A stretch of 64,000 nucleotides of DNA from Vicinamibacterales bacterium (GTDB taxonomy: Bacteria > Acidobacteriota > Vicinamibacteria > Vicinamibacterales > CAVVIG01), in NCBI GenBank assembly GCA_035510155.1, contig DATKHR010000379.1, forward strand, positions 5,273 through 69,272. Direction: 5' to 3'. Positions 1-64,000 of this stretch are shown here, piece by piece. Below the pieces are notes generated by a model that saw only the letters and a program-made list of their open reading frames with translations, made no database searches and was not told where the DNA came from. The number at the start of each line of letters is the position of its first letter. Within the stretch, counting starts at the first letter, position 1. The translations under genes and the position numbers were made by a program.

Positions 1-954
1 CGGCGTGACATACAGCCTCACGAAATCCACCAGGTCTTCGTCCCATGCGGCGCCGTGAAGCGTGGCGCCGCCTTCGAGCAGCAGGGACGCGACCTGCCTC
101 ATGCCGAGGCGGCGCAGCGCGTGACCGACCGTTCCATCGGTCACCCATACTTCAGCGCCGCGCGATTCGAGCGCCCGCCGCTCGGCGCCGCGGCTGGCCG
201 CGCGGTCACTTGCCACGATAATGACAGGCCCGGCGTCCAGTGTCGAGAGCAGGCGCGCGGTGGGCGGCATCCGCAGAGAGCGGTCGAACACGACCCGGAT
301 CAACGAGCGCTCGCGGTAGGCGCTTCGCGCGGTCAGCGCGGGGTCGTCGGCCAGAATCGTCCCCACCCCGACGCCAATCGCATCCACGGTCGCCCGCAAC
401 CGGTGGGCGTGACGATTCGCCGCGACAGATGTCAGGGACATGGGCCGGGCTGGGGAATCGGAGATAAAACCGTCGGCGCTCGTGGCTGCCTTCAGGATGA
501 CAAACGGACGCCCTTCGCGTATCAACGTGAAGAACGCCTGGTTGAGCGCCGTGGATCTCGCCGCCCCCAGTCCGACGTCGACGTCGACGCCATGAGCGCG
601 GAGGTACGCGAATCCACGTCCCTGGACCAGCGGGTTGGGATCCTGCACCGACGCCACGACTCGCGCGATCCCGGCATCCACGATTCGCTTTACGCACGGA
701 CCGGTGCGCCCCTGATGCGCGCAGGGCTCGAGCGTGCAGTACAACGTTGCGCCGCGGACCTGCGATCCCGCTTCCGCCAGCGCCAGGACCTCAGCGTGCG
801 GCTCACCGGCCCGCTCATGGTACCCCTGCCCGCGCACGACGCCGTCCGGCGACACCACCACCGCCCCAACCAGAGGATTCGGGCTCGTGCGTCCCGCCCC
901 GCGAGCGGCGTGGAACAGCGCGCGATCCATCCACCGTTGGTCGCCCGCGCTCAC
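1..954 (-). CDS. ribD: riboflavin biosynthesis protein RibD (pyrimidine deaminase / uracil reductase), 3' end cut by window edge
   Basis: Not in the ORF track because there is no stop in the window. My translation of the minus strand from GTG 954 gives VSAGDQRWMDRALFHAARGAGRTSPNPLVGAVVVSPDGVVRGQGYHERAGEPHAEVLAL..TLYCTLEPCAHQGRTGPC, which carries the deaminase zinc motif HAE..PCxxC. It is followed by reductase-domain-like FVILKAATSADGFI..LLLEGGATL. The start forms a GTGA overlap with the ftsY stop. Confidence 0.85.
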   Translation of the reverse strand, partial: MSAGDQRWMDRALFHAARGAGRTSPNPLVGAVVVSPDGVVRGQGYHERAGEPHAEVLALAEAGSQVRGATLYCTLEPCAHQGRTGPCVKRIVDAGIARVVASVQDPNPLVQGRGFAYLRAHGVDVDVGLGAARSTALNQAFFTLIREGRPFVILKAATSADGFISDSPARPMSLTSVAANRHAHRLRATVDAIGVGVGTILADDPALTARSAYRERSLIRVVFDRSLRMPPTARLLSTLDAGPVIIVASDRAASRGAERRALESRGAEVWVTDGTVGHALRRLGMRQVASLLLEGGATLHGAAWDEDLVDFVRLYVTP

Positions 955-1874
955 CACTTTTCCTCGAACAGTCCGTCGACGTACTCATCCGCTGAGAACG
1001 TGACGAGATCATCGATGCCCTCGCCGACGCCGACGTAGCGGATCGGCAGTTTCAGGTCGTTGGCGATGGCAACGGCAATGCCGCCTTTCGCGGTGCCGTC
1101 CAGCTTTGCAAGCACGATCCCGTTGACGCCCGCGACATCCATGAACGCGCGCGCCTGCTGGACGCCGTTCTGCCCGACCGTCGCGTCAAGCACCAACAGC
1201 ACTTCCTGCGGCGCTCCCGGGACTTCTCGCGCCGCGATCCGCCGGATCTTATCCAGCTCGTTCATCAAATTGGCGCGCGTGTGCAGCCGGCCGGCCGTGT
1301 CGACAAGGATGGGATCCCGCCTCCGCGCTTTGCCGGACGAGATGGCATCGAACACCACGGCCGCCGGATCCGCACCCTCGCGCGCGCGGACGATATCGAC
1401 GCCGGCGCGGTTGGCCCAGATCTCGAGCTGCTCGACGGCTGCCGCGCGAAATGTATCGGCGGCGCAGATGAGCGGCGCCCGGCCCTCGCGCTTCAGGAGG
1501 CTCGCGAGCTTGCCGACGGTCGTCGTTTTTCCTGTGCCGTTCACGCCAACGATGAGCGTGATAACCGGATGCTCGTCGATGGCGACCGGCCGGTCGACGC
1601 CGGCGAATACGTCCTTGATCTGCTGCTTGACGAGGTCACGGAGACTCGCCCCCGAAGGAGGCCGGTCCTTGACGGCCCGCAGGATGCGGTCAGTCGTCGC
1701 GACGCCGATGTCTGCCGAGATGAGCAGCTCTTCAAGCGCCTCGAGCGTCTCGATATCCACCGGACGGGATCGACGAGCAGGCTCGTCGGCGCGGCCGACG
1801 ATGTCTTCGAAGCGATCGACGATCTGCCGCTTCGTCCGGGCAAGCCCCTCCTTAATTCGACCGAGAATCGTCAC
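951..1874 (-). CDS. ftsY: signal recognition particle receptor FtsY
   Basis: Last 307 codons of ORF 951..2789(-). SRP-GTPase NG domain with GVNGTGKTTTVGKLA, DTAGRLH and AKLDGTAKGG. Start set to the in-frame GTG 1874, which overlaps the gpsA stop (GTGA). The longer upstream ORF part is R/G-rich and overlaps gpsA. Confidence 0.9.
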   Translation of the reverse strand: MTILGRIKEGLARTKRQIVDRFEDIVGRADEPARRSRPVDIETLEALEELLISADIGVATTDRILRAVKDRPPSGASLRDLVKQQIKDVFAGVDRPVAIDEHPVITLIVGVNGTGKTTTVGKLASLLKREGRAPLICAADTFRAAAVEQLEIWANRAGVDIVRAREGADPAAVVFDAISSGKARRRDPILVDTAGRLHTRANLMNELDKIRRIAAREVPGAPQEVLLVLDATVGQNGVQQARAFMDVAGVNGIVLAKLDGTAKGGIAVAIANDLKLPIRYVGVGEGIDDLVTFSADEYVDGLFEEKW

Positions 1875-2875
1875 CCTGCCTCCGCCTCCGCTCTCTGCCG
1901 TCTGAGCATCAGCGCCTCGATGGCCGACCGCACGTTGGTACGGCCGGCGAGCACTTCGGCCATCTGGGTCGCGATCGGAAGCTCGACTCCGTGTCGGGAT
2001 CCGAGGGCCAGCGCTGCCCCCGTCGTTCGAACGCCCTCTGCGATCATCTTCATACTCGCGAGAATTTCCGGAAGCGGCCGGCCGCGCGCCAGTTCGACGC
2101 CCACGTGCCGGTTGCGACTCAGTGACCCGGTGCACGTCAGCACGAGGTCTCCCAGGCCGCTCAGTCCTGCCAGCGTCTCTCGCCGTCCGCCCAACGCGCA
2201 TGCCAGCCGTGTGATCTCCGCCAGACCGCGTGTAATGAGCGCGGCGAGCGCGTTGTGTCCGAGGCCCAAGCCCTCGACGACGCCGGCAGCGATTGCGATG
2301 ATGTTCTTCATCGAGCCCCCGATCTCGACCCCCACGACATCGTCGCTGCCGTAAAGGCGAAGCGCCGGTCCCCGAAACTCGGCCTGCACGGCCTCGAGCG
2401 CGGCCAGATCCCTCGACGCCGCGACGATGGCGGTCGGCAGCTGCCCGGCCACCTCGATCGCGAAGCTCGGTCCCGACAGGACGACAACGGGGTAGCGCGC
2501 GGCTGTCTCCTCCGACACGACCTCGGACATCCGCAGCAACGTGTCGGACTCGAGCCCCTTCGTGGCGCTGACGAGCACGGCATCCGGCTCGACATATGGC
2601 GCGGCTGCCCTCACGACGGCGCGACATCCGTGGGAAGGGAGCGCCGAAACGACAATGGTTGAACCGCGAAGCGCCTCGCTCAGTTGGTCGGCCACGCTGA
2701 CCGTGGCCGGCATCGTGACGTCCGGCAAGTAGACGGCGTTCGCGCGGCGAACGCGCATCTCGTGAACCAGCCCCGCGTCTCGCGCCCACAAGGTGACGTG
2801 GTGACCTACACGCCCGAGATGAACGGCAAGCGCCGTTCCCCAGCTGCCCGCGCCAAGAACGGTGATCGCCCTCAC
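1871..2875 (-). CDS. gpsA: NAD(P)H-dependent glycerol-3-phosphate dehydrogenase
   Basis: Last 334 codons of ORF 1871..3316(-). Contains the ITVLGAGSWGTALAVHL dinucleotide-binding motif and GSMKNIIAIAAG. In-frame GTG 2875 overlaps the plsY stop (GTGA). Confidence 0.9.
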   Translation of the reverse strand: MRAITVLGAGSWGTALAVHLGRVGHHVTLWARDAGLVHEMRVRRANAVYLPDVTMPATVSVADQLSEALRGSTIVVSALPSHGCRAVVRAAAPYVEPDAVLVSATKGLESDTLLRMSEVVSEETAARYPVVVLSGPSFAIEVAGQLPTAIVAASRDLAALEAVQAEFRGPALRLYGSDDVVGVEIGGSMKNIIAIAAGVVEGLGLGHNALAALITRGLAEITRLACALGGRRETLAGLSGLGDLVLTCTGSLSRNRHVGVELARGRPLPEILASMKMIAEGVRTTGAALALGSRHGVELPIATQMAEVLAGRTNVRSAIEALMLRRQRAEAEAG

Positions 2876-3453
2876 GCGCGCGCCCCGAGGCGGCGTTCCG
2901 TGCCGGCCCGAAGTCGGACGAGATTCGAGCGGTGTCGGAAGAGGATCAGCGCGGCAGCCGCGACGGCCGCCACGACGGCTGGAGCGGGACTCCCGATGGC
3001 ATACGCCACCGGCGGGAGCGCCAGCGTAGCCAGAATCGATCCCGCCGACACATACTTGGTGAGCCAGACCGCTGCGACGAACAGAACGATCGCCGGCGGC
3101 ACGGCGGCAGGCGTCAGCACGGAAAAGACGCCGCAGGCAGTCGCCACACCCTTGCCGCCTCGAAAACGCAGCCAGACGGGGTAAATGTGGCCGACGATCG
3201 CTGCCACGCCGGCGATCGCCGGGCCCGACGAGTGATCGCTGAAGCGCGCGGCAATCATGACGCTGAGGGCGCCCTTCGCTACGTCGAGCGCCGCGACCAG
3301 CAGTCCCGCCACCCACCCGGAGGCGCGCACGACGTTCGCCGCGCCGAGATTCCCGCTTCCCGTCCTTCTGAGATCTGCTCCGAGGCGCCGGGCCATGATC
3401 AGAGCGAACGGGATCGAACCGATCAGGTAAGCGAGGGCGATAGCGAGGGTCAT
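2872..3453 (-). CDS. plsY: glycerol-3-phosphate acyltransferase PlsY
   Basis: ORF as given, 193 aa, multi-TM, with the GSGNLGAANV and GGKGVAT motifs of the PlsY family. Confidence 0.9.
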   Translation of the reverse strand: MTLAIALAYLIGSIPFALIMARRLGADLRRTGSGNLGAANVVRASGWVAGLLVAALDVAKGALSVMIAARFSDHSSGPAIAGVAAIVGHIYPVWLRFRGGKGVATACGVFSVLTPAAVPPAIVLFVAAVWLTKYVSAGSILATLALPPVAYAIGSPAPAVVAAVAAAALILFRHRSNLVRLRAGTERRLGARA

Positions 3454-4007
3454 GTCCCTGTCACGTTAACACGTGCGCGCTCCGTGTAGATTGGACCGGC
3501 GGATGACAGGCGGCTCTGATACAACGTGGCATGGTCGACGCTGACATACGCGAGCGGTTTGGGCAACTGGATCGACAGCAAGCTCGATCGGTCGCCGGAT
3601 CTCGACATCTTCCAACGCGCGATCGTCACGTGGGAGCTGAAAGACCGCGAATCGAGCCGGAGACCCACACGGTCCAGACGCCCGGCAATCTCGCTCCGCA
3701 GATCGTTCAGCTGCGGATCGTGGGATTCGATCCATAGGGTTCTCGGCGCACCGCGGGGCGGAAAAACGCCCAAGCCGCCAAGCCGCAGCTCGAATGGGGC
3801 CTGATTGATGGCTGGAGCAAATATCGCAACGATCGCGTCGACGCGGGCATCGTCGACCTCGCCGAGAAACGCCAGGGTGATGTGCAGGTGTTCCGGACGG
3901 ACCCAGCGGAGCGATGCGCCGGGGACCAACGTGCGCAGCCGCGCCTGTTGTCGAACGATAGCCGACCGCGCGGGTTCGTCGAGATCCACCGCCACGAACA
4001 AACGCAT
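3450..4007 (-). CDS. thpR: RNA 2',3'-cyclic phosphodiesterase (2H phosphoesterase, ThpR/LigT)
   Basis: ORF as given, 185 aa. Two HxT motifs (HITL, HVTI). ATGA overlap with the plsY start. Confidence 0.8.
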   Translation of the reverse strand: MRLFVAVDLDEPARSAIVRQQARLRTLVPGASLRWVRPEHLHITLAFLGEVDDARVDAIVAIFAPAINQAPFELRLGGLGVFPPRGAPRTLWIESHDPQLNDLRSEIAGRLDRVGLRLDSRSFSSHVTIARWKMSRSGDRSSLLSIQLPKPLAYVSVDHATLYQSRLSSAGPIYTERARVNVTGT

Positions 4008-4016
4008 GGTTGTTCG

Positions 4017-5297
4017 CTAGCCGGACAGCATCAGGCGCAACATGTTCATCGCCGCCTGCGCCGACTGAAACTTGACCATGTCGCGGCCACCGAAAAGCTT
4101 CAACGTCCGGCACTTCGTGACGCCATCGACGGTGACCGCGACCACGACGGTGCCAACCGGCTTTTCGGGCGTGCCACCGTCGGGACCGGCGATGCCGGTC
4201 ACGCCGATACCGACGTTGGTCTTCGAGCGCGCCGCCACACCCTCGGCCATCGCGATGGCCACAGGTTCGCTCACCCCGCCCTGATCGCGAATCAACTGCT
4301 CGGAGACGCCGAGCAACTCGATTTTCGCGCGATTGCTGTAGCACACGATCCCGCGATCGACGTACGCGGAGCTGCCCGGCACATCGGTCAGCCGCGACGT
4401 CAAAAGCCCGCCGGAACACGATTCCGCGACCGAAATCGTCAGCTTTCGTTCCTGCAACATCTCGCCAACGACCGCCTCGAGCGGCCGGCCGTCTATGCTG
4501 TACACGGACGGGCCAAGCACCCCGTGCAACTCGCTCACCGCCCGGTCCAGCGCGATCTTCGCCGCCCCGCGATCACGCGCGGCCGCGGTCAGGTGCAGCT
4601 CGATCTGCCCCAGGACTGCGAGAATCGTCGTCGAAATGGAAATCGCGTCGGGCGTTTCTGCCTGGAGGGGCCCTCCCCCCTTGTTCACCCACTTGGAGTA
4701 GACGGGCTGCGCGACCGCGTCGACCTCTGATTCAGGCCGTCCCGTGATTTTCAAGACGCGCCGAAAGAGCGCCACGCCGCCTGCCTTCTGTGCGAGGCGA
4801 TCACGGATCAGGGCGTCGAGCATCGGCGTCATCTCCCGAGGCGGTCCAGGCAGCAGGACGAGATCGGTCTTGCCGCGCGCCAGCAGAAGACCTGGCGCCG
4901 AGCCGGCCGTATTCTCAAGCACTGTGGCGCCCCGCGGGACCATCGCCTGGCGCCGGTTGTTGTCAGGCATGTTCAGGCCACGCGTTGCGAAGCGCTGGCG
5001 GAGGCTCGAAACGATGGCTTCGTCGGTGTCGAGCGGCAGGTCGAGGACGCGGGCCACGGCTTCCCGCGTGACATCGTCTTCGGTCGGGCCGAGCCCCCCC
5101 GTCACGATAATGAGCTCTGCCCAGCCTATTGACCCTTCGACCAGCCGAGCGATTTCATCCACGTCATCGCCGACGACGGCCTTCACACGGACATCGAAGC
5201 CGATGGCGTTGAGCCGTTCCGTGATCGCAAGCGAATTGGTGTCGACTTTGAACGGCGTCAGCATCTCGCTGCCGACGGCCAGGATGCACGCTTTCAT
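4017..5297 (-). CDS. cinA: competence/damage-inducible protein CinA (MoCF-like domain + NMN deamidase domain)
   Basis: ORF 4017..5366(-) trimmed to ATG 5297 (MKACILAVGSE). Contains IIVTGGLGPTEDD and the C-terminal CinA domain SCSGGLLTSRLTDVPGSS. Confidence 0.85.
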   Translation of the reverse strand: MKACILAVGSEMLTPFKVDTNSLAITERLNAIGFDVRVKAVVGDDVDEIARLVEGSIGWAELIIVTGGLGPTEDDVTREAVARVLDLPLDTDEAIVSSLRQRFATRGLNMPDNNRRQAMVPRGATVLENTAGSAPGLLLARGKTDLVLLPGPPREMTPMLDALIRDRLAQKAGGVALFRRVLKITGRPESEVDAVAQPVYSKWVNKGGGPLQAETPDAISISTTILAVLGQIELHLTAAARDRGAAKIALDRAVSELHGVLGPSVYSIDGRPLEAVVGEMLQERKLTISVAESCSGGLLTSRLTDVPGSSAYVDRGIVCYSNRAKIELLGVSEQLIRDQGGVSEPVAIAMAEGVAARSKTNVGIGVTGIAGPDGGTPEKPVGTVVVAVTVDGVTKCRTLKLFGGRDMVKFQSAQAAMNMLRLMLSG

Positions 5298-5313
5298 AGT
5301 GCGAATGTGGTTA

Positions 5314-5796
5314 TCACGAGTACCGCGCCGCAAGCAACGACACCGCCCGAACCGCGATGTTGGCATACACGCCCGCCATCGCGTCGTCAGCCATGATGCC
5401 GATACCGCCGTGGAGCCGTTCGAGGCGATTGGCAGGGTACGGTTTCACGATGTCGGCCGCGCGGAACACGAGAAACGCGAAGAGCGCTCCCCATCGCCCG
5501 ACCGGATTCATAAAGAGCGTGATGAGCATTCCCATCACCTCGTCGATCACCGCCTGGCCCGGGTCGGTGCGTCCGAAATGATGCTCGGCGACGCCGCTGC
5601 TCCACGATCCAATCACGAAGAGCACCAGGATCGTCACAGCGTGCGCGATCGCAGACGAGGGTAGAACGGCCCACAACGCGACCCCCGCTGCGGATCCGAA
5701 GGTGCCGGGCGCGAACGGGGCATAGCCAATGCCGCACGCGGTCGCGATGGTCAGCGCCGGGACTGTTCGGAGCGGATCCGGGATTCGGGATTTCAC
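5314..5796 (-). CDS. pgpA: phosphatidylglycerophosphatase A
   Basis: ORF 5314..5907(-) trimmed to GTG 5796, a GTGA overlap with the upstream stop. PgpA-like motifs GYAPFAPGTFGS, VIDEVMGM and IVKPYP. Codons 2-8 (KSRIPDP) are encoded by three heptamer units. Confidence 0.8.
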   Translation of the reverse strand: MKSRIPDPLRTVPALTIATACGIGYAPFAPGTFGSAAGVALWAVLPSSAIAHAVTILVLFVIGSWSSGVAEHHFGRTDPGQAVIDEVMGMLITLFMNPVGRWGALFAFLVFRAADIVKPYPANRLERLHGGIGIMADDAMAGVYANIAVRAVSLLAARYS

Positions 5797-6752
5797 ACGG
5801 ACGCGCGGACGACACGCGTGCCGGCGCAACGGTCGTGCAAGCCGCGATGATCGCGGCCGAAGAGGGTCAGGAACCCCAGGCCTGCCGGGATTGCCAGCAT
5901 AATCCACACAATCGTGCGGGTCATGGCCCGAGGGATATCGAGGGTGTCGGCAGGCTCCTCAGCCACGATGCGAATGCCAGCCACCATTTTGCCGAGCGTC
6001 TGGCCGCCCGCCGTGAAGGCGACGAGGTACCCGCCGTTCTGCACCACCAGGAATGCGATGAGCGGGACCTTCGGCAACATGCTGAGCTCTCCGGGCGAAA
6101 TGCCGCAGATCTGCATCGTGAAGTAGACGACGACGACGTCGACCGCAACGAGGATGAGGATGTCGATGAACGCCGCCGCCAGCCGCGCGGCGATGCCGGC
6201 GGGTTCAACTTCGTCAGCAGGCTCGACCAACCGCGGAGAGGGGCGCGCAACCACCGATCGACTCGCCAGGTCGCCTTCCGCACGTGGAGACGACACGACT
6301 CGGGCGGCGAGCGGAGACAGGGTGGCGCGCGGCGAGGACTGAAGGGCTTGGGCGTGGGACGAGATCTCGGGCGAGAGGTCGAGGGATTGTGCGCGGGGCT
6401 GCTCTGGACGCACGCGTGGCACTTCCGGCGTCGCCCGCCGCACAGCCAGTGGCGCTCGTGGCGGAGACGGCCGCGTGATCATCGGTTCGTGGTCGAGAGG
6501 CGCTGGGCCAAAGAGCGGCAGTTCGGCGTCCGTTCGCGCTGACCCCGGGTGCGACGCTGGTTCCAGGGGCACCGGCCGTGACGCCATCGCGGAGTCAACC
6601 AGCGACAGATCGTCGAGCGGACCGGGCGTTCGGCGATCGCCTTGCAGCGGCAGCTCGAGAAGCGGGGCAGGGGTCAGCGAGAAGTCGTATCCGCAATTGC
6701 GGCAACGCGCCACATCCTCGAAGCCGAGATAGCCGCATTTGGGGCACTTCAT
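5793..6752 (-). CDS. RDD-family membrane protein with N-terminal zinc ribbon
   Basis: ORF as given, 319 aa. It has a CPKCGY..CRNCGY zinc ribbon, a P-rich linker and a C-terminal multi-TM RDD-like domain (AARLAAAFIDILIL..GKMVAGIRIV). Confidence 0.7.
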   Translation of the reverse strand: MKCPKCGYLGFEDVARCRNCGYDFSLTPAPLLELPLQGDRRTPGPLDDLSLVDSAMASRPVPLEPASHPGSARTDAELPLFGPAPLDHEPMITRPSPPRAPLAVRRATPEVPRVRPEQPRAQSLDLSPEISSHAQALQSSPRATLSPLAARVVSSPRAEGDLASRSVVARPSPRLVEPADEVEPAGIAARLAAAFIDILILVAVDVVVVYFTMQICGISPGELSMLPKVPLIAFLVVQNGGYLVAFTAGGQTLGKMVAGIRIVAEEPADTLDIPRAMTRTIVWIMLAIPAGLGFLTLFGRDHRGLHDRCAGTRVVRASV

Positions 6753-7636
6753 GGCACGCGTCGTTCCGAACCGGACGCAGGCGGCGCCGGCATGGGCGTC
6801 AGCGCGAGGAGCTGGTGCTGAATCTCCGCACGAAGGCGGTCTGCCTCCTCCCTTTGCGGATCCGTCGCTCGAACCTGCGCCAGCACCGCGAGCGCCTCGT
6901 GAAGCCGTCCGCCGGCCATGAGCGCGCGGCCCCGCGCGAGCGCCATTTCACCTCGCCGCGGAAGCGGGAGTGTCAAGTCCTGCGGCACGGGAGCCACAGA
7001 GGGCGTGGAGGCTGGCTCAGCCAACGACAGGAACGGCAGCAGCAGCTGCCAGTCGGGTCTACTCGCGGAGACGATGTATCCCCCAAGCGCCAGGATGGCG
7101 AGGAGCGGCACCGCCACGAGCGTCAGCCGGACTCCGCGGCGAGATCGACGCGCCGATGAGTCAGCGTTGATCCGGGCGCGCCCCCGCTGTGGCGGCGAAG
7201 ATTCCTCCGCGGCCTGCGCCCCCGCTGAGGCGCTCCGGTTGATCCGCTCGAGGACCGCCAGCGCTTCGTCCGTCGGCGCGCCGCCTTCGATGGCCGCTTG
7301 CAGAAGCCGCCGGGCTTCGTCGCCCTCTCCGCGGTGAAATGCGGCGACTCCGTCGTGCAGCAACTCTTCCGACTGGCGTTGGCGCTCGGCGAGCGCGGTC
7401 CGCGCCCGTTCGATGTACGCGCGGGCGCGCGCATGATTGCGATCGAAAAAGAGCGCGCGCGTCCAGACGTTGATCGCCTGATCGTACTGCCCCGCGAAAT
7501 AGTGATCCAGACCGGTGAGAAGGAGCTGTTCGATTTTGGCGTCGCGATCGGCTTCCGAGGCGGCGCTGGCATCACCGCTCGCGTGAACATCGCGGCGCTG
7601 ATTCTCGGACAAAACACGCAGAGTATACTCGATCAT
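6749..7636 (-). CDS. membrane-anchored tetratricopeptide-repeat protein
   Basis: ORF 6749..7930(-) trimmed to ATG 7636 (MIEYTL). It has TPR-like helices (GLDHYFAGQYDQAINVWTRALFFD), one TM segment (LTLVAVPLLAILALGGYIV) and a C-terminal TPR-like part. ATGA overlap with the RDD gene start. The start is uncertain; in-frame ATGs also occur at 7645 and 7654. Confidence 0.55.
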   Translation of the reverse strand: MIEYTLRVLSENQRRDVHASGDASAASEADRDAKIEQLLLTGLDHYFAGQYDQAINVWTRALFFDRNHARARAYIERARTALAERQRQSEELLHDGVAAFHRGEGDEARRLLQAAIEGGAPTDEALAVLERINRSASAGAQAAEESSPPQRGRARINADSSARRSRRGVRLTLVAVPLLAILALGGYIVSASRPDWQLLLPFLSLAEPASTPSVAPVPQDLTLPLPRRGEMALARGRALMAGGRLHEALAVLAQVRATDPQREEADRLRAEIQHQLLALTPMPAPPASGSERRVP

Positions 7637-8534
7637 GGCTCTCATCGAATGCATCCCGAACGTCAGTGAAGGCCGTCGCGCCGAGGTCATCGCCGGCATG
7701 ACCGACGGTCTGCGAGCGATCACCGGCATCCGGCTGCTCGATGCCTCGTCGGATCCGTCCCACAACCGATCGGTGTTCACGCTTGCCGGCGACGCCGCCG
7801 GCGTCGAAGCAGCTGTGCTGGCGCTCTTCGAACGCGCCGTGGCCGAGATTGACTTGCGGACGCACAAAGGGGAGCACCCGCGGCTGGGCGCCGTCGACGT
7901 CGTGCCGTTCGTTCCCATTGAAGGCGTCACGATGGCCGACTGCGTCGCGTTGGCGAAGAAGGTTGGCGCGTCGGTTGCGGAGCGTTTCGGCGTCCCGGTG
8001 TACCTCTACGAAGAAGCGTCGACCAATCCGGCCCGCAAGAACCTCGAAGACATCCGGCGCGGCGAGTTCGAAGGCCTGGCCACGAAAATGCGGACGGCAG
8101 CGTGGATGCCTGACTTCGGGCCGAGCACGCCGCATCCCACCGCCGGCGCCTCGGTCGTAGGCGCGCGGATGGCGCTCGTCGCGTACAACATCAACCTCGC
8201 GACGAATCGACTCGACGTCGCCAAGAAGATTGCGTCCGCCATCCGCCAGAGTAGTGGCGGCTATCGGTTCGTCAAGGCGGCCGGGTTCATGCTCGACGAC
8301 CGTGGCATCGTGCAGGTCTCGATGAACCTGACCAATTATGAGAAGACCCCCATCTTTCGCGTCTTCGAGACCGTCAAGCGCGAAGCGGAGCGCCACGGCG
8401 TCACCGTCCTGGAAAGCGAGATCGTCGGTTTGATTCCGTCGGCGGCCCTTCTGAGCGCGGCCGAATACTACCTGCAGATCGAGCGCTTCAAGCCCGATCA
8501 GGTGCTCGAGAACAGGCTGAGAGAGGTCAGATAA
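7635..8534 (+). CDS. glutamate formimidoyltransferase (FtcD N-terminal-type)
   Basis: ORF as given, 299 aa. The N-terminus MALIECIPNVSEGRR is typical of formiminotransferases, and the length fits the transferase domain. Confidence 0.8.
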   Translation: MALIECIPNVSEGRRAEVIAGMTDGLRAITGIRLLDASSDPSHNRSVFTLAGDAAGVEAAVLALFERAVAEIDLRTHKGEHPRLGAVDVVPFVPIEGVTMADCVALAKKVGASVAERFGVPVYLYEEASTNPARKNLEDIRRGEFEGLATKMRTAAWMPDFGPSTPHPTAGASVVGARMALVAYNINLATNRLDVAKKIASAIRQSSGGYRFVKAAGFMLDDRGIVQVSMNLTNYEKTPIFRVFETVKREAERHGVTVLESEIVGLIPSAALLSAAEYYLQIERFKPDQVLENRLREVR

Positions 8535-8559
8535 GTCGGTGGGGTCCGCGGATGGCTCT

Positions 8560-10083
8560 CTAGGCTGGCTCCGTCTCCTCATCGGCTCGACGCGAGGGCG
8601 CGATGCCGAACGCTTTCATCTTGCGGTACAAATTGCTGCGCTCGACGCCGAGGGCCTCCGCCGTGCGCGACATATTGCCCTGCTGCTCCGCCAGCGTCCG
8701 CAAGATGAGATCGCGCTCGAACCGGTCGCGCGCCTCGTGAAGCGTGAGCCGCTCGGCGCCCGTCTCAGGCACCGCCTGCGATGTATCAGCCGGGCTGCTC
8801 GAGTCGAGAAAGCTCAGGTCCGATGCCGCAATCCGATCCCCAGGCACCATGATCATGAGCCGCTCGATCACGTTGCGGAGCTCGCGGACATTGCCCGGCC
8901 ATGGGTATCGCTGAAGCGCGATCCGCGCGCCGGGCTCGAAGGTCTTGAGCCGCCGGCCGTCTTCCCGCGCGAGCTCCGACATGAAGTGATCGGCGAGGAT
9001 CGGAATGTCGTCCTGACGGTCCCTGAGCGGGGGCACGAAAATCGGAATGACATTGAGGCGGAAGTACAGGTCTTCGCGAAACTGCCCCGCGCGAATCTCC
9101 GACTGGAGGTCCTTATTCGTGGCCGCCAGTACGCGGGCGTCAACCTTGATGCGCGTGGTGCCGCCCACCGCCTCGAGCGTCTGCTCCTGCAGGACCCGCA
9201 GAACCTTCGCCTGTGTTTTCAAGCTCATGTCGCCGATCTCGTCGAGGAAGATGGTCCCTCCGTCCGCGGCCTCGAACTTGCCACGCCGATCCGCAACGGC
9301 TCCAGTGAACGCGCCGCGGACATGGCCGAACAGTTCGCTCTCGATGAGCTCTTCCGGAATGGCGGCGCAGTTGACTTCGACGAACGCGTGGTTGCGCCGC
9401 CGGCTCAGACCGTGAATGGTGCGGGCGACGAGCTCCTTGCCGGTGCCGTTCTCGCCGTAGATCAGCACGCGGCCGTTGGTCGGCGCCGCCATCGCCACCT
9501 GCTCCCGCAGCTGCCGCATGGCGTAGCTGTCCCCGACCATCGTCTGGGCGCGATCCACTTTCGCGCGCAGCGCGCGGTTCTCCTGCTCGAGGCGCCGCTG
9601 ATGGAGCGCGTTGCGGATGACCAGGACAGTCTTTTCCAGGGACAGCGGCTTCTCGACGAAATCGAACGCGCCCATTTTGATCGCCCGAACCGCCGACTCG
9701 ATATTGCCGTGGCCGGAGATGAGCACCACCTGGGCGTCCACCTGCCGTTCCCGCAGCCGCGCGAGCGTCGCGAGGCCGTCCATGCCCGGGAGCCATACGT
9801 CGAGCACGATAAGATCCACGGCGCCGCGCGTAACGCGCTCAAGGCACGCTTCGCCGCTCGACACGGCCTCGACGCCGTACCCTTCGTCGCGCAACACGCC
9901 GCTTAACGCGGACCGGACGCCGGGCTCGTCGTCAACGATGAGGATCGTGGGCTTCACTGGACCATCAACGGCGTGATCCGGGGCTTCGGATTCTGGATTT
10001 GGGGCGTGAGTCGGGATTCGGGATTCGGGATTCGTGCTCGCCGAAAGCTCGGAACCGACTGCCGAATCACTTGCGCTCCGCAA
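8560..10083 (-). CDS. sigma-54-dependent Fis-family response regulator (NtrC/NtrX-like)
   Basis: ORF as given. REC domain (ILIVDDEPGVR..LIVLDVWLPGMDG), AAA+ activator (GENGTGKE, GAFTGA, RVLAATN) and Fis HTH (NMSRTAEALGVERSNLYRKM). TTG 10083 has GGAGG 6 nt upstream, but codons 1-42 are encoded by repeat element A. An alternative in-frame GTG 9957 starts right at the REC domain. Confidence 0.85.
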   Translation of the reverse strand: MRSASDSAVGSELSASTNPESRIPTHAPNPESEAPDHAVDGPVKPTILIVDDEPGVRSALSGVLRDEGYGVEAVSSGEACLERVTRGAVDLIVLDVWLPGMDGLATLARLRERQVDAQVVLISGHGNIESAVRAIKMGAFDFVEKPLSLEKTVLVIRNALHQRRLEQENRALRAKVDRAQTMVGDSYAMRQLREQVAMAAPTNGRVLIYGENGTGKELVARTIHGLSRRRNHAFVEVNCAAIPEELIESELFGHVRGAFTGAVADRRGKFEAADGGTIFLDEIGDMSLKTQAKVLRVLQEQTLEAVGGTTRIKVDARVLAATNKDLQSEIRAGQFREDLYFRLNVIPIFVPPLRDRQDDIPILADHFMSELAREDGRRLKTFEPGARIALQRYPWPGNVRELRNVIERLMIMVPGDRIAASDLSFLDSSSPADTSQAVPETGAERLTLHEARDRFERDLILRTLAEQQGNMSRTAEALGVERSNLYRKMKAFGIAPSRRADEETEPA

Positions 10084-10186
10084 TCCTCGCCTCCCCGCTC
10101 ACGAGTCCCAATCCCCGATGACGAATCACGAATCCATCCGAATCCCCAACCCCAATCCCGAATCCCGAACCCCGAATCCGGACTGC
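9973..10186. repeat. heptamer-periodic inverted repeat element A (GGGATTC-type arm, about 63-nt spacer, GAATCCC-type arm)
   Basis: Read directly. Positions 9973-10036 carry tandem GGATTCG/TCGGGAT-like 7-mers. Positions 10100-10186 carry the complementary CGAATCC/GAATCCC-like 7-mers. The element abuts the kinase stop at 10187. Confidence 0.85.
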
Positions 10187-12508
10187 CTAGCAAGGTAACT
10201 CAATCGTGAACCGCGTCCCGTGTGGCGCGTTGCCCCCCACGTCGATATTTCCCCCGTGCTCGGCGATGATCCGTCGGACGATGGCCAAACCCAGGCCGCT
10301 GCCGCGCCGCTTGGTCGAATAGTACGGCAGGAACAGCTTCTCGCGCTCTGCCGGGGGGATCCCGGGCCCGTCATCGGACACCATGACGCGAACGATCGCA
10401 TTCGACGGATCGAGCTCGGTTTCGACCAGGATTTCGCCGCGCCGCTCCATCGCCTCGATCGCGTTGTCCACGAGATTGATGACGACGCGGCGGATCTGTT
10501 CGGGATCCAGTCGAACCAGCGGCACGTCCGGAGCGAAGCGCCGATCGATGTGCACGTCGGCAAAAATCCCGTCGTAGAGCGCCACGGTGTCCGTGATGAG
10601 CTGCGCGAGATCGGTCGGCACCGTCCGGGGCGACGGCATACGTGCGAACTGCGAGAATTCGTCGACGAGCCCTTTGAGCGACTCCACCTCGCCGACGATC
10701 GTCGACGTGCATTCGTCGACGAGCGCGCGCGCCTGGGCGGACGCACCGGAGAAATGGCGCCGCAAGCGCTCGGCGGACAGCTGGATGGGCGTCAGCGGGT
10801 TCTTGATCTCGTGCGCGAGCCGCCGCGCGACCTCGCGCCACGCGGCGACCTTCTGCGCGCGGATGAGCGGCGTGACATCGTCGAGCACGACGACCACACC
10901 GTCAGGCGTGCCGCTGTCGCCTGAGAGCACTGTCGCCGCGACAGCGAGGTGCCGTTCCTGCCCCTCACACGGGATCGCAAACTCGTGGGCCGCGGATTCC
11001 GACTTGCCGCGCGATGCAGCCGCCACGAGCTTGAGCAGCGGTTGAAGGTCCGGGCGATCGAGCACGACCATCGCCGGCTGGCCGATGATCTCCCGGTTCA
11101 GCCCCAGCAGCCGCGCGGCGGAACTGTTGATCGTCGTGATGGCCCCTGCCGCATCGAGCGACACGACGCCGGTGGAAATACGCTCCAGGATCGTCTCGAT
11201 GTAGCGGCGGCGCCCTTCGACCTCGACGTGCTTGCGCTCGAGGGCGATCGTGCCGCGCTCGATGCGGCGCCGGCTGGTCGCGAGCTCGCGTGCCATGGCG
11301 TTGAACGCTTCGACGAGCGCGCCGAACTCGTCGTTGCTCTGCGGCTCCACGCGCTGGTCGAGCCGCCCCGCGCCGATTTCGCGGGCCGCGGCCGCCAGGG
11401 CCTGCACGGGTCTGGTGATCCGCTTCGCGATGTAGAGACCCATCCACGTCGCGCCCACGAGGATGAGCAAGGTGGTCATGAGGAAGAACGAGAGATAGAC
11501 GCCGGTCAGCGGCCGCTTCAGCACGCGCAACTGGTTGTAGTTCTCGAACGCCTGTGTCATCCGCCTGGAACGCGTCACCAGGTCGCCTTTGAGGTAGTCC
11601 GTGATCACGACGACGCCCGTGGCCTGGCCGCCCGGTGACACGATGGCGGCCGCGGCATGCAGTAAATCGCCGCCGTCACCCAAAGGCTCGATGGATCGGG
11701 TCACCGGCCGCGCGGAAGGGGCTCCCGGCGCGGTCGACGCCGCGTCGAGCGCCTGCGCCGCGAGGCGGTCCGCCGCCACGCGGCTGTAGCCGGGCGGCAA
11801 CGCCGGGGCTGCCACGTCCACTACTGGCTCCAGATGTTTCGCCGACCCCGATCTCGACGCGACCCGATAGACGTCGACCATCTGGACGCTTTGTGATGCC
11901 ACATCGGGGGTGAGCCGATCGCGGATCAGTCGAAGATCACTTGCCGCCAAATCGGCGGGTGCCAGAGAACGGGCGATGCGTGCTGCCTGATCGCTCAAGA
12001 CGCTCTGACGGTCCGCGTAGTAGTCAGCCGCGATCTTGTTCGCCGACGAGAGAATCTCGTCCATCGGCGCGTTGAACCACCGGTCGACGCTGGTGCGAAT
12101 CAGCTCGCTTCCGACGATGAGCACGAGTACTGCCGGAACGAGCGTCATGCCGAGCAGCAGGACAACCAGCTTTGCACGAAAACGGGCGAACGGCAGCGCC
12201 TGCCGTCGCTCGACGAACAGCTTGACGATGTTGCGCGCCAGCACGAATACGAGCGCAGCCAGCATCGTGAGGTCAGCCGCTGAGAGGCCGTACAGAACGA
12301 ACTCGCCCAGGAAGTCAAAAGAGAACCGGGACGAGTTGGCGGTCGCGAGGAGCGTGACGAGCAGCAGCAGCAGGATGACGATGCCGGCGAAGATCAGGCG
12401 GGGATTGTCGCGGAACGGACGTCGGCGCGGGCGGCCGACATCCGCGGATCCACCCGCCTCTGCCCGAGTGGCCATGGTCGCGCTGACGGGCATCGCTGGT
12501 TCAGCCAT
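10187..12508 (-). CDS. ntrY: NtrY-like sensor histidine kinase (TM-HAMP-PAS-HisKA-HATPase)
   Basis: ORF as given, 773 aa. N-terminal TM segments, HAMP-like region, PAS, H-box RRLAHEIKNPLTPIQLSAERL, and HATPase motifs DDGPGIP and GSGLGLAIV. Confidence 0.75.
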   Translation of the reverse strand: MAEPAMPVSATMATRAEAGGSADVGRPRRRPFRDNPRLIFAGIVILLLLLVTLLATANSSRFSFDFLGEFVLYGLSAADLTMLAALVFVLARNIVKLFVERRQALPFARFRAKLVVLLLGMTLVPAVLVLIVGSELIRTSVDRWFNAPMDEILSSANKIAADYYADRQSVLSDQAARIARSLAPADLAASDLRLIRDRLTPDVASQSVQMVDVYRVASRSGSAKHLEPVVDVAAPALPPGYSRVAADRLAAQALDAASTAPGAPSARPVTRSIEPLGDGGDLLHAAAAIVSPGGQATGVVVITDYLKGDLVTRSRRMTQAFENYNQLRVLKRPLTGVYLSFFLMTTLLILVGATWMGLYIAKRITRPVQALAAAAREIGAGRLDQRVEPQSNDEFGALVEAFNAMARELATSRRRIERGTIALERKHVEVEGRRRYIETILERISTGVVSLDAAGAITTINSSAARLLGLNREIIGQPAMVVLDRPDLQPLLKLVAAASRGKSESAAHEFAIPCEGQERHLAVAATVLSGDSGTPDGVVVVLDDVTPLIRAQKVAAWREVARRLAHEIKNPLTPIQLSAERLRRHFSGASAQARALVDECTSTIVGEVESLKGLVDEFSQFARMPSPRTVPTDLAQLITDTVALYDGIFADVHIDRRFAPDVPLVRLDPEQIRRVVINLVDNAIEAMERRGEILVETELDPSNAIVRVMVSDDGPGIPPAEREKLFLPYYSTKRRGSGLGLAIVRRIIAEHGGNIDVGGNAPHGTRFTIELPC

Positions 12509-12514
12509 GACGGT

Positions 12515-12976
12515 TCATGGCTCCTTCGGATTCAACAGATCCTTCAGCTCGTTCGCAAACTCGTTGATGTCACGGAAATGGCGGTATACGGACGCAAAGC
12601 GGACGTACGCCACCTTGTCGAGGCGCTTGAGCTCCTCCATCACGAACTGACCGATCTCGACCGTCGCAATCTCCTTCTCCGGCCGCTCCTGCAGCGTTGC
12701 TTCCACCCGGTCCGCGAGCCCTTCGAGCGCGGCAACGCTGACTGGCCGTTTCTCGCACGCCTTCAGCAGCCCGGCGACGAGCTTCTGCCGCTCGAAACGC
12801 TCGCGCGTGCCGTCCTTCTTCACGACCATGTATGGAATCTCGTCGATCCGCTCGTAGCTCGTGAATCGTTTGCCGCATTCGAGGCATTCGCGGCGGCGGC
12901 GGATGACCTCGCCTTCCTTCGACTCGCGTGAATCGACGACCTTGTCGCCAAGGTGCGCGCAGTATGGGCACTTCAT
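12515..12976 (-). CDS. nrdR: transcriptional repressor NrdR
   Basis: ORF as given, 153 aa. [18 protein letters not shown] zinc ribbon plus an ATP-cone. Confidence 0.95.
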
Positions 12977-12980
12977 ATGA

Positions 12981-14021
12981 TCACGCGGTGTGTCCCTGCT
13001 CGGCCTGACCGGCCAACCGGCGCATGCCCGCGATGTTCAGCCCCTCTTGAGCGGCGAACAGCAGCCCGAGCAACAGCGCGGGGCCGATCGTGAACACGTG
13101 GAGCACGATGGCCGCGCCAACCGCAGCATCGTCGGGCGCGCCGAAAAAGGCGACCGCGCCGTACCGGAATGCGGCATGAAACCCCCCAACCGCACCGGGC
13201 GTCGGCACCGCGACACCGAGGACGAGCAGGCCAATCAGGAGAAACGTGCCGGTGAACGGCATCGCAATTTGAAATGCCACGGCCCCGGCCCAAAGCCCAG
13301 CGGCGATGGATAGCCAGAGGGGAACGGACCATGCGAGGGCGACCATCAGGCGACCTGGGCGCCGGATGGCTCCCAGGCCGCGAGCAAATTTTTCCGCGAT
13401 GCGGGCGATCAGGCCGGCGAGCGTCGACGGCAGCACCTTCTCGAGGCGCTCCATCGTCCGTCGAAGCCGTTCGGGATCCCCGGCCAGAACGAACAGCACG
13501 ACGAGCGCGCCAATCGCGCCGGCGGCGGCAACAGCGCCGGTCCACTTCAGGCCGGCGAACATCAGCGGATTCGTACGGCCGAGGTCGCGTCCGAACACGA
13601 ACACGTAGGATGCCAGCAGCCCGAGCACGGTCAGGACGTCGAGAAGCCGCTCGAGAATGATCGTGGCAAACGCCCCGGTGGCGGTCATCCGGTTCGAGCG
13701 CTTTTCGCGTCGCGCGAGAAAATACGGGCGAATGACCTCACCAGCCCTGGCGGGCAAAAGACTGCTCGCCGCAAACCCGACCGCAGTTGCGCGGAAGGCG
13801 CTGCCAAATGTGGTCGGGCCCAGCGGATCGAGCAAGTACCGCCACCTGAGTGATCGGATCGCCAGATTGGCGAACATCGTGCTCAGCGAGAGCGCCAGCC
13901 ACTCCGGCCGCGCGCGCAGAATGTCCACGGCCACACGCCAGAGGTCGACGTTGCGCAGAAACAGCGCGACGAGGCCGATGGCCACGGCGAGCACGATGGC
14001 GCTGCGGACGTACGATCGCAT
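12981..14021 (-). CDS. flippase-like / lysylphosphatidylglycerol-synthase TM-region family membrane protein
   Basis: ORF as given, 346 aa, polytopic. Contains [26 protein letters not shown], typical of the UPF0104/flippase-like family. Confidence 0.65.
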
Positions 14022-14121
14022 CTGACTTGAGCGCCTCTTACTATACCGCCCCTACATGTTGTTGTTGTCCCGTGACGCGCCCAGCCTGTAAGATCCGGAG
14101 CTTTCCCAAAAACAGAGGAAC

Positions 14122-15024
14122 TTGTTGTCGCTCGCCCCGCCCGTCCTCCAAACGACGCTTGGCCGCCGTCGACCCGATCGACAGGGCAAGGTCCGCGACA
14201 TCTATGACTTCGGCGACCGACTCGTCATCGTCGCGACGGATCGCATCTCCGCCTTCGACTATGTGCTTGGGTCGGGCATTCCCGATAAGGGGCGGGTCCT
14301 GTCGCAAATCTCGGCGTTCTGGTTCAACCGAACCCGCGGGATCGTCAGCAATCACATGCTCTCGACGGACCCGTCCGACTTTCCAGCGGAAGCGAGAGAA
14401 GCTGAAAGCGCGATCCGGGGGCGATCGATGCTCGTCGCGCGCACGGAGCCTCTCCCAATCGAATGCGTCGCCCGGGGTTATCTGTCCGGCTCGGGGTGGA
14501 GGGATTACGTCTCCACCGGCGCGGTCTGCGGCCACGCCTTGCCTCCCGGTCTGCGCGAGTCCGAGCGGTTGCCCTGCCCGATCTTCACGCCCGCGACCAA
14601 GGCACACAGCGGACACGACGTCAACATTACGGAGGATCGCGCCGCGGAGATCGTCGGCCGACCCGTGGTCGAGCGCGTCCGCGACCTCACGCTTCGGCTT
14701 TACGCCGAAGGGTCCGCACACGCTCAATCACGCGGCATCATCGTGGCCGACACCAAATTCGAGTTCGGCCTGCTCCCCGATGGCGGACTCATCCTGATCG
14801 ACGAAGCGCTGACGCCAGACTCCTCGCGCTTCTGGCCGGCGGACGCGTACGCCGTAGGCGGGCCCCAACCGAGCTTCGACAAACAGTTCGTGCGCGACTA
14901 CCTCGAGGACATCCGCTGGAACAAGCTGCCGCCGGTCCCCTCGCTCCCCGAGGAGGTTGTCAACCGAACGCGCGCGAAGTACCTCGAAGCGTTTTGCCGC
15001 TTGACCGGTCAGGAGCTCGCGTGA
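14122..15024 (+). CDS. purC: phosphoribosylaminoimidazole-succinocarboxamide synthase
   Basis: ORF as given (TTG start), 300 aa. SAICAR synthase motifs GKVRDIYDFGDRLVIVATDRISAFD and IVADTKFEFG. Confidence 0.9.
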   Translation: MLSLAPPVLQTTLGRRRPDRQGKVRDIYDFGDRLVIVATDRISAFDYVLGSGIPDKGRVLSQISAFWFNRTRGIVSNHMLSTDPSDFPAEAREAESAIRGRSMLVARTEPLPIECVARGYLSGSGWRDYVSTGAVCGHALPPGLRESERLPCPIFTPATKAHSGHDVNITEDRAAEIVGRPVVERVRDLTLRLYAEGSAHAQSRGIIVADTKFEFGLLPDGGLILIDEALTPDSSRFWPADAYAVGGPQPSFDKQFVRDYLEDIRWNKLPPVPSLPEEVVNRTRAKYLEAFCRLTGQELA

Positions 15025-15236
15025 TCGCCGACAGACTCGAAAAGCTGGTCGAGGAAATGGTCGACCGCGGGGTGCAGTTCAACGATGCGGTCCGCGAGTT
15101 CGAGAAGCGCTTCATCGCGCGCGTGCTCGGCCAGTGCGACGGCAGCTTGACAAAAGCCGCCTGCACGCTCGGCATCCATCGCAATACGCTCACGCGCAAG
15201 ATGGAGGAATACAAGATCAAAAAACGGGCAGGATAG
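15021..15236 (+). CDS. small Fis-type helix-turn-helix DNA-binding protein
   Basis: Tail of ORF 14463..15236(+) from GTG 15021, a GTGA overlap with the purC stop. Sequence VIADRLEKLVEEMV..GSLTKAACTLGIHRNTLTRKMEEYKI. Confidence 0.65.
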   Translation: MIADRLEKLVEEMVDRGVQFNDAVREFEKRFIARVLGQCDGSLTKAACTLGIHRNTLTRKMEEYKIKKRAG

Positions 15237-15310
15237 GCGGGACTGGCAGGAGAGGCGGGAAAGGCCGGAGGGCGCCCTGCCGTAGCCGCTATCCCGGCCC
15301 TTCGTCCCCG

Positions 15311-15337
15311 CTAGCACTCGACGATTGACACTGCTAG
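15311..15337 (+). promoter_or_regulatory. CIRCE-like HrcA operator 1 (imperfect)
   Basis: CTAGCACTC-N9-CACTGCTAG compared with consensus TTAGCACTC-N9-GAGTGCTAA. It overlaps the -35 of the groES promoter. Confidence 0.6.
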
Positions 15338-15353
15338 GAGTCCCTACTATAGT
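15325..15353 (+). promoter_or_regulatory. sigma-70-type promoter of groES-groEL
   Basis: TTGACA (15325-15330), a 17-nt spacer, then TATAGT (15348-15353), about 80 nt upstream of the groES ATG. Confidence 0.65.
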
Positions 15354-15379
15354 TAGCAGTCGTTCTGCATGACTGCTAA
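15353..15379 (+). promoter_or_regulatory. CIRCE-like HrcA operator 2 (perfect inverted repeat)
   Basis: TTAGCAGTC-N9-GACTGCTAA. This is the consensus with a compensated C/G swap. It starts at the last base of the -10 and covers the expected transcription start. Confidence 0.75.
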
Positions 15380-15433
15380 CCTCGCAGCCTAACAGTTATT
15401 GGGAAACTTCTCTCGACAGACGGAGTAGACAGC

Positions 15434-15745
15434 ATGAACGTCAGACCGCTTCACGACCGCATCATCGTGCAACGACTCGAAGAAGGGGAACAGAAGATTG
15501 GCGGAATCATCATCCCCGACACCGCCAAGGAAAAGCCCCAGCAAGGCAAAGTCATTGCCGCCGGCAACGGCAAGGCGAAAGACGACGGCAAGCGCATCCC
15601 GCTCGACGTGAAAGCGGGCGACACCATCCTGTTCGGCAAGTACTCCGGGCAGGAAATCAAGATTGACGGCGAGGAGTACCTCATCATGCGCGAAGACGAG
15701 GTCCTGGCCGTGGTGGAGAGCGGCGACACCAAGAAGAAAAAGTAG
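15434..15745 (+). CDS. groES: co-chaperonin GroES
   Basis: ORF as given, 103 aa: [40 protein letters not shown]. Confidence 0.97.
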
Positions 15746-15795
15746 CCGCCGGCGTCGGCCTGATGGCTACCGGCGGGATCACGGCTCAGAGCTGA

Positions 15796-17457
<1,662 letters not shown>

Positions 17458-17507
17458 GTCGGAACCCTCCGAAGTCGGAGTTCACGCTCCGGGATTTCGT
17501 GACTTCA

Positions 17508-17544
17508 GGCCCGGCAGGAGCGATCCTGGCCGGGCCTTCGTTTT
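17508..17544 (+). terminator. intrinsic terminator after groEL
   Basis: Stem GGCCCGGC (17508-17515) pairs with GCCGGGCC (17529-17536), followed by TTCGTTTT. It lies between the convergent groEL and tonB genes. Confidence 0.6.
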
Positions 17545-17607
17545 CGGGCCGATTCCAGAATCGTTCGTCCAGCTCAGTCGCTCGTGCGCGCCCGCTTCGA
17601 GGGGTTC

Positions 17608-18579
17608 TCAGCGCAACGTGAAGGTAAGCTCGATGGAGATCACGACGGACACGGGTTCGCCCATGCGCGTGCCTGGCACGAAGCGCCACCCCTTGGCGGC
17701 TTTGATGGCCTCTTGATCGAGACCGAACGTGGAATCGAGCGACCGCGTGACCTGGATGTCGCCGACGGTCCCATCGGGGCGCACCACGCATTCGAGGACG
17801 ACGATGCCTTGCACTTTGGCGCGCATCGCATCGGACGTGTAGTTCGGGCGGACCTCCTTGAGCACGCGCGGAACCGTCACGCCGTTTCCCGGCCGATAGA
17901 CCCCGCCGCCCGTCCCGCCTCCGCTGCCCGGACCAAGGCCCGATCCGGTGCCGGGACCGATGCCCGTGCCGCTGCCCGTGCCGGCGCCTCCCCCTGAGCC
18001 CGATCCCTGCGACAAGGTCGGTGGCCCAGGTGGTGCCTCGATCGCGCCGAGGAGCGCCTCCTGCCCGACCGCCAACGGCTTGGCGGGAATATTCAGCTGT
18101 GCCACCGGCGGGGGCAGGTCGTTCTTCGGCACCTGCTCTTCAAGCTTCGGCGGCTTCTGCACGGGAACAGTGATCTTGTCCTTGCCGGGCATCTCCGCCT
18201 TGCGCGGCGGCTCTTTCATCTGGTTGCCACCGCCACCACCGCCGCCGCCCGGCCCAGGCTCCGACAGCCAGATGATGTTCGTGTTCGGAGTCTCGGGTAG
18301 TACCGCGGCGACGTTGTACGGTTTGACGGGGAGACGGCTCGCCCAGATGAGCAGCCCGGCGAACAGCACGTCGAACGTCAGCGACGCGGCGAGCGACACG
18401 GTCAGGCGCTTGGGCTCCTGGTCAAAGAGAAACGGCACCTCGGCGGGGTGGGCGCCTTCGACGTGGACGGACAGGTGCCCTGCGGAAGCGTTGGGCTGCA
18501 CATCCGGCGACTGGGGTACAGACTGGGATCGATCGTCCATTGGGAACGAACTTGGGCTTACAGAAATATTCTCCCGCAC
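17608..18579 (-). CDS. energy transducer TonB family protein
   Basis: ORF as given (GTG start; alternative ATG 18540). N-terminal anchor, P- and G-rich linker, and C-terminal TonB domain PNYTSDAMRAKVQGIVVLECVVRPDGTV..ISIELTFTLR. Confidence 0.8.
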   Translation of the reverse strand: MRENISVSPSSFPMDDRSQSVPQSPDVQPNASAGHLSVHVEGAHPAEVPFLFDQEPKRLTVSLAASLTFDVLFAGLLIWASRLPVKPYNVAAVLPETPNTNIIWLSEPGPGGGGGGGGNQMKEPPRKAEMPGKDKITVPVQKPPKLEEQVPKNDLPPPVAQLNIPAKPLAVGQEALLGAIEAPPGPPTLSQGSGSGGGAGTGSGTGIGPGTGSGLGPGSGGGTGGGVYRPGNGVTVPRVLKEVRPNYTSDAMRAKVQGIVVLECVVRPDGTVGDIQVTRSLDSTFGLDQEAIKAAKGWRFVPGTRMGEPVSVVISIELTFTLR

Positions 18580-18656
18580 AGGGTCGCGGGAGGCAACTGC
18601 AAAAGCAATGCCTCCAATCTCTGGCTTAGGGAGTCGGCTTCGTGGGAGTAGAGGAA

Positions 18657-19115
18657 CTAGACCCGTCCGGTCCAGGCACCAATTGCGGCGTTGCCGCCAC
18701 CGTACGAGTGCAGGATGGCCAGGGCATCGGCGGCCCGCGGCTCGGATCTGATCGCCACGAGCACACCGCCCCGCCCGACCAGCGTTTCGAAGATCCGGCC
18801 GTCATGCGGCTGAAAGCCGACACGACGCATCGCCGCTGCAAGGCCCAGCTTCGACAGGTCCTGCGACACGCCTTGTAACGCGCCGAGCAGCCGGCCCCGC
18901 CCGATTACAGCGCCCACACCAGCCAATTCGAACCGGTCACCAGCGTTGCCGAAGGTGCTCTCCAGCAACCGAGCGGACTCGGGGCTCTCCTTGGCGAGCA
19001 GTGACAGCGCTTCCTTCGGGAATCCTCCCTTCTTGAGCGCGTCGATCGCCTTCCCCGCCCAAGCGGCGTCCTGAAACACTGCAACCGTGAAGAGACCGCT
19101 CTCGACGTCAATCAT
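18657..19115 (-). CDS. hypothetical protein (two short alpha/beta modules resembling general-stress YflT/DUF1269-type domains)
   Basis: ORF 18657..19259(-) trimmed to ATG 19115 (MIDVESGLFTVAVFQD). The 48 upstream codons are encoded by repeat element B. The functional assignment is weak. Confidence 0.45.
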   Translation of the reverse strand: MIDVESGLFTVAVFQDAAWAGKAIDALKKGGFPKEALSLLAKESPESARLLESTFGNAGDRFELAGVGAVIGRGRLLGALQGVSQDLSKLGLAAAMRRVGFQPHDGRIFETLVGRGGVLVAIRSEPRAADALAILHSYGGGNAAIGAWTGRV

Positions 19116-19117
19116 GC

Positions 19118-19227
19118 TCCTGGCTCGCTTCTCGTTGCTCCGGGCTCGCGGCTCGCTTCTCGTGGCTCGTAGCTCGTGGCTGGCGGCTCGTTCGAGTCCC
19201 GAGCTACGAGTCCCGAGTCCCGAGTTG
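19118..19227. repeat. heptamer-periodic inverted repeat element B (TCGNNGC-type arm followed by AGTCCCG-type arm)
   Basis: Read directly. A strict 7-nt phase runs over about 10 units, then switches to complementary units. By hand pairing, 19159-19190 pairs with 19193-19224 (23 WC + 4 GU of 32). Confidence 0.85.
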
Positions 19228-19245
19228 CGAAGATAATCTATCACG

Positions 19246-20463
19246 ATGCACGTTGCCATCGTGGGCGCGGGTCCGGCCGGTGCGTGGGCCGCCTATCAAC
19301 TCGCGCGGCGCGGCGCGCGAGTGACCATGTTCGATCACTCGCACCCGCGCGAAAAACCGTGTGGGGGCGGGGTCACCGGCCGCGCGCTCGCGCTCGTGGC
19401 CGGCGCGCTTGCGGAGGTGCCAGCCCGCGGCGGGCTCCGGCGCGGAGGGGTCTGCGGCGTGGGAAACAACGAGCTGCCGCTCGCTGTCGCGACGATCCGA
19501 ACCGCGCGATTCACCGATTCGGTCAACAACACCCAGGCGGTCGTCCCCCTCGCAGAACGCGCACTCTTGGTCGCCAGCCGCTCGGCGTTCGATGCGGCGC
19601 TTCTGAACGCAGCCGTGCGTGCGGGCGCGTCACTCAACACCGCGCGCGTCGTCGACGTCACGATTGGCGCATCGTCAATCGACGTCCACACACGCGAGAC
19701 GGCGTGGGCCGCCGACTTCCTCATCGGTGCCGACGGCGCCAACAGCATCGTGCGTCGGCGTGCCGGCCGGCGCTTCAGTCGCGAACAGTTGTCGATGGCC
19801 ACGGGGTTCTTTGCGCAGGGTGTCACCAGCGACGAAATCGTCATCGAGATGGTCGCCGACCCGCCCGGATACATCTGGTCGTTTCCGCGCCCTGATCACC
19901 TGGCGATTGGCATCTGCGCCCAGGCGGATGCCGGCGCGCGGCCCGAGGCTCTCCGGGCGCGCGCCGCGGCGTGGGTCCGCGCGAGGCGCCTGGCGGACGG
20001 CGCGCCTCTCATCCCGTACTCGTGGCCGATTCCCTCGCTCGGTTCGCGCGACCTCGCGTCGCAACAGATTGCCGGGGCGCGCTGGTGCTTGGTGGGGGAC
20101 GCCGCCGGCCTGGTCGATCCCATCACACGCGAGGGTATTTACTTCGCGCTGGCGTCAGCGGGATGGGCGGCCGAGGCGATCACTGCCGGCGGCGACTGCG
20201 CGCGCGCGTATTGCGCGCGGGTGCGGACCGAAGCGGTCTCCGAGTTGTCCCGCGCCGCGCGCCTCAAAGCCGGATTCTTCCGTCCAGCGTTCACAACGTT
20301 GATGGTGGACGCCCTCGGCCACAGCGCCGCGATTCGCGCGGCAATGGCCGACCTCATTGCCGGGACCCAGACCTATCGCTCGTTAAAGTGGCGTCTGCTC
20401 AGAACATTCGAGCTCGGGTTCGCCCGCGCCCTCTACGCGAGCGCGTGGACTCGCACGGCGTGA
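19246..20463 (+). CDS. geranylgeranyl reductase-family FAD-dependent oxidoreductase
   Basis: ORF as given, 405 aa: MHVAIVGAGPAGAWAAYQLARRG..KPCGGGV..LVGDAAGLVDPITREGI. Confidence 0.8.
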   Translation: MHVAIVGAGPAGAWAAYQLARRGARVTMFDHSHPREKPCGGGVTGRALALVAGALAEVPARGGLRRGGVCGVGNNELPLAVATIRTARFTDSVNNTQAVVPLAERALLVASRSAFDAALLNAAVRAGASLNTARVVDVTIGASSIDVHTRETAWAADFLIGADGANSIVRRRAGRRFSREQLSMATGFFAQGVTSDEIVIEMVADPPGYIWSFPRPDHLAIGICAQADAGARPEALRARAAAWVRARRLADGAPLIPYSWPIPSLGSRDLASQQIAGARWCLVGDAAGLVDPITREGIYFALASAGWAAEAITAGGDCARAYCARVRTEAVSELSRAARLKAGFFRPAFTTLMVDALGHSAAIRAAMADLIAGTQTYRSLKWRLLRTFELGFARALYASAWTRTA

Positions 20464-21186
20464 GGGTCTGCTCGGAAGCTCCGCGCCGCCCGCCGGTGTC
20501 AGCCCTACTGACCGCGTGTTCAGACGTTCCGCTTTCGTGAGCCGGAGCTCAAAGCCGATTCCGTTCGCGGCGATCTCACATCGGCCAAAACGGCTTTGCG
20601 CGACCATCCGCTCGAGTTGTTCCCTGGTGTACGCGCGCTTCAACAGCAGCAATCGAAACGTCCAGCGGGTCATCAGGGCGTTGAGCGCCGAAAGGCCCAT
20701 GTGGCGTATCTCGAGATCGATGTCTTCGTGCGACGCGTCCTTCCGCAGGTCGAAGACCGAGGCCCCGCCTCCGGGTCGCAGGACTCTGTGCATCTCGTTG
20801 AGCGCGCCGACCGGATCGCTGAAGTTCTTGAACGCCGCCGTGCAGACGACGAAGTCGAACGCCGCGTCGGCAAACGGCATCTGCGCCGCGTTGCCGCGGC
20901 GGATGTCGACGGGAACGCCGGCCTTCCGAGCGCGCTCGCGTGCAATCCTGACGAACGACTCGCTGATATCGAGCCCCGTCACTCTGTAACCGCGCGTGGC
21001 CAGCTCGATCGCCAGGTACCCGGGTCCGGGCGCGACCTCGAGCACGTCGCCGCCGGGACGCGCGCGCTCGGCCACAAGTCGAGCCGTCTCCGTGAATCGC
21101 CTCAGATCCCGGCCGGTATTCTGCGTGTACCACGTGGCAATCGCGCCTTCCATCCCGATTCCCTTGTAGGCCTTTGCCGCGGTCAT
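20383..21186 (-). CDS. class I SAM-dependent methyltransferase
   Basis: ORF as given, 267 aa: VLEVAPGPGYLAIELA..GLDISESFV..LRPGG. A low-complexity C-terminal tail overlaps the convergent reductase gene by 81 nt. Confidence 0.8.
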   Translation of the reverse strand: MTAAKAYKGIGMEGAIATWYTQNTGRDLRRFTETARLVAERARPGGDVLEVAPGPGYLAIELATRGYRVTGLDISESFVRIARERARKAGVPVDIRRGNAAQMPFADAAFDFVVCTAAFKNFSDPVGALNEMHRVLRPGGGASVFDLRKDASHEDIDLEIRHMGLSALNALMTRWTFRLLLLKRAYTREQLERMVAQSRFGRCEIAANGIGFELRLTKAERLNTRSVGLTPAGGAELPSRPSRRASPRARVEGAGEPELECSEQTPL

Positions 21187-21260
21187 CTGACCCTCCAGTC
21201 TCCGAAAACCAGTATGTGTGTGTCCAAATGCCGAGCGCGCGTGAACGTCGTACCCATTTG

Positions 21261-21301
21261 CTAACGACGTTAGCTTAGTGCCAACACTGTTGACTAGTCA
21301 A
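21261..21301. promoter_or_regulatory. two palindromes in the methyltransferase/TetR divergent region (candidate TetR operators; putative promoter)
   Basis: CTAACG-A-CGTTAG (21261-21273) and a perfect 12-bp palindrome TTGACTAGTCAA (21290-21301). The TTGACT half, a 17-nt spacer and TACGAT (21313-21318) look like a promoter. Confidence 0.5.
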
Positions 21302-21358
21302 GCCCGCGTTGCTACGATGCCCCGCGGCAGCCACAAGCCACGTGGGCCTGGTGAGCGC

Positions 21359-22063
21359 ATGAGCATCGTTCCGTTTCGCAAGGCCGAGCGCCGTCGGAAG
21401 CGCCAGCCGCTCGATCAAGCCCAGGTGGTGCGGGCGGCTCTCGTCCTGCTCGACGAAGTCGGACTGGACGAGTTGACGATGCGCCGGCTGGCCGAGGGGC
21501 TCGGTGTCAAGGCGGCATCCTTGTATCGCCACGTCCGAAACAAAGATGAGTTGCTGGCGTTGCTTGGCGACGAGATCAGCGCCGAGATCCCGCTCCCCCG
21601 CTCGTCCGGGACCTGGCGGGAGCAGTTGACGGAGAGCGCCTGGAACGTGCGGAAGGGATTGCTCGCCCACCGCGATGCCGCCCGGGTTCTCGCCGGCACG
21701 CCACCGGCGGGGCCGCGGCGCCTGCGGCACATCGAGGCGGTTTTGCGGATCCTGAGGGCCACGGGTCTGAGGGACCGGGATGTGGCCCACGCCGCGTATC
21801 ACCTGAACAACTTCGTGACGGAATTTGCCGCCGATGAAGGGCGGCTCGCTCGGTGGGCTGCGCTCGCGGGCTCGAGCCGACGGAAAATCCTCGCGGAGGC
21901 CCGCCGTCAATTCAAATCGCTCCCGGCCGACGAGTACCCGACCATCGTCGCCCTTGCGGATCATCTGACGACCGACGCTCAGGACGAGCTCTTTCGATTC
22001 GGCATCGACATGTGCCTGCGCGGGATCCAGGCGCTCGTGAAGCGCGGGGCCCGACAAGGCTGA
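21359..22063 (+). CDS. TetR/AcrR-family transcriptional regulator
   Basis: ORF 21278..22063(+) trimmed to ATG 21359 (MSIVPFRK), downstream of the putative promoter. HTH LTMRRLAEGLGVKAASLYRHVRNKDELL. The start is uncertain; alternatives are 21278 and 21317. Confidence 0.8.
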   Translation: MSIVPFRKAERRRKRQPLDQAQVVRAALVLLDEVGLDELTMRRLAEGLGVKAASLYRHVRNKDELLALLGDEISAEIPLPRSSGTWREQLTESAWNVRKGLLAHRDAARVLAGTPPAGPRRLRHIEAVLRILRATGLRDRDVAHAAYHLNNFVTEFAADEGRLARWAALAGSSRRKILAEARRQFKSLPADEYPTIVALADHLTTDAQDELFRFGIDMCLRGIQALVKRGARQG

Positions 22064-22100
22064 GAGGCGCGCGTTCGCCGAAGCCAGCAGTCGGCTGCCC

Positions 22101-22949
22101 TCAGCGACCAACATAGCCGTCGCGCGCCCTGACCCGCAGGTTCGGACGATGGACACGCACGTCGATGGCATGCCATCCGGGACGCCGGCCGGCGTTTTCG
22201 GCTGGAGCGTATCCAATCAAATACTGCACCCGCAGCTCGCGCGCCAGGCCCACCAACGCGTCATCGAGCCGCTTCGGATCGGTGACGAACAGCGAGCGGC
22301 CGCCCGTCACCCCGGCGAGCTCCGCGAAGATCGGAGGTCGATGCTTCGCGAGCGCGACCGGATACACCAGGACGTCGCTGCGCCGGGCGAGATCGATAAG
22401 ATCGGCCGCCTTCGTGTCGCTCCCGCGGTCGTCGCCGTCGGAGAGAAGAAGCAGGGCGCGCCGGCCGCGACGTCCGTGCACCAGGTCGATGGCCTTCACG
22501 GTCGCGTCGTACAGCGGGGTCGTTCCCCACGGACCGATCACCTCCCACGGCGTTCTCACCGCGTCTCGCGCGGGAGTGGGCGGTGTGACGGTCTCTATCT
22601 CGCTGCCGATTGCAACAACCGTCACTTCATCTTCGTCGCGCAAGGCTTGGATGAAGGCCACGGCAGCCCGCTTGGCGAGCGCGAGACGCTCACCCGACAT
22701 GCTGAAGCTGCGATCGATCGCCACGACGACCGACAGGGGGAACTCGCCCGGTGCAAACACGGTAATACGCTCCGCGACGCCATCTTCCGATACCTCGAAG
22801 TCCGCGGCGGTCAGCCCGGCGACTGGTTCACCGCGTGCATCGGTGACCGTCGCGTACACCTCGACGAGGTCGACGCCGGAAGCGAATTGCGGCGCGCCAA
22901 GCCCGACCGCGAAGAGTGGTACAATCAGGCCTTCAAGGAGCATCGCCAT
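22101..22949 (-). CDS. secreted VWA-domain protein (acidobacterial VWFA-related type)
   Basis: ORF 22101..23075(-) trimmed to ATG 22949 ([18 protein letters not shown]). Contains [28 protein letters not shown] (MIDAS-like DxSxS)..LLLSDGDD. The start is uncertain; upstream in-frame ATGs would overlap tatA antisense. Confidence 0.75.
22917..22940 (+). promoter_or_regulatory. extended -10 promoter and Shine-Dalgarno of tatA, embedded antisense in the VWA gene 5' end
   Basis: TGgTACAAT (22917-22925) and AAGGAG (22935-22940), the latter 7 nt before ATG 22948. Confidence 0.5.
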
Positions 22950-23094
22950 GGGACGTGTCGGGCTGCCAGAGCTTCTCGTCATTCTGGCCATCGTCGTGAT
23001 CATTTTCGGCGCCAACCGGCTGCCCGAGCTTGGCCGCGGCATCGGCAGCGCCATCAAGAATTTCAAAGACGGCATGAAGGACGGAAACCAGTAA
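22948..23094 (+). CDS. tatA: twin-arginine translocase subunit TatA/E
   Basis: Tail of ORF 22165..23094(+) from ATG 22948: [42 protein letters not shown]. Confidence 0.9.
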
Positions 23095-23126
23095 GCCCTC
23101 CCCCGAGCACCGTGCTCCGCCCGTCC

Positions 23127-25046
23127 TCAGAGCACGATGCGCGAGTCGCCCGACCGCCGGGTGACCCGTTCCCTGTCCAGGTACTCGAGCAGGGGAATCG
23201 CAAACTTCCGCGTCACGCCATACCGCTCCTTGAACGTGGCAACGTCGATCCGCGCCGGCGCCCCTTCCCTTTTCATCGCCGCCACGCTGGCCTTCAACTG
23301 CTCGAGTGCTTCTTCATGGAACCAGAGACTGTCGAGGCGCACGAGCACTCTCTGCCGCTGGAGGAGCCGGAGCATGCGGTCGGCGACCGCGCCGCTAACG
23401 CCCAGCTCCACGGCGAGCGCCGGCGGATCCGGCGGCTTCAGGCTGGCGGCGCGGTAAGCGCGCTCGATAGCCTCCTTCGCGCGTGATTCCTCCGGCGACA
23501 ACGCGAGCTGATGGGTCGACAACGCGACCCGATCGCGCAAGGTAATCTTCCCGGCGCTCACCAGCTCCGCGAGAGCGTGCTCGAATACCCGTTGGTCGCC
23601 GCGACGGAAGCGTTGCGCCCGCAGCTCCTCGCGCGACACGCCCTCCGACAACGGCTGCGCGCGATGATGTTCGGCCAGTGCGGAGAGGATCGATTCCTCC
23701 AGGCGCACAAGCACGGCACGGTCGACGAGTACCCCCTCGGCCGCGGCGATCAGGCCACCCTCGACCAGCTCGCGGACGCGCACCTCAAGCGCGGCGGGAT
23801 CGACGCCGACCCTGCTCACGAGCGCCGATATGGGGAGTCCTGCAGGACCGGCATCGGCAACGAGCACCGCCGCTGCCCTTCGCTCCGACGTGCCGCGATC
23901 GGTTGAAGCCCCGTCGAACCCGAGCGCTCGGCAGCGGTCGGTCGCGGCCGCAGCGCGGATGCGATCGCGCGGCGGAAACGGATCGAGCACGACGCCGCCT
24001 GCAATCGTCACAGGCGGCGAGTAGGCCCGGAGAATGTATCGGTCGCCACGCGCAAGAACGGCCGGCGACTCGAGCCGGAGACGCGCGCATCCGTGGCCGC
24101 CCGGCTGGACCGTCGTCGCTTGCGGATCAATGATGCCCACGCGGCCCATCACTTCCGCCGTACCCTGATGAAACCGGACACGCGCGCCATGCTGGAGCGG
24201 CTTGGCCTCGCCGAGCACCTCAATCGCGACGTCGACGACGCGAGTCTCAACAAACGCATCCGGCGTCACCAGACTCTGTCCGCGCGCGATCTCGTGAACG
24301 TCGATCCCGGCCAGGTTCACTGCGCACCGGTGCCCCGCGGTCGCCTCCGCAAACTTCAGGCCGTGCACCTGGACGCCCCGGACCTTCACGGGGCGCTGTC
24401 CGGGCGCGATCACCAGCTCCCGCTCCGCTGCGACTGTTCCGGAAACCAGCGTGCCGGTGACGACCGTCCCAAATCCCTTCATCGAAAAGACTCGATCGAC
24501 CGGCAGCCGTGTCACGGTCGTCTGCGCGCGGCCGCGCACCCGCGCGCTCGCCTGCATCAGCGCCGCGCGCAGGTCATCGAGGCCGCTTCCGGTCCGCGCC
24601 GACACCGGGACGATCGGGGCGCCGTCGAGAAACGACCCCGCCACGAGCTCTCGCACCTCGAGCCGCGCCAGCTCGGTCATCTCCGCGTCGGCAAGATCGG
24701 CTTTCGAGAGCGCCACCAGCCCGGCCGGCACACGCAGCAGCCTGCAGATCTCAAAATGCTCGCGGGTCTGCGGCATCACCGACTCGTCCGCGGCGACGAC
24801 GAGAACGACGAGGTCGATGCCGCCGACGCCGGCCAGCATGTTCTTGACGAATCGCTCATGGCCCGGAACGTCGACGAACGCCAGATGCAGGCCCTCGACT
24901 GTCGTATGGGCGAAACCGAGATCGATGGTGATGCCTCGCGCCTTTTCCTCCTTGAGCCGGTCCGGATCGGTGCCGGTCAACGCCTGCACGAGCGCGCTCT
25001 TGCCGTGGTCGATGTGGCCCGCCGTTCCGACGATGACTGATTTCAT
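23127..25046 (-). CDS. selB: selenocysteine-specific translation elongation factor SelB
   Basis: ORF as given, 639 aa. GTPase domain [23 protein letters not shown], and a long C-terminal winged-helix region ending [18 protein letters not shown]. Confidence 0.9.
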
Positions 25047-27427
25047 CGACCTCCGCGCCTCCGCTGGCGCTCCCGCCGGCCCGGCCTCGGCGCCCGCCGG
25101 CCGTTGGCCCGACGGGCGTGCTGATCCCGGGGACCCCTTCCTCCAGGACCTTTGCCGTGACGGGGACGGTCGCTCCGCGACGCTCTGTCTCCCTGACGCA
25201 CGCGGTCGAGAATCTCGACGAGGCCGAGATCGATCTGCCGGTGCTCCATGCTCACCCGAATGACCTGCACCTGGACTCTGTCGCCCAGCCGGTAGACCTT
25301 GTGGGTATTTTCCCCTCTCAGCAGATGCCCGCTTTCGATGAAGCGGTAGTAATCATCCGCCATCGTTGAAACATGAACGAGCCCTTCGACGAAGTGCTCC
25401 ACCAGCTCGACAAAGAGCCCGAACGACGCCACGCCAACGACATAGCCCTCAAACTCATCGCCGACTTTGTCGGCCATGAACTTCACTTTTTTCCACTGGA
25501 CGAGCTCACGCTCCGCGTCGTCCGCGCGCCGCTCCATCTCAGAAGTATGGCGGGCCGTTTCGGGCAGTTCTTCGACGAGCTCCTCTCTGAGCTCGGGCGT
25601 GATCGCCGCATGCCGCGCGGCGCGCAGCGTGCGATGGACCACGAGGTCGGGATACCGCCGAATGGGAGAAGTGAAATGCGTGTAGCTCGCCGCCGCAAGC
25701 CCGAAGTGCCCGAGATTCTCCGGCGCATAGCGCGCCTTCTGCATCGTTCGAAGCATGAGCAGGGCGATCGGCTTCTCTTCCGGCTTGCCGTGGATGCGTT
25801 CGACCAGCTTCTGAAAATGGCGCGGACGGAGCGCCGCCACCGGAGCCCCCAGGCTGTAGCCGAACCCGGAGATGAACTCTTCGAACTTCAAGACTTTCAA
25901 CGGATCAGGATCTTCGTGCACCCGGTACAGAGTTGGCACCTTGTGCGCTTCCAGATATGACGCCACCGTCTCGTTCGCGAGCAGCATGAACTCTTCTATC
26001 AGTCTGTGCGCGACGTTGCGCTCGAGCGCAATGATGGCCTCGACTTTCCCGGCGTCGTCAATGACGACTTCGGCCTCATTCAGGTCGAAGTCGATCGATC
26101 CGCGCCGCCTGCGGGCGTCATTGAGAATCTGGAACAATTCCCGCATCAGCTCGAACATCGGCACCAGAGCCGCGTACTCCTTCAGCAGCTGGGGATCCCG
26201 GTTCGTCAGGATGCCGTTGACCGCGGTGTACGTCATCCGCGCGTCGCTGTTGATGACGCCGTCGTGGAACTCAGCGCGCACGACCTGACCCTGCCGGTTC
26301 ACTTCCATCAGAGCCGATTGCACGAGCCGATCGACCTGCGGGTTCAAGCTGCACAAGCCGGTTGCAAGCTCCGATGGGAACATGTGAACGGCGCGCTCGG
26401 GGAAGTACACCGACGTCCCGCGCTCATACGCCTCGCGGGCGAGCGCGCTTCCTTCCTGCACGTAGTGCGAGACGTCGGCGATGTGAACACCGAGCCAGTA
26501 GTGCCCGTTCCGCAGTCGCTCAATCGTGATCGCGTCGTCGAAATCGCGCGCGTGTTCGCCGTCGATTGTGACCGTGGGGACGGACCGGAAATCCGTGCGC
26601 CCGCGAACATCACGATCGGCGACGGCGGTCCCGAGACGCGTCGCCTCGTCGACCGCCTCCGGCGAGTGGACGTCGGGAATGCCGTGGGTGCGAATGATGA
26701 TCTCGGTGTCGACGCCCGGCGCGTTGATGTCCCCGAGGACGTCGACCACGCGCCCCACCGCGCCCCGGGTCTGGGTAGGCCATCTCGTGAGCTCGACGAC
26801 GACCATCTCGCCGGCCTCCGCGCCGCCCTCCTGGCCCGGCGGGATGAAGATGTCCATGAGCACGCGCCGATCGAAGGGGATCACGTAACCGATTCCGCTG
26901 TCCCGCACTGTGGTCGTCGACCGGGGCAGGTCGCCGCGGTCGTAGCGGCCGATGATGGACTGGTTCGCGCGCTCCAGGATTCGAATGACGCGCCCTTCGG
27001 CTCGCTTTCCGTCCTCGCCCATTCCGGGCGCGGCTGCCCCCTGGTTCATACGCTCCACGCGGACGACGACGCGGTCCCCGTGCATCGCCTCGTTGAGATG
27101 GGGTCCTGACACGTAGATGTCGCCGCCCGATCCGGCCGGCAGCGGCTCGCTGAGAAGGCGATCAACTGGTCGATCGGGCGCCACGAACCCATAGCCGGCG
27201 GGGTGCATCTGAAGACGGCCGACGTAGAGATCCATCTTCTCCGGAAGGCCGAATCGATGGCCCCGGATCTGAATGAGGTCGCCCGAGGAGACGAGCGACT
27301 TGACGTGCCGCTTGAACGACGTGCGCTCGTCGTGCGGCACCTTGAGAACTTGGATGAGCTCGCGCATGCCGGCCGGGTGGTGGACCCGGTCGCGCATCAG
27401 CGCGAGGACTTGATCCCGCGAAAACAT
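25043..27427 (-). CDS. rnr: ribonuclease R
   Basis: ORF as given, 794 aa. Cold-shock-like N-terminus, RNB domain ([21 protein letters not shown]), S1 domain and a basic tail. ATGA overlap with the selB start. Confidence 0.92.
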
Positions 27428-27433
27428 GTGAAG

Positions 27434-28768
27434 TTAGGCTAACAGAATTACTTGAAGGTCGCCGACGTTCGTGCCGGTTGAACCGGTGCGGATGAGATCG
27501 CCGAGCGAGTCGAAAAACGCGTAGCTGTTGTTGTCCGCGAGATACGGACCGGGGCGGCGACCCGCGGTGAGCGCCCGGTCCACAGTGGTCCAATCGGCGT
27601 AGGCGCCCGCCGCGTCGGTTGGGCCGTCAATCCCGTCGGTGCCCGCGCTGGACACAGTGCCCGCGGCAGGAACCCGACCGAGGACCTCGGCGGCCGCGAG
27701 CACAAACTCCTGATTGCGACCGCCCTTGCCATGCCCAGTCACTCGGACGGTCGTCTCGCCGCTCGACACGACGCACAGCGGTCGCTTCATGCCGGCCGCG
27801 CGCGCGAGCACCGCGCGTAGGTGCGAGGGAGCCGCCACGCGCGCTTCGCCGACCACCGGGTCATCAACGAGGAGAGTCCAGTAGCCGCGCGCCGCGGCTT
27901 CCGCCACTGCGCCGTCCATGGCGTCGCGCCGCGATCCGATCACCGCCGCATGAGTGTGCGCCAGCAGTGGATCGCCGGGTTTCGGCGTTTCGGCGACACG
28001 CCCGGCCACGCCCGCCGTGAGGTGCTGCACAACCGCGCGGGGGAACCGGTCTTCCCCGCCGAATCGCCGGAGGACGTCGAGCGCGTCGTGGAAGTGGCTC
28101 GCATCCGCCACGGCCGGTCCGGACGCAATGACGCCCAGGTCGTCGCCGACGACGTCGGAAACGACGAGCACGTCGCAGGTTGCGCGCGTCGCTGCCGCCA
28201 GCCGCCCGCCTTTGATGGCGGACAGATGCTTGCGCACGGTGTTCAGGGCATGGATGTCCGCTCCCGCCTCGAGCAGGGTCGCCGTCGTGGACCGCTTGTC
28301 TTCGAGCGAGAGGCCGTTGGATGGAACAGCCATGAGCGCCGACGCGCCGCCGGAGAGGAGCAGGAGCAACCGGTCGTTCGTGTCGAGCGACCGCGCGAGC
28401 GCGAGCGCTCGACGCCCCGCCTCTTCGCTCGCCACCGTCGGTACAGGGTGGCCGCCCGCGACGCGCACCAGCTGAGCCTGATCGCCCGCGCCAGGCGGGC
28501 CGCCAGCGTAGGCGATCACAAGGCCGCCGGCCAGGCCCGGCTCCCCTGAATGGCCACGAACATGCGCCGTGGCCGCCGCCGCCATGGCGTCGGCCGCCTT
28601 GCCGGCGGCAAGGATCCAGCTTCGGCCGCCACGCGTCGCCTCAGGCCCGCGTTGGAGTCCGGCTCGAGCCAGCGCGCGCGCTGTCAACAGCCCGGCGTCG
28701 GCCGCACGAATGCCGCCATGAATGATCGCGAGAGTGTCGCTTCGAAGCTCGGCGAGTGAACGGGTCAG
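27434..28768 (-). CDS. glycerate 2-kinase (DUF4147/MOFRL family, TtuD-like)
   Basis: ORF 27434..28960(-). Family features include GKAADAMAAAA, LLLLSGGASAL, VRKHLSAIKGG and GRNQEFVLAAA..AGTDGIDGPTDAAGA. I place the start at in-frame CTG 28768 for three reasons: the 64 upstream codons have GC3 of about 44 percent, they overlap a better ORF, and no ATG/GTG/TTG is available nearby. The alternative is TTG 28960. Confidence 0.8.
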   Translation of the reverse strand: MTRSLAELRSDTLAIIHGGIRAADAGLLTARALARAGLQRGPEATRGGRSWILAAGKAADAMAAAATAHVRGHSGEPGLAGGLVIAYAGGPPGAGDQAQLVRVAGGHPVPTVASEEAGRRALALARSLDTNDRLLLLLSGGASALMAVPSNGLSLEDKRSTTATLLEAGADIHALNTVRKHLSAIKGGRLAAATRATCDVLVVSDVVGDDLGVIASGPAVADASHFHDALDVLRRFGGEDRFPRAVVQHLTAGVAGRVAETPKPGDPLLAHTHAAVIGSRRDAMDGAVAEAAARGYWTLLVDDPVVGEARVAAPSHLRAVLARAAGMKRPLCVVSSGETTVRVTGHGKGGRNQEFVLAAAEVLGRVPAAGTVSSAGTDGIDGPTDAAGAYADWTTVDRALTAGRRPGPYLADNNSYAFFDSLGDLIRTGSTGTNVGDLQVILLA

Positions 28769-29049
28769 TGTGAACGCTTGGGATCCGACCAGGCCGATAA
28801 GCCGGTTACGACGTCGAATTTCTTGAGGAGGGAACTGACAAGCTGAGGCGCGTTTGCCTGCGTCGAGAGCTTTTCGAGCTGGCCCATGATGTTTGCGAGG
28901 GCCGTCTCCACATCGGTGATGGCGCTCTCTGAATAGTACGCTCGCTGTCGCTGAAGACAACGATGATGCTTTGCAAATTCTTCTCTGTAGAACTCTGCGA
29001 TCGGGTGCTGCGCGCTAATCGGCCTCGAACTGGTCACGAAGCGTGGCAT
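28765..29049 (-). CDS. orphan small protein, 94 aa, predicted helical, no family recognised
   Basis: ORF as given. It has normal amino-acid composition, GAGGA 5 nt before the ATG and its own TTGACA/TACACT promoter. It is AT-richer than its neighbours (my count: 63 of 94 codons end in G/C). Confidence 0.6.
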   Translation of the reverse strand: MPRFVTSSRPISAQHPIAEFYREEFAKHHRCLQRQRAYYSESAITDVETALANIMGQLEKLSTQANAPQLVSSLLKKFDVVTGLSAWSDPKRSH

Positions 29050-29087
29050 GCAGGTCCTCGGAATAAACTGTCCGTACTGACGATTCC

Positions 29088-29117
29088 AGTGTAGTGCCGC
29101 GCCAAAACAGGTGTCAA
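29088..29117 (-). promoter_or_regulatory. sigma-70-type promoter for the 94-codon ORF (and probably the downstream glycerate kinase-rnr-selB genes)
   Basis: Minus strand TTGACA (29117-29112), an 18-nt spacer, then TACACT (29093-29088). It starts 18 nt after the gatB stop. Confidence 0.55.
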
Positions 29118-29135
29118 GATTCCTGCACCTCCCGC

Positions 29136-30605
29136 CTATCCGGCCCCTCCTGTCTCGATGGCGCGCCTCAGTAGCTCGTTCACGCGTTTCGGGTTCGCCT
29201 TTCCACCCATCGCCTTCATCACTTGCCCGACGAGGAACCCAAAAGCGTTGGTCTTTCCGCCGCTGAATTGTGCGACGGCATCGGCGTTTCTGGCCAGAAC
29301 GTCGGTGATCACCGCCACAATCTTCGACTCATCGTCGATTTGGGTCAGACCCTCGGCCTCTACAATCTCGCGCGCCGAGCGGCCCGAAGCGAGCATCCTG
29401 CCGAATACCTCTTTGCCGATCGTGTGGCTGATCGCGCCGCGCTCTATCAGGACAACGAGGGCTGCCAGCGCGGGTGCCGGCACCTTGGCGCGCACGACGT
29501 CCACATCGTCGGTGCCGAGCTCGTTCAGGGCGGTCCGGACGGGCCCCATTACGAAATTGGCGGTGGGCTTGGGGGGAGCGCCGGCGTCGACGGCGTCCTC
29601 GAAGTATCGGCCGAGACCAGGCTTGAGCGTCAGCGCGACGGCATCGCTTTCACCCAGGCCGCGATCGAGCTGGAGGCGCCGGCGCCAAGCCGCCGGCAAC
29701 TCGGGCAACGCGCGCCGGATCGCGTCGATCCGCTCCGCCGGCGCCAGGAGCGGCGGCAAATCCGGCTCCGGAAAGTAGCGATAGTCGTGCGCCTCCTCTT
29801 TGCTTCGCATGGCGAACGTTCGTCCGCCCGCGGCGTCCCACAGTCGCGTTTCCTGCACCACACGGCCGCCCGCACGAAGCTCCTCGATCTGACGGCCGAT
29901 TTCGAAGTCAATTGCCTTCTCGACGAACCGGAAAGAGTTCAGGTTCTTGATTTCCGTCTTCGTCCCGAGGGAGGCCGTGGCGTCGGGACGGACCGACACG
30001 TTGGCGTCACACCGAAGGCTGCCCTCTTCCATATTGCCGTCGTTGACGCCGATGGCGACCAGCAGCTCCCGGAGGTAGCTAAAGAATGCCGCAGCGTCGT
30101 TCGCCGATCGGAAGTCCGGTTCGGTCACGATCTCGATGAGCGGTGTCCCGGCACGGTTCAGATCGACGTAACTGTGCGCGTCTGAATCGCGGAAGCCTTC
30201 GTGCAGCAGCTTCCCGGCGTCTTCCTCCAGATGAACGCGTTTGATACGGATGTCATACTCCGGCGCCCAGTAGTCGCTTCGTGCGGCAATACGCCCATCG
30301 GTCGCGAGGGGGCGCTCGTACTGCGAAATCTGGTAGCCCTTCGGCAGATCGGGATAGAAGTAGTTCTTGCGCGCGAAAATCGACACGTGGTGAATCGTGC
30401 AGTTCAGAGCGAGCGCGGCGCGAATCGCCGCGTCAGCGGCGGCGTGATTGAGCGCCGGCAGCGCGCCGGGCAGGCCCAGACACACCGGGCAGACGTGGGT
30501 GTTCGGCGGGGCGCCGAACCGCGTGCTGCAGCCGCAGAAGATTTTCGACGCCGTCAGTAGCTGCGCATGGATCTCGAGCCCGATAACAGGCGCGAAGGAG
30601 ATCAC
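29136..30605 (-). CDS. gatB: Asp-tRNA(Asn)/Glu-tRNA(Gln) amidotransferase subunit B
   Basis: ORF as given, 489 aa: VIGLEIHAQL..CPVCLGLPGALP..NYFYPDLPKGYQISQ. Confidence 0.95.
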   Translation of the reverse strand: MISFAPVIGLEIHAQLLTASKIFCGCSTRFGAPPNTHVCPVCLGLPGALPALNHAAADAAIRAALALNCTIHHVSIFARKNYFYPDLPKGYQISQYERPLATDGRIAARSDYWAPEYDIRIKRVHLEEDAGKLLHEGFRDSDAHSYVDLNRAGTPLIEIVTEPDFRSANDAAAFFSYLRELLVAIGVNDGNMEEGSLRCDANVSVRPDATASLGTKTEIKNLNSFRFVEKAIDFEIGRQIEELRAGGRVVQETRLWDAAGGRTFAMRSKEEAHDYRYFPEPDLPPLLAPAERIDAIRRALPELPAAWRRRLQLDRGLGESDAVALTLKPGLGRYFEDAVDAGAPPKPTANFVMGPVRTALNELGTDDVDVVRAKVPAPALAALVVLIERGAISHTIGKEVFGRMLASGRSAREIVEAEGLTQIDDESKIVAVITDVLARNADAVAQFSGGKTNAFGFLVGQVMKAMGGKANPKRVNELLRRAIETGGAG

Positions 30606-30630
30606 GGCCGGAGCGGCCCGCTCGCCTCAT

Positions 30631-32229
30631 TCATTCCGGGACATCTCGGGGCCCGGCTGCGACAATGTCCGCGCCCACGCTCGATTCGAAGGTCTTGAAG
30701 TTGTCGCGGAACATGCGCGCCAGCCTCCACGCTTGCGCGTCGTAGGTCGCGCCATCCGCCCAGGTGTCCCTCGGACGCAGCACGTTCGGCGGGACGTCGG
30801 GACAACTCGCCGGCACGTCGAGGTTGAAGATCGAATCCTTGTGATACGGGACTGAGTCGAGCGCCCCCGACAGCGCCGCGCGAATCATGGCGCGCGTGTG
30901 CGCGATCTTCAGCCGCTTGCCGACGCCGTAGGGGCCGCCGCTCCACCCGGTATTGACCAGCCACACGCGAGCGCGGTGGCGCGCGATCTTCTCGCCGAGC
31001 ATCGCCGCATAACGGCTCGGCGCCAGCGGGAGAAATGGAGCGCCGAAGCAGGTGCTGAAGGTCGCCTTCGGCTCCGTTACGCCCTTCTCCGTGCCGGCGA
31101 CCTTGGCCGTATACCCCGAGAGAAAATGAAACATCGCGGCGGCCGGCGAGAGGCGCGCAATCGGCGGGAGCACCCCGAACGCATCCGCCGTGAGCATGAC
31201 GATGTTGGCCGGATGTCCGCCCTGCCCGGACGGCACGGCGTTGCCGATGAACGAGATGGGGTAAGCGGCGCGCGTGTTCTCGGTCAGCCGGTCGTCGTCG
31301 AGGTCGAGCGCGCGCGTCTCGGGATCCACAACGACGTTCTCGAGCACCGTGCCGAAGCGTCGGGTGGTTGCGTAAATCTCTGGCTCCGCTTCCACGGAGA
31401 GTCGAATCGTTTTCGCATAGCAGCCACCCTCGAAGTTGAACACGCCCCGCTCGCTCCAGCCGTGCTCATCGTCGCCAATGAGCCTCCGGTGCGGATCGCT
31501 CGAAAGCGTCGTCTTGCCCGTACCGGACAGGCCGAAAAACAGCGCGACATCGCCGGCCACCCCAACGTTCGCCGAACAGTGCATCGAGAGGACATTCCGA
31601 AGGGGCAGCAGGTAGTTCAACACCGTGAAGATGGATTTCTTCATTTCGCCCGCGTAGCTGGTGCCGCCGATGAGCACGAGCTTCCGGGCGAAGTTCACGG
31701 CAATCACGACATTGGAGTTCGTTCCGTGGCGAACCGGATCCGCATCGAAGCTCGGCGAATCGATGACCGTGAACTCCGGCGCGCCCGCCGCAGCTGCCGC
31801 GGGATCGTTGATGAACAGGTTGCGGCAGAAGAGGTTATGCCAGGCGAGCTCGGTGATGATCCGGACCGGCAGCCGGTAGGCGGGATCCGCGCCCGCATAG
31901 CAGTCCAACACGAACAGCTCCCGGTTGCGGATCGATGCTGCGTACTCGCGGTACAGCTCGTCGAACTGCTCGGGACTCATCGGACGATTGACCAGGCCCC
32001 AGTTGACGTTCGCGTCGCTCGATGGCTCGCGCACGATGAATTTGTCGTTGGGCGAGCGGCCCGTATGCTGGCCGGTTCGGCACGCGAGAGGACCTTCGGC
32101 GGCAATCACCCCTTCCTGGCGGCGGATGGCTTCCTCGTAAAGCGCGGCGCTCGACAGGTTCCACCGAACGCGATCAACCGTTATCCCGTCCCCCTCGAGC
32201 CCCCGTTCACGGTCAACCTGCGTGCTCAT
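30631..32229 (-). CDS. pckA: phosphoenolpyruvate carboxykinase (ATP)
   Basis: ORF 30631..32367(-) trimmed to ATG 32229 ([10 protein letters not shown]), preceded by GGAGCAGGAG. Contains TGRSPNDKF and [11 protein letters not shown]. Confidence 0.92.
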
Positions 32230-32338
32230 CCAAGACTCCTGCTCCGGCGCCGTCGGCCATCCGATCTCGCGTCGGACCGCCGGTGGCTGAGAGCTGATTG
32301 CTAAGTATATGAAAGTCCAATCACATACGAAGCCGTAG

Positions 32339-32367
32339 ATCCTAACCCTGCCGATCGGTCGAGTCAA
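32339..32367 (-). promoter_or_regulatory. candidate sigma-70 promoter of pckA
   Basis: Minus strand TTGACT (32367-32362), a 17-nt spacer, then TAGGAT (32344-32339), in the AT-rich part of the intergenic region. Confidence 0.4.
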
Positions 32368-32391
32368 TCAAATGTGACACTTCGAGTACAC

Positions 32392-32420
32392 TGTAAACAT
32401 CAACTTGGCAGTATCGTAAT
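32392..32420 (+). promoter_or_regulatory. candidate ECF-type promoter upstream of the ECF sigma gene
   Basis: TGTAAAC-N16-CGTAAT resembles the AAC..CGT architecture of ECF promoters. It ends 6 nt before an in-frame ATG at 32427. Confidence 0.3.
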
Positions 32421-32660
32421 GCCCCAATGAGTGCAGACCACCAGACGCAGCGGCGGGCCAACAACGAGAGCCGGCGGGCTGCGGCTCGGGAGGAAGGGAG
32501 CCTTCGGACTGCTCCCAACCCCACCCTCCAGCCGCCCGCTCCGGGGGCTGGCGTCCGTCAACAGCCGGGCGGCCCGGAGAGGTCCCACAGCCCTCATACC
32601 CCGCTCAGCGACGATACGAGGCTTGCGGTCGATATCCGCGGCCGCGTCGAGCGAGGGGCG

Positions 32661-33191
32661 ATGGACGAGGCGCGCGAGCGCTTCGAAGAACTGGTCGCGT
32701 TGCATCAGCGTCGCGCGTCACGAATCGCCTATCAGTACCTGCGAGACGCGTCGGAAGCGGACGAGGCGGTTCAGGACGCCTTCGTCAAGGCCTTCAGCCA
32801 TATCTCGTCGTATCGCGAGGCGTGGCCGTTCGAGGTCTGGTTTACCCGGATTCTGGTCAACGGCTGCCTGGACCGCCGCAAAGCGCGGGGCCGGCGCGAT
32901 CGCTGGTTGGTGCCGGGCGAGGTGTCACGCGCGGATGAGGCAAGAGCATCGGCGGCCCATCTCGCGAGCGATCCGGAACAGCAGCTGCTGGCCCGTGAGC
33001 GCCGGGAGCGAATCGCCGCGGCCGTCGATCGCCTGGATGGACGACAACGGACCGTCTTCATGCTGAGCCAATACGGCGACTGCACGCCGAAAGAGATCAG
33101 CGCCATCACGGGACTCAATGAATCGACCGTGCGCGTTCACCTGTTCCGGGCTGCCCGCAAACTTCGCGGATTACTGGGAGGCACGCCGTGA
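32661..33191 (+). CDS. ECF (sigma-70 family) RNA polymerase sigma factor
   Basis: ORF 32427..33191(+) trimmed to ATG 32661 (MDEARERFEELV). Region 2 DAFVKAF..WFTRILVNGCLD and region 4 TPKEISAITGLNESTVRVHLFRARKL-like. A 78-codon N-terminal extension from ATG 32427 cannot be excluded. Confidence 0.85.
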   Translation: MDEARERFEELVALHQRRASRIAYQYLRDASEADEAVQDAFVKAFSHISSYREAWPFEVWFTRILVNGCLDRRKARGRRDRWLVPGEVSRADEARASAAHLASDPEQQLLARERRERIAAAVDRLDGRQRTVFMLSQYGDCTPKEISAITGLNESTVRVHLFRAARKLRGLLGGTP

Positions 33192-33805
33192 ACCATCGCG
33201 CGCATCTCGCCGAAGAGCAACTGTTTGATTGCTACCTCGCCGAGCGCAACGGCGAAATCGTGGATCCGCCGGCCGCCGAGCACCTCGCTGATTGTGAGCC
33301 TTGCGCGGCCAGGTATTCCGACCTCGCCCGCTTCATGGACGGTTTGACTGAGGAGGCCGTTTTAGGGGCGGACGCGGTGTTTACTCCCGAGCGCCTGCGC
33401 GCCCAGCAGCAGCAGATCGCGCGGCGCCTGGAACGTCTCCGGCAGCCGGCGCGCATCATCAGCTTTCCCAGTCAATTGGTTCGCCGAACGATGACGGCGT
33501 CCCGCTCGCACGCGACGCCGCGGTGGGTCGCGGGCGCGGCCGCGGCCGGCCTCTTTGTCGGCGTCGCCGTCGGCGCGTCGTACCAGCGCGGATCCCACAT
33601 CCGCGGCGTGGAGCAGACGCTGGCGAGGCAGGCGGCGACCAACCGCCTGGCGCCTGTTGCGGCCCGTGGAGGGAGCCCGGCCCAAATCGCGGCGGACGAA
33701 GCGTTTCTGTCCGATCTGGAAGTGGCACTCGAACGGCCGCACACGCGTGAGCTCGTTGCGTTCGATGCGCTGACGCCGCACGTGCGCGAGGTAAAGGCGC
33801 CGTAG
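33188..33805 (+). CDS. anti-sigma factor (zf-HC2 type, single TM)
   Basis: ORF as given. GTGA overlap with the sigma gene. HLADCEPC (H-x3-C-x2-C) motif and TM segment WVAGAAAAGLFVGVAVGA. Confidence 0.7.
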   Translation: MNHRAHLAEEQLFDCYLAERNGEIVDPPAAEHLADCEPCAARYSDLARFMDGLTEEAVLGADAVFTPERLRAQQQQIARRLERLRQPARIISFPSQLVRRTMTASRSHATPRWVAGAAAAGLFVGVAVGASYQRGSHIRGVEQTLARQAATNRLAPVAARGGSPAQIAADEAFLSDLEVALERPHTRELVAFDALTPHVREVKAP

Positions 33806-33821
33806 GGCCAGGGACCACTGA

Positions 33822-34994
33822 TTGCCGTCTCTGATCTTCCGCAAGGGGCTCGATCTCAAACAGGCCGTCGCGAGCGTGCTCTCCGACAGCTACCACAGCG
33901 ACCTGGTCGAGCGTGTCAAGGCGGACAATTTCACCTATAAGGCCGGACGCCTGACCGTCCACCTGGCGCGCGAGTTTGGCTTCTGTTACGGCGTTGATCG
34001 TGCTGTTGATTACGCCTATCAGACGCGCGCGCGTTTTCAGGATCGGCAGGTCTTTCTGACCGGTGAAATCATCCACAACCCGCACGTCAACGAGAAGCTG
34101 CGGGGGCAAGGCATCCGATTCTTGAGCGATGACCCGACGGCCATCGATCGCCTGGGTCCGGACGATGTCGTGATCATTCCTGCGTTCGGCGTCACGGTAT
34201 CGATGCTGCAACGGTTGGACCGGAGTGGGGCCACGCTCGTGGACACCACATGCGGATCGGTGCTCAACGTCTGGAAGAACGTGCGCCGCTACGCGGAGGG
34301 CGGCTATACCTCGATCATTCACGGCAAGGTCTGGCACGAAGAGACGCAGGCGACGGCGTCGCACGCCGTCGAGTTCGGCGGGCGGTACCTCGTCGTCTAC
34401 GACCGAAGCGAGACGGCGTCGGTCTGCGACTACATTCGACGGGGCGAGGACGCGAAGCGTCTCTTACAGAGATTTGCGAACGCCGTCTCGCCCGGTTTCG
34501 ATGCCGCAAGCGACCTGGAGCGGATCGGCCTCGCCAACCAGACGACGATGCTCATGAGCGAGTCCCTTGAGATTGGGGACATGCTCCGCGCGGCCATGCA
34601 GGATCGGTACGGCGAGAGCGAACTCGAAGCGCGGTACACGGCTTTCGACACGATCTGCAGCGCGACCCAAGACCGGCAGGACGCCGTTGTCGGCCTGCTC
34701 CGGGACGAGCGGATCGATCTGATGCTCGTGATCGGCGGGTACAACAGCAGCAACACCGCCAACCTGGCGCGCCTCTGCGCCGAACGGGTCCCCACCTATC
34801 ATGTTGCCGACCCGGAATGCCTGCTCTCTGCCAGCGAAATCCAATACCGCCCGGTCGGTGCGAATGCCGAGGTGAGGGCGAGCGGCTGGCTTCCATGCCA
34901 AGGCCCAGTGAGCGTCGGCTTGACTTCTGGGGCCTCTACGCCAGACAACCTCGTCGGGGCCGCCATCGTCAGGCTGGAGGCGTTCTCCCGATAG
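33822..34994 (+). CDS. ispH: 4-hydroxy-3-methylbut-2-enyl diphosphate reductase (long form)
   Basis: ORF as given (TTG start), 390 aa: FGFCYGVDRAV..GEIIHNPHV..TTCGSVLNVW..NSSNT. Confidence 0.88.
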   Translation: MPSLIFRKGLDLKQAVASVLSDSYHSDLVERVKADNFTYKAGRLTVHLAREFGFCYGVDRAVDYAYQTRARFQDRQVFLTGEIIHNPHVNEKLRGQGIRFLSDDPTAIDRLGPDDVVIIPAFGVTVSMLQRLDRSGATLVDTTCGSVLNVWKNVRRYAEGGYTSIIHGKVWHEETQATASHAVEFGGRYLVVYDRSETASVCDYIRRGEDAKRLLQRFANAVSPGFDAASDLERIGLANQTTMLMSESLEIGDMLRAAMQDRYGESELEARYTAFDTICSATQDRQDAVVGLLRDERIDLMLVIGGYNSSNTANLARLCAERVPTYHVADPECLLSASEIQYRPVGANAEVRASGWLPCQGPVSVGLTSGASTPDNLVGAAIVRLEAFSR

Positions 34995-35108
34995 GGGCAA
35001 AGAGGCGCCCGCACCTGACGTTCCCTCGTAAAAATTTGTCACCCCACTAAATAACGGTTGAGGGTTTGTCGTATTCCCTGAAGTAACTGTATATTCAGAG
35101 GTTTACGA

Positions 35109-35540
35109 ATGACGCATAGATGGCGGTCCGGGGCGGCGGTTGCGCTCTTGCTGCTGGCACTTGGAGCGCGCGTTCGCGGACAATCGTTCGGTTTTCCGTG
35201 GTGGCGGGATGCGCAGTTTCAACGCGACCTCTCCCTGACCCCGGAGCAAAGTGCCAAGATCGACGCGGTCTTCCAGCAGACCATCCCGAGCCTTCGGGAG
35301 CAGAAAACCGACCTCGACGCACAGGAAGAAGAGTTGTCCCGGATGATCGCGGCCAACGCTGACGAAGCGGCGGTGACGCGGCAGGTCGACAAGGTCGAGG
35401 CCATTCGGGCCAACATGAACAAGAAGCGGACACTCATGCTCCTCCATATGCGCCAGGTGCTGTCGCCGGAGCAGCGGGTCAAGCTCAACAAGCTGCACGA
35501 TCAATGGGAAAAGGATCATCGCCGCGAGCGCGGCAAATGA
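35109..35540 (+). CDS. periplasmic Spy/CpxP-family (LTXXQ) protein
   Basis: ORF as given, 143 aa. Signal peptide, then LTPEQ and LSPEQ motifs. Confidence 0.7.
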   Translation: MTHRWRSGAAVALLLLALGARVRGQSFGFPWWRDAQFQRDLSLTPEQSAKIDAVFQQTIPSLREQKTDLDAQEEELSRMIAANADEAAVTRQVDKVEAIRANMNKKRTLMLLHMRQVLSPEQRVKLNKLHDQWEKDHRRERGK

Positions 35541-37285
35541 ACACGGGGAGTGACATGGAACGGAGAGGACTCACGCGGTGGCTCACGACCGCTCAGACGA
35601 TCGTCGCGCTTGGAATCGCGGCGACGGCGCACGCGCAGTTGACTGAGGCGCGCATACAGGAGCTCATCAAGCAGGCGGCCGACAACGCGGCGCGGTCCGG
35701 GGATCGCCTCGCAACGAATCAAACCGCGCAGACGCAAGCGGCCGGCCAGGCGCGCCCGGTTGTCCAGTTGACGCTCGAGGATGCAGTGAAGTTCGCGCTC
35801 GACCGGAACCTCGACATAGCAGTCCAACGGCTCAACCCGCAGGTCAACGATATTTCCATCGCGAGCATCCAGTCCACGTACCATCCGGCGCTGACCTCGA
35901 CCCTCGCCACACAGTCTACGGTCACACCTGCGAACACCACGCTGGCAGGCACGAATCTCGCGGGGACGCCGATCACCGCCGGTTTGTCAACTTGGAACGG
36001 GGGGATAGGCCAGAATGTCCCCTGGGGGGGCGGTTCGTACAGCATCTTGTTGAACAACAACAAAACGACGACGACCAGCTTGAACACGTTGTACAACCCT
36101 GCGTACAACACGAATTGGTCCGCCACCTACACGCAGCCGCTGTTCAGAAATCTGCGCATCGATTCGACGCGGCGGTCACTTCAGATCACGAAGGTGAGCC
36201 GCGACATCTCGGACGTGCAGCTTCGCGCGACGATCACGAACACTCTCTCGAACGTGCGCAATGCGTACTGGGATTATGTCTACGCCGTGCAAGCGGTTGA
36301 CGTTGCGCAAGAGTCGGTGAACTTGGCCAATCAGCTCGTAAAGGACAATCAGACGCGCGTGGAGGTCGGGACCATGGCGCCGATCGACGTCGTGCAGGCG
36401 CAATCGCAGTCGGCGACGGCCCGTCAAAACCTTGCCACGGCTGTTCAAGCCCGCGACACGGCGGAGCTGGCGCTCAAACGCCTTCTCGTCAGCGGCACGC
36501 AAGACGCGAACTGGAGCGCGCATCTGGATCCTGTCGATCGCCCGGACTTTAGCCCTGAACCGATCGACGTGCAGGCGGCGGTGCGCCGAGCGCTCAGCGA
36601 ACGGACCGATCTCGACATCGCGCGGAAGAACGAGGAACAGAACAACGTCACGTTGAAGTACCTCAACGACCAGATGAAACCACAACTGGATGTCGTCGGT
36701 ACATACGGACTGGTCGGTCTTGGAGGCGCGCAGTACACATATCCTGAGGGCACAACCGGCATAAACCGCGTCCCGAACGGTTCCATTCCCGGCGCCTTCG
36801 GCGACGCGCTGTCGTCTCTTTTTACGACCAACTATCCACGCTGGACCGCCCAGCTGAACTTCAGCTATCCGCTCGGGTACAGCGCCCAGCAAGCCTCAGT
36901 CGCCCGCGCACGCGTGCAATTGAACCAAGTACAGGCGCAAGTCAAGCAGATCGAGCTGCAGGTGGCAACTGACGTCACCAACGCGGCAATCAACGTGCAG
37001 AGCGGCATCGAGCGCGTTCAGGCGGCCCAGGCCGCGCGCGAGCTGGCGCAAAAGACGCTGGAGGCGGAACAGAGCAAGTTCGAAGTCGGGATGTCGACGA
37101 ACTACAACGTGATTCTGACGCAACGCGACCTGTCCACCGCTCAAATCAACGAACTGCAGGCCGTGCTCAACTACCGCAAGTCGCTCGTGGAACTCGAGCG
37201 CCTGCAACAGACGACGCTGCAGAATCTGAACGTGACCATACTGAGCCCGACGCCGGCGGGGACGATCACAGTCGCGCCACAATAG
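35537..37285 (+). CDS. TolC-family outer membrane efflux protein
   Basis: ORF 35504..37285(+) trimmed to ATG 35537, an ATGA overlap with the upstream stop. Signal peptide ..ATAHAQ. Two TolC-like repeats (LTLEDAVKFALDRNLDI.., coiled-coil/beta alternation). Confidence 0.85.
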   Translation: MNTGSDMERRGLTRWLTTAQTIVALGIAATAHAQLTEARIQELIKQAADNAARSGDRLATNQTAQTQAAGQARPVVQLTLEDAVKFALDRNLDIAVQRLNPQVNDISIASIQSTYHPALTSTLATQSTVTPANTTLAGTNLAGTPITAGLSTWNGGIGQNVPWGGGSYSILLNNNKTTTTSLNTLYNPAYNTNWSATYTQPLFRNLRIDSTRRSLQITKVSRDISDVQLRATITNTLSNVRNAYWDYVYAVQAVDVAQESVNLANQLVKDNQTRVEVGTMAPIDVVQAQSQSATARQNLATAVQARDTAELALKRLLVSGTQDANWSAHLDPVDRPDFSPEPIDVQAAVRRALSERTDLDIARKNEEQNNVTLKYLNDQMKPQLDVVGTYGLVGLGGAQYTYPEGTTGINRVPNGSIPGAFGDALSSLFTTNYPRWTAQLNFSYPLGYSAQQASVARARVQLNQVQAQVKQIELQVATDVTNAAINVQSGIERVQAAQAARELAQKTLEAEQSKFEVGMSTNYNVILTQRDLSTAQINELQAVLNYRKSLVELERLQQTTLQNLNVTILSPTPAGTITVAPQ

Positions 37286-37318
37286 GTTGCACTCAACAGG
37301 AACGACCGAGACCCTCTC

Positions 37319-38797
37319 ATGAAGCGAGCGACTACGGTTCTCCTCCTCATTGCCGCCATCGGGGCCGGGGCCGGCGCGTTTTACTACAGGCACAACGGCA
37401 ACGAGGTTCAGGTGAATACCTCCTCGGTTTCGCGTGGCGAAATCGTCGACACCGTCGGCGCCACAGGGACGCTGCAGGCAGTGGTCACCGTGCAGGTCGG
37501 GAGTCAGGTGTCGGGCACCATCAGCTGGCTGGGGGCCGACTTCAATTCAATCGTCAAGAAGGGCCAGGTGATCGCCAGACTCGAGCCGTCCTTGTTCGAG
37601 GCGGAGGTGGCGCAGGCCAAGGCGAACCTGATCAAGTCCCAGGCGGACGTCGAGCACAACAAAGTGGCGTTGACCGACGCCCAGCAGAAGTACGCGCGCA
37701 CCAAGGAGCTCGCTGCGAGGAACCTGCTGCCGCAGAGCGATCTCGACGCGGCGAAGATCGCGGTGGACTCGGCGGCGGCGATGTTGCGGTCGTCCGAAGC
37801 GACCGTCGAGCAGGCGAAGGCCACGCTCAACCAGAACCAGGTGAACCTCGAGCACTCCATTATCGAGGCGCCGATCGACGGCATCGTGACCCAGCGCAGC
37901 GTCGACGTCGGCCAGACGGTGGCCGCGAGCATGCAGGCGCCGACGCTGTTCATCATCGCCGCAGACCTGACCAAGATGCAGGTCAACGCGAACATTGACG
38001 AAGCGGACGTGGGGCGCATCCGCCCGCATCAACACGTGACGTTCCGCGTGGACGCGTATCCCACCGACGTCTTCGAAGGCACGGTCGCGCAAATCCGCTT
38101 ACAGCCGGTCGTCGTGCAGAACGTCACGACTTACGGCACCGTCATCGACGTGCCGAACGCGGAGCTGAAGCTCAAGCCGGGGATGACCGCGAACGTCAAG
38201 GTCGAGATTGCCAGGAAGAGCGACACGCTGCGCATCCCGAACACGGCACTGCGCTTCAGGCCGACGACAGACATGTTCACGGCGCTGAACCAGGCCATCC
38301 CGCCGGAGGTTCAGTTCGCAGGCGGCGGGCGGACCGGACCGCGTGGCCCGGGTGGGTCGGGTCAGTCGAGTGGGTCGGGTGGGTCGGGTCGGTCGAGTGG
38401 AACGGGCGCGTCCAGTGCTTCCCCAACGCTCGCGACGCCCCAGCCGCCTCAGGTGGCCAAAAGGCCGTCCGAGCTGCTCAAACCCAAATACGGCAGCATC
38501 CAACAGGCCCAGACGATTGACGCGTTGTTTGCGCCCCTGCCGACGGTGGAAACGCGCGGGCGGGTGTGGTTGTTCATCGATCATCAGCTCAAGCCGGTCA
38601 ATCTCCGCCTGGGGATTACCGATGGCACCAACACGGAAGTCTTGAGCGGAGAGCTGCAGGACAAGACAGAAGTAGTCACGAGCATCACCGGCCTCGGCTC
38701 GACCCGGGGGACCGCCAACACAGGTACAGGTAACCCGTTGATGCCGGGAGGGCGTGGCCCGGGCGGATTCGGCGGCGGAGGCCGAGGCGGCCGATAA
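37319..38797 (+). CDS. efflux periplasmic adaptor (HlyD/MacA-like) with G/S/P-rich C-terminal insertions
   Basis: ORF as given, 492 aa: [31 protein letters not shown]..coiled coil..[10 protein letters not shown]. Confidence 0.85.
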
Positions 38798-38799
38798 CC

Positions 38800-39594
38800 A
38801 TGCCTCCCGTCATCGCGGTCAGGAATCTCGTCAAGACCTACGTGGTCGGCGAGGTGGAGGTGAGGGCGCTTCGCGGCGTGAACCTCGAGGTCCAGCCGGG
38901 AGAATTCGTTGCGGTCACGGGGCCGTCAGGATCCGGCAAATCGACGTTCATGCACATCGCCGGGTGCCTCGATCGCCCCACATCGGGCCAGTACCTCCTG
39001 GACGGTCAGGACGTCTCGCGAATGTCGAAAGACGCCCTGGCGGCCGTCCGCAATAGGAAGATTGGCTTCGTGTTTCAGGGTTTCAACCTGCTGTCGCGCA
39101 CGTCCGCGCTCGACAACGTCGAGTTACCGTTGTTATACGGCGGCCATACAATGAAGACAGCGGATCGCCACAAGCGGGCGATGGCCATGCTCGAAGCCGT
39201 TGGATTGGGCGAGCGGTCCGACCATCACCCCAATCAGCTGTCGGGCGGCCAGCAGCAGCGCGTCGCGATTGCGCGCGCGCTGATCAATAACCCGGCGATT
39301 CTGCTGGCCGACGAGCCGACTGGGAACCTCGACACGCGAACGAGCATCGAAGTGATGGGACTCTTTCAGCAGCTCAACCTGCAACGCGGCATCACGGTGC
39401 TCCTCATCACGCACGAGATCGATATCGCCGAGTACGGCACGCGCGTCGTGTCATTCCGTGACGGGCTGGTTGTCGCCGACCGGGCGGTCACGAGTCGCCG
39501 CAACGCGGTCGAAGAGCTCGCCAACCTCCCGCCGGCCCAGGACGTTCCCGAAAGGGCCGAGGCCAATATGCTTCAACCAGCGGACGCCGGCTAG
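38800..39594 (+). CDS. ABC transporter ATP-binding protein (MacB/LolD-type)
   Basis: ORF as given, 264 aa: [35 protein letters not shown]. Confidence 0.92.
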
Positions 39595-39599
39595 TTGCC

Positions 39600-40817
39600 A
39601 TGTCAGTTCTCATGGTCTTCCGGATCGCCTTCAAGGCGCTCGGCCGCAACAAGATGCGGACCGCGCTGACGATGTTGGGCATGATCATCGGCGTCGCGGC
39701 GGTGATCACGATGGTGGCGCTCGGTACGGGCGCGCAATCTTCGATCGAGTCGCAGATTCAGTCCGCCGGGACGAACATGATCATGGTGAGCGCCGGCAAC
39801 TTCTCACAAGGCGGCGTGCGGCAGGGCCAGGGCAACGCCAGCACGCTCACGCCAGACGACTCAACGGCGATCCAGCAGATCCAGGGCGTTCAGTACAAGG
39901 CCTCGGGCGTCAATACGCGCGGTCAGGTCGTCGCCGGCAACTCGAACTGGGGCACCCAGATTCAAGGCACGGACGTCGACCTGCCCCTCATTCGCTCGTG
40001 GCCGACGGTCCAGGGGTCGTTCTTCACGCCCACCGATGTGGCCACTGCCGCGAAAGTGGCCGTCCTCGGCTCGATCGTTCGCGATCAGCTGTGGAGCCCC
40101 GACTTCAATCCGGTGGGCCAGATCATTCGCATCAACAACCTGCCCTTCACCGTGTCGGGGGTGCTGTCGAGCAAGGGTCAATCGGGCATGGGCACCGATC
40201 AGGATGACGTGGTGTTCGTCCCGTACACCACGGTGATGAAGAAGATGCGCGGCATCACCTTCATTCAAAACGTGACGGTCTCGGCGGCATCAGCGGGCGA
40301 CACGAGTGCGACCGCCGACCGCATCGCCGCGCTCTTGCGCTTCCGCCACAAGATTCAGCCGGGCGACCCCGACGATTTCATGGTGCGGACGATGGAGGAG
40401 ATGGCGAGCGTGCGCGTCCAGGCCACGCAGACGATGACGGCGCTCCTGGCGAGCATCGCGGGCGTATCGCTGCTCGTGGGCGGCATCGGCATCATGAACA
40501 TCATGCTCGTGTCGGTCACAGAGCGGACGCGCGAGATCGGCCTGCGTCTGGCGATCGGCGCGCGCGGCCGCGACGTGCTGCTCCAGTTCCTGGTCGAGGC
40601 TGTGGTCCTGAGCCTGTTCGGCGGCACGATTGGCATCGGGCTCGGCTTCGCGCTCTCGAAGGGCGTGACGCTTTGGATGTCCTGGCCGACGGCGGTGTCG
40701 CCGCAGGCGGTGCTGGTTGCGTTCGGATTCGCGGCCATCACTGGCGTGTTCTTTGGCTTCTATCCGGCGCAGAAAGCCGCAGCGCTCGACCCGATCGACG
40801 CGCTCCGGTTCGAATAA
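39600..40817 (+). CDS. ABC transporter permease (MacB/FtsX-type)
   Basis: ORF as given, 405 aa. MacB periplasmic-domain layout and the C-terminal FtsX motif REIGLRLAIGARGRDVLLQFLVEA. Confidence 0.9.
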   Translation: MSVLMVFRIAFKALGRNKMRTALTMLGMIIGVAAVITMVALGTGAQSSIESQIQSAGTNMIMVSAGNFSQGGVRQGQGNASTLTPDDSTAIQQIQGVQYKASGVNTRGQVVAGNSNWGTQIQGTDVDLPLIRSWPTVQGSFFTPTDVATAAKVAVLGSIVRDQLWSPDFNPVGQIIRINNLPFTVSGVLSSKGQSGMGTDQDDVVFVPYTTVMKKMRGITFIQNVTVSAASAGDTSATADRIAALLRFRHKIQPGDPDDFMVRTMEEMASVRVQATQTMTALLASIAGVSLLVGGIGIMNIMLVSVTERTREIGLRLAIGARGRDVLLQFLVEAVVLSLFGGTIGIGLGFALSKGVTLWMSWPTAVSPQAVLVAFGFAAITGVFFGFYPAQKAAALDPIDALRFE

Positions 40818-40819
40818 GC

Positions 40820-41968
40820 ATGCGTATTCATTCCACAATTTCCTTGCTCGCCATCGTCGCAGCGCTGTCGGGCGCCTGCTCGGGGGAAGCCCTGCAGCAG
40901 ACGCCGGCACCGGGGAACGGGCGCGGCGGCGGCCAGGGCCCAGCGGTGCCCGTCACGATTGCGGCCGCGGCCCAGAAAACGGTTCCTGTCGACGTTCAGG
41001 CAATCGGCACCGCCATCGCCGCATCGACGGTCGCGGTCCACGCGCAGATTACGGGCGAGCTGCAGTCGGTCAACTTCAAAGAGGGCGACGACGTGAAGCA
41101 GGGGCAAGTGCTCTTCACACTGGACAAGCGGCCGTTCGAGGCGGCCCTGCTGCAGGCGCAGGCCAATCTCCAACGCGACCAGGCCCAGGCGCAGAACGCC
41201 AGGGCATCCTCCGTCAGGTACGACGACCTCCTGAAGCGCGGCATCGCCACGCAGGAGCAGGTCGACCAATTCAGGACGCAAGCTGCGGCGCTCGACGCCA
41301 CGGTTGTCGCCGATCAGGCCGCCGTTGACAGCGCGAAAGTGCAGCTTGATTACGCAACGATCGAGGCACCGATCACCGGCCGGACCGGCCTCCTGCAGGT
41401 CCATGCCGGAAATCTGGTCCGCGCCAACGATACGACGCCGATCGTCATCATCAATCGCATCCAGCCGGTCTACGTTTCGTTCGCGGTTCCTGAAGCGATG
41501 CTTCCCCAGTTCAAGCACTACCTCGCGGCGGGCACGATCCGCGTGGAAGCCAAAGCGCCGAACGAGGAGGGGGCGCCGTCCACCGGCCGCATCGATTTCA
41601 TCGACAATGCCGTTGACGCCACGACGGGGACGATCAAGGTGAAAGGCACGTTTCCGAACGAGGACCGGCGGCTCTGGCCGGGCCAGTTCGTGAATGTCAC
41701 GGTCACGCTGACGACCGAGCCGAACGTCACGGTTGTCCCGACGGCCGCCGTCCAAAGCGGCCAGCAGGGGGACTACGTATACGTCGTCAAAAGCGACCAG
41801 ACCGTTGAGCTGCGGACGGTGTCGGTGAGGCGAACGCGCGGGAACGAGTCGATCATCAAGGACGGGCTCAGGCCCGGCGAGACCGTCGTGACCGACGGGC
41901 ATTTACGGCTGGTTCCAGGAAGTCGCGTCAGCGTCAAGACCGCAGACGCGCAGAAGGCAGCGTCATGA
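40820..41968 (+). CDS. RND efflux periplasmic adaptor subunit (AcrA/MdtA-like)
   Basis: ORF 40673..41968(+) trimmed to ATG 40820 (MRIHSTISLLAIVAALSGAC, probable lipoprotein signal). Contains VHAQITGEL..FKEGDDVKQGQVLFTLD..IEAPITGRTG. Confidence 0.88.
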   Translation: MRIHSTISLLAIVAALSGACSGEALQQTPAPGNGRGGGQGPAVPVTIAAAAQKTVPVDVQAIGTAIAASTVAVHAQITGELQSVNFKEGDDVKQGQVLFTLDKRPFEAALLQAQANLQRDQAQAQNARASSVRYDDLLKRGIATQEQVDQFRTQAAALDATVVADQAAVDSAKVQLDYATIEAPITGRTGLLQVHAGNLVRANDTTPIVIINRIQPVYVSFAVPEAMLPQFKHYLAAGTIRVEAKAPNEEGAPSTGRIDFIDNAVDATTGTIKVKGTFPNEDRRLWPGQFVNVTVTLTTEPNVTVVPTAAVQSGQQGDYVYVVKSDQTVELRTVSVRRTRGNESIIKDGLRPGETVVTDGHLRLVPGSRVSVKTADAQKAAS

Positions 41969-44900
41969 ACCTGTCGGAGCTTTTCATCAAGCGGCCGGTC
42001 ACGACGACGCTGCTCGTGCTCGGGATCATGGTGTTCGGCGTCATGGCATATCGGCTGTTGCCCGTGAGCGATCTGCCGACGGTGGATTTCCCGACGATCC
42101 AGGTCAACGCAGGCCTGCCGGGCGCTAGCCCGGAGACCATGGCGTCCGCCGTAGCGCTTCCGCTCGAAAAGCAGTTCGCGACGATTGCCGGACTGAATTC
42201 CATCAACTCCACGAGCTCGCAGGGCAGCACGAACATCACGCTCATCTTCGATCTCAGCCGGAACATCGATGCGGCCGCCCAGGACGTGCAGTCCATGATT
42301 GCCAAGGCGGCGCGACTGCTGCCGCCGCAGTTGCCGACGCCCCCGTCGTATCAGAAGGTCAACCCCGGCGACCAGCCCGTGCTGTTTCTGGTGCTGCACT
42401 CGCCCACACTGCCGTTGTCGCTGATCGACGAGTACGCGGAGTCGACCCTCGCCCAGCGAATCTCCATGGTCAGCGGCGTCGCACAGGTCAACATTTACGG
42501 CGCCGCGAAATACGCGGTGCGGATCGATGTCGACCCGCGCAAACTCGCCGCGCACGGCATCGGCATCGATGAGGTCGCCGACGCCGTCAACAGCGCGAAC
42601 GTCAACCTGCCGACTGGGACGATTTACGGCGACGACAAGACCTTTGTCGTCCAGACCAACGGCCAGCTGCTGCGCGCCGCGGCCTATGGTCCGACGATCA
42701 TCGCGTACCGGAACGGCAACCCGGTCCGGCTGAACGAGGTTGCGCACGTCTTCGACGGCATCGAGAACGACAAGAGCGCCGCGTGGTACAACGGCGAGCG
42801 CACCATCTACCTCGCCATTCAGAAGCAGCCGGGCACGAACGTCGTCGCCGTCTGCGATGCCGTGAAGGCCTTGCTGCCGACGTTCCGCGAGCAGTTGCCG
42901 GCGTCGCTGGCGCTCGACGTCAGGACCGACCGATCGATTCCCATCCGCGAATCGGTCGCCGACGTGAAGTTTACGCTGATGCTGACGATCGGGCTCGTGA
43001 TCGCCGTCATCTTCCTGTTCCTCCGAAACGTGTCGGCGACGATCATCCCGAGCCTGGCCCTACCCGCGTCGATCCTCGGCACGTTCTCCGTGATGTATCT
43101 GCTCGACTACAGCCTCGACAACCTTTCCCTCATGGCGCTCACGTTGTCGGTCGGCTTCGTCGTAGACGACGCGATCGTCATGCTCGAGAACATTGTTCGG
43201 CACATGGAAATGGGCAAGCCGCCGATGCGGGCGGCGTTCGACGGCTCGAAGGAGATCTCGTTCACGATCATCTCGATGACGATCTCGCTCGTGGCCGTCT
43301 TCATTCCCGTGCTGTTCATGGGCGGGATTGTCGGCCGCCTGTTGCACGAATTTTCGGTCACGATTGGCGTCGCCATCCTGGTCTCGGGCGTCGTGTCCAT
43401 CAGCTTGACGCCGATGCTCTGCAGCCGCTTCCTCAAGCCCCCGCACAGCCAGCAGCACAACTGGCTCTACAACGCCACGGAGCGGATGTTCGACAGCTGG
43501 CTGCGGCTGTACGACTGGACGCTCGGGCTGAGCTTGCGCTACAGCGCCGTGACGATGGCGATCTCGATTGCCCTGATCGCAGGCACCGCCTACTTCTTCA
43601 TGATCGTGCCCAAGGGCTTCCTGCCCAGTGAAGATCAGGGCCGGTTCCAGACCACCACCGAGGGCGTCCAGGGCATCGGATTCGACGAGATGGTGCGCCA
43701 CCAGATGCAGGTTGCCGCGATCTTCGAGAAAGATCCTGACATCGTGAGCATCAGCAACAACGTGGGGCTGGGGCCTGGCGGCGGCGCGCTCAACTCCGGC
43801 CGCCTCAACGCGGACCTGAGGCCGCGGTCGGTTCGGAAGCGCTCGGTCGACCAGATCATGGCGGACCTCCGGCCGAAGCTGGCGGAGATTCCCGGGGTCC
43901 GCGTCTACATGGTCAATCAGCCGCCGATCAATCTCGGCGGTCAGCAGGGGGCACGGAGTCTCTATCAGTTCACATTGCAGGACACCGACACCGCGGAGCT
44001 GTACAAGTACGCGCCGCTCCTCGAAGCCAAGATCCGCGAGATCCCCGGCATCGAAGACGTGTCGAGCGATCTGCAGATCAAGAACCCGCAGGTCACGCTC
44101 TCAATGGACCGGGACAAGATCTCGGCGCTCGGGCTGACGGCCAATCAGGTCGAGACGGCGCTCTACAACGCGTACAGCACGCGCCAGGTCTCGCAAATCT
44201 ACGCGCCGAACAACCAGTACCAGGTGATCCTGCAGGTGGCGCCGGAGTTCCAGAAAGATCCGGCAGCGATGTCGTTGCTCTACGTGCGCTCGGCGAAAGG
44301 GTCGCTGATTCCGCTGAACACGGTCTCAACGACCACGACCGATGCGGGCCCGCTGACCGTCAGCCACACCGGTCAGCTGCCGTCTGTGACGATCTCATTC
44401 AACCTGAAGCCGGGCGCCGCGCTCGGCGACGCCGTCGACTCGATTCGTCAGGTCGCGGCGGCGACCGTTCCGGGGACTATCTCGACGATGTTCCAGGGCA
44501 CCGCGCAAGCGTTCGAGGATTCACTGCGCGGCCTTGGGCTGATTCTCCTGATGGCTGTCGTGGTCATCTACATTGTCCTCGGCATTCTGTACGAGAGCTT
44601 CACGCACCCGCTGACGATTCTGTCCGGCCTGCCCTCTGCGGGATTCGGCGCGCTGCTCACGCTTCTCGTGTTCAAGACCGAGCTCAGCCTGTATGCGTTC
44701 GTCGGCATCATCATGCTCGTTGGCTTGGTGAAGAAGAACGGCATCATGATGGTGGACTTCGCGGTCGAGGCCCAGCGCGAGCATGGCAAATCGCCGCGGG
44801 AGGCTATTCATGAGGCGTCCCTCGTGAGATTCCGTCCGATCATGATGACGACGATGGCGGCGCTCGTCGGCACGCTGCCCATCGCCTTGGGGGTGGGGGC

Positions 44901-45156
44901 CGGCGCCGAATCGCGGCGCCCGCTCGGTCTGGCCGTGGTCGGCGGTCTTCTCGTATCGCAATTGCTGACGCTCTACATCACGCCGGTCTACTACGTGTAT
45001 ATCGAGCGTGCGCGTATGTGGCTGGCGCGTGGGGGCAAAGACATGCACGGCGCGACCGTTCCTTTCGCAGATGCGTTGGGCAGCGCCGAGCCGCATCGTG
45101 GAGCTGACCCGGCGATTGCTCTGCAGACCGCCGGGAGTGGCCGCGGGCGGGGATAA
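41965..45156 (+). CDS. RND multidrug efflux permease (AcrB/MdtB-like)
   Basis: ORF as given, 1063 aa: MNLSELFIKRPVTTTLL.., 12-TM RND layout. ATGA overlap with the adaptor gene. Confidence 0.93.
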   Translation: MNLSELFIKRPVTTTLLVLGIMVFGVMAYRLLPVSDLPTVDFPTIQVNAGLPGASPETMASAVALPLEKQFATIAGLNSINSTSSQGSTNITLIFDLSRNIDAAAQDVQSMIAKAARLLPPQLPTPPSYQKVNPGDQPVLFLVLHSPTLPLSLIDEYAESTLAQRISMVSGVAQVNIYGAAKYAVRIDVDPRKLAAHGIGIDEVADAVNSANVNLPTGTIYGDDKTFVVQTNGQLLRAAAYGPTIIAYRNGNPVRLNEVAHVFDGIENDKSAAWYNGERTIYLAIQKQPGTNVVAVCDAVKALLPTFREQLPASLALDVRTDRSIPIRESVADVKFTLMLTIGLVIAVIFLFLRNVSATIIPSLALPASILGTFSVMYLLDYSLDNLSLMALTLSVGFVVDDAIVMLENIVRHMEMGKPPMRAAFDGSKEISFTIISMTISLVAVFIPVLFMGGIVGRLLHEFSVTIGVAILVSGVVSISLTPMLCSRFLKPPHSQQHNWLYNATERMFDSWLRLYDWTLGLSLRYSAVTMAISIALIAGTAYFFMIVPKGFLPSEDQGRFQTTTEGVQGIGFDEMVRHQMQVAAIFEKDPDIVSISNNVGLGPGGGALNSGRLNADLRPRSVRKRSVDQIMADLRPKLAEIPGVRVYMVNQPPINLGGQQGARSLYQFTLQDTDTAELYKYAPLLEAKIREIPGIEDVSSDLQIKNPQVTLSMDRDKISALGLTANQVETALYNAYSTRQVSQIYAPNNQYQVILQVAPEFQKDPAAMSLLYVRSAKGSLIPLNTVSTTTTDAGPLTVSHTGQLPSVTISFNLKPGAALGDAVDSIRQVAAATVPGTISTMFQGTAQAFEDSLRGLGLILLMAVVVIYIVLGILYESFTHPLTILSGLPSAGFGALLTLLVFKTELSLYAFVGIIMLVGLVKKNGIMMVDFAVEAQREHGKSPREAIHEASLVRFRPIMMTTMAALVGTLPIALGVGAGAESRRPLGLAVVGGLLVSQLLTLYITPVYYVYIERARMWLARGGKDMHGATVPFADALGSAEPHRGADPAIALQTAGSGRGRG

Positions 45157-45317
45157 CGCGGCCATCCTTCGGCTCGCCACCCCTTCCCCGCCTGTCCAGC
45201 ACCTTCTCCCCTCCCTGTCAACCTTCCGTAAGCCAAGCGCATCCAATCGGTTGTAACGGTGATACGTTGGCAGCTTCGGTGATGGCGCTGACCGGCCACG
45301 CCCCGATCCGACCCGCG

Positions 45318-45830
45318 ATGGATTCCGACGTGGCGTCGGCCGCGCGGGGGGATTCGTCGGCCTTCGAGCGCCTGTATCGGTCGCACGTGGCAAAGATTCA
45401 CAGCTTGACGCGGCGTATGCTGGGCACGCACGAGGCCGACGAGGTCACGCAGGATGTCTTCGTGCGTGCCTGGCAGAAACTCGGCCAGTTCCGCGGCGAG
45501 TCGGCCTTCGCAACCTGGCTCCACCGTCTCGCGATCAACGTGGTCATCGAGCGGCGGCGGTCATTTGCGATCCATCGCGGGCGGATCGCCGACGACCCCG
45601 GCGCGCTCGACCTCGTGACCGTGGCGCCAGCGCGGGCGGATCTGGCGGTCGACTTCGAGGCCGCGGTCGAGCAGCTGCCGTCCGGCGCGCGCGCGATTTT
45701 CGTGCTGCACGACGTCGAAGGCTACAAGCATCGCGAGATCGCCGAACGCCTTGACATCACCACGGGTACGTCGAAACGGCAATTGCACCGGGCGCGCATG
45801 CTGATGCGAAGACACTTGAGCGGGCAATGA
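45318..45830 (+). CDS. ECF (sigma-70 family) RNA polymerase sigma factor
   Basis: ORF 45267..45830(+). I favour ATG 45318 (MDSDVASAARGDSSAFERLY) by comparison with typical ECF N-termini; alternatives are 45267 and 45282. Region 4 HREIAERLDITTGTSKRQLHRAR. Confidence 0.8.
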   Translation: MDSDVASAARGDSSAFERLYRSHVAKIHSLTRRMLGTHEADEVTQDVFVRAWQKLGQFRGESAFATWLHRLAINVVIERRRSFAIHRGRIADDPGALDLVTVAPARADLAVDFEAAVEQLPSGARAIFVLHDVEGYKHREIAERLDITTGTSKRQLHRARMLMRRHLSGQ

Positions 45831-46534
45831 CGATGCATGAGGAATGGACGGACAGACTCTCGGACTATCTGGACGGGGAGCTCGCACCTGGCGAGCGTGC
45901 AGAAGTGGACGGCCACCTGAGAACCTGCTCAGAATGCACGGCGGTCTTGAACGATCTGAAGCGCATCCTCGGGCAGGCGCAGGCGCTCAGCGCGCGCCCT
46001 CCCCAGAGGGACCTCTGGCCGGGTATTGCCGGCCGCATCGAGAAGATCGCAGCGCCGCGGCGAATCTCCTTCACGCTGCCCCAATTCGCTGCAGCTGCTG
46101 TCGTGTTGATGGCGATTTCCGCAACGATCGCGGTCAAGGTGATCGCGCCGGCCACGATGAACGAGATAGCGGGAATGCGCCCGTCCATGGCTCCACCAGC
46201 CGCGTCACCGGGGAGTGGAGCTCCCGGGGCAGGTGATGACCGGGGGGCCTCGCGCGATCTCGCCGCTCTACCCGTGAGCCTTGCCGACGCGCAATACGAT
46301 GCCGCGGTGGCCGATCTCGAGAAGGCGCTGAAGAACGGGCGCGGAAAGCTCGACAAGGCCACTATCGAGATCGTCGAGCACAATCTCCAGATCATCGACC
46401 AGGCCATCGCGCAGGCACGCGACGCGCTCGCTGTCGACCCGGCCAACGCATACTTGAGCGGCCATCTGGTCGAGACGCGGCGGCGGAAGTTGGATCTGCT
46501 CCGGCGCGCCGCGGCGCTCGCAGAAACGGACTGA
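45827..46534 (+). CDS. anti-sigma factor (zf-HC2 type)
   Basis: ORF as given. ATGA overlap with the sigma gene. HLRTCSEC motif and one TM segment. Confidence 0.75.
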   Translation: MTMHEEWTDRLSDYLDGELAPGERAEVDGHLRTCSECTAVLNDLKRILGQAQALSARPPQRDLWPGIAGRIEKIAAPRRISFTLPQFAAAAVVLMAISATIAVKVIAPATMNEIAGMRPSMAPPAASPGSGAPGAGDDRGASRDLAALPVSLADAQYDAAVADLEKALKNGRGKLDKATIEIVEHNLQIIDQAIAQARDALAVDPANAYLSGHLVETRRRKLDLLRRAAALAETD

Positions 46535-46543
46535 GGACCAACG

Positions 46544-47848
46544 ATGATTCCTGCACTCCTGATCGCGACGATGGCGGTGACGGCGACGGACCAGACCGTT
46601 CAGGTCGCCAAAGGCACAAAGCTCGTCGTCAACAACTTCGCCGGCGACGTGAACGTCAAGACCTGGGACAAGGACAGCGTCCGAGTCGAAGTGAACCATT
46701 CCGATCGCGAGACCATTGACATCAAGCAAGTCGATCAGACGCTGAGCGTGCGATCGCGATCGACGCGCGGCGGGCCGCCGCGCTCGCTCGACTACACGAT
46801 CACGATGCCCGGATGGATGTCGATCGGCGTCAGCGGCACCTATGCGGACATCGTGATCGAAGGCGCGGGAGGCGACGTCAGCGTCGAAACGACGCACGGT
46901 GACATTACGGTCCGTGGCGGCTCCGGCTTCGTTTCGCTGAAGTCGGTGCAAGGCGCGATCGTCGTCGAGAAATCCAAGGGACGCGTCGAAGTGCGCGCCG
47001 TAAACGAGGGCATCCGCCTCGCTGACATCAGCGGCGACCTGTCGGCGGAGTCGACCAACGGCAGCATCATCCTCGATCGAATCGATTCGGCGAACGTGGA
47101 TCTCTATACCGTCAACGGGAACATCTCCTACGACGGCCCGATCAAGGATAGAGGGCTCTATCGTCTGACGACGCACAACGGGCTGATTGCGCTGCCGATC
47201 GCCGAACGCGCGAACATCACGCTGTCGGCCCGCACCTACAACGGCTCGATCCGCTCGACGTTCCCGTTGCCCGGCGACGACTCGGAGCGGCGCGGCAAGC
47301 GGGTCTCGCTCACGCTCGGCAATGGGAGCGCGCACGTCGAGCTCGAGTCTTTCAGCGGGGCCATTGCTCTGCGACGCCCGGGAGAAGCGCGCCCTGAGAC
47401 GGAGCGGCGGCGCCGGGATAGAGGCAACCGCGACCACGATCTCGACGTTGGCCCGCCGAACCCGCCAAGCCCGGCGAACCCGCCTGACCCGCCCGTTCCT
47501 CCGCGCACACCGGGACCGAAAGACAAGACTGACAAGAACAAGGACAAGCCCAAAGGCGATCGCTTCGATCCCGGCGATTGGGGCGTCGAGGATCTCCACG
47601 CCGTGATTGCCGAAGCGGTTGCCGCGGCACATGCAGCCATCCCGCAGGCAATGGCCGAAGCCCGGGCAGCCATTCCGGACGCCGCGAGCGAGGCCTTAGC
47701 GTCGCTGCCGGAAGCCCTCGACGAGGCGATAGCGGCGTTGCCACGGACCATCGACGACGCGATCGCCGGGGCGGGCCTCCGAGCGGCGCCGTGGCCGATG
47801 CCGCTGCCGAGCCCCCGACCGACGCCGCGACCGGACCCGCGCCGATGA
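46544..47848 (+). CDS. DUF4097-family beta-strand-repeat protein with P-rich and A-rich C-terminal tail
   Basis: ORF as given, 434 aa. Repeats of the type GDVSVETTHGDITVRGGSG / GDLSAESTNGSIIL. Confidence 0.7.
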   Translation: MIPALLIATMAVTATDQTVQVAKGTKLVVNNFAGDVNVKTWDKDSVRVEVNHSDRETIDIKQVDQTLSVRSRSTRGGPPRSLDYTITMPGWMSIGVSGTYADIVIEGAGGDVSVETTHGDITVRGGSGFVSLKSVQGAIVVEKSKGRVEVRAVNEGIRLADISGDLSAESTNGSIILDRIDSANVDLYTVNGNISYDGPIKDRGLYRLTTHNGLIALPIAERANITLSARTYNGSIRSTFPLPGDDSERRGKRVSLTLGNGSAHVELESFSGAIALRRPGEARPETERRRRDRGNRDHDLDVGPPNPPSPANPPDPPVPPRTPGPKDKTDKNKDKPKGDRFDPGDWGVEDLHAVIAEAVAAAHAAIPQAMAEARAAIPDAASEALASLPEALDEAIAALPRTIDDAIAGAGLRAAPWPMPLPSPRPTPRPDPRR

Positions 47849-47850
47849 CG

Positions 47851-48306
47851 CTAGGAGAGTTTGTCGAGGAGCTCGGCGACCGTCAGCCGCGTCACGGGCT
47901 CGTGGAAGTCGGGCGCAATTTCCGCCAGCGGCTCGAGCACGAAGCGGCGCTCCCGGAATCGCGGGTGTGGGATGACAAGACCCGCTTCATCCACGGTGAG
48001 ATCGCCAAACAGGATCAGGTCGAGGTCGAGCGTGCGGGGAGCGTTCTCATATGGGCGCTCGCGACCGCGCTCGCGCTCGATGGCCAGGAGGGCGTCGAGG
48101 AGCACCCGCGCAGACAGATCGGTCTCGCCCACGGCCGCGGCGTTCAGGAACAGCGGCTGCGGTCCGGTGACGCCAATCGGAGCGGTCTCGTAGTACCTCG
48201 ACACTTTCAGCTTCCGGATGAACGCGTGGAGGCGGGCAACGGCGTGATCGAGGTGTGACACCCGGTCGCCGAGATTGCTTCCCAATGCGATTGCCGCGGT
48301 CGTCAA
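47851..48306 (-). CDS. folK: 2-amino-4-hydroxy-6-hydroxymethyldihydropteridine diphosphokinase
   Basis: ORF 47851..48657(-) trimmed to in-frame TTG 48306 (M)TTAAIALGSNLGD. Contains YETAPIG, RTLDLDLILFGD and IPHPRFRERRFVLEPL. Confidence 0.85.
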   Translation of the reverse strand: MTTAAIALGSNLGDRVSHLDHAVARLHAFIRKLKVSRYYETAPIGVTGPQPLFLNAAAVGETDLSARVLLDALLAIERERGRERPYENAPRTLDLDLILFGDLTVDEAGLVIPHPRFRERRFVLEPLAEIAPDFHEPVTRLTVAELLDKLS

Positions 48307-48367
48307 TAGAGTGTCCCCGCTGACCTCAGGGCCGAACGGCCCCGCGTCCAGCCGAACGACGTCCGTG

Positions 48368-48868
48368 CTATTCGATCCAGCGGGTCGGCAGGACTTCCCC
48401 GTGCGACGGCCCGAGAACCTGACCGCGGCGGCCCAGGAGGTCGGTCCGTCCGGCCAGCGCCTGATCGAAGAAGCGCTTGTGCTCCAGCGCTTCGCCCAGA
48501 ATGACGCGCAGCATCTTCGCGTCCCGGGCGTTCGCGAGGGAGTCGACGCGCGGTCTCCAGCGATCCACGAACGCCTGCGCCTCCCTCGCGTCTTCTTCAA
48601 TAGCCGTGCGGGCAGCCGCCGCTCGGTCGATTGCCCGACCGGGTGCCCGGCGATCATCGCGGGTGGCGGATACCTCTGGCGGAGTCCCGCCGAGCTGGGT
48701 GATCGCAGCAGCCACCCAAGAGAGCTGCGTCTCCTCGCGACTGATGACGTATTGATAGGTGTTATTGATGTCGTACTGGCCGATCTGGCGGGCGCTCGCC
48801 TGATGCCGCTGAAACGCTTCGAGCCTCTCGCGATAGAAGTCCTGCAGCAACGGGAGCAGGTCGCTCAC
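48368..48868 (-). CDS. hypothetical helical protein, 166 aa, no family recognised
   Basis: ORF 48368..48952(-) trimmed to GTG 48868, a GTGA overlap with the DksA-like gene stop. Normal composition: VSDLLPLLQDFYRERLEAF.. Confidence 0.5.
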   Translation of the reverse strand: MSDLLPLLQDFYRERLEAFQRHQASARQIGQYDINNTYQYVISREETQLSWVAAAITQLGGTPPEVSATRDDRRAPGRAIDRAAAARTAIEEDAREAQAFVDRWRPRVDSLANARDAKMLRVILGEALEHKRFFDQALAGRTDLLGRRGQVLGPSHGEVLPTRWIE

Positions 48869-49212
48869 GAGCTCTGTTTTTCCTTGCAGGTGATGCAGAC
48901 CCTGGTCCAGGGAATGGCGTTGAGCCGGGCCGGCGCAATGGCTTCGCCGCAATCACGGCAGACACCGTAAGTGCCCTTCTCGAGCCGGAAGAGAGCCTCC
49001 TCGATCGCCTGCAGAATCTTGGCGTCAGTCTGCTTCAACTTCAGCTGGATGTGCACCTCGTTGTTGCCGCTCGCCTGATCAGCCATGTCGCCCTGGCGGG
49101 TGTTGTTCTCCATCGAGGCCTGCAGCGGCTTGATGCCGCCCGCACCGAGGATCTCGCCCCGTTTTTTCAGTAACGCGTCTTTATAGATCTGCATGTCTGT
49201 CCGTGGGTCCAT
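48865..49212 (-). CDS. TraR/DksA-family C4 zinc-finger protein
   Basis: ORF as given, 115 aa: GTYGVCRDCGEAIAPARLNAIPWTRVCITCKE. Confidence 0.85.
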   Translation of the reverse strand: MDPRTDMQIYKDALLKKRGEILGAGGIKPLQASMENNTRQGDMADQASGNNEVHIQLKLKQTDAKILQAIEEALFRLEKGTYGVCRDCGEAIAPARLNAIPWTRVCITCKEKQSS

Positions 49213-49259
49213 CGTGACTCTTTACACGTTAGACGAACATCCGATCATAGCACCGACGC

Positions 49260-51782
49260 CTACTCGGCGCGAAGGGTCGAGAGCGGCTTGTTCCGCAGGA
49301 CGTCGAGACTCGAGAGCACGCCGATGGCGGCCACGAGCATCGACGTGAGGACGACCCCGGCGATGTGCTCGCTCGGGAAGATCCGCCACGGGATCTCGAG
49401 CGCGTATCGGCTGACGCCCCACGTGAGTACGATAGCGCCCAGCGAGCCGACGAGCCCCGCGAGCGATCCGAGGACTCCATATTCCAACAGGAGCATCCGG
49501 GCGATTGTGCGCGTATTGGCGCCCAGCGTCTTGAAGACGGCGGCCTCGTACAGCCGCTGGAACTTTGTCATCGCGACGGCACCGATGAGAATCAACGCCC
49601 CGCTGAAGAGCACCAGACCGCCCACCACCGTGATGGCCAGCGTCACCTTGGACATCACGTCGCGAACGGTCTCGAGAACCTCGCGAAAGTCAATGACCGA
49701 GACATTGGGGAACTTCTCGACGAGATCGTGTTGGAATCGGGCGCGCTCGGTCGGGTCCTGCGGCCCCTTGATCGGCGAGACGAAGGTCTGCGGTACGCGA
49801 TCGAGCGAACCCGGCCGGAAGACAAACATGAAGCCGCCGTTGCGCGATTGGCGCCACTCGACGTCGCGAACGCTCGTCACCCTCGCACTGACCGACTGCC
49901 CGAGGATATCGAAGCGCATCGTGTCCCCGACGTGGATGTTGAACCGCTCGCGAATGCCTCGCTCGATCGAGACTTCCGGGTCCGTCGACGGACCGTTCCA
50001 GAACGCCCCTTCCCGCACCCGCTCGTTCGCCTCGAGGTGGTCACGGTAGGTGATGGTGTATTCACGCGCCAACGACCCGCGCCGGCGAACGTCCTCGACC
50101 CCCTCTATGTCCGTCTGGCGCCCCGACACCCCGGTCACGCGCGCGCGCATCACCGGAATGAGCTGGATTTCCCCCGCCCTGCTGGCGACAAATGCGCGCA
50201 CCCCGTCAGCCTGCCTTGGCTGGATGTCGAGCAGAAACATGTCGGGAGCGTCCTCGGACACCTGGAGCGAGAACTCGCTCAACAGCGTCGCCTGCAGCGA
50301 ACGCACGCCGACGATGAAGAAGGCGCCGAGACCGACCGCCAGCAGAATCACTCTCGTTTGGTTGCCCGGCCGCGATAGGTGCAGCACCGCGTGCCGCAGC
50401 GGAAACGAACGCGAGCTCGCCAGAGGCGACACGAGCGCCACGAGCGCCCGCCCGGCCAGCTGCAACACGAAGGCGAGCCCGGCGAAGCTCGCGCACACGA
50501 TGAGGCCGATTCTGAGCGACGCGGCCTGCCAGGCCGTGATCGCCACGAGCCCGGCCGCGATGGCCACCAGCGCCGCCACGCCGAGCCAATCTCGATGGCG
50601 CCGGACGGCTTCGTCCCGTAGCAGCAGCGATGGCCTGATGAACCTCACCTGCAGCAGCGGCGCGAGCGAGAACAGCAGCGACACGAGCACGCCGATGCCG
50701 ATGCCCTGAAGGGCTGCGCTCCACGCCACACCGTAATGCGCCTGTGCAAAGAGAGACGATGAAGATCCGAGCGCGAGCGGAATCGACGCGACCGCGGCGG
50801 CCGCGAGCGCGACGCCGAGCAGGCTGCCCGCGAGGCCCAGCGCGACGACTTGCAGAATGTAGACGGCGATGATCTGCGCGCTTCTCGATCCCACGCATTT
50901 GAGCACGGCGATGCTGCGAATCTTCTGCAAAATGAACACGCGGGTGACGCTCGAGACGGCGATCCCTCCGAGGATGACGATGACCAGGCCGACCAGACTG
51001 AGATAGTTCTCTGCGCGGTCGAAGTCGCGCCCGACCTGATCCTCGTTCGAGCGGTACGACCGGACGTTGATGAATTCGTCGCGCAACTCCCGTCGGAGCG
51101 CCCTTACCAGCGGATCGATGCGATCGTCGGGGACTTTCGCCTGCAGTTGCCGCCCCGCCCGGCTGCCGAAAGCGAGAAGGCCGGTCGACGGCAGATCCGC
51201 ATAGTCGATCAACATCCGCGGACCGAGGCTGAAACCGCCCACGCCGCGCCCGGGCTCCCTTGCGAGGACAGCCCGGATCGTGAACGCCGTCTGTCCGATG
51301 ACAATCGAATCGCCCACGTTGACCCCGAGCGCGGTCAGCAGTTCGGGCCGTACGATTGCCCCATGTCCTTCGACGAGAGCATGCCCGAACGGCTGATCGC
51401 CCTGCAGCGTCAGGACTCCATACAGTGGAAACCCGGCCTGTACGGCCCTCAACTCCACCATTTTCGCGATCGGCCGCCCGTCGGCCGGCCGCGCCATCGT
51501 CGGCGTCTCGATCGTTTCTGTGCGCGCCGTCGCGCCAGCCTCAGCGAGACGCCGATCGATCGTCGATCGCGCCAGCTCCGACCACTCGCGATTGGTCCCG
51601 ATCGCCACATCGGCGGCGATTAGTGCCTTCGCCTCGGTGCCGAACACGACGCGCGCGCTCTGAATGACCGACCGCAGCGCGACAATGGCGGCGACGCCGA
51701 CGGCGATACAGACGAAGAAGAACAAGAGGCGGCGCCACGAGGCGCGCGTCTCGCGAACGGCCATGCGAAGGACGAATCTCAT
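49260..51782 (-). CDS. ABC transporter permease with duplicated FtsX domains (YbbP-like)
   Basis: ORF as given, 840 aa. Two FtsX-type 4-TM modules. Confidence 0.85.
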   Translation of the reverse strand: MRFVLRMAVRETRASWRRLLFFFVCIAVGVAAIVALRSVIQSARVVFGTEAKALIAADVAIGTNREWSELARSTIDRRLAEAGATARTETIETPTMARPADGRPIAKMVELRAVQAGFPLYGVLTLQGDQPFGHALVEGHGAIVRPELLTALGVNVGDSIVIGQTAFTIRAVLAREPGRGVGGFSLGPRMLIDYADLPSTGLLAFGSRAGRQLQAKVPDDRIDPLVRALRRELRDEFINVRSYRSNEDQVGRDFDRAENYLSLVGLVIVILGGIAVSSVTRVFILQKIRSIAVLKCVGSRSAQIIAVYILQVVALGLAGSLLGVALAAAAVASIPLALGSSSSLFAQAHYGVAWSAALQGIGIGVLVSLLFSLAPLLQVRFIRPSLLLRDEAVRRHRDWLGVAALVAIAAGLVAITAWQAASLRIGLIVCASFAGLAFVLQLAGRALVALVSPLASSRSFPLRHAVLHLSRPGNQTRVILLAVGLGAFFIVGVRSLQATLLSEFSLQVSEDAPDMFLLDIQPRQADGVRAFVASRAGEIQLIPVMRARVTGVSGRQTDIEGVEDVRRRGSLAREYTITYRDHLEANERVREGAFWNGPSTDPEVSIERGIRERFNIHVGDTMRFDILGQSVSARVTSVRDVEWRQSRNGGFMFVFRPGSLDRVPQTFVSPIKGPQDPTERARFQHDLVEKFPNVSVIDFREVLETVRDVMSKVTLAITVVGGLVLFSGALILIGAVAMTKFQRLYEAAVFKTLGANTRTIARMLLLEYGVLGSLAGLVGSLGAIVLTWGVSRYALEIPWRIFPSEHIAGVVLTSMLVAAIGVLSSLDVLRNKPLSTLRAE

Positions 51783-52627
51783 TGCGGATTGCGGACTGCG
51801 GATTCCACCCCAGGGCGGCTGCCGCCCTGGGGGCCCCGGGATTGCGGACTGATTGCAGGTTGTGGATTGATAGCCGATTGCGGATTGCGGTTTGCCGACT
51901 GGGGATTGGCCGAGAACCGCGCTCCAGAATCCGCAGTCCGCACTCCGGGATCCGCAATAGAAAGGGTGCTGTCGATAACGCGCCCGTCGCGCAGGACGAG
52001 CGTGCCGTCGGCCATCGCCGCCAGCTCCGCGTCATGCGTCACGAGGACGATCGTGCTTCCCCGCCGGGCATGCACGGTCCGCAAGAGATCCATGATGTGC
52101 CGGCCGTTGCTGCTGTCGAGATTGCCGGTCGGCTCGTCCGCCAGGACGATCGATGGATCGTTGGCCAGGGCGCGCGCGAGCGCGACGCGTTGCTGCTCGC
52201 CGCCTGACAGCTGCGACGGGTAGTGATGGGACCGTCCGCGCAATCCGACCTCGTCGAGCAGCGCTTCCGTTCGCCGGCGCGTATCGCCGACGCCGGCGAT
52301 TTCCATGGGCACTGCGATGTTCTCGTAGGCCGTAAGCGACGGAATCAGGTGAAAGAACTGGAACACGAAGCCGATCTTCTCGCCGCGCAGCTTCGCGAGC
52401 GAGTCCTCGTCGAGGCGCGTGATGTCGACGCCGTCAATGACGACCTGCCCCGACGTCGGCGCATCGAGGCCGGCAATCAGCCCGAGCAAGGTGGACTTGC
52501 CGCTTCCCGACGGCCCGACCACGGCGGCAAACTGACCCTTGGGAATCTCCAGTGTCAACGGATGCAGAATCGTGAGCGGTTCGCTGCCGCTCATGACGGT
52601 TTTCGAGACCTCGCGCAACTCGATCAT
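51779..52627 (-). CDS. ABC transporter ATP-binding protein (YbbA/LolD-like) with repeat-encoded C-terminal tail
   Basis: ORF 51779..52684(-) trimmed to ATG 52627, an ATGA overlap with the upstream stop. Contains [24 protein letters not shown] and [10 protein letters not shown]. The last 60 or so codons are encoded by element C. Confidence 0.88.
   Translation of the reverse strand: MIELREVSKTVMSGSEPLTILHPLTLEIPKGQFAAVVGPSGSGKSTLLGLIAGLDAPTSGQVVIDGVDITRLDEDSLAKLRGEKIGFVFQFFHLIPSLTAYENIAVPMEIAGVGDTRRRTEALLDEVGLRGRSHHYPSQLSGGEQQRVALARALANDPSIVLADEPTGNLDSSNGRHIMDLLRTVHARRGSTIVLVTHDAELAAMADGTLVLRDGRVIDSTLSIADPGVRTADSGARFSANPQSANRNPQSAINPQPAISPQSRGPQGGSRPGVESAVRNPQ
51783..51958. repeat. heptamer-periodic inverted repeat element C (ATTGCGG-type units, internal perfect hairpin, CCGCAAT-type units)
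   Basis: Read directly. ATTGCGG/ACTGCGG-like units run from 51783. The hairpin is CCCCAGGGCGG-ctg-CCGCCCTGGGG (51808-51832). The complementary arm AATCCGC AGTCCGC ACTCCGG GATCCGC AAT lies at 51928-51958. Confidence 0.85.
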
Positions 52628-53343
52628 GATCCAGAACGCCCCTCGCCCTTTTGCTCCTCCGCCAGCGGTTTGAGCACGCGCCACACATTGTCGGCCACGA
52701 CGCGCGCACCGGCGGCAGTCGGATGAATCCCATCTGGCTGATTCAGTTGGTCAATCCCGGCGACGTTCCACAGCAGGAACGGCACGAACGGGATTCGGTA
52801 TTGCTCGGCAAGCGCCGGGTACACCCTGTGAAACGAGACGGTGTAGTCGCGACCGTAGTTCGGCGGCGCCTCCATCCCCGCCAGGATCACTTGCACGTGC
52901 CGGGCTTGTGCGCGCTCGATGATCTCTGACAGATTGCGCTTCAACGCCTCCGGCGGCAGCCCCCGCAGGCCATCGTTTCCGCCGAGCGCCACGACGAGAA
53001 TCCGTACGTCACCCTGAAGCGCCCAGTCGAGTCGGGACAGGCCGCCGGCGGATGTGTCACCCGAGACGCCGGCGTTGACGACCTCGTAGTCGAGCCCCTC
53101 GCCCTTGAGACGCTGTTGCAGCAAGCTTGGGTACGCCTGATCGACCGGCAGGCCGAGCCCGGCGGTCAGGCTGTCGCCGAGAATGACGATTCTCGGCAGC
53201 GGCTTTGCCCGCGCCTCGGTGCTTGTGGCCCTCGCGTTATCGGTGCCAGCCGACTTGTTGTCGTGTGCCTCGTCGCGACCTCCGCACGCCACTATCGAGA
53301 TCGTGGCCAAAAGCAACGCCGCCGCCCGCAGTCGATGCGCCAT
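52624..53343 (-). CDS. SGNH/GDSL arylesterase-thioesterase (TesA-like) lipoprotein
   Basis: ORF 52624..53460(-) trimmed to ATG 53343 (MAHRLRAAALLLATISIVAC lipobox). Contains ILGDSLTAG, GGNDGLRG and DGIHP. Confidence 0.8.
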   Translation of the reverse strand: MAHRLRAAALLLATISIVACGGRDEAHDNKSAGTDNARATSTEARAKPLPRIVILGDSLTAGLGLPVDQAYPSLLQQRLKGEGLDYEVVNAGVSGDTSAGGLSRLDWALQGDVRILVVALGGNDGLRGLPPEALKRNLSEIIERAQARHVQVILAGMEAPPNYGRDYTVSFHRVYPALAEQYRIPFVPFLLWNVAGIDQLNQPDGIHPTAAGARVVADNVWRVLKPLAEEQKGEGRSGS

Positions 53344-53398
53344 TCCCCTCTTGAAGTATTCTACCGGGATGGCTGCGGAAGCTGCCGCAGAAGGTCGA

Positions 53399-54958
53399 AT
53401 GACGAGCCTCGCCACACTCTCCGAGCAGCTCGCCGCTGGCGAGAGCCGGTCGATCGTCACCGAACCGGTGACGCTCGTGATCTTCGGCGGCGGTGGCGAT
53501 CTCGCTCATCGCAAGCTCCTGCCGGCGCTCTACAACCTTCACCTGGATGGGTTGCTGCCGCCGCGTGTCGCTATCGTCGGTGTCGGCCGGAGCGCCATTA
53601 CGGATGAGGCCTACCGCGCCTTCGCGAAAGACGGCATCAGCCGGTTCTCACGACGCCCGGTCGACGAGCGCGGGTGGCAGACGTTTGCTGCCTCGATCTT
53701 CTTCGCGACCGCCACCATCGACGAAGACAACCATGGGTTCGCCTCCCTCGGTGCCCGGCTGGACGTCATCGAGCACGAGCGCGGACTGACTGGCAATCGC
53801 GTTTACTATCTGGCGATTCCGCCGACGCTCATCGCGCCAACCGTCAACCAGCTCGATCGCGCCCGCTTCCTTCCGCGGGCGGTCACTCGCGTCGATCACC
53901 CTTTGCCGTTCGCCAGGTTGATCGTCGAAAAGCCGATCGGCCGGGATCTCGAAAGCGCTCGCGCCATCAACGACGCCGTGGCGCGCGTCTTCGACGAGCG
54001 CCAGATCTACCGAATCGACCACTACCTCGGCAAGGAGACCGTTCAGAACATCCTCGTCCTCCGGTTCGCAAACAGCATCTTCGAGCCGCTGCTCAACCAG
54101 AAATACGTCGACCACGTGCAGATCACCGTCGCCGAGGAAGAAGGGGTGGGAACGCGCGCGGGATATTACGAGGAAGCCGGCGCGCTGCGCGACATGGTGC
54201 AGAACCATATTCTCCAGCTGCTCTCGCTCATGGCCCTCGAGCCGCCGCGCTCTCTGGACGCGGATGTCGTTCGCGACGAGAAACTCGAAGTTCTCCTATC
54301 GCTGCGTCCCATTGATGGCGATGCCGTTGACGCCAACGTCGTGCGCGGCCAGTATGGGGCCGGATTCCAGGTCGGGAAGCCCGTGCGGGGCTATCGCGAA
54401 GAGGAGAAGGTCAAGCCGGATTCCCGAACGGAAACCTTTGTCGCGATGCAGGCTTTCATCGACAACTGGCGGTGGGCGGGCGTTCCTTTCTTCCTCCGAA
54501 CGGGCAAGCGCCTGCCGAAGCGCGCGAGCGAGATCTCGATCCACTTGAAGGCCGTCCCCCCAATCCTCTTCAATCGGCCGCCCGACGGCCATCTCGATCC
54601 GAATGTCCTCTCCATTCGCATTCAGCCCGACGAGGGGTTCGCTCTCGGCATCAGCTCAAAGATCCCCGGCCCCCGCGTCCGCATCTATCCAGTGCAGATG
54701 GATTTCCACTACGGCAGCACGTTCGGCGCGTCGTCGCCTGAGGCATACGAGCGGCTCTTGCTCGACGTGATGGCCGGCGACGCGACCCTGTTCATGCGGC
54801 GGGATGCCGTCGAAGCCGCGTGGCGCTGGGTGATGCCGATCCTCAACCGGTGGGAGGCTTCGACGGATCCCATTCCAACGTATCCGGCCGGCACCTGGGG
54901 ACCGGCCGAAGCCGATCGGCTTATTCAGTCGACGGGGCGAGAATGGCGGCCGCTGTAG
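53399..54958 (+). CDS. zwf: glucose-6-phosphate dehydrogenase
   Basis: ORF 53183..54958(+) trimmed to ATG 53399 (MTSLATL; alternative 53369). Contains IFGGGGDLAHRKL and YRIDHYLGKE. Confidence 0.92.
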   Translation: MTSLATLSEQLAAGESRSIVTEPVTLVIFGGGGDLAHRKLLPALYNLHLDGLLPPRVAIVGVGRSAITDEAYRAFAKDGISRFSRRPVDERGWQTFAASIFFATATIDEDNHGFASLGARLDVIEHERGLTGNRVYYLAIPPTLIAPTVNQLDRARFLPRAVTRVDHPLPFARLIVEKPIGRDLESARAINDAVARVFDERQIYRIDHYLGKETVQNILVLRFANSIFEPLLNQKYVDHVQITVAEEEGVGTRAGYYEEAGALRDMVQNHILQLLSLMALEPPRSLDADVVRDEKLEVLLSLRPIDGDAVDANVVRGQYGAGFQVGKPVRGYREEEKVKPDSRTETFVAMQAFIDNWRWAGVPFFLRTGKRLPKRASEISIHLKAVPPILFNRPPDGHLDPNVLSIRIQPDEGFALGISSKIPGPRVRIYPVQMDFHYGSTFGASSPEAYERLLLDVMAGDATLFMRRDAVEAAWRWVMPILNRWEASTDPIPTYPAGTWGPAEADRLIQSTGREWRPL

Positions 54959-56001
54959 TCGAACGCGCCTGGCGGCCCTCGACGCCTGATGCGGTCGAGC
55001 GCGATCTCGCCGCGCTCTGGCGGGACCTCTCACAACATGGCGCCATCGCCCGGGCCGTCATGTCCAACCTCGTCGTCTTCCGCTTGCGCGAACGGCGGTC
55101 GTCCGCCCGTCGCGGGCCCACGAGGTTGGAAGGGCGGGACGGGCCCGAAAGGCAGGATGGAGCCGGCGACTCGCTGGACGATCTCATCGACCGAGTGGTG
55201 GCTCGTCATCCGTCTCGCACGATCGTCATCGAGCACGACCGCGGCGATTACGATCCCGGCCAGCCGATGGGGGCCGACGTCGGAGTGAGCGTGTTCGGGC
55301 GGCCGTCGGCGAAGTACGCGATCGAGTGGATTGTCGTGCGATCCGCGTGCGCCGACGCGTCGCTCCCGTCGATCGTCCGGCGGTTCGTGCGCGGCGACGT
55401 CCCCACTTCGGTCTGGTGGACTGAAGACGTGTCGTGCGTGCCCCTGCGACTGGCACTCGTCGAAACGGGGCGGCAGCTCCTGTACGACAGCCGCCGATGG
55501 CGGAACCTGCCGGCCGGCATTCGAGCCGTCGCGCCTCTCCTGACCTCCGCACGCGTGGATGTCGCCGATCTCAACTGGCCACGGCTCGCTCATCTCCGGC
55601 TTGCGCTCGTGCACGCGTCGGCCTCCGTGCCTTCCGGGATCGCGGCCGGGGATACGCAGATCACATATCGCCCGGGAGAGGAGCCGCTTGCCTGGTTGTT
55701 GGCGGGATGGCTTGCTGCGCGCCTCGGCTGGTCGCCGAAAAAGTGGCCAACCATGAACGAAGGGCGTGACGACGACGATGTTCTATCGCTCCAGATGGGC
55801 GGTGACGCCGGTGTCCTGACCGTCACGCTCGACGACCATCGCGTGCGGCTCGAACAGCCCGGCGCGCCGCCGCTCGTGGCCGCCGTCCCCCGTCCGGCCG
55901 ACGCCGAGGCCATCGCCGCTCAGTTGCGCGCACGATCGACGGAAACGGCGCTGCGCGACGCGCTGACGTGGCTCTCGAAACGGATCGCATCGCCCGGCTG
56001 A
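54943..56001 (+). CDS. opcA: glucose-6-phosphate dehydrogenase assembly protein OpcA
   Basis: ORF 54820..56001(+) trimmed to ATG 54943 (MAAAVVERAW..VERDLAALW). It sits directly after zwf with a 16-nt overlap. Confidence 0.65.
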   Translation: MAAAVVERAWRPSTPDAVERDLAALWRDLSQHGAIARAVMSNLVVFRLRERRSSARRGPTRLEGRDGPERQDGAGDSLDDLIDRVVARHPSRTIVIEHDRGDYDPGQPMGADVGVSVFGRPSAKYAIEWIVVRSACADASLPSIVRRFVRGDVPTSVWWTEDVSCVPLRLALVETGRQLLYDSRRWRNLPAGIRAVAPLLTSARVDVADLNWPRLAHLRLALVHASASVPSGIAAGDTQITYRPGEEPLAWLLAGWLAARLGWSPKKWPTMNEGRDDDDVLSLQMGGDAGVLTVTLDDHRVRLEQPGAPPLVAAVPRPADAEAIAAQLRARSTETALRDALTWLSKRIASPG

Positions 56002-56026
56002 CGGCCTTCCGCCCTATAATCGCGAG

Positions 56027-58969
56027 GTGCCCTCGTCAACCCTGCACGCGCTCATCGCGCGCGCGGGCGCCGAGCTCCAGCGCGGCCACGGCCCGGAAGC
56101 CGCCCAAGTGCTGGCGCCCATGCTCCGCTCCTCGTTGCCCCGCGACGACGAGCTGGCGGTGCGCGCGATGCTGGCAGAGGCCGCCCTGCTGCAGGATGAT
56201 CTCGATCAGGCCGCCGCAGTCCTGGGACGCACGCCTGATACGTTCCGCGAGACGGTCTCGGCCGGCCGCCTTTCGGCGCTGTGGCGGCTGCACGGCTGGC
56301 TCGCCTGGGCCCGCGGAGACGACTCCCGCGCCATCGCGCTGCAGGGCCGCGCACTGAAACAGGCCGAGAGCGCTCACGATTCGCGCGCCATCGGGCTGGC
56401 CCACTACGAGCTGGGACGCTGCTACCGTCAGGTGGGCGACATCGCCATCCTGCGCGAGCACATCACCAAAGCCGCGTCAGCGCTTCACGCCGCCGGCGAT
56501 CGCCGCCACCTCGCGCTGGTGCATTCGCTGTCCAGCATCTCGCTCGCGCAGCTGGGCCGCCACGACGAAGCCATGGGGGCGCTCCGACAGGCCGAGCGTT
56601 TCGCGTCGCTCGTCCAGGCCGACGACGTCCTGGCGATGGTCTGCGGGAACCAGGCCAACGTGATGATGCTGCAGCACCGCTACGAGCAGGCGCTGGCGCT
56701 GGCCGAGCGAAGCGTATCGCTCCACGAAGCGCACGGCTCGGGCCACGGGCTGGCCGTGGCGCTGGCCACGCTCGGTCAGATCTGCGTGCGCCTCGGAGAT
56801 TTGGGGCGAGCGGAGGATGCCCTGCACCGCGCGCTCGACGTTCGCAGCCCCATCCAGTTTCACGAAACGACGGGCGCCGTGTTCGACACGCTCGCCCAGA
56901 TTCATTTCATTCGCGGCCACTACGACGCGGCCAGCGAGTTCCTCGCGCGCGCGGGCGACGCGTACGTTGCCAACGGCCGGCAAACCAGCCAATGGTACGA
57001 ATGGTCTGTCCGCGTGCTGGCCGCGCGCCTTGCCCTGCGCCGTGGCGACGTGGACCTGGCCATCGCCCGGTCCGACGAGCTCCGGCAAGCGGGTGCACCG
57101 CCGGTCGACGCCCTGCAGGCGACGCTCATCGCCGCGGAGGCGCTGACCGCGGCGAACCGGCTCGACGAGGCGCGCCAGCGTCTGGCGCTGGCAGCCGGTG
57201 CCCTCGATCCGAAAGCGGCGCCGGCGGTCTGGGGCGAGTACCTCCGGCTTCGGGGCGCCCTGCATGCGCGCAGCGGAACCTCCGCCGACGCCTATCACGA
57301 CTTCGCGCAAAGCGCGACATTGCTCGACCTGCTCGGCGAGCGCTACCAGGCGGCCCTCAGCGACCTCGCGCTCGGCCGTCTCGTTGCGGAAACCGGCGCC
57401 CGGTCCATTGCCGAACGGCACCTGCGAAAAGCCGAAGCCGTGTTCGAGCAGTTGGGCGCAGAACGGGATCTCGGCGACTTGCGGAGGGCCCAGGCCCTGC
57501 TGACGACCGTTGGCAGCGGCGAAAACGTCATCTCTCCGGCTGACGCCGACGATGCGATTGTCCGGCGGATAGTGGATGCGGCCGCGCTCGTCGACCTGCT
57601 TGGACGCGAAACCGCGGCGGCGCTGCACGAGGCCGCGTCCGCCGATTCGGCAGCCGTCGTGATCCAGCGTGGCGACGGGGACGTACAGGTCGTCGCCGTT
57701 GCCGGATGCGACGCCGACGCCGGACGCGCGATGGCGCGCGCCGCGCTTCAGGGGAGCCCCTACGGTCGAGGAGAATTCGTCGTCGAACCGCTCGGCCGCG
57801 ACCCCGAAGGCCTGCGGTTCGGCGTCGTCGCCTCGCCGAGGCCGGTTGGCCATCTCATCACGCGGCGGCTGCGGATGATTGGCGCTGTCGCGAGCCAGGG
57901 GTTTGCGTTGTGTGCCGCGCGTGAGCGCACGCCGTTGCCGGTCGGCGTGACGGTCGATCGGTCGCTCGAACCCCTCTTGCCCGGGTTCCTGGCCGCGGGC
58001 GCCGCCATGACGCGAGTCGTCGAGCAGATTCAACGGCTGCAGGGGAACGACCTTACGGTGCTCATCACGGGCGAGAGCGGGACCGGCAAGGAACTCATCG
58101 CACGCGCGATTCATGTTGGCTCGGTTCGCAGCGCGGCGATGTTCCTTCCCTACAACTGCACGACGACCGGCCGCGAACTGGCTGACAGTCAGCTGTTCGG
58201 CCACCGGCGCGGCGCGTTTACGGGCGCGGTGTCCGATCAGCCCGGTCTCGTGCGGACCGCGTCGGGCGGCACGCTCTTCCTCGACGAGATCGGCGATCTC
58301 CCGCTCGACGTGCAGCCTAAGCTGCTGCGCTTCCTCGAGCAGCACGAAATCATGCCGATCGGCGAGACGAAGCCGCAAAAGGTCGATATCCGCGTCCTCG
58401 CCGCCACCAACGCCGACCTCGAGCAGCGCGTCGCCGAGGGCAAGTTCCGGGAAGATCTTTATTACCGGTTGAGCGTCATCAGGATCCATGTCCCGCCGTT
58501 GCGGGAGCGCCGGGAAGAAATCCCGCATCTGAGCACGTATTTTCTTCGGGAAGCATCGGAGCGCCTGGGCAAGCCAGATATCCAACTGAGCTCCGATACC
58601 CTGGATGTGTTTTCCCAGTACTGGTGGCCGGGGAACGTCAGGCAGTTGAAGAACGAGATTCAGCGCGCCGTCGCGCTGAGCGCTCCGGGCGGCGTGATCG
58701 AGCCGACGCATCTCTCACCCGAGATCAGCACGACGCGCCTGGCTGGTGTGCTGTCGTCAGGCGCGGCGGTGCGGCCGTCAATGCGCCTGTCGGCAGCCAA
58801 TCTGGCTTCGGCCGTGGAGCAGGTCGAGCGTGAGATGATTCAGCATGCGCTCGATCGCAGCAGCGGCAACATTTCTGAGACAGCCCGGACGCTCGGACTC
58901 ACGCGGCGCGGCTTGTATTTGAAGATGCGGCGCCTCGGCCTGGATACGCGCGAAATGGACGCTCAGTGA
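56027..58969 (+). CDS. sigma-54-dependent transcriptional activator with a large N-terminal TPR region and a central sensory domain
   Basis: ORF as given, 980 aa. About 480 aa of TPR-like helices, then a central region, then the AAA+ activator (GESGTGKE, GAFTGA) and a Fis HTH (NISETARTLGLTRRGLYLKMRRLG). Confidence 0.85.
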   Translation: MPSSTLHALIARAGAELQRGHGPEAAQVLAPMLRSSLPRDDELAVRAMLAEAALLQDDLDQAAAVLGRTPDTFRETVSAGRLSALWRLHGWLAWARGDDSRAIALQGRALKQAESAHDSRAIGLAHYELGRCYRQVGDIAILREHITKAASALHAAGDRRHLALVHSLSSISLAQLGRHDEAMGALRQAERFASLVQADDVLAMVCGNQANVMMLQHRYEQALALAERSVSLHEAHGSGHGLAVALATLGQICVRLGDLGRAEDALHRALDVRSPIQFHETTGAVFDTLAQIHFIRGHYDAASEFLARAGDAYVANGRQTSQWYEWSVRVLAARLALRRGDVDLAIARSDELRQAGAPPVDALQATLIAAEALTAANRLDEARQRLALAAGALDPKAAPAVWGEYLRLRGALHARSGTSADAYHDFAQSATLLDLLGERYQAALSDLALGRLVAETGARSIAERHLRKAEAVFEQLGAERDLGDLRRAQALLTTVGSGENVISPADADDAIVRRIVDAAALVDLLGRETAAALHEAASADSAAVVIQRGDGDVQVVAVAGCDADAGRAMARAALQGSPYGRGEFVVEPLGRDPEGLRFGVVASPRPVGHLITRRLRMIGAVASQGFALCAARERTPLPVGVTVDRSLEPLLPGFLAAGAAMTRVVEQIQRLQGNDLTVLITGESGTGKELIARAIHVGSVRSAAMFLPYNCTTTGRELADSQLFGHRRGAFTGAVSDQPGLVRTASGGTLFLDEIGDLPLDVQPKLLRFLEQHEIMPIGETKPQKVDIRVLAATNADLEQRVAEGKFREDLYYRLSVIRIHVPPLRERREEIPHLSTYFLREASERLGKPDIQLSSDTLDVFSQYWWPGNVRQLKNEIQRAVALSAPGGVIEPTHLSPEISTTRLAGVLSSGAAVRPSMRLSAANLASAVEQVEREMIQHALDRSSGNISETARTLGLTRRGLYLKMRRLGLDTREMDAQ

Positions 58970-58976
58970 TGGATAC

Positions 58977-59017
58977 TGACTACTCAGTTTCCACCTCACT
59001 TGTATACTAAGTAGTCA
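58977..59017. promoter_or_regulatory. AT-rich inverted repeat between the activator gene and the PilZ gene
   Basis: TGACTACTCAGT (58977-58988), a 17-nt spacer, then ACTAAGTAGTCA (59006-59017). The arms are complementary at 11 of 12 positions. No T-tract follows. Confidence 0.4.
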
Positions 59018-59029
59018 TGCTGCCCAGAT

Positions 59030-59533
59030 ATGCTCTCCCTTGAGCAGTCTGCTACAGCCTGTATTTTCAATAACTTAAGCCGCTCAGCCCCTGACGGAGT
59101 TTACAGAACCGCAGTGGGCGCAGAACTTGATAGCTCGACTGCCGTGACCAAACCCAAGCAAATTCAGCGCGCCAGTGCCCGTCAACCGGTAACCCTTCCC
59201 GCCCGATTGACCTGGAAGGACCAACGCGGCGCGGCGCGTTTCGCCGCCGTGGTTGCCCGCAACATCAGCGAGCACGGCGTTTACGTCGAGTGTCATACGC
59301 CGGTATCGATCTCCTTGTACCGCCTCGTGCAGTTTCAGTTGGAGCGGGACCTCCAACGTGCGGACAATACCCTGCCGGCCGCCCTGCAGCAGGGGCGGGT
59401 TCTGTCCGCGGTTTACCGGGTTTCGCCGCCTTCGCCCTCGAAGCCGCAAGGGCTTGCACTCAGGCTCATGGTCGACCCGAAGCGGATCGTCACGCCCGCT
59501 TGCGCCAATATCGCGCAAGTCCTAGCCAGTTGA
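59030..59533 (+). CDS. PilZ-domain protein (putative c-di-GMP receptor)
   Basis: ORF as given. RASAR (RxxxR) and NISEHG (D/NxSxxG) lie about 27 residues apart. The start is uncertain; an alternative in-frame GTG 59144 would give 129 aa. The 3' end overlaps the convergent MBL gene by 44 nt. Confidence 0.6.
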   Translation: MLSLEQSATACIFNNLSRSAPDGVYRTAVGAELDSSTAVTKPKQIQRASARQPVTLPARLTWKDQRGAARFAAVVARNISEHGVYVECHTPVSISLYRLVQFQLERDLQRADNTLPAALQQGRVLSAVYRVSPPSPSKPQGLALRLMVDPKRIVTPACANIAQVLAS

Positions 59534-60401
59534 GATCGAAGCGGCCAGCCGCTTCATAGTCGCGCGCGTCGCTCTCGGGCAGCCGGCGGCGCAGGATCGC
59601 GCGTAACTCTTTGGTGAACCAAGCCTCCCGTTCTTCGTCCGTGCCGTGCATAGCGAGAGACCTCCTCGCCAGCTCGCTGACGAGATCGAGGTGATCTGCC
59701 GTCTCGGCGAGATGCGCCGCCGAGGGCCGGTGGGGACCGAAATGTGTGACGAACAGCGTGTCCGCGCTCCAGTGGCCGATGAGTGACAAGCTGCGGCGCC
59801 AGGCGTCCAGGTCGATGTCCGGCGGGGGCGTCGGCGGCAAGACGAAGCCGTGCTCCCTGAGCGTGATGCCGGCCGTGTCGCCGACGAAGGCGATGCCCGC
59901 CGCTTCGTTGAAGTAGCTCACATGATGCGAGGCGTGGCCTGGCGTGTAGATCACGTCGAACGCGCGTCCCCCTTCGGCGATCTGCTCGCCCCCCGCGAGG
60001 GCAGTGATGGCGCTCGAGGGAACCGGAAGCATCTCTCCCCAGAGGCGATCCATATCGCTGCCCCACAGCCGCGTCGCGCTCGCAATTAAACGCGCGGGAT
60101 CCACGAGATGCGGAGCGCCGCGTTCGTGCACGTAGACGCGCATCTGAGGATTCTGACGCACGAGCGTGCCGGTGGCTCCGGCGTGGTCGAGATGGATGTG
60201 CGTGAGCAGGAGCGCGCGCACGTCTGTCATGGCGATGCCCGACTGCCCGAGGGCTGTCTGTAGCGTGGCCAGCGTGCTCGACGGCCCCGGATCGATGAGC
60301 GCGACGCCGTTGGCACCATACAGCACCGCCGTCGCGATGACGCGCGGGACATTCACGAAGAAGAGATCGACGTAGGACAAGCCGGACGCAAGCGTTATCA
60401 T
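59490..60401 (-). CDS. MBL-fold metallo-hydrolase
   Basis: ORF 59490..60983(-) trimmed to ATG 60401 (MITLASGLSYV), which shares one base with the dedA stop (TGATG). Contains the LLLTHIHLDHAG motif. Confidence 0.85.
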   Translation of the reverse strand: MITLASGLSYVDLFFVNVPRVIATAVLYGANGVALIDPGPSSTLATLQTALGQSGIAMTDVRALLLTHIHLDHAGATGTLVRQNPQMRVYVHERGAPHLVDPARLIASATRLWGSDMDRLWGEMLPVPSSAITALAGGEQIAEGGRAFDVIYTPGHASHHVSYFNEAAGIAFVGDTAGITLREHGFVLPPTPPPDIDLDAWRRSLSLIGHWSADTLFVTHFGPHRPSAAHLAETADHLDLVSELARRSLAMHGTDEEREAWFTKELRAILRRRLPESDARDYEAAGRFDLNWLGLARYWRKRA

Positions 60402-60991
60402 CACGTCCTCTGTCGCCGGTTGCGGATCACCAGGAACACGGCGGTTCCGATCACGATGACCAGGCCGATGAGGCCCGTCCGCCCGATCCACTTCTCGAGA
60501 AGCACCCAGCTGCGCCCCAGGGCATACCCCGACAGAGCAATCACCGTGCACCATACAATGGCGCCGGCGGCGTTGTACACGACGAAGACGCGCCACGGCA
60601 TGCCGCTTCCACCGGCCAGGATGGCGCACACCACGCGCAGCCCCGTGATGAAACGTGCGATGAAGACCGTCTTCGCCCCGTAGCGCGTGAAGAAGCGATC
60701 GAATTCGGACAGACGCGCGGCGTTGAGGCCCACGCGCCAACCGTGCCGCTCGGCCAGCACGCGCCCACCGCGCCGGCCGATATAGAAACCTAGATTGTCG
60801 CCGAGCGTCGCACCCGCAATCGCGGTCACAATCACGCCCGGCAGCCAGAGCTGCCCAAAGTGCGCGAGGACCGCACCCGCCAGCAGGGCGGTCTCCCCAG
60901 GAACCGGCACGCCCATGTTCTCGAGGAAGACCCCGAGAAACACGACGACGTAGCCGTAGCGCGCGAACAGATCGAGCAGCCACTGCGGCAC
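60401..60991 (-). CDS. DedA-family membrane protein
   Basis: ORF as given, 196 aa: VVFLGVFLENMGVPVPGE..GDNLGFYIGRRGG. Confidence 0.88.
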   Translation of the reverse strand: MPQWLLDLFARYGYVVVFLGVFLENMGVPVPGETALLAGAVLAHFGQLWLPGVIVTAIAGATLGDNLGFYIGRRGGRVLAERHGWRVGLNAARLSEFDRFFTRYGAKTVFIARFITGLRVVCAILAGGSGMPWRVFVVYNAAGAIVWCTVIALSGYALGRSWVLLEKWIGRTGLIGLVIVIGTAVFLVIRNRRQRT

Positions 60992-61000
60992 AGGGTCGCG

Positions 61001-62746
61001 TCAGCGTCCGAGCAGCGCCGGTACGGGACGACCTGCCTTCGGCGGCCGGTACCCGGGACCGCGCAGGGGCCGGCCCGGACGCTCGGCCGTCATGACGCCG
61101 TCGGCAAGGATCCGCTTTCCGTTCACGAAGACGTGCCTGATCCCGGTTGCGTAGTGCTTCGGGTCGTCGAACGTCGACACGTCACGAATGGTGGATGGAT
61201 CGAAGATTGTGATGTCTGCCCTCATGCCTGGACGCAGGATTCCACGATCGGGCAGGCCCACGCGGGCGGCTGCTTTCGACGTCATCTTGCGAATCGCCTC
61301 CTCGAGGGGCAGCAGATGCTCGTCGCGCACGTAGTGGCCCAGAATCCGGGGAAACGCCCCCCAGGCGCGCGGATGCGACGTCGATTCCGACAGCTTCCCG
61401 TCTTCCGCCTGAGCGCCGGAATCGGTGCCGACGCCGACCAACCGATCTTTCAAGGCCGTCCGCACGTCGGCTTCATCCATTATCGAGGTAATGACTGAGG
61501 TCTCGTCGCGATCGGCGATGACCAGGTCCATCACCGCGTCTCGTGGGTCCTTCCCCATCGCCTGCCCGACGTCGGTCAACGACATGCCTTCGTACTTTCG
61601 AAGGTTCGGGTTGAGTACGGACGAAATCGTCACGCCGTCTCCGCCGCCCGCGCCCTGCCACTGATTCTCCCACGTTGTGGCGGCGGCATCGTTCATGTCC
61701 CGCTTGGCGCGCTCGCGCGCCGCGGAGTCGTGGAGGCGCGCGAGCATCTTCTCGAGACCGCCTTCGCGGATCCAGAGCGGCAGGCACGACGAGAGCCCGT
61801 TGGAGGCGCGCGTATAGGGGTACTGGTCGGCGGTCACGTCGAGACCGCGCGCGCGCGCCGCTTCGATCCGGCCGAGCACGTCCGCCATCCGACCGAAGTT
61901 GGGGCGATACGCCGTCTTGAGATGCCAGATCTCTGCTGGAATGGCCGCGCGTTGAGCGATCTGAAATACCTCCTCCAGCGATTCGAAGATGCGTGCGCTC
62001 TCGGAGCGCTGATGCGTGAAGTAGACCCCGCCATGGCGCGCGGCGACCTTCGCGAGCTCGACAATCTCATCGGTGGACGCGAAGCGATCCGGCACATATT
62101 GGAGCGAGGTGCTGAGGCCGAGCGCGCCCTGCTCCATTGCCTGCTCGACAAGCTGCCTCATCGAGTCGAGCTCGGAGGCCGTCGCCGGACGGTCGTCCTT
62201 GCCAATAACGTAGTTGCGGATGCTACCGGCCCCGACGAATGTGGCGATGTTGATGGCCGGATGAGAGCGGAGCTCGAGCCGGCGGAAGTAGTCGGCGAGC
62301 GTGCGCCAGTCCTGCGCCACGCCGAAATGTCGGGCGCTCGGCGCGGCCTCGCCGATCATCCGATCGTTGACGGGCGCGATCGACGAACCCTCCCCTGTCA
62401 CTTCTGTCGTCACGCCTTGGTAAACTTTGCTGGCCGCGCGGCCGTCGACGAGCACGTTGAACTCCGACTGGCCGAGCAGATCGATGAAGCCGGGTGCCAC
62501 GATCAAATTCGTCGCGTCGATGCGCACCGCAGCGCTGGCCTCCGATAGCGCGCCCACGGCCGCTATCGTGTCGCCAACAACCCCCACATCTGCACGAAAC
62601 CACGGCGCCCCCGTGCCATCAACGATTCGCCCATTTGTCATCAAAAAATCAAAGTGGGTGGCGGATCGCTCGACCGGCGCTTGTACGCCGACGAGGACAC
62701 CGAAACCAACAAGGGACAGCGCGCACGCGCGCAATCGGAAATGCAT
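61001..62746 (-). CDS. N-acyl-D-amino-acid deacylase (D-aminoacylase) family amidohydrolase
   Basis: ORF 61001..62812(-) trimmed to ATG 62746 (MHFRLRACALSLVGFGVLV signal). Contains GRIVDGTGAPWFRADVGVVGDTIAAVG and APGFIDLLGQSE. Confidence 0.8.
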   Translation of the reverse strand: MHFRLRACALSLVGFGVLVGVQAPVERSATHFDFLMTNGRIVDGTGAPWFRADVGVVGDTIAAVGALSEASAAVRIDATNLIVAPGFIDLLGQSEFNVLVDGRAASKVYQGVTTEVTGEGSSIAPVNDRMIGEAAPSARHFGVAQDWRTLADYFRRLELRSHPAINIATFVGAGSIRNYVIGKDDRPATASELDSMRQLVEQAMEQGALGLSTSLQYVPDRFASTDEIVELAKVAARHGGVYFTHQRSESARIFESLEEVFQIAQRAAIPAEIWHLKTAYRPNFGRMADVLGRIEAARARGLDVTADQYPYTRASNGLSSCLPLWIREGGLEKMLARLHDSAARERAKRDMNDAAATTWENQWQGAGGGDGVTISSVLNPNLRKYEGMSLTDVGQAMGKDPRDAVMDLVIADRDETSVITSIMDEADVRTALKDRLVGVGTDSGAQAEDGKLSESTSHPRAWGAFPRILGHYVRDEHLLPLEEAIRKMTSKAAARVGLPDRGILRPGMRADITIFDPSTIRDVSTFDDPKHYATGIRHVFVNGKRILADGVMTAERPGRPLRGPGYRPPKAGRPVPALLGR

Positions 62747-62835
62747 AAGCGGAAATGCTAGCAGAATGCGCGCGGTCGCACGCTTAAACCTTTCCTCGAG
62801 GCACTGGTCCAATCCATGCAGTGCCCCGATCGCAG

Positions 62836-64000
62836 ATGCGTCGTCGACCGATTGTCCTTGTATGTCTCGCGTTCTCCGGTTTCTTCACGTTGCTCGCTCC
62901 CGCGATGGCGCGGGCTCAAACGGTCGCCGCAGCGGGCGACGCTTCGATCTCCAAAGACGAATCGTCCGGCACGTGGATGCTCGAGGCAGGCGGTACGCGA
63001 CTGACGCTGTCCCTCGCCGCGAATCGCGACTTCGCCATCGAGCGCCTCGTGACGTCGTCCGGCGCGTCCTGGACGCGCGCCATTGCTTCCGATTCCATCG
63101 TCAAGGTCGGCAGCCAGACGGTTCCGCTCGGCGCGCGTCGGGCGGGCTTCACGCTGCAAGGAGTGGCCGTCGACACACAGGATCAGCGCCTGCAGTTGAA
63201 CGCGACCTTCGACCTTGCGTCCTCTTCCCTGCGCGTCACGCGGCACTACGCGATCGCGTCCGGGTCACCGACATTCGAGGCGTGGAATACATACGCGCCC
63301 ACCGGCGGCACACCCGTGCTGTCCGACCTGAACGCCCTGCAACTCGTCATCACCCCCGGCATCGTCCACTCGCTGAGCGGCCTGATGGGCGACAACGCCG
63401 ATGTGAAGGCTGACGGAGAGTTCACGCTCTCCTCGCGGTCGGCCAGCACTACGCAGCCGTTCTCCATTGGCGCGACGGGCCGCTCCTCCGAGTCGTCAGT
63501 CCCCTGGATCGCGGTGGACGGGGGGAACTCGAGCGAGTTCTACCTGTCTTTGATGTGGTCCGGCGCGTGGTCGATGACGGCGACCCCCTCCGGGTCGGGC
63601 CTGTCAATCGTCGCCGGGTTGGCGCCGATGACGACCAGGCTCGTGGCTACGATGGACGGCCCACATGTCCTGTTTGGCGCCGTGGTCGGAGGCCGGCCCG
63701 AAGCAGCCGCTGCGCTCGGGTCGTATATCGTGAACGGCGTGCGCGCCGGACGCGCGCTGACGCCGCTCGTCACGTACAACACCTGGTTCGCGTACGGCAC
63801 GGAGATCGACGAAGCGTCGATGATGGCTGAGATGGATTCGGCTGCCGCGCTCGGCGCGGAGCTGTTCGTGATCGATGCCGGCTGGTACGTCGGGGCAGGC
63901 GCTGCCGGGCCGTCCGACTTCGACGCGGGCCTGGGCTCCTGGACACCGGATCCAGCGCGATTCCCCAACGGTCTCCGCCCCCTGCGCGACCACGCGCACG
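62836..64000 (+). CDS. secreted alpha-galactosidase-like glycoside hydrolase (GH36-like), 3' end cut by window edge
   Basis: Not in the ORF track because there is no stop in the window. My translation of the frame starting at ATG 62836 gives MRRRPIVLVCLAFSGFFTLLAPAMARAQ (signal) ... VTYNTWFAYGTEIDEASMMAEMDSAAALGAELFVIDAGWY..GSWTPDPARFPNGLRPL. The last in-frame stop is at 62785-62787. Confidence 0.6.
   Translation, partial: MRRRPIVLVCLAFSGFFTLLAPAMARAQTVAAAGDASISKDESSGTWMLEAGGTRLTLSLAANRDFAIERLVTSSGASWTRAIASDSIVKVGSQTVPLGARRAGFTLQGVAVDTQDQRLQLNATFDLASSSLRVTRHYAIASGSPTFEAWNTYAPTGGTPVLSDLNALQLVITPGIVHSLSGLMGDNADVKADGEFTLSSRSASTTQPFSIGATGRSSESSVPWIAVDGGNSSEFYLSLMWSGAWSMTATPSGSGLSIVAGLAPMTTRLVATMDGPHVLFGAVVGGRPEAAAALGSYIVNGVRAGRALTPLVTYNTWFAYGTEIDEASMMAEMDSAAALGAELFVIDAGWYVGAGAAGPSDFDAGLGSWTPDPARFPNGLRPLRDHAH

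Follow-up and report, generated by a model that had tools for sequence, protein, structure and literature searches.

Four gene junctions in 64,000 nt of DNA from a Vicinamibacterales metagenome-assembled genome (GCA_035510155.1, DATKHR010000379.1:5273-69272), a stretch called the window here, carry runs of degenerate 7-nt tandem units, and the question that they raise is what kind of element these runs are, how they came to lie between genes and whether they serve the genes beside them. The source is a soil organism with 65% G+C. A sequence-only reading had proposed a single family, self-complementary and placed exactly on gene boundaries, and the core of its description holds: the units read as claimed, period-7 tandem arrays are detected by TRF at all four loci (Table 1), and at the three long loci (2, 3 and 4) an array is combined with its own reverse complement, so that folding as a hairpin is possible. 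These three loci are the strongest inverted repeats in the window, and their predicted folding exceeds that of shuffled sequences, with -113.6 kcal/mol (z -3.9), -95.1 kcal/mol (z -5.9) and -61.7 kcal/mol (z -3.9), z ranging from about -3.0 to -5.9 overall across the long loci. Among periods that are not multiples of three, 7 alone gives a strong self-match in the window. In 171 kb comprising the window and relatives picked by protein homology, there are 17 arrays of period 7, 7 of period 8 and 0 to 4 of each other period, versus approximately none in shuffled sequences, and two patterns of two heptamer units have 12 and 7 matches where 0.65 and 0.81 are expected. The 8-nt arrays in the lineage have the same architecture as the 7-nt arrays. 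Elements number 24 in 247 kb of window and relatives, approximately one per 10 kb, with at least four unrelated unit types inside 64 kb and more than ten among relatives, and in some genomes a unit family is present more than once: loci 1 and 2 share GGGATTC, L131 has CACGAAAC twice and L153 has GATGGCT twice (L numbers denote close strains and other relatives). The relatedness that had been claimed between units of different loci is convincing for GGGATTC and GGGACTC and unconvincing for the remainder. Further copies are plentiful in relatives, and GGGATTC also occurs in many other genomes, spread over Lysobacterales, Acidobacteriota, Planctomycetota and Bacteroidota, in which an inverted partner lies no more than 400 nt away from 53 of 182 GGGATTC-like arrays. 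Slippage alone is insufficient to explain the recurrence of the same units across phyla. The assignment of the four loci to one class, heptamer-periodic, self-complementary and confined to gene junctions, is supported.

Table 1. Repeat loci of the window and the genes adjoining them, in positions of the window.
Feature	Position	Strand	Remarks
pgpA gene	5314..5796	-	codons after GTG start with locus 1 array
Locus 1, solo 3-unit GGGATTC-type array	5774..5794	-	GGATCCG GGATTCG GGATTTC
RDD-family protein gene	5793..6752	-	stop overlaps locus 1 array and pgpA GTG (GTGA)
Sigma-54-dependent response regulator gene	8560..9957	-	downstream of locus 2
Locus 2, hairpin element	9973..10186	-	inverted arrays; fills 229-nt kinase-regulator spacer
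G-quadruplex (G4) motif (G3+N1-7 x4)	10144..10173	-	transcribed strand, just after kinase stop
NtrY-like histidine kinase gene	10187..12508	-	upstream of locus 2
152-aa gene	ATG 19113-19115	-	flanks locus 3
Locus 3, imperfect hairpin	19118..19227	.	GGCTCGY array 19118-19191, then CGAGTCC array 19193-19227; 130-nt divergent spacer
FAD-dependent reductase gene	ATG 19246	+	flanks locus 3
FtsX/MacB-type permease gene	49260..51782	-	ATG overlaps ATPase stop
ABC transporter ATPase gene	51779..52627	-	called at 282 aa in seven strains
Locus 4, ATTGCGG-type arm, interior, CCGCAAT-type arm	51781..51958	-	inside 3' tail of ATPase ORF
Small perfect G+C-rich hairpin	51808..51832	-	CCCCAGGGCGG-CAG-CCGCCCTGGGG, within an arm of locus 4

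Arrays of this kind avoid the interior of genes. In the lineage, 6 of 36 lie deep within predicted ORFs versus 76% under random placement, and in other GC-rich genomes 41 of 198 do so versus an expected 70%. Those in the window are 0 to 18 nt from a start or stop codon and flanked by housekeeping genes, but contact of every copy with a start or stop, which had been claimed, is not universal, since the locus 2 array begins 15 nt away from the regulator GTG (9957), and locus 3 is separated from its two flanking ATGs by 2 and 18 nt. Two loci are inside coding sequence, locus 1 at the 5' end of pgpA and locus 4 in the 3' tail of the ATPase. Confinement to junctions stands, but rather than being placed exactly on gene boundaries, the elements are better described as occupying short spacers, or dispensable tails of proteins, whose counterparts in relatives have near zero length. 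They do account for the ORFs called through these regions. The units of the four loci are stop-free, but this is the expectation by chance (P = 0.72 per unit at the base composition of the window), and it is not general in the lineage, where 19 of 36 arrays are stop-free, so avoidance of stop codons is rejected as a designed trait. A canonical G4 motif is present in locus 2 and in none of loci 1, 3 and 4, and most units of the lineage (ATTGCGG, GGCTCGY, CACGAAAC, GAACTCA) have no G3 tract; therefore G4 formation is not a common property and is rejected as the unifying feature. No match at the gathering score of Rfam was found in the whole window, and searches of each locus by E-value gave only sub-threshold hairpin look-alikes; a scan for tRNA and tmRNA found none. 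Scans of loci 2 to 4 for promoter and terminator consensus sequences found none and no T-tract terminator, so these loci are not intrinsic terminators.

The individual loci differ in their relation to the flanking genes. At locus 1, which taken alone is weak (three units only), the array constitutes codons 2 to 8 of pgpA, the stop codon of the RDD-family gene (TGA, 5793-5795) overlaps the start codon of pgpA (GTG, 5794-5796) as GTGA, and the Pfam PgpA domain starts at residue 16 and not earlier; the array of the close strain L128 differs, and the orthologous junction in L151, L133 and L153 has none. Locus 2 lies between the kinase stop (TAG, 10187-10189) and the regulator start (GTG, 9955-9957), and consists in mRNA order of a 5' arm of GGGATTC/GGGGTT-type units (10100-10186), a non-repeat middle (approximately 10035-10099) and a 3' arm of GAATCCC-type units (9973-10034). 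Read in window order, a perfect (GGGATTC)x3 at 10013-10033 lies within a degenerate array that begins at approximately 9973, and GAATCCC-type units reach 10186, the last of them ending at approximately 10184-10186 and abutting the kinase stop. Close strains differ at locus 2 by a 6-nt deletion (L127) and two substitutions. Orthologous kinase-regulator junctions span from overlap to 139 nt, with different arrays or none: the genes overlap in L143; L134, L145 and L151 have array-free spacers of 7, 23 and 53 nt, respectively; and unrelated arrays are found in L131 (CCACGAAA), L133 and L140 (CGCAGAG), L147 (AAGGGCC) and L153 (GATGGCT). Occupancy of this junction in four of eight independent relatives, versus approximately 10% of junctions overall (P ~0.005 by a rough binomial estimate), suggests either that the junction is a preferred target or that a structure is selected there. 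The frame that ends at the TGA overlapping the regulator start is open along the full length of the element in the window, in L131 and in L133; by our own estimate, the chance of an open coupled frame in the cases at this junction is approximately 0.03 jointly.

At locus 3, strain L001 has two additional units (+14 nt), and in relative L134 approximately 22 nt separate the same two flanking genes, as measured from the ends of tblastn alignments. Locus 4 constitutes approximately the last 57 codons of the ATPase, downstream of the conserved LRDGRVIDSTLS end, and the frame runs through it as far as the TGA in the ATGA (51779-51782) where ATPase stop and permease start overlap; this frame is preserved in five of five lineages compared. 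The element is absent from L157, L158, L161 and L162, of which the permeases are 80-86% identical and the ATPases have 233-239 aa versus 282 aa here. In relative L160, the interior is inverted, the locus differs in length by 42 nt, and the opposite arm carries the small G+C-rich hairpin as its reverse complement, two base pairs of which have changed in a compensatory manner. Compensatory changes keep both the arms and this small hairpin paired, and selection on structure would yield the same result. A pattern search found no second copy of the small hairpin. Six sequences of locus 4 from the window and close strains are equal in length and one substitution apart, at a substitution rate equal to that of the flanks; because the element is in a translated tail, changes at a flank-like rate and would be unfolded by ribosomes, tolerance fits it better than a required RNA structure. 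The ATPase tail of L159 was considered as a decayed hairpin, which its folding (z -1.3) does not support.

The elements of the window are young, fast-changing additions to junctions that in relatives overlap (GTGA or ATGA), are a few bases long or hold unrelated 7- or 8-nt arrays. Units are added to and lost from arrays in steps of 7 nt: indels of about unit size separate strains with flanks more than 99% identical, as with the +14 nt of L001, the -6 nt of L127 and the 42-nt difference to L160. Most of the three to nine sequences of each locus from the window and close strains have the same length. Changes in one arm are mirrored in the other, as in L133 (931-1057), where an ATTGAGG variant and ATTT inserts are found in both arms, and as in L132 and L131, which have a matched unit change in both arms. 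Whole hairpins also recur at different junctions, with 89% identity over 81 nt, loop included, between the kinase-regulator junction of L131 and the post-NrdR junction of L133, and an identical 32-nt arm at two junctions of L133. Three dispersed copies that were aligned have no conserved termini and no target-site duplication, and the elements of the window have nothing in common with other loci beyond array sequence, and no non-repeat core. A general rule that the elements form bridging ORFs fails, as those of L158 and L159 have stops in all frames.

Hairpins built of tandem heptanucleotides have precedents. The STRR heptanucleotide repeats of cyanobacteria, reportedly described by Mazel et al. 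in 1990, are, by later accounts, intergenic, with several heptamer families per genome and hairpin copies between cistrons such as hupS-hupL, for which a role in transcript stability or translational coupling is suggested but unproven. The present elements resemble STRR in having several heptamer families in one genome and hairpin copies between cistrons, and differ in unit sequences and phylum; to our knowledge, flipping and read-through have not been described for STRR. REP/BIME of enterobacteria and pseudomonads are extragenic imperfect palindromes, often in inverted pairs, that are transcribed in operons and can act as mRNA structure elements. The sequence-only reading did not recognise the elements of the window as REP/BIME or CRISPR, and they are not of the former type, because their arms are tandem 7-mers, there is no shared palindromic unit with a conserved head, and the loci resemble each other in array units only; nor are they CRISPR, which have repeats of 24-48 nt with unique spacers, whereas these units are 7 nt long, head to tail and without spacers. 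MIRUs, located between cistrons, were discovered in a two-component operon; they are reported to insert at start codons in such a way that their ORF stays coupled, at -4 nt, to the gene downstream. Similarly, the ATGA overlap of locus 4 is in frame and elements at the kinase-regulator junction keep a frame open to the regulator GTGA or ATGA, but a MIRU unit measures tens of bases and is no self-complementary microsatellite, while the units here have 7-8 nt and their bridging ORF is not general. Rickettsia palindromic elements are inserted in frame in genes and translated as an extra peptide, as is the tail at locus 4, but form families of approximately 150 bp with conserved peptides within genes, whereas this tail is of low complexity and at the extreme 3' end. 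In comparison with MITEs, the arms act as inverted repeats and flanking duplication is missing from the three aligned copies; near-identical dispersed copies exist in L131 and L133, not among the window's own elements. In contrast to SSRs of phase variation, unit number is not hypervariable in most strains and the neighbours are not surface or virulence genes.

A close resemblance in layout is that to G-rich repeats of Xanthomonas (GGGAATC, or (GGGANTN)n) and Nostoc (GGGGA(C/T)T), which are tandem 7-nt repeats, approximately 90% intergenic, often arranged as convergent inverted pairs 0-50 bp from ORF ends and sometimes over the stop codon, with length varying among close relatives, ordinary metabolic genes as neighbours and no function found (Rehm et al. 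2015, PMC4692102). Tandem 7-mers, inverted pairs and placement at ORF ends are features of both, and locus 2 has the same layout, the G-rich arm being on the coding strand just after the stop. The differences are that the unit here is GGGATTC and not GGGAATC, that the host belongs to Acidobacteriota, that 8-nt versions exist, that most units lack G3, and that the closest outgroups lack the elements, whereas 83% of Xanthomonas repeats are common to two species (PMC4692102); GGGNATC quadruplex repeats in the narrow sense of Rehm et al. (G3 in each of at least four units) are matched only at 10144-10173. Long SSRs with units of 5-11 nt, of which heptanucleotides are the commonest class, are enriched in large high-G+C genomes of non-pathogens, with polymerase slippage proposed as the cause (Mrazek, Guo and Shah 2007, as summarized in PMC4679880 and PMC4692102); this genome fits the pattern of enrichment, but long SSRs as portrayed in those summaries are a statistical class of direct repeats without inverted pairing, dispersal of whole hairpins or particular behaviour at junctions. 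TAACTGA repeats of Beggiatoaceae, cyanobacteria and Bacteroidetes, patchily distributed across phyla, are likewise intergenic heptamer arrays a few bases from start codons, those upstream of start codons in Beggiatoaceae having been proposed to bind protein (PMC4679880), but are nearly always direct, have one dominant unit and contain stop codons. The novelty implied by the sequence-only reading is therefore not upheld, as heptanucleotide long SSRs, STRR and inverted (GGGANTN)n pairs had been described; in the literature searched, the exact repeat strings of the loci appeared in no paper, searches with single heptamers returned only noise, and no description of such heptamer elements for the phylum Acidobacteria was found. 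The loci are probably hairpin-forming heptanucleotide, at times octanucleotide, tandem-repeat elements, the Acidobacteria counterpart of STRR and of the Xanthomonas GGGAATC inverted repeats.

The favoured explanation is that mutation is the main source of the elements, which would not be dedicated regulators but survive as tolerated, self-propagating "junk". It draws on the excess of period 7, the hairpins, the empty junctions of relatives, the indels, the mirroring of arms, the flip, the dispersed copies and the confinement to junctions; the lack of promoter, terminator or Rfam signals, the housekeeping neighbours and the same features without a function in Xanthomonas and Nostoc are also counted for it. 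Units would be gained and lost through replication slippage, complementarity of the arms would be maintained by template switching or conversion across the hairpin, recombination between arms could flip the interior, and some copy mechanism would seed new junctions. Purifying selection would then remove copies that damage genes, such that those remaining fill spacers or extend dispensable protein ends with start/stop coupling kept. Transcribed within operons, the long imperfect hairpins would probably affect, as a by-product, the decay of the mRNA or how strongly the flanking genes are expressed relative to each other. The open frame kept at the kinase-regulator junction and at locus 4 argues against plain "junk" and indicates that constraints of expression shape the elements.

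A tentative alternative is that the elements are non-autonomous mobile elements similar to REP, MITEs or MIRUs, whole hairpins being inserted at start/stop junctions by a transposase in trans (for example, of RAYT/IS200 type) and later remodelled by slippage. The near-identical hairpins with their loops at different junctions of relatives, the unit families repeated within one genome, the MIRU-like insertion at NTGA overlaps with coupling at -4 and the in-frame extension of a protein would all be accounted for, but the aligned copies lack conserved termini and target-site duplications, the elements of the window resemble other loci only in array sequence, unit diversity is far above that of known REP or MITE families, and the bridging ORF is not general. 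Selection for cis-regulatory structure, in which hairpins (and G4 for GGG units) set mRNA stability, RNase processing, pausing or translational coupling, is unlikely. REP/BIME of enterobacteria work as structures of this kind. Strong predicted hairpins that immediately follow stops and precede starts, the presence of elements of differing sequence at one two-component junction in half of the relatives, pairing preserved by compensatory changes, the stability and coupling roles suggested in the STRR accounts for hairpins such as that of hupS-hupL, and a G4 motif of the transcribed strand immediately downstream of the kinase stop, which matches the strand and position bias in Xanthomonas (PMC4692102), are consistent with such selection. 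However, the closest outgroups (L145, L134, L143, L157, L158, L161, L162) have no element and no apparent replacement, units and lengths vary freely between loci, three of four loci lack a G4 motif and none of those scanned has a T-tract terminator, ribosomes would melt the hairpin of locus 4, and the best-studied case, that of Xanthomonas and Nostoc, gave no function. Equally improbable, as a broader proposal, is that palindromic microsatellite hairpins are a distinct cross-phylum self-propagating intergenic element: whole hairpins with arms of tandem 7-8-mers would be copied to start/stop junctions, preferentially kinase-regulator junctions and NTGA overlaps, and then altered by slippage, arm-to-arm copying and flipping, with selection keeping an open frame that preserves coupling as in MIRUs and with G4 incidental to a subset. 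It is very unlikely that the arrays are binding sites, the 7-nt period reflecting the length of the site bound by a DNA- or RNA-binding protein specific to the lineage (for example, a nucleoid protein or one of S1, Csp or CsrA type): identical heptamers at several loci and across phyla, arrays adjoining start codons and the precedent hypothesis for TAACTGA repeats would suit it, but the diversity of unit types in the window and relatives and the shared architecture of 8-nt arrays do not, and the inverted layout favours self-pairing over single-strand binding. An assembly artefact or an ordinary conserved coding repeat, which the long ORFs crossing all four loci might suggest, is refuted by identical locus sequences in more than 15 independent ENA and JGI assemblies, by a period that is not a multiple of 3 and by orthologues and orthologous junctions without the segments.

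Heptamer hairpin elements are thus of a kind already known from Xanthomonas and cyanobacteria, and what is new, as far as the literature searched shows, is their occurrence in Acidobacteriota. The class, previously known from cyanobacteria, Xanthomonas and a few other groups, is extended to one of the most abundant soil phyla. As most units in this lineage are incapable of forming G4, the leading functional idea is weakened, and hairpin geometry and periodicity are indicated instead. The independent filling of one two-component junction, the flips, the copying of whole hairpins and the frame-preserving read-through to an ATGA overlap provide material for tests of origin and function. In the annotation of GC-rich metagenome-assembled genomes, such elements lengthen ORFs and displace the starts and protein ends that are predicted.

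Direct reading of the window agrees with the sequences and coordinates that the sequence-only reading had assigned to four heptamer loci, and period-7 arrays are reported at each of them by Tandem Repeats Finder (see table). In a sliding self-match scan of the window, seven alone among the periods that are not multiples of three gives a strong self-match. In a 171-kb set comprising the window and relatives fetched by protein homology, which is therefore not selected for repeats, there are 17 primitive tandem arrays of period 7 and seven of period 8, compared to zero to four of any other period and approximately none in shuffled sequences. Two-unit patterns of GGGATTC and ATTGCGG match the window 12 and seven times, versus 0.65 and 0.81 expected, respectively. 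The three long loci, which combine an array with its reverse complement, are the three strongest inverted repeats of the whole window, and the hairpins proposed for them are borne out by predicted folds of -113.6, -95.1 and -61.7 kcal/mol, each more stable than dinucleotide shuffles (z = -3.9, -5.9 and -3.9, respectively); the opposite strand of locus 3 (z = -3.0) and locus 2 folded as DNA (z = -3.7) give the same result. The heptamer loci are a real feature.

Period-7 arrays (Tandem Repeats Finder) and other features of the window and of relatives (L-numbers, sequence stretches from other assemblies)
Feature	Sequence	Position	Context
Locus 1 array	window	5774-5792	overlaps RDD-family gene stop; codons 2-8 of pgpA
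Locus 2 arrays	window	10011-10034, 10138-10179	229-nt spacer, NtrY-like kinase stop (10187-10189) to sigma-54 response regulator GTG (9955-9957)
Locus 3 arrays	window	19143-19190, 19193-19225	most of the 130 nt that separate divergent starts at 19115 and 19246
Locus 4 arrays	window	51781-51804, 51876-51908	within 3' tail of ABC ATPase ORF
G-quadruplex motif	window	10144-10173	locus 2
18-nt tandem repeat	window	15227-15274	at or just past end of small HTH_8 gene, upstream of CIRCE-like sites
CIRCE-like inverted repeats	window	15311-15337, 15353-15379	upstream of groES (ATG near 15434)
SelB-type elongation factor gene	window	23127-25046	
9/27-nt tandem repeat	window	38349-38406	within HlyD-family membrane-fusion gene (37319-38797)
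Junction elements (examples)	L133	931-1057, 2157-2187, 7065-7155, 11613-11736, 12618-12722, 14943-14972	
TTAGGGC, AGGGCTT, AGGGATT arrays	L151, L158, L159	632-665, 17779-17843, 18617-18652, respectively	abut stop or start codons
Additional ~200-aa ORF	L131, L133	2916-3536, 7035-7664, respectively	nrdR-kinase interval
Two-unit proto-repeat	L158	9960-9986	end of ATPase tail, right before permease start
Divergent spacer	L134	1077-1100	between 152-aa gene and FAD-reductase gene

The window belongs to the metagenome-assembled genome of a Vicinamibacterales bacterium (Acidobacteriota). Neighbouring genes were assigned from gene calls in independent assemblies and from Pfam scans; the GroEL, kinase, permease and NrdR of the window exactly match NCBI HUC78214, HUC78208, HUC78243 and HUC78209, respectively. 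The GTG of pgpA overlaps the RDD-family stop as GTGA, and the PgpA domain begins only at residue 16, after the codons contributed by locus 1. The ATPase ORF spans all of locus 4 and ends at the TGA of an ATGA with which the permease gene begins. From these distances, the assertion that every copy touches a start or stop codon holds as proximity (0-18 nt) but not as universal contact, and two of the four loci lie formally within coding sequence.

The junction of the kinase and regulator genes, the site of locus 2, was compared in nine lineages with 54-100% identity to a neighbouring membrane protein. The two genes overlap in L143, and are separated by repeat-free spacers of 7 nt in L134, 23 nt in L145 (the closest outgroup, with 90% identity of the regulator) and 53 nt in L151. 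The same junction holds four CCACGAAA units and, after a loop, four TTTCGTGG units in L131, seven and a half direct AAGGGCC units in L147, GATGGCT units with inverted partners in L153, and CGCAGAG/CTCTGCG in L133 and L140. At the site of locus 4, the ATPase has 282 residues in the window species and seven close strains, versus 233-239 in relatives with 80-86% permease identity, where it overlaps or abuts the permease start. L151, L133 and L153 have no locus 1 array at the corresponding junction. At orthologous junctions, then, the elements are missing or other arrays stand in their place, so the loci are not conserved coding or regulatory sequence, and by this comparison the elements are young additions at gene junctions. 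In L134 the divergent genes that flank locus 3 are only ~22 nt apart as judged by tblastn alignment ends; therefore, either their promoters lie within adjacent coding sequence or the starts are misannotated. In L158, which has no locus 4 element, the ATPase tail ends in the two units CTGCGGA CTGCGCA, of the type expanded in the window, and these may be the seed or the remnant of such an array. Piecewise alignment of kinase, regulator, NrdR and reductase in different frames suggests that the L153 assembly (ERZ1370068 contig) contains many frameshift errors, so repeat lengths and frames from it are unreliable.

Among strains with flanking proteins more than 99% identical, locus 3 is longer by 14 nt (two units) in L001 and locus 2 is shorter by 6 nt in L127. 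Per site, substitution and indel events amount to ~1-3% at locus 2 and locus 3 versus 0.3-0.6% in 1.6 kb of flanks, and locus 4 changes at the flank rate, with a single length across six sequences. In L160, with a permease 94% identical, the locus 4 element is 42 nt longer than in the window and its interior is flipped. In the window a small hairpin, CCCCAGGGCGG-CAG-CCGCCCTGGGG, lies with its flanking sequence in the 3' arm; in L160 this stretch lies in the 5' arm, reverse-complemented along with its loop and carrying two compensatory base-pair changes. The arms of an element copy one another: an ATTGAGG variant unit and ATTT inserts are mirrored between the arms of an L133 element (931-1057), and a unit change is matched across both arms in L132 and in L131. 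In relatives, whole hairpins also recur from one junction to another: the L131 kinase-regulator element shares 89% identity with the L133 element that follows NrdR, across 81 nt that include the loop; the two copies within L131 share 95% identity across 38 nt; and L133 has an identical 32-nt arm at two junctions. The window's own elements have only array-type similarity to all other sequence compared.

Further copies, which the sequence-only reading had anticipated, are plentiful. The window and its relatives contain 36 arrays in 24 elements (~1 per 10 kb over 247 kb), and just six of the 36 arrays have a midpoint deeper than 60 nt within a predicted ORF, compared to 76% under random placement; three of these six come from longest-ORF artefacts or from read-through in the window. 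In a collection of species-representative genomes, more than 120 stretches contain (GGGATTC)x3, whereas a 21-mer would be expected ~0.3 times by chance in 596 Gb (a rough estimate). By record title, the 120 matches listed belong to Lysobacterales/Xanthomonadales (60), Acidobacteriota (24), Planctomycetota (7), Bacteroidota (7) and others (22). Among these listed matches, an inverted partner lies no more than 400 nt away from 53 of the 182 GGGATTC-like arrays, and in the GC-rich loci 41 of the 198 arrays with period 7 sit deep in ORFs versus 70% expected. L133 is denser than the window: its 16.5 kb include six or seven elements at junctions, among them a GAACTCA/AGTTCTC hairpin, rich in stop codons, between convergent genes. 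The TTAGGGC, AGGGCTT and AGGGATT arrays of other relatives contain G3 tracts and resemble telomere repeats. Where the window has a 6-nt gap between nrdR and the kinase gene, L131 and L133 have an additional ORF, the first ~45 codons of which are an 8-mer hairpin element (CACGAAAC / GTTTTCGT) encoding a basic and then a hydrophobic stretch that resembles a signal peptide.

The observation that the units contain no stop codon in any frame is true of the window's four, but a random tandem heptamer at the window's base composition has a probability of 0.72 of being stop-free in all six frames, so four of four is unremarkable; across the lineage the property holds for 19 of the 36 arrays, and stops occur in GAACTCA, AATCTGA, TTAGGGC and GATGGCT units, among others. 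The reading frame at coupled junctions does look constrained by the evidence of the ATPase tail, which from the conserved LRDG motif to ATGA measures 212, 254, 77, 83 and 224 nt in five lineages, lengths that are equal modulo three despite growth of the element in steps of 7 nt (chance ~0.01, roughly estimated). Between kinase and regulator, the reading frame closed by the TGA over the regulator start is open through the entire element in the window, L131 and L133, with an in-frame TTG or GTG overlapping the kinase end, which is only suggestive of constraint on a bridging frame (joint chance ~0.03, a rough estimate); the elements of L158 and L159 have stops in all frames. Of other signals, a G-quadruplex motif (G3N1-7 x4) occurs at just one of the four loci, on the transcribed strand, no promoter or terminator consensus was found at loci 2-4, and no Rfam family matches the loci.

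On balance, the elements are probably mutation-driven and tolerated. The indels, the mirrored arms, the flip, the dispersed copies, the confinement to junctions and the retained frame are observed, and for these events we infer mechanisms as follows: slippage would be the source of gain and loss of units, copying across the hairpin would keep the arms complementary, recombination between arms would flip the interior, and some process would now and then seed whole hairpins at new junctions, giving dispersed copies. Selection would purge any copy that damages a gene, leaving elements confined to junctions, where they would occupy spacers or lengthen dispensable protein ends without breaking start/stop coupling. 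The elements would be transcribed within operons and folded in vivo. The chief evidence against such tolerated, mutation-driven growth is that the kinase-regulator junction is occupied in four of eight independent relatives, versus ~10% of junctions overall; compensatory changes point in the same direction, and together they keep alive both a true mobile element, which is a doubtful explanation, and a selected structural role, which is unlikely.

Of the two CIRCE-like inverted repeats in the window, one is CTAGCACTC-N9-CACTGCTAG and the other, a perfect one, is TTAGCAGTC-N9-GACTGCTAA; both probably serve the groES-groEL operon as operator sites for HrcA. The nearby 18-nt repeat (GGCAGGAGAGGCGGGAAA, 2.7 copies) is not of the heptamer type. 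The repeat in the HlyD-family gene (CGGGTGGGT) is in frame, encodes a Gly/Ser-rich stretch and also scores as a plus-strand G4 motif at 38372-38388. The SelB-type selenocysteine elongation factor gene, recognized by Pfam SelB winged-helix domains and gene calls for an identical region, indicates that UGA is probably decoded as selenocysteine in some genes of this organism.

Heptanucleotides are the commonest long simple-sequence repeats of many bacterial genomes, notably large ones with high G+C, and polymerase slippage is proposed as their origin (Mrazek et al. 2007, as summarized in PMC4679880 and PMC4692102). Two Xanthomonas genomes contain 186 and 183 (GGGANTN)n repeats, of which 89-93% are intergenic. 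Convergent inverted pairs account for 70-75 of the repeats, which are concentrated 0-50 bp from ORF ends and sometimes lie over the stop; they differ in length between species, are mostly transcribed and adopt G4 structures in vitro, but a function was not found (Rehm et al. 2015, PMC4692102). Cyanobacterial STRR heptamers form hairpins at the hupS-hupL interval, with a role in transcript stability or coupling suggested but unproven. TAACTGA arrays of Beggiatoaceae lie right upstream of starts (PMC4679880). Start-codon insertion with an ORF coupled at -4 is reported for MIRUs, and Rickettsia palindromic elements insert into genes in frame. The window's loci have the defining features of the heptamer-repeat class and lack those of REP/BIME and CRISPR, as had been supposed, and of MIRU units and contingency loci; three of the four fall outside a narrow quadruplex definition. 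The searched literature contained neither the GGGATTC tandem string nor a link between Acidobacteria and heptamer repeats. The class is already known, and its occurrence in Acidobacteriota is not described in that literature; also of use are the units that lack G4 potential, the 8-mer forms, the repeated and independent occupation of one junction, the flipped interior, whole-hairpin copying and frame-preserving read-through.

Follow-up and report, generated by a model that had tools for sequence, protein, structure and literature searches.

What role, if any, is played by a long inverted array of heptamers set between the two genes of a conserved two-component operon? The question is raised by the minus strand of a 64-kb window (the whole stretch of Vicinamibacterales DNA analysed here), in which such an element separates an NtrY-like kinase from an NtrX-like sigma-54 regulator, an arrangement first proposed in a sequence-only reading and now borne out by Pfam domains. 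The reading that we consider reasonably probable as a whole is that of a non-coding array hairpin, followed by a regulator gene that starts at GTG 9957, which grew in place and which acts as a REP-like modulator or persists as a near-neutral passenger. The relevant features, in the order of the mRNA, are:

10187..12508, minus: ntrY-like sensor histidine kinase gene (ORF list; Pfam NtrY_N, HAMP, PAS, HisKA, HATPase_c)
10100..10186, minus: G-rich proximal arm, 8 GGATTCG-like heptamers in mRNA sense
10144..10173, minus: G-quadruplex-type tract GGGGTTCGGGATTCGGGATTGGGGTTGGGG, five G runs of at least 3, loops of 2-4 nt
10037..10099, minus: central segment, 63 nt, predicted from the pair list and pairing probabilities to prolong the imperfect stem
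9973..10036, minus: C-rich distal arm, 5 CGAATCC-like heptamers, three of the five perfect
9958..9972, minus: 15-nt segment ahead of the GTG start, predicted to pair partly with the stop-codon region at the stem base
8560..9957, minus: ntrX-like sigma-54-dependent response regulator gene, start GTG 9957 (MKPTILIVDDE..)

Layout and predicted fold of the ntrY-ntrX spacer

The intercistronic spacer measures 229 nt and is filled by two inverted heptamer arrays and their centre. On the minus strand the kinase stop codon TAG occupies 10189-10187, so that position 10187, previously taken as the first base after the element, is the last base of that codon. The kinase C-terminus (..FTIELPC*) is kept in relatives, and an exact-protein look-up returned no database record for the kinase protein itself. 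At the other end, the GTG at 9957-9955 is present as described, and the Pfam Response_reg domain starts 5 residues past it. The complementary heptamer arrays reported at 9973-10036 and 10100-10186 were likewise recovered in the sequence. The first of the eight GGATTCG units of the proximal arm, each with no more than one mismatch, begins 8 nt past TAG (TRF: period 7, 6.1 copies), and the best pairing between the arms joins 10009-10034 with 10159-10184 over 26 nt that are 92% complementary. This heptamer pattern exceeds chance: allowing up to two mismatches, the window holds 12 copies of GGATTCGGGATTCG where 1.34 would be expected, a count that none of 100 shuffles reached. GGATTCG arrays occupy two sites in the 64-kb window, 5774-5792 and the ntrY-ntrX spacer. 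The element is a non-coding palindromic pair of heptamer simple-sequence-repeat arrays, with the G-rich arm first.

In the bicistronic mRNA the spacer is predicted to fold as one long, imperfect hairpin of 86 base pairs, whose base extends from the last base of the kinase stop codon to 3 nt ahead of the regulator start. The predicted energy of the RNA from TAG to GTG is -112.5 kcal/mol, compared with -94.2 +/- 4.8 for dinucleotide shuffles (z = -3.8; a 261-nt version of the spacer RNA gives z = -2.5), in agreement with the long hairpin that had been expected from the two arms. The accompanying expectation, that the 63-nt centre would form a loop holding a Shine-Dalgarno sequence and a TTG start, finds no such agreement. 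The centre, which holds GGAGG (10094-10090) and TTG (10083-10081), instead prolongs the stem and ends in an apical stem-loop, UUGCG-GAG-CGCAA (10083-10071), wherein the TTG pairs with 10071-10073 and has a probability of 0.01-0.10 of being unpaired in the fold model. When positions 9700-10500 were searched against Rfam, counting covariance-model matches at or above the gathering score, nothing exceeded threshold and two sub-threshold chance matches were returned (E = 0.37 and 0.59); a literature search with the exact repeat strings found no paper.

Variation among relatives and growth in place

Alignment of the kinase-regulator junction in relatives had been suggested as a check; in close relatives obtained through exact-protein look-ups, the junction proved highly variable, with the element itself present in one relative, L161, and different junctions in the others. 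L161 is an independent soil-metagenome contig from a 98%-identical relative that carries the element at equal length; the element is not an assembly artefact. The two copies differ by 16 substitutions in 229 nt, with no indels, the flanking genes differing by 1.6-2.0%, and the element evolves at about a neutral rate. Divergence is 3.4% in the proximal arm, 9.5% in the central segment and 10.9% in the distal arm, and 9958..9972 is identical. Predicted stability is kept across the pair (-112.5 vs -111.7 kcal/mol), although L161 folds in another register, with a stem beginning 9 nt past the stop. Sixteen random substitutions give -100 +/- 6.4 kcal/mol, and 3.5-4.5% of such simulations reach the observed value; however, random bases at the actual 16 positions match it in 35% of trials, and the evidence for structural selection is therefore weak.

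Elsewhere the junction takes disparate forms. It is a 7-nt overlap in L171, 5 nt in L165, 34 nt in L170, 70 nt in L163 and 163 nt in L162, the overlap reading GTGCTGA in L171/L172; L001 has TGATG. In L166, L168/169 and L173-182 this junction holds an inverted heptamer array of another unit, (CTGATGG)n/(CCATCAG)n, and the predicted hairpins begin 0-8 nt past the stop with z = -4.5 to -8. Near-identical strains vary in the presence or absence of arrays at this position: L170 and L173, which differ at 20 of 1395 nt in ntrX, are an empty and a filled allele, respectively, L170 being without the 63-nt array core yet retaining the 6-bp stem base (CAUGGC/GCCGUG). The element is lineage-specific.

These alleles also bear upon its origin. 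The arrays probably grew in place, by replication slippage of 7-nt units upon a small pre-existing hairpin; the complementarity of the arms could then have been kept by template switching, which is known to correct quasi-palindromes, by selection for pairing, or by both. A defined element that transposed into the spacer is probably not their source. A whole-window repeat search found no second copy of the central segment or of the arms-plus-centre architecture, which is evidence against a REP or a MITE, and a MITE, for which a conserved core between terminal inverted repeats, a target-site duplication and several copies would be expected, was further rejected on the grounds that the L168 junction is coreless (arrays plus a 4-nt loop) and that comparison of filled allele L173 with empty allele L170 revealed no direct-repeat duplication. 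Two short strings recur between junctions. One, GATGGTCCA, lies in 9958..9972 and again in the middle of the L173 element, which is of the CTGATGG type. The other, TGATTCGGC, is common to the 63-nt centre and the spacer of L162, which has no array; as a possible seed of the GATTCGG unit it was kept as a lead only, the local alignment not being significant (p = 0.07; p = 0.14 for L163).

Period-7 arrays are a property of the wider lineage. The window and its close relatives hold 32 of them in 189 kb, compared with 0-8 for periods 5, 6 and 8-12, whereas distant loci (regulator-orthologue loci of at most 74% identity among the matches listed), 1.04 Mb in all, have 3.0 per 100 kb, an enrichment of about 5-6 times in this Vicinamibacterales lineage. 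Half of the arrays (16/32) have an inverted partner of their own unit within 350 nt, and the unit changes from locus to locus (CTGATGG, GAACTGA, ACGAGCA and others). In relative L171 one array lies between convergent genes (9603-9692). Others are found in divergent intergenic regions (window 19115-19225; L163 12331-12433), and a role tied to stop codons therefore cannot account for the whole class. A broader idea, possible though on balance doubtful, is that the intergenic hairpins of this lineage arise and are remade in situ as "palindromic microsatellites". Stems as small as the 6-bp one seen in L170 might be enlarged by symmetric, locus-specific 7-nt units into stems of about 25-90 base pairs abutting stop codons, and the ntrY-ntrX junction might have been struck in this way on two or more occasions, with GGATTCG and CTGATGG as unrelated units. 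If true, this would imply a lineage-specific mutational mechanism or selection regime that makes stop-proximal hairpins, which would then be of another kind than REP/MITE elements spread by transposition or the repeats, each of a single unit, in Xanthomonas and Nostoc.

Possible effects on expression

As to its status, we regard the element as a modulator that is dispensable and lineage-specific, or else as a near-neutral passenger, and not as a conserved NtrYX regulatory device. Tuning of the kinase:regulator ratio, suggested in the sequence-only reading, would be a putative effect. If it does act, the likely effect, by analogy, would be that of a REP-like hairpin near a stop codon. In the account of Liang et al. 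2015 that PMC12306157 gives, ribosomes stall and translation drops where a REP lies within 15 nt of a stop codon; in its account of Newbury et al. 1987, REPs stabilise upstream mRNA. By the same token a stable stop-proximal stem should hinder termination and reduce output of the upstream kinase, and it may shield the 3' side of the kinase mRNA from exonucleases. The tight stop/start coupling of relatives would have been replaced by independent initiation at GTG. Since the hairpin loops itself out, the stop and start codons would remain adjacent, which is perhaps why such insertions are tolerated.

The strongest competing explanation is a purely neutral one, in which slippage has generated junk in a tolerant spacer, with no measurable effect on expression of ntrY or ntrX. 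The near-neutral divergence is consistent with this, as are the absence of the element from relatives with 88-91% identical regulators, its presence or absence among close strains, the locus-specific units, the small modelled change in start-site accessibility described below, and the precedent of Rehm et al. (PMC4692102), who found no function for their repeats. On the other hand, an 86-base-pair hairpin that begins at a stop codon is unlikely, from the REP precedent, to be invisible to ribosomes and RNases; its predicted stability has been retained despite 16 substitutions (p about 0.04), and unrelated inverted arrays recur at one junction. We therefore regard complete neutrality as unlikely, although it deserves to be taken seriously.

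A G-quadruplex (G4) switch fares considerably less well. The reverse complement of 10144-10173 does satisfy the four-G3-tract pattern, as had been pointed out, and the G arm alone is predicted to favour G4 over a hairpin (-33.9 vs -27.5 kcal/mol). G4 motifs are otherwise depleted in the window (5, versus 15.9 +/- 3.8 in shuffles), three of the five lying inside repeat arrays, and G4 formation has been seen in vitro with the related repeats GGGAATC and GGGGAYT. By co-transcriptional formation in RNA (or in non-template DNA), a G4 might compete with the hairpin, free the C-rich arm and, depending on K+ or other conditions, change how ntrX is translated or how stable the mRNA is. Rehm et al. 2015 (PMC4692102) had already considered such competition for inverted heptamer repeats, and the sequence-only reading had likewise described hairpin and G4 as alternative folds; its canonical motif stands, but the full element, with G4 energies allowed, is still predicted to fold as a hairpin, which prevails once the C arm is present. 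In a thermodynamic model in which either the G4 tract or the stop-proximal 22 nt was forced unpaired, the mean probability that the GTG region is unpaired rises from 0.35 to just 0.39 with the G4 tract sequestered, and to 0.43 with the stem base removed, mimicking a terminating ribosome. Accessibility being moderate in all of these states, a strong effect on ntrX initiation is not predicted, and strong translational coupling by unmasking was dropped as a candidate in view of such slight shifts. Moreover, most inverted heptamer arrays of the lineage (CTGATGG, GAACTGA and AAGATTG, for example) are not G4-capable, and G-richness is therefore not their common feature. We judge a G4 switch to be improbable.

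Slightly less credible again is a terminator without a U-tract, or a processing site, that would end the ntrY transcript and leave ntrX to its own promoter. A very stable predicted hairpin right behind a stop codon invites this view, and similar arrays do lie between convergent genes in relatives, such as that of L171. However, scans of 9700-10500 found neither an intrinsic (Rho-independent) terminator nor a sigma-70-like promoter; the stem is followed by CCGTTGATGGTCCAGTG and not by a T-tract, and the distal arm lies just 15 nt from the GTG start. The overlapping or 5-nt junctions of relatives further indicate that the pair was ancestrally co-transcribed and coupled, and we consider this reading very improbable.

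The remaining alternative, that the regulator gains a leader translated from the distal arm, was open to comparison with homologues. The GGAGG at 10094-10090 does precede an in-frame TTG at 10083-10081 by 6 nt (ORF 8560..10083), which would add 42 residues, ..STNPESRIPTHAPNPESEAPDH... Among the 120 closest homologue clusters, however, 95 have the start equivalent to GTG 9957, 4 residues ahead of the ILIVDDE motif, and the 15 that are called longer form a heterogeneous set in which the call runs through repeats upstream. In relatives whose regulators are 88-91% identical the spacer is unrelated or missing, and every one of these regulators begins with GTG/ATG followed by (K/N/T)PTIL. The leader has a GC3 of 0.52, compared with 0.85 for the gene (binomial p = 6e-7), and its codons differ from those of L161 synonymously in 3 cases and non-synonymously in 8, the corresponding counts for the regulator gene being 18 and 4. 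Neither homologue clusters nor the L161 comparison thus reveal protein-level conservation or coding-type codon statistics in the leader, which is without a counterpart in every relative but L161. Initiation at TTG 10083, for all its SD-like GGAGG, a frame open both in the window and in L161, and a gene caller that prolonged P0001 into the arm, is scarcely credible in the face of these comparisons and of a TTG that is base-paired in the fold model, the open frame being explained by the absence of stop codons from GGATTCG and CGAATCC alike. The evidence instead favours the other option that had been offered, that the regulator starts at GTG 9957 with the element as an intra-operon spacer, and we conclude that the element contributes no translated residues to the regulator. 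The consequence for annotation is that P0001 was called 20 residues too long and that about 12% of homologue clusters are extended, because repeat units without a stop codon can carry gene callers, and readers, from ntrX into the repeat.

Relation to known repeats and coupled operons

The closest known match to the array hairpin is the class of convergent, G-rich heptamer repeats of Xanthomonas and Nostoc, described as inverted repeats between co-oriented ORFs (Rehm et al. 2015, PLoS One, PMC4692102). Both have a 7-nt unit with a G3-4 tract and at least four such tracts in a G4-capable motif; both are intergenic and lie between co-oriented ORFs, the G-rich strand being the coding one just past the stop and the non-coding one shortly ahead of the following ORF; both have a convergent second array that creates a potential stem-loop, and both differ in length and sequence among close relatives. 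The correspondence extends to most of the features by which that class is delimited. At least two tandem heptamers (a minimum of 14 bp), each with a G3+ tract, are paralleled by the 8 GGATTCG-like units of the G arm; a G-rich strand within 50 bp past the stop, by an arm 8 nt after TAG, with the C arm ending 15 nt before GTG; and a convergent partner, by the 92% complementary segments 10009-10034 and 10159-10184. Four or more uninterrupted G-tracts, with G4 shown in vitro, also belong to the definition of the class; here the motif is present, and a G4 is predicted for the G arm by itself. The units themselves are distinct. That of Xanthomonas is GGGAATC, present at least once, and that of Nostoc GGGGA(C/T)T, at least twice inside the G4 pattern, whereas the unit here is GGATTCG / GGGATTC, no GGGAATC occurs in the element, and GGGGATT appears twice in the arm and once in the G4 tract, not in tandem; the looser form (GGGANTN)n does fit. 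Rehm-type repeats carry one unit to about 90-190 genome loci; in the 64 kb covered here GGATTCG arrays occupy two sites. The arrays of this lineage use locus-specific units, many of them not G-rich, with no single dominant unit in the window and its relatives. The host phylum differs as well, and the class of inverted heptamer repeats now reaches Acidobacteriota.

Two further families are instructive. Enterobacterial REP/BIME sequences are likewise intercistronic, extragenic palindromes that form stable RNA hairpins (predicted here), often within 15 nt of the upstream stop codon, but they are units of 20-40 nt with a genome-wide consensus and an associated RAYT transposase, whereas the stem here is made of tandem heptamers, with no second centre or architecture in the window and with units that differ between loci. 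The cyanobacterial STRR and the TAACTGA repeats of Beggiatoaceae are also tandem heptamers concentrated in intergenic regions, often directly upstream of start codons, and a post-transcriptional role has been proposed for them. Those, however, for the most part repeat one or a few genome-wide units in direct orientation, with a single indirect repeat in 170 sets in BOGUAY (MacGregor 2015, PMC4679880), as opposed to inverted pairs in 16 of 32 arrays, and locus-specific units, in the present lineage.

The ntrY-ntrX junction offers a natural experiment, in which the genes of one conserved two-component operon overlap, are set apart by a short spacer, or have one of two unrelated repeat hairpins between them, and expression compared across these alleles could reveal whether such repeats act. 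L171/L172, L165 (5 nt) and L001 show, for this gene pair, the overlapping or abutting stop and start of translationally coupled two-component operons, in place of which the window lineage has a 229-nt structured spacer.

The ntrY-ntrX spacer and the regulator start

Between the NtrY-like sensor kinase gene (ntrY) and the downstream NtrX-like sigma-54 regulator gene (ntrX), in a window of 65.6% G+C, lie two heptamer arrays arranged as follows.

10187..12508, minus strand: ntrY-like kinase ORF (Pfam NtrY_N, HAMP, PAS, HisKA, HATPase_c)
10189-10187, minus: kinase stop codon TAG
Directly after the kinase TAG in mRNA sense, minus: GCAGTCC
10186-10100, minus: G arm, eight GGATTCG-like units
10099-10037, minus: 63-nt centre
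10036-9973, minus: C arm, five CGAATCC-like units
9957, minus: after the C arm and 15 nt in mRNA sense, GTG start of the sigma-54 activator downstream of the kinase (Pfam Response_reg, Sigma54_activat, AAA_lid_14, HTH_8)

The arms are complementary, with a top pairing of 26 nt at 92%, and the 14-mer GGATTCGGGATTCG (at most two mismatches) occurs 12 times where 1.34 are expected, a count reached in 0 of 100 shuffles. L161, an independent soil-metagenome contig, has a spacer of identical length (229 nt), so the element is no assembly artefact. The element, a non-coding pair of inverted heptamer SSRs, is a real feature and was correctly described in the sequence-only reading, whose coordinates for the GGAGG, TTG, leader peptide and G-quadruplex (G4) tract all proved exact. 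A short GGATYCG array (2.7 copies), its unit common to the element, lies at 5774-5792, directly behind a minus-strand ORF whose TGA stop is at 5793-5795; its mRNA-sense orientation is the C-rich one, and no inverted partner of it was detected.

Two regulator starts had been proposed: TTG 10083, adding a 42-aa leader, and GTG 9957, leaving the whole element as an intra-operon spacer. The latter is borne out by the Pfam receiver-domain model, which starts 5 residues past GTG 9957 (protein MKPTILIVDDE), and by the 120 best homologue clusters (85-98% identity), in which the start falls exactly 4 residues ahead of the ILIVDDE motif in 95 and within 4-6 residues in 103; the longer start calls (15/120) carry unrelated extensions. 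GC3 is 0.85 across the gene but 0.52 over the 42 "leader" codons (p = 6e-7). Between the window and L161 the regulator (98% identical protein) shows 18 synonymous and 4 non-synonymous codon differences and the leader 3 and 8. At the nucleotide level the regulator gene diverges by 1.6%, the centre by 9.5% and the C arm by 10.9%. Modelled folding places TTG 10083-10081 among the paired bases of an apical stem, UUGCG/CGCAA, with an unpaired probability of 0.01-0.10, and leaves GTG 9957 open (0.94-1.0). Homologue starts, GC3, codon changes and the paired TTG together lead us to reject the TTG start and its leader as non-coding and to regard the whole element as an intercistronic spacer; the leader frame is open only because GGATTCG and CGAATCC both lack a stop codon. 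Taken together, the identity of the element and the placement of the start can be held with high confidence.

Predicted folding and possible effects on expression

In the model the stop-to-start RNA forms 86 pairs at -112.5 kcal/mol, where dinucleotide shuffles give -94.2 +/- 4.8 (z = -3.8); this is a long predicted hairpin with its base running from the kinase stop codon to 3 nt before the regulator start. Sixteen differences separate the L161 element from that of the window, and the two fold at -111.7 and -112.5 kcal/mol, respectively; 16 random substitutions yield -100 +/- 6.4 kcal/mol and an equally stable fold in only 3.5-4.5% of simulations, and random bases at those same 16 positions are equally stable in 35% of trials. 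The retained stability is, in these simulations, weak evidence of structural constraint.

A stop-proximal hairpin of this kind could affect expression as REPs do. By the account in PMC12306157, terminating ribosomes stall at REPs no more than 15 nt from the stop codon and upstream translation falls (Liang et al. 2015), and REPs shield upstream mRNA from 3' exonucleases (Newbury et al. 1987). Array hairpins at the ntrY-ntrX junction all start 0-9 nt past the ntrY stop. By this analogy a real REP-like effect is a tentative prospect, falling somewhat short of an even chance; most of the remaining probability goes to neutrality, an element without effect on expression.

A switch between hairpin and G4 is possible but unsupported. 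Of the folds foreseen in the sequence-only reading, the long hairpin is recovered, and the G arm folded alone does prefer a G4 (-33.9 vs -27.5 kcal/mol); in the full element, however, the hairpin is still the minimum-energy fold with G-quadruplex energies enabled, so that a G4 could form only transiently, before C-arm transcription. Mean unpaired probability over the 18 nt before GTG moves from a baseline of 0.35 only to 0.39 when the G4 tract is forced unpaired, and to 0.43 when the stop-proximal 22 nt are, mimicking a terminating ribosome; the repeated arms re-pair in another register in the model. The window is depleted of canonical G4 motifs, with 5 on both strands where block shuffles give 15.9 +/- 3.8; tandem-repeat arrays contain three of the 5. 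Two 9-nt arrays within long high-GC3 open reading frames, at 38349-38406 and 47452-47493 (27- and 18-nt super-period; CGGGTGGGT and CCCGCCGAA), hold one G4 motif each.

Heptamer arrays at the junction and across the lineage

Relatives gathered by exact-protein look-up, from soil, groundwater and other metagenomes, have in common a syntenic block including nrdR, ntrY, ntrX and FTCD. Two named homologues place the lineage in Vicinamibacterales, Acidobacteriota. Several lineages carry at the junction another inverted heptamer array, (CTGATGG)n ... (CCATCAG)n.

Table. ntrY-ntrX junctions of related loci (L-numbers)
L171/L172: array-free; 7-nt overlap (GTGCTGA)
L001: array-free; TGATG overlap
L165: array-free; 5 nt
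L170: array-free; 34 nt
L163/L164: array-free; 70 nt
L162: array-free; 163 nt, unstructured, z = +1.3
L168/L169: CTGATGG array; 97 nt, -56.2 kcal/mol, z = -8.0
L166: CTGATGG array; 68 nt, z = -4.5
L167: CTGATGG array; degenerate
L173-L182 population: CTGATGG array; alleles 97 or 100 nt, z = -5.7 and -7.1

The ntrX genes of L170 and L173 differ at 20/1395 nt, and L170 is without the 63-nt array core of L173, retaining a 6-bp stem base (CAUGGC-AUUA-GCCGUG). In a rough neighbour-joining tree of the regulator, array-bearing and array-free lineages are interleaved, the GGATTCG type being found only in the window and L161. These varied junctions show inverted heptamer arrays being gained, lost and replaced recurrently at this site. 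Relatives other than L161 lack the leader, which speaks for the GTG start and the spacer reading; the element is lineage-specific and dispensable. The GATGGTCCA before the window's ntrX start has its match in the centre of the element in L173 and may be a remnant of the CTGATGG type. CTGATGG is also the stop/start overlap motif of L001 (CCTGATGGC), a likeness hinting that the ancestral junction seeded the unit. The looped-out spacer would replace the ancestral overlap and its implied translational coupling, stop and start still being adjacent.

The L168/L169 array starts within the kinase stop (TGC-TGA-TGG), as seen for (CTGATGG)6 after ntrY at L168 1108-1150. After ntrX, L171 carries (GAACTGA)5.7/(TTCTCAG)5.7 (9603-9692), likewise starting within the upstream stop codon; in TGA-containing 7-nt units the stop triplet passes through all three frames. 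L170 has ntrY called as two ORFs of 492 and 233 aa (7692-9966; frameshift or assembly error); its TonB-GroEL intergenic region (1777-2728) exceeds that of L173 by about 775 nt, the extra part resembling a transposase remnant.

In 189 kb (the window and six close relatives), 32 period-7 arrays were counted (at least 3 copies, at least 85% self-identity), other periods giving 7 (period 5), 8 (6), 6 (8), 3 (9) and 0 (10-12). The period-7 rate is 16.9 per 100 kb, against 3.0 across distant ntrX loci of many phyla (1.04 Mb), and half of the arrays (16/32) have a same-unit inverted partner within 350 nt. Units are locus-specific (CGGGATT, GATTGCG, GGCTGAT, TGAGAAC, AAGATTG, ATAGCTG, ACGAGCA, GGGGACT and others); several inverted pairs are AT-rich or not G-rich, so the shared feature is the complementary-heptamer hairpin, not G4 potential. 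A second copy of the element's central segment was not found within the window, and the L168 arrays lack any core; both facts favour growth in place over transposition of a REP or MITE. Such arrays may have arisen by heptamer slippage on a small hairpin, their complementarity being kept by quasi-palindrome template switching, a process established in E. coli, and/or by selection. The evidence points to in-place building of locus-specific heptamer hairpins in this lineage, with repeated events at the ntrY-ntrX junction, and this by-product is the more interesting result.

Further arrays occur elsewhere. At 19115-19225 about 11 GGCTCGY heptamers are followed immediately by 5 CGAGTCC units, in the intergenic region that separates two divergent genes, one of 152 aa (-) and one for a DAO/FAD-binding protein (+, ATG near 19247); orthologous regions of L170 (147-284) and L173 (894-991) hold the same unit family (ACGAGCA, other strand), so some arrays persist at orthologous sites. 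A further inverted element with a different unit, at 51780-51956, combines GATTGCG arrays and AATCCGC units in inverse orientation with a perfect hairpin rich in GC, CCCCAGGGCGGCTGCCGCCCTGGGG; in minus sense it lies just upstream of an ATG near 51766. Upstream of groES, at 15227-15274, there is an 18-nt repeat, GGCAGGAGAGGCGGGAAA, in 2.7 copies, with an inverted 26-nt copy (85% complementary) 14 kb away at 29121-29146.

Comparison with known repeat classes

The element fails as an intrinsic terminator and is no Rfam family. Its working may be REP-like by analogy, but membership failed for REPs, as for MITEs. No mention of these repeat strings was found in the literature. The closest description is that of Rehm et al. 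2015 (PMC4692102), whose repeats (GGGAATC in Xanthomonas, GGGGA(C/T)T in Nostoc) are 89-93% intergenic in xanthomonads, lie mostly between co-oriented ORFs in all three genomes, form 70-75 convergent inverted pairs per Xanthomonas genome, vary among close species and had no function found; hairpin-G4 competition was already discussed there, so the idea did not originate with this locus. Between RDD and PgpA, the loci L170 (14193-14230), L173 (14192-14222) and L175 (10312-10354) carry arrays of 4-5 GGGGACT units, exactly the unit reported for Nostoc. The window element itself does not match the defining units; its likeness is one of position and architecture, in which all features agree. As to genome-wide abundance of a single unit, the 64-kb window has GGATTCG arrays at two sites. 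The element is best filed with the intergenic inverted heptamer repeats already known, a class that it extends to a new phylum and a new unit.

Follow-up and report, generated by a model that had tools for sequence, protein, structure and literature searches.

The YbbA-like ABC ATPase gene studied here carries at its 3' end a 176-nt composite repeat (element C), which is read as a C-terminal tail of the enzyme up to a four-nucleotide overlap with the start of the downstream permease gene. We regard element C as a repeat of non-coding type inside an open reading frame (ORF), which gives the ATPase a disordered tail and couples the permease to it, and we give this reading, taken as a whole, a probability of about 0.7. 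Element C is genuine, though not very unusual: coding sequence here tolerates DNA of a selfish or slippage kind. DNA accumulating at this junction is read through because the ATPase stop is fixed in the overlap and the repeats are stop-free.

The ATPase frame runs through a repeat at a conserved junction

Coordinates refer to the window, that is, the whole 64,000-nucleotide stretch of DNA that was analysed. The genes and features at the locus are as follows.

52624 to 53460, minus strand: TesA-like GDSL lipase gene (Pfam Lipase_GDSL_2, 1.2e-29; NCBIfam TesA model, 3.6e-45)
51779 to 52627, minus strand: YbbA-like ABC ATPase ORF, 282 amino acids with the repeat-coded tail (ORF list, Pfam, NCBIfam)
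51974 to 52627, minus strand: ABC ATPase domain itself, spanning residues 1-218 (last residue matched by the family models, 216-220)
51783 to 51958, minus strand: element C, 176-nt composite repeat, residues 224-282 (TRF, inverted repeats, fold, codon log-odds, pLDDT)
51779 to 51782, minus strand: ATGA, in which the permease start (51782-51780) overlaps the ATPase stop (51781-51779)
49260 to 51782, minus strand: YbbP-like permease, 840 amino acids, MacB_PCD and two FtsX domains (ORF list, Pfam, NCBIfam)

A reading made earlier from the letters alone (the sequence-only reading) had compared this trio with an Escherichia coli neighbourhood, and the likeness is real by Pfam, NCBIfam and comparison with E. 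coli: a TesA-like hydrolase, an ATPase and a double-FtsX permease lie together, the last two overlapping. The NCBIfam equivalog scores are below their cut-offs, with 224.3 bits for the ATPase against 336 for YbbA, and 296.9 bits for the permease, over its full length (8-832), against 999 for YbbP. The TGA of the lipase gene and the ATG of the ATPase gene also overlap in the sequence, as ATGA at 52627-52624. The minus-strand open frame spans 51779-52684, and the conserved ATG at 52627 within it gives the 282-residue product, whose start, MIELREVSK, is kept in aligned orthologues. The permease N terminus MRFVLRMAVRETRASW is likewise conserved, the aligned orthologues differing there at third positions only.

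Both the Pfam ABC_tran and the NCBIfam YbbA/LolD models stop at about residue 218, and on the way from the ABC domain to the TGA at 51781-51779 neither the ORF list nor the sequence shows a stop in the ATPase frame; the ORF thus does run through the repeat, as had been proposed. Element C lies where the gene is unconserved, after the YbbA-like domain and before the ATGA overlap with the YbbP-like permease. The tail translation ends in IDSTLSIADPGVRTADSGARFSANPQSANRNPQSAINPQPAISPQSRGPQGGSRPGVESAVRNPQ followed by the stop, and residues 224-282 include the peptides NPQSANR and GPQGGSRPGVESAVR.

Element C combines inverted heptamer arrays with a hairpin module

Element C is built of degenerate heptamers of AATCCGC type, set in inverted arrays, and of a 39-nt GC-hairpin module nested in them, with the following parts.

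51911 to 51958, minus strand: 5' arm, antisense-type units (TGCGGAT, TGCGGAC and so on), coding IADPGVRTADSGARF (inverted repeats, fold)
51844 to 51907, minus strand: middle array, degenerate AATCCGC-type units, coding NPQSANRNPQSAINPQPAISPQ (sequence, TRF, inverted repeats)
51805 to 51843, minus strand: nested 39-nt (13-codon) module, AATCCCGGGGC plus hairpin plus TGG, coding SRGPQGGSRPGV
51808 to 51832, no strand assigned: GC hairpin CCCCAGGGCGGC-A-GCCGCCCTGGGG (inverted repeat I10; compensatory changes among copies)
51783 to 51804, minus strand: 3' units AATCCGC AGTCCGC AATCCGC A, coding ESAVRNPQ and taking part in the stem that closes the fold

The 5' arm pairs with the 3' units and the middle array (I1, 31 nt, 81%; I2, 21 nt, 95%). 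The suspected 7-nt periodicity appears both as period-7 TRF arrays, at 51781-51804 and 51876-51908, and as a lag-7 nucleotide identity in the tail of 0.48 versus 0.23 at lags 5, 6, 8 and 9. The final units had been written as AATCCGC AATCCGC AATGA; this is right for the last two, which are preceded by AGTCCGC, the units before the stop being AATCCGC AGTCCGC AATCCGC AATGA. The hairpin, described earlier as a perfect one of 11 bp, has arms of 12 nt each (51808-51819 and 51821-51832) that are 100% complementary. All three sense frames of element C are open in the ORF list, and the heptamer units and the module are stop-free in every one of them.

In a home-made codon log-odds model, the three frames of the tail score -0.25, -0.31 and -0.40, versus +0.48 for the ATPase domain and +0.39 for the other flanking gene. 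AlphaFold2 assigns a pLDDT below 50 to residues 225-280 and of 70-92 to the ABC domain, and the tail is predicted to be disordered. The ATPase product would carry a low-complexity, disordered tail of about 59-64 residues, and the lack of conservation suggests that this tail would have no function at the protein level.

The element recurs unchanged in four other contigs

The source genome is a 95%-complete metagenome-assembled genome (MAG) in 413 contigs, and repeats are error-prone in assembly, which would suit an artefact such as a repeat that was collapsed or chimerically joined, or a stop that was missed. However, exact matches to element C are present in four other metagenome contigs from different samples (3.4-8.2 kb, colinear with the window and 99.7% identical to it), and related elements occupy the same junction in unrelated assemblies, leaving an artefact with next to no probability. 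With the element identical in four contigs, a sequencing error that hides a stop near 51960, the case named as fatal to the read-through, is very unlikely.

The same contigs bear on the proposal of a contingency (phase-variable) locus, in which heptamer slippage would toggle between the coupled pair, an ATPase-permease fusion and an 80-codon overrun. The 7-nt unit is not a multiple of three, and one of the open sense frames continues into the permease, making a fused open frame of 923 codons. Slippage is nevertheless disfavoured by the degeneracy of the units, few of which are perfect tandem copies, and the length of element C does not vary across the four contigs; we consider switching of this kind highly improbable.

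The overlap is older than the repeat

An ATGA or GTGA overlap without element C is present in 61 of the 98 orthologous loci, and E. coli ybbA-ybbP has ATGA, so the overlap predates element C; as far as these comparisons indicate, it is ancestral. The junction with its kept 4-nt overlap is therefore conserved, as claimed, but the overlap and the permease start codon are not supplied by the last unit of the element, and an origin in which that unit created the start codon is ruled out. The expectation that orthologous ATPases stop near DGRV also failed: most have an unconserved tail, with a median of 12 amino acids after DGRVV and a range of 0 to about 70, and such tails are, by alignment, normal for YbbA-like ATPases.

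Heptamer arrays lie at the ATPase end in at least five other lineages (P0003, P0004, P0009, P0010 and P0035). P0004, P0003 and P0009 have heptamer-coded tails that end in RNPQ, LNPQ or RIPQ before the stop, and those of P0010 and P0035 are of antisense type. In the DNA alignment, the orthologous loci L101 and L103 carry heptamer arrays at the junction and lack the module. The closest relatives of the ATPase, P0001 (92% identical) and L002 (88%), are free of heptamers. A similar tail in orthologues had been named as evidence against an insertion, and it does occur in part; what is shared is repeat DNA, including the RNPQ end, and not a conserved protein domain.

Could the tail nevertheless be a functional protein segment built from repeats, for example a linker or an interaction motif with TesA or the permease? 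Most orthologues have tails and the RNPQ end is common to several lineages, but this end is explained by the DNA unit AATCCGCAATGA, which is present at two non-coding sites as well. Conservation at the amino-acid level is absent, codon usage is non-coding-like in every frame, the tail is predicted to be disordered by AlphaFold2, and E. coli YbbA does without one. We find a protein-level role very doubtful. In addition, AATCCGCAATCCGCAATGA recurs at C88:66062 and C178:5527, both in non-coding contexts.

Heptamers may have been gained at the junction repeatedly, or gained and then decayed. A single insertion, as first envisaged, does not fit, since element C is composite, with heptamer arrays that occur in other lineages and the 39-nt module nested in them. 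Because they are common to other lineages, the arrays are placed first: inverted heptamer arrays probably preceded the frame-neutral module, which would have entered the array later, in this species.

The predicted fold buries the permease start

Folding of the minus strand, which the sequence-only reading had suggested, gave -95.1 kcal/mol for the element C stretch (z = -5.0), with none of 200 dinucleotide shuffles as good. The energy of the region from -200 to +30 (-102.7) is unexceptional among GC-rich loci (-91 to -122), and it is the sequestration of the start site alone that is unusual: in the in silico fold, the probability of being unpaired is 0.04 in the permease initiation region versus 0.16-0.51 in 10 other loci. 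An Rfam search over 51500-52200 returned no match at E <= 1. An intrinsic terminator was ruled out, the hairpin being followed by UGGAAUCC instead of a U-run.

In the mRNA, the element would form a long stem whose closing helix would take in both the AUG of the permease and the UGA of the ATPase. Upstream of the permease start, no Shine-Dalgarno sequence would be left, and independent initiation at that start would be blocked; a ribosome translating the tail would melt the stem and then reinitiate at the ATGA to make the permease. This would amount to strict translational coupling, possibly with permease output kept below that of the ATPase. Given the burial of its start in the predicted fold, translation of the permease probably depends on ribosomes coming from the ATPase.

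The fold also invites another explanation, that element C is a selected regulatory RNA structure tuning the ATPase:permease ratio or mRNA stability. The tail would then be translated only incidentally, and a complex of the form YbbA2-YbbP1 would call for a ratio of about 2:1. The unusual sequestration of the start site, the z of -5.0, a hairpin stem kept through compensatory changes among copies and the identity of element C in four contigs are in line with this explanation, as is the established RNA-unfolding model of coupling (reviewed in PMC12548453). We consider it unlikely, however. The closest relatives manage without element C; modules also sit in unrelated places, mid-protein, in all frames and in both orientations, which points to spread independent of local function; and at a contig divergence of 0.3%, identity over 180 nt says nothing on constraint. 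Tolerated repeat DNA that happens to be translated remains our preferred account.

Element C belongs to a genome-wide heptamer family

The genome contains 209 period-7 arrays at 190 loci, and AATCCGC is the commonest unit (33 arrays). As in heptameric simple sequence repeats (SSRs), the element C family is made of tandem 7-nt units at many loci per genome, and element C lies within about 50 nt of an ORF end, abutting the stop/start overlap. This family and the lack of a coding signature uphold the view that the tail is repeat DNA and not ATPase. GCGGATT/AATCCGC is without the GGG run that lets four or more units form a G-quadruplex. Elsewhere in the window, a GGGATTC array (10011-10034) does have a GGG run. 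A heuristic census with the codon log-odds model, noisy and to be read as a rough proportion only, gave no coding run-in at 124 of the 184 assessable loci and read-through at about 37; at least one of its tail calls was wrong, since C296:8982 belongs to the 5' leader of rpsF, which is encoded on the opposite strand. Among the papers searched, none deals with heptamer repeats in Acidobacteriota.

The 39-nt module recurs inside unrelated genes

The module has the consensus GGGGY-CCCCAsnGCGGC-A-sCCGCnsTGGGG-TGG, and copies at C237, C369 and elsewhere show 89-93% identity. Among 12 copies, the stem is 94.7% paired and three pairs are changed on both sides, a covariation score reached by none of 500 shuffles. 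At least 11 of 14 copies are inside ORFs. At least 10 other proteins of the source genome contain the module in frame, its hosts including an MsbA-like ABC transporter, ThiL, NuoN, two FtsX-type permeases and several secreted proteins; alignments show relatives without it in the MsbA-like linker and in ThiL. Every frame and either orientation of it is used, also mid-protein, and its readings differ by gene (QGGSRPGVE, PTAAPAVGW, PRRHRRWGG or antisense frames). In ThiL, C385 and G040, copies follow one another at a 39-nt spacing. With regard to MITEs, which have terminal inverted repeats and a target-site duplication and are related to an autonomous IS, AATCC flanks the module on both sides and is at the same time the unit of the host array.

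A strict pattern had made the module appear species-specific; this was overturned when the pattern was relaxed at two stem positions, which revealed an order-wide but patchy family in 23 of 301 genomes of the order (reversed control pattern, 0). No match to the Y1 (RAYT) transposase PF01797 was found in the 95%-complete source genome (G000), with control genomes responding. Tentatively, and with somewhat less than even odds, the module may be a mobile or copy-spreading element, not described before, of the Vicinamibacterales. It would target tandem arrays of short units (here heptamers of AATCC type, in G277 octamers of CCCTCAAG), spread by non-RAYT means and leave 13-residue inserts or tails in many proteins. 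Free of stops in all six frames, and with a length divisible by three, it would survive within protein genes.

Implications and comparison with known systems

A 4-nt stop/start overlap acts as a trap, in that stop-free repeat DNA landing or expanding at the junction must be translated. This turns non-coding repeats into protein tails, a simple route to new C-terminal sequence, and repeats at overlaps also inflate ORFs in annotation. In a transporter that needs unequal subunit amounts, translational coupling appears to be imposed by an RNA structure that was inserted, and the module represents a frame-neutral palindromic repeat family within genes of abundant, poorly studied soil Acidobacteriota. 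Current understanding is not overturned; the elements are of known kinds, namely heptamer SSRs and MIRU- and RPE-like elements.

The E. coli YbbAP-TesA type VII ABC system likewise has an ATPase and a double-FtsX permease beside a TesA-type GDSL hydrolase (PMC12646458), and ybbA and ybbP share the ATGA overlap. However, tesA is divergent in E. coli and co-directional and coupled at the window locus, and E. coli YbbA has 228 residues without a tail, against 282 with one here.

Heptameric SSRs are described from Xanthomonas (GGGAATC) and Nostoc (GGGGA[C/T]T) by Rehm et al. 2015 (PMC4692102). Like the family described here, they are dispersed tandem 7-nt units in high-GC genomes, and shared traits are their concentration within about 50 nt of ORF ends and the overlap of some with stop codons; some are paired as inverted arrays, and most are transcribed (PMC4692102). 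A difference is that in ORFs of Xanthomonas and Nostoc the coding strand reportedly has fewer of these repeats than expected. G-quadruplex formation was studied in those repeats and is inapplicable to AATCCGC/GCGGATT, which has no G-tract. Element C differs in its degenerate arrays, its union with a GC-hairpin module and its position wholly within an ORF.

MIRUs of mycobacteria were reportedly described by Supply et al. in 1997. These operon-junction repeats keep the -4 (ATGA-type) coupling downstream, and their insertion costs little expression (PMC12548453). Element C is MIRU-like in that its -4 overlap with the downstream start (51782-51779) is kept. A MIRU, however, has its own short ORF, coupled at both ends, whereas element C is fused to the upstream ORF as a tail, with no stop between the ATPase domain and the element; tandem copy number varies in MIRUs, whereas element C is identical in the four contigs at 99.7% identity; and the two have no sequence similarity.

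With REP/BIME elements, the module shares a GC-rich imperfect palindrome (about 25-35 nt in REP/BIME), many copies and a compensated stem, but most module copies are intragenic and REP/BIME extragenic, and the RAYT transposases that accompany the latter are not detectable in the source genome. Rickettsia palindromic elements (RPEs) are, like the module, small palindromes in frame in many unrelated genes, where they sit at permissive sites (Ogata et al. 2000; PMC10969869), and the module too is missing in orthologues. RPEs measure about 100-150 bp and have a peptide conserved in one frame, whereas the module is 39 nt long, with all frames and either orientation in use; unlike RPEs, it resides in a free-living soil Acidobacteriota lineage and is tied to short-unit tandem arrays. 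If the tentative mobile-element reading is true, the module would be the free-living-bacterium counterpart of the Rickettsia elements, with a new mechanism of spread.

Composition of the ATPase tail

The genome (5.5 Mb, 64.7% GC, 413 contigs; window C379:5273-69272) carries genes whose close relatives come from soil MAGs labelled Acidobacteriota/Vicinamibacterales. Three of its minus-strand genes lie head to tail:

53460-52624, minus strand: TesA-like GDSL hydrolase
52627-51779, minus strand: ABC ATPase; best NCBIfam models LolD/YbbA
51782-49260, minus strand: permease, 840 aa, with a MacB periplasmic core and two FtsX domains; best NCBIfam model YbbP

The YbbP model matches the permease over its full length, and the scores of all ATPase and permease models are below the equivalog cut-offs. 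ATGA overlaps at both junctions, TesA-like/ATPase (52624-52627) and ATPase/permease, chain the three genes; in E. coli, by contrast, tesA is divergent from ybbA.

Past the end of the domain (residue ~218, near 51974), the ATPase frame stays open until the TGA at 51781-51779, which overlaps the permease ATG at 51782-51780. Residues 224-282 are encoded by 51958-51783, that is, by Element C, a composite 176-nt repeat with four parts in minus-strand order:

Part 1: arm of antisense-type units (TGCGGAT...)
Part 2: array of degenerate AATCCGC units
Part 3 (51832-51808): perfect GC hairpin of 12 bp
Part 4: three further AATCCGC-type units, running into AATGA

The tail DNA has a lag-7 nucleotide identity of 0.48, compared with 0.23 at neighbouring lags, and the RNA of Element C is predicted to fold with -95.1 kcal/mol (z = -5.0). 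Four other metagenome contigs, 99.7% identical to the window across 3.4-8.2 kb, carry Element C without a single difference; the open frame is therefore no sequencing or assembly error. The sequence-only reading had described the read-through up to the ATGA correctly, and the sequencing error hiding a stop near 51960, which it named as a possible refutation, is very unlikely. When 51843-51805 are taken out of Element C, an unbroken heptamer array is left, and the element-bearing orthologues lack these 39 nt, so that this module, which contains the hairpin, was inserted later, into an array that already existed.

Separately, AATCCGCAATCCGCAATGA was found again at two non-coding sites (C88:66062 and C178:5527), the second match running on to ..ATGAGATT. 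Arrays end in AATGA in three cases. In metagenome contig Ga0318520_10010250 (L131), which is elsewhere 99.7-99.8% identical to the window, 90 nt (30 codons; window 52009-52098) within the ATPase domain are missing, with an overlap of ~9 nt at the joint; the contig represents a natural variant with a deletion, or else the assembly slipped there.

The tail has no coding signature, since it scores negative in all three frames (-0.25, -0.31 and -0.40) under a model of codon log-odds, trained on 506 long ORFs from the same genome, in which the ATPase domain scores +0.48 and the permease +0.39. No sense frame has a stop within Element C: the first ends at the ATGA, a second joins the permease as a fusion and the third has an 80-codon overrun. 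AlphaFold2 (17 sequences) modelled the ATPase domain well but predicted no secondary structure for residues 225-280, where pLDDT stays under 50, and no Pfam or NCBIfam model matches the tail. The ATPase would be made with a disordered tail that probably lacks function.

The ATPase-permease junction in relatives

We compared the junction in 98 orthologous loci, from the genomes of 19 relatives and 79 further species. A -4 overlap (ATGA or GTGA) is present in 61 of them, a -1 overlap in 6 and a small gap in 24, and E. coli ybbA-ybbP has the ATGA overlap too. The overlap is accordingly an ancient one that Element C did not create, contrary to the proposal that the last repeat unit supplied the permease start codon. 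That start is itself confirmed by the permease N-terminus MRFVLRMAVRETRASW, which is conserved in relatives with changes at third positions only.

Past ..LRDGRVV, the tails of these ATPases range from 0 to ~70 residues (median 12) and show no conservation. Among the 120 nearest ATPase proteins from metagenomes, the tails of the two closest (92% and 90% identity) are short and free of repeats, and several others have heptamer-coded tails, as follows:

P0004: heptamer-coded, ending ..SPVRNPQ before the stop
P0003: heptamer-coded, ending ..SAILNPQ before the stop
P0009: heptamer-coded, ending ..ADRGLRIAERQSSNPNPQPAIRIPQ before the stop
P0010 and P0035: antisense-type, ..DRGLRI..

The DNA of two loci of the heptamer-tail set (L101 and L103) has inverted heptamer arrays ending ..TCCGCAATCCGCAATGA, without the GC hairpin. 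At least 10 orthologous proteins have a ..SSSLDY(A/V)RDDPE.. element at the tail site, and P0103 has a tandem EEREPLRV repeat there. The stretch from the domain end to the overlap is thus a place where repeat DNA of quite different kinds generally ends up, and the reading frame passes through all of it to the fixed stop. In one respect the explanation is more ordinary than the sequence-only one: overlap and tails are ancestral features, and repeats have appeared repeatedly at the site.

The full ..PLVLSSSSLDY(A/V)RDDPE..KxEPxR repeat, ending at the stop, fills the tail in other Vicinamibacterales lineages (L021, P0062, P0075, P0083, P0084, P0090, P0094, P0106, P0107, P0114). Four records titled 'uncultured Bifidobacterium/Bifidobacteriaceae' (L029, L039, L042, L055) encode ATPases 72-82% identical to that of the window and are probably mislabelled MAGs.

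The predicted fold is closed by a helix in which the 5' arm pairs with the last units and which takes in the AUG and UGA. From -15 to +5 of the permease start, the mean probability of being unpaired is 0.04 here versus 0.16-0.51 in ten other loci including E. coli, and no purine-rich Shine-Dalgarno sequence, as present in E. coli, L003 and L005, is left upstream. Under the RNA-unfolding and reinitiation models of translational coupling (PMC12548453), such a fold would let the permease be translated only by ribosomes fresh from reading the tail. As a whole, the region has a folding energy that is ordinary for such GC-rich genes, so that we offer this coupling, in which mRNA structure may matter for the permease, as a hypothesis.

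A frame-neutral 39-nt module

TRF found 209 period-7 arrays of at least 3 copies at 190 loci in the genome, the main units being AATCCGC, AATCCCG, AAGGACC and AGCCATC. A rough codon-based census, which errs (one "tail" is the rpsF leader), places about two-thirds of them in non-coding DNA and about one-fifth within ORFs. The array in this ribosomal-protein leader (CAATCCT/CAATCCG, C296:8982-9006) sits on the opposite strand, 9 nt ahead of the rpsF start and beside its GGAG.

The GC hairpin and its immediate flanks recur in the genome at 89-93% identity across 43-57 nt. The unit, AATCCCGGGGY plus a 25-nt hairpin plus TGG, measures 39 nt or 13 codons, and tandem copies are spaced by exactly 39 nt in ThiL, on contig C385 and in another genus (G040). 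There are 14 copies (nhmmer E < 1e-3), at least 11 of them within ORFs and some in C-terminal tails:

C237:8948-9025: in frame, with AATCCGC units, in the TMD-NBD linker of an MsbA-like ABC transporter (ORF C237:7974-9815), ..DPQSQGPHGGTRRGVESAIRNIQ..
C237:14684-14785: two tandem modules, in frame, mid-gene in a ThiL-like thiamine-monophosphate kinase, ..NPGVPTAAPAVGWNPGGPTATPAVGWNSQ..
C413:12942-12979, C34:35930-36002, C70:30253-30297, C369:23234-23312, C18:42499-42578, C329:9972-10022: in NuoN, in two FtsX/ADOP-type permeases and directly past the signal peptides of three secreted proteins

Alignments show no module in the MsbA-like and ThiL genes of relatives (nine for ThiL). In genus relatives the MsbA linker contains peptides coded by heptamers, of differing lengths (NPQSAIRNPQSAIRN and DCGLRTEDCG, for example); in outgroups it contains none. 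Copies of the module are read in each of the three frames and in either orientation (as QGGSRPGVE, PTAAPAVGW, PRRHRRWGG or in antisense), which counts against any protein-level role. Compensatory changes keep the stem: across 12 copies, 94.7% of cells are paired and 3 pairs are changed on both sides, and the covariation score was reached by 0 of 500 shuffles. Searches for a Y1/RAYT transposase in the genome and for Rfam families gave no match.

A strict pattern found the module, among 31 relatives, in the window's genome only. With two stem positions relaxed, 23 of 301 genomes of the order have it, as do 18 of 120 genera, while a reversed control pattern matched none of the same genomes. The largest number, 23, is in G277, where 5 of the 12 copies examined are in frame within ORFs. 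The explanation is in this respect somewhat richer than the first: the element is composite, and its frame-neutral module has settled in coding sequence across the order.

In G277, from another family (L145, L147, L148, L150, L151), the module lies between arrays of the 8-nt unit CCCTCAAG, not heptamers. In G244 (L153, L155, L156) and G134 (L157, L158), it forms part of longer repeats whose flanks of at least 45 nt are nearly identical, possibly larger mobile elements carrying the hairpin.

Comparison with known systems

Among the papers searched, none describes such repeats from Acidobacteriota. The heptameric repeats of Xanthomonas and Nostoc gather at the ends of ORFs and in some cases extend over stop codons (PMC4692102); the arrays here are of the same kind but lack the G-tract that defines those repeats. 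As with MIRUs, the junction keeps its -4 coupling, whereas Element C has neither a separate MIRU-type ORF nor copy-number variation. The 39-nt module behaves as Rickettsia palindromic elements do (PMC10969869), but it is far shorter, and any of its frames can be read.
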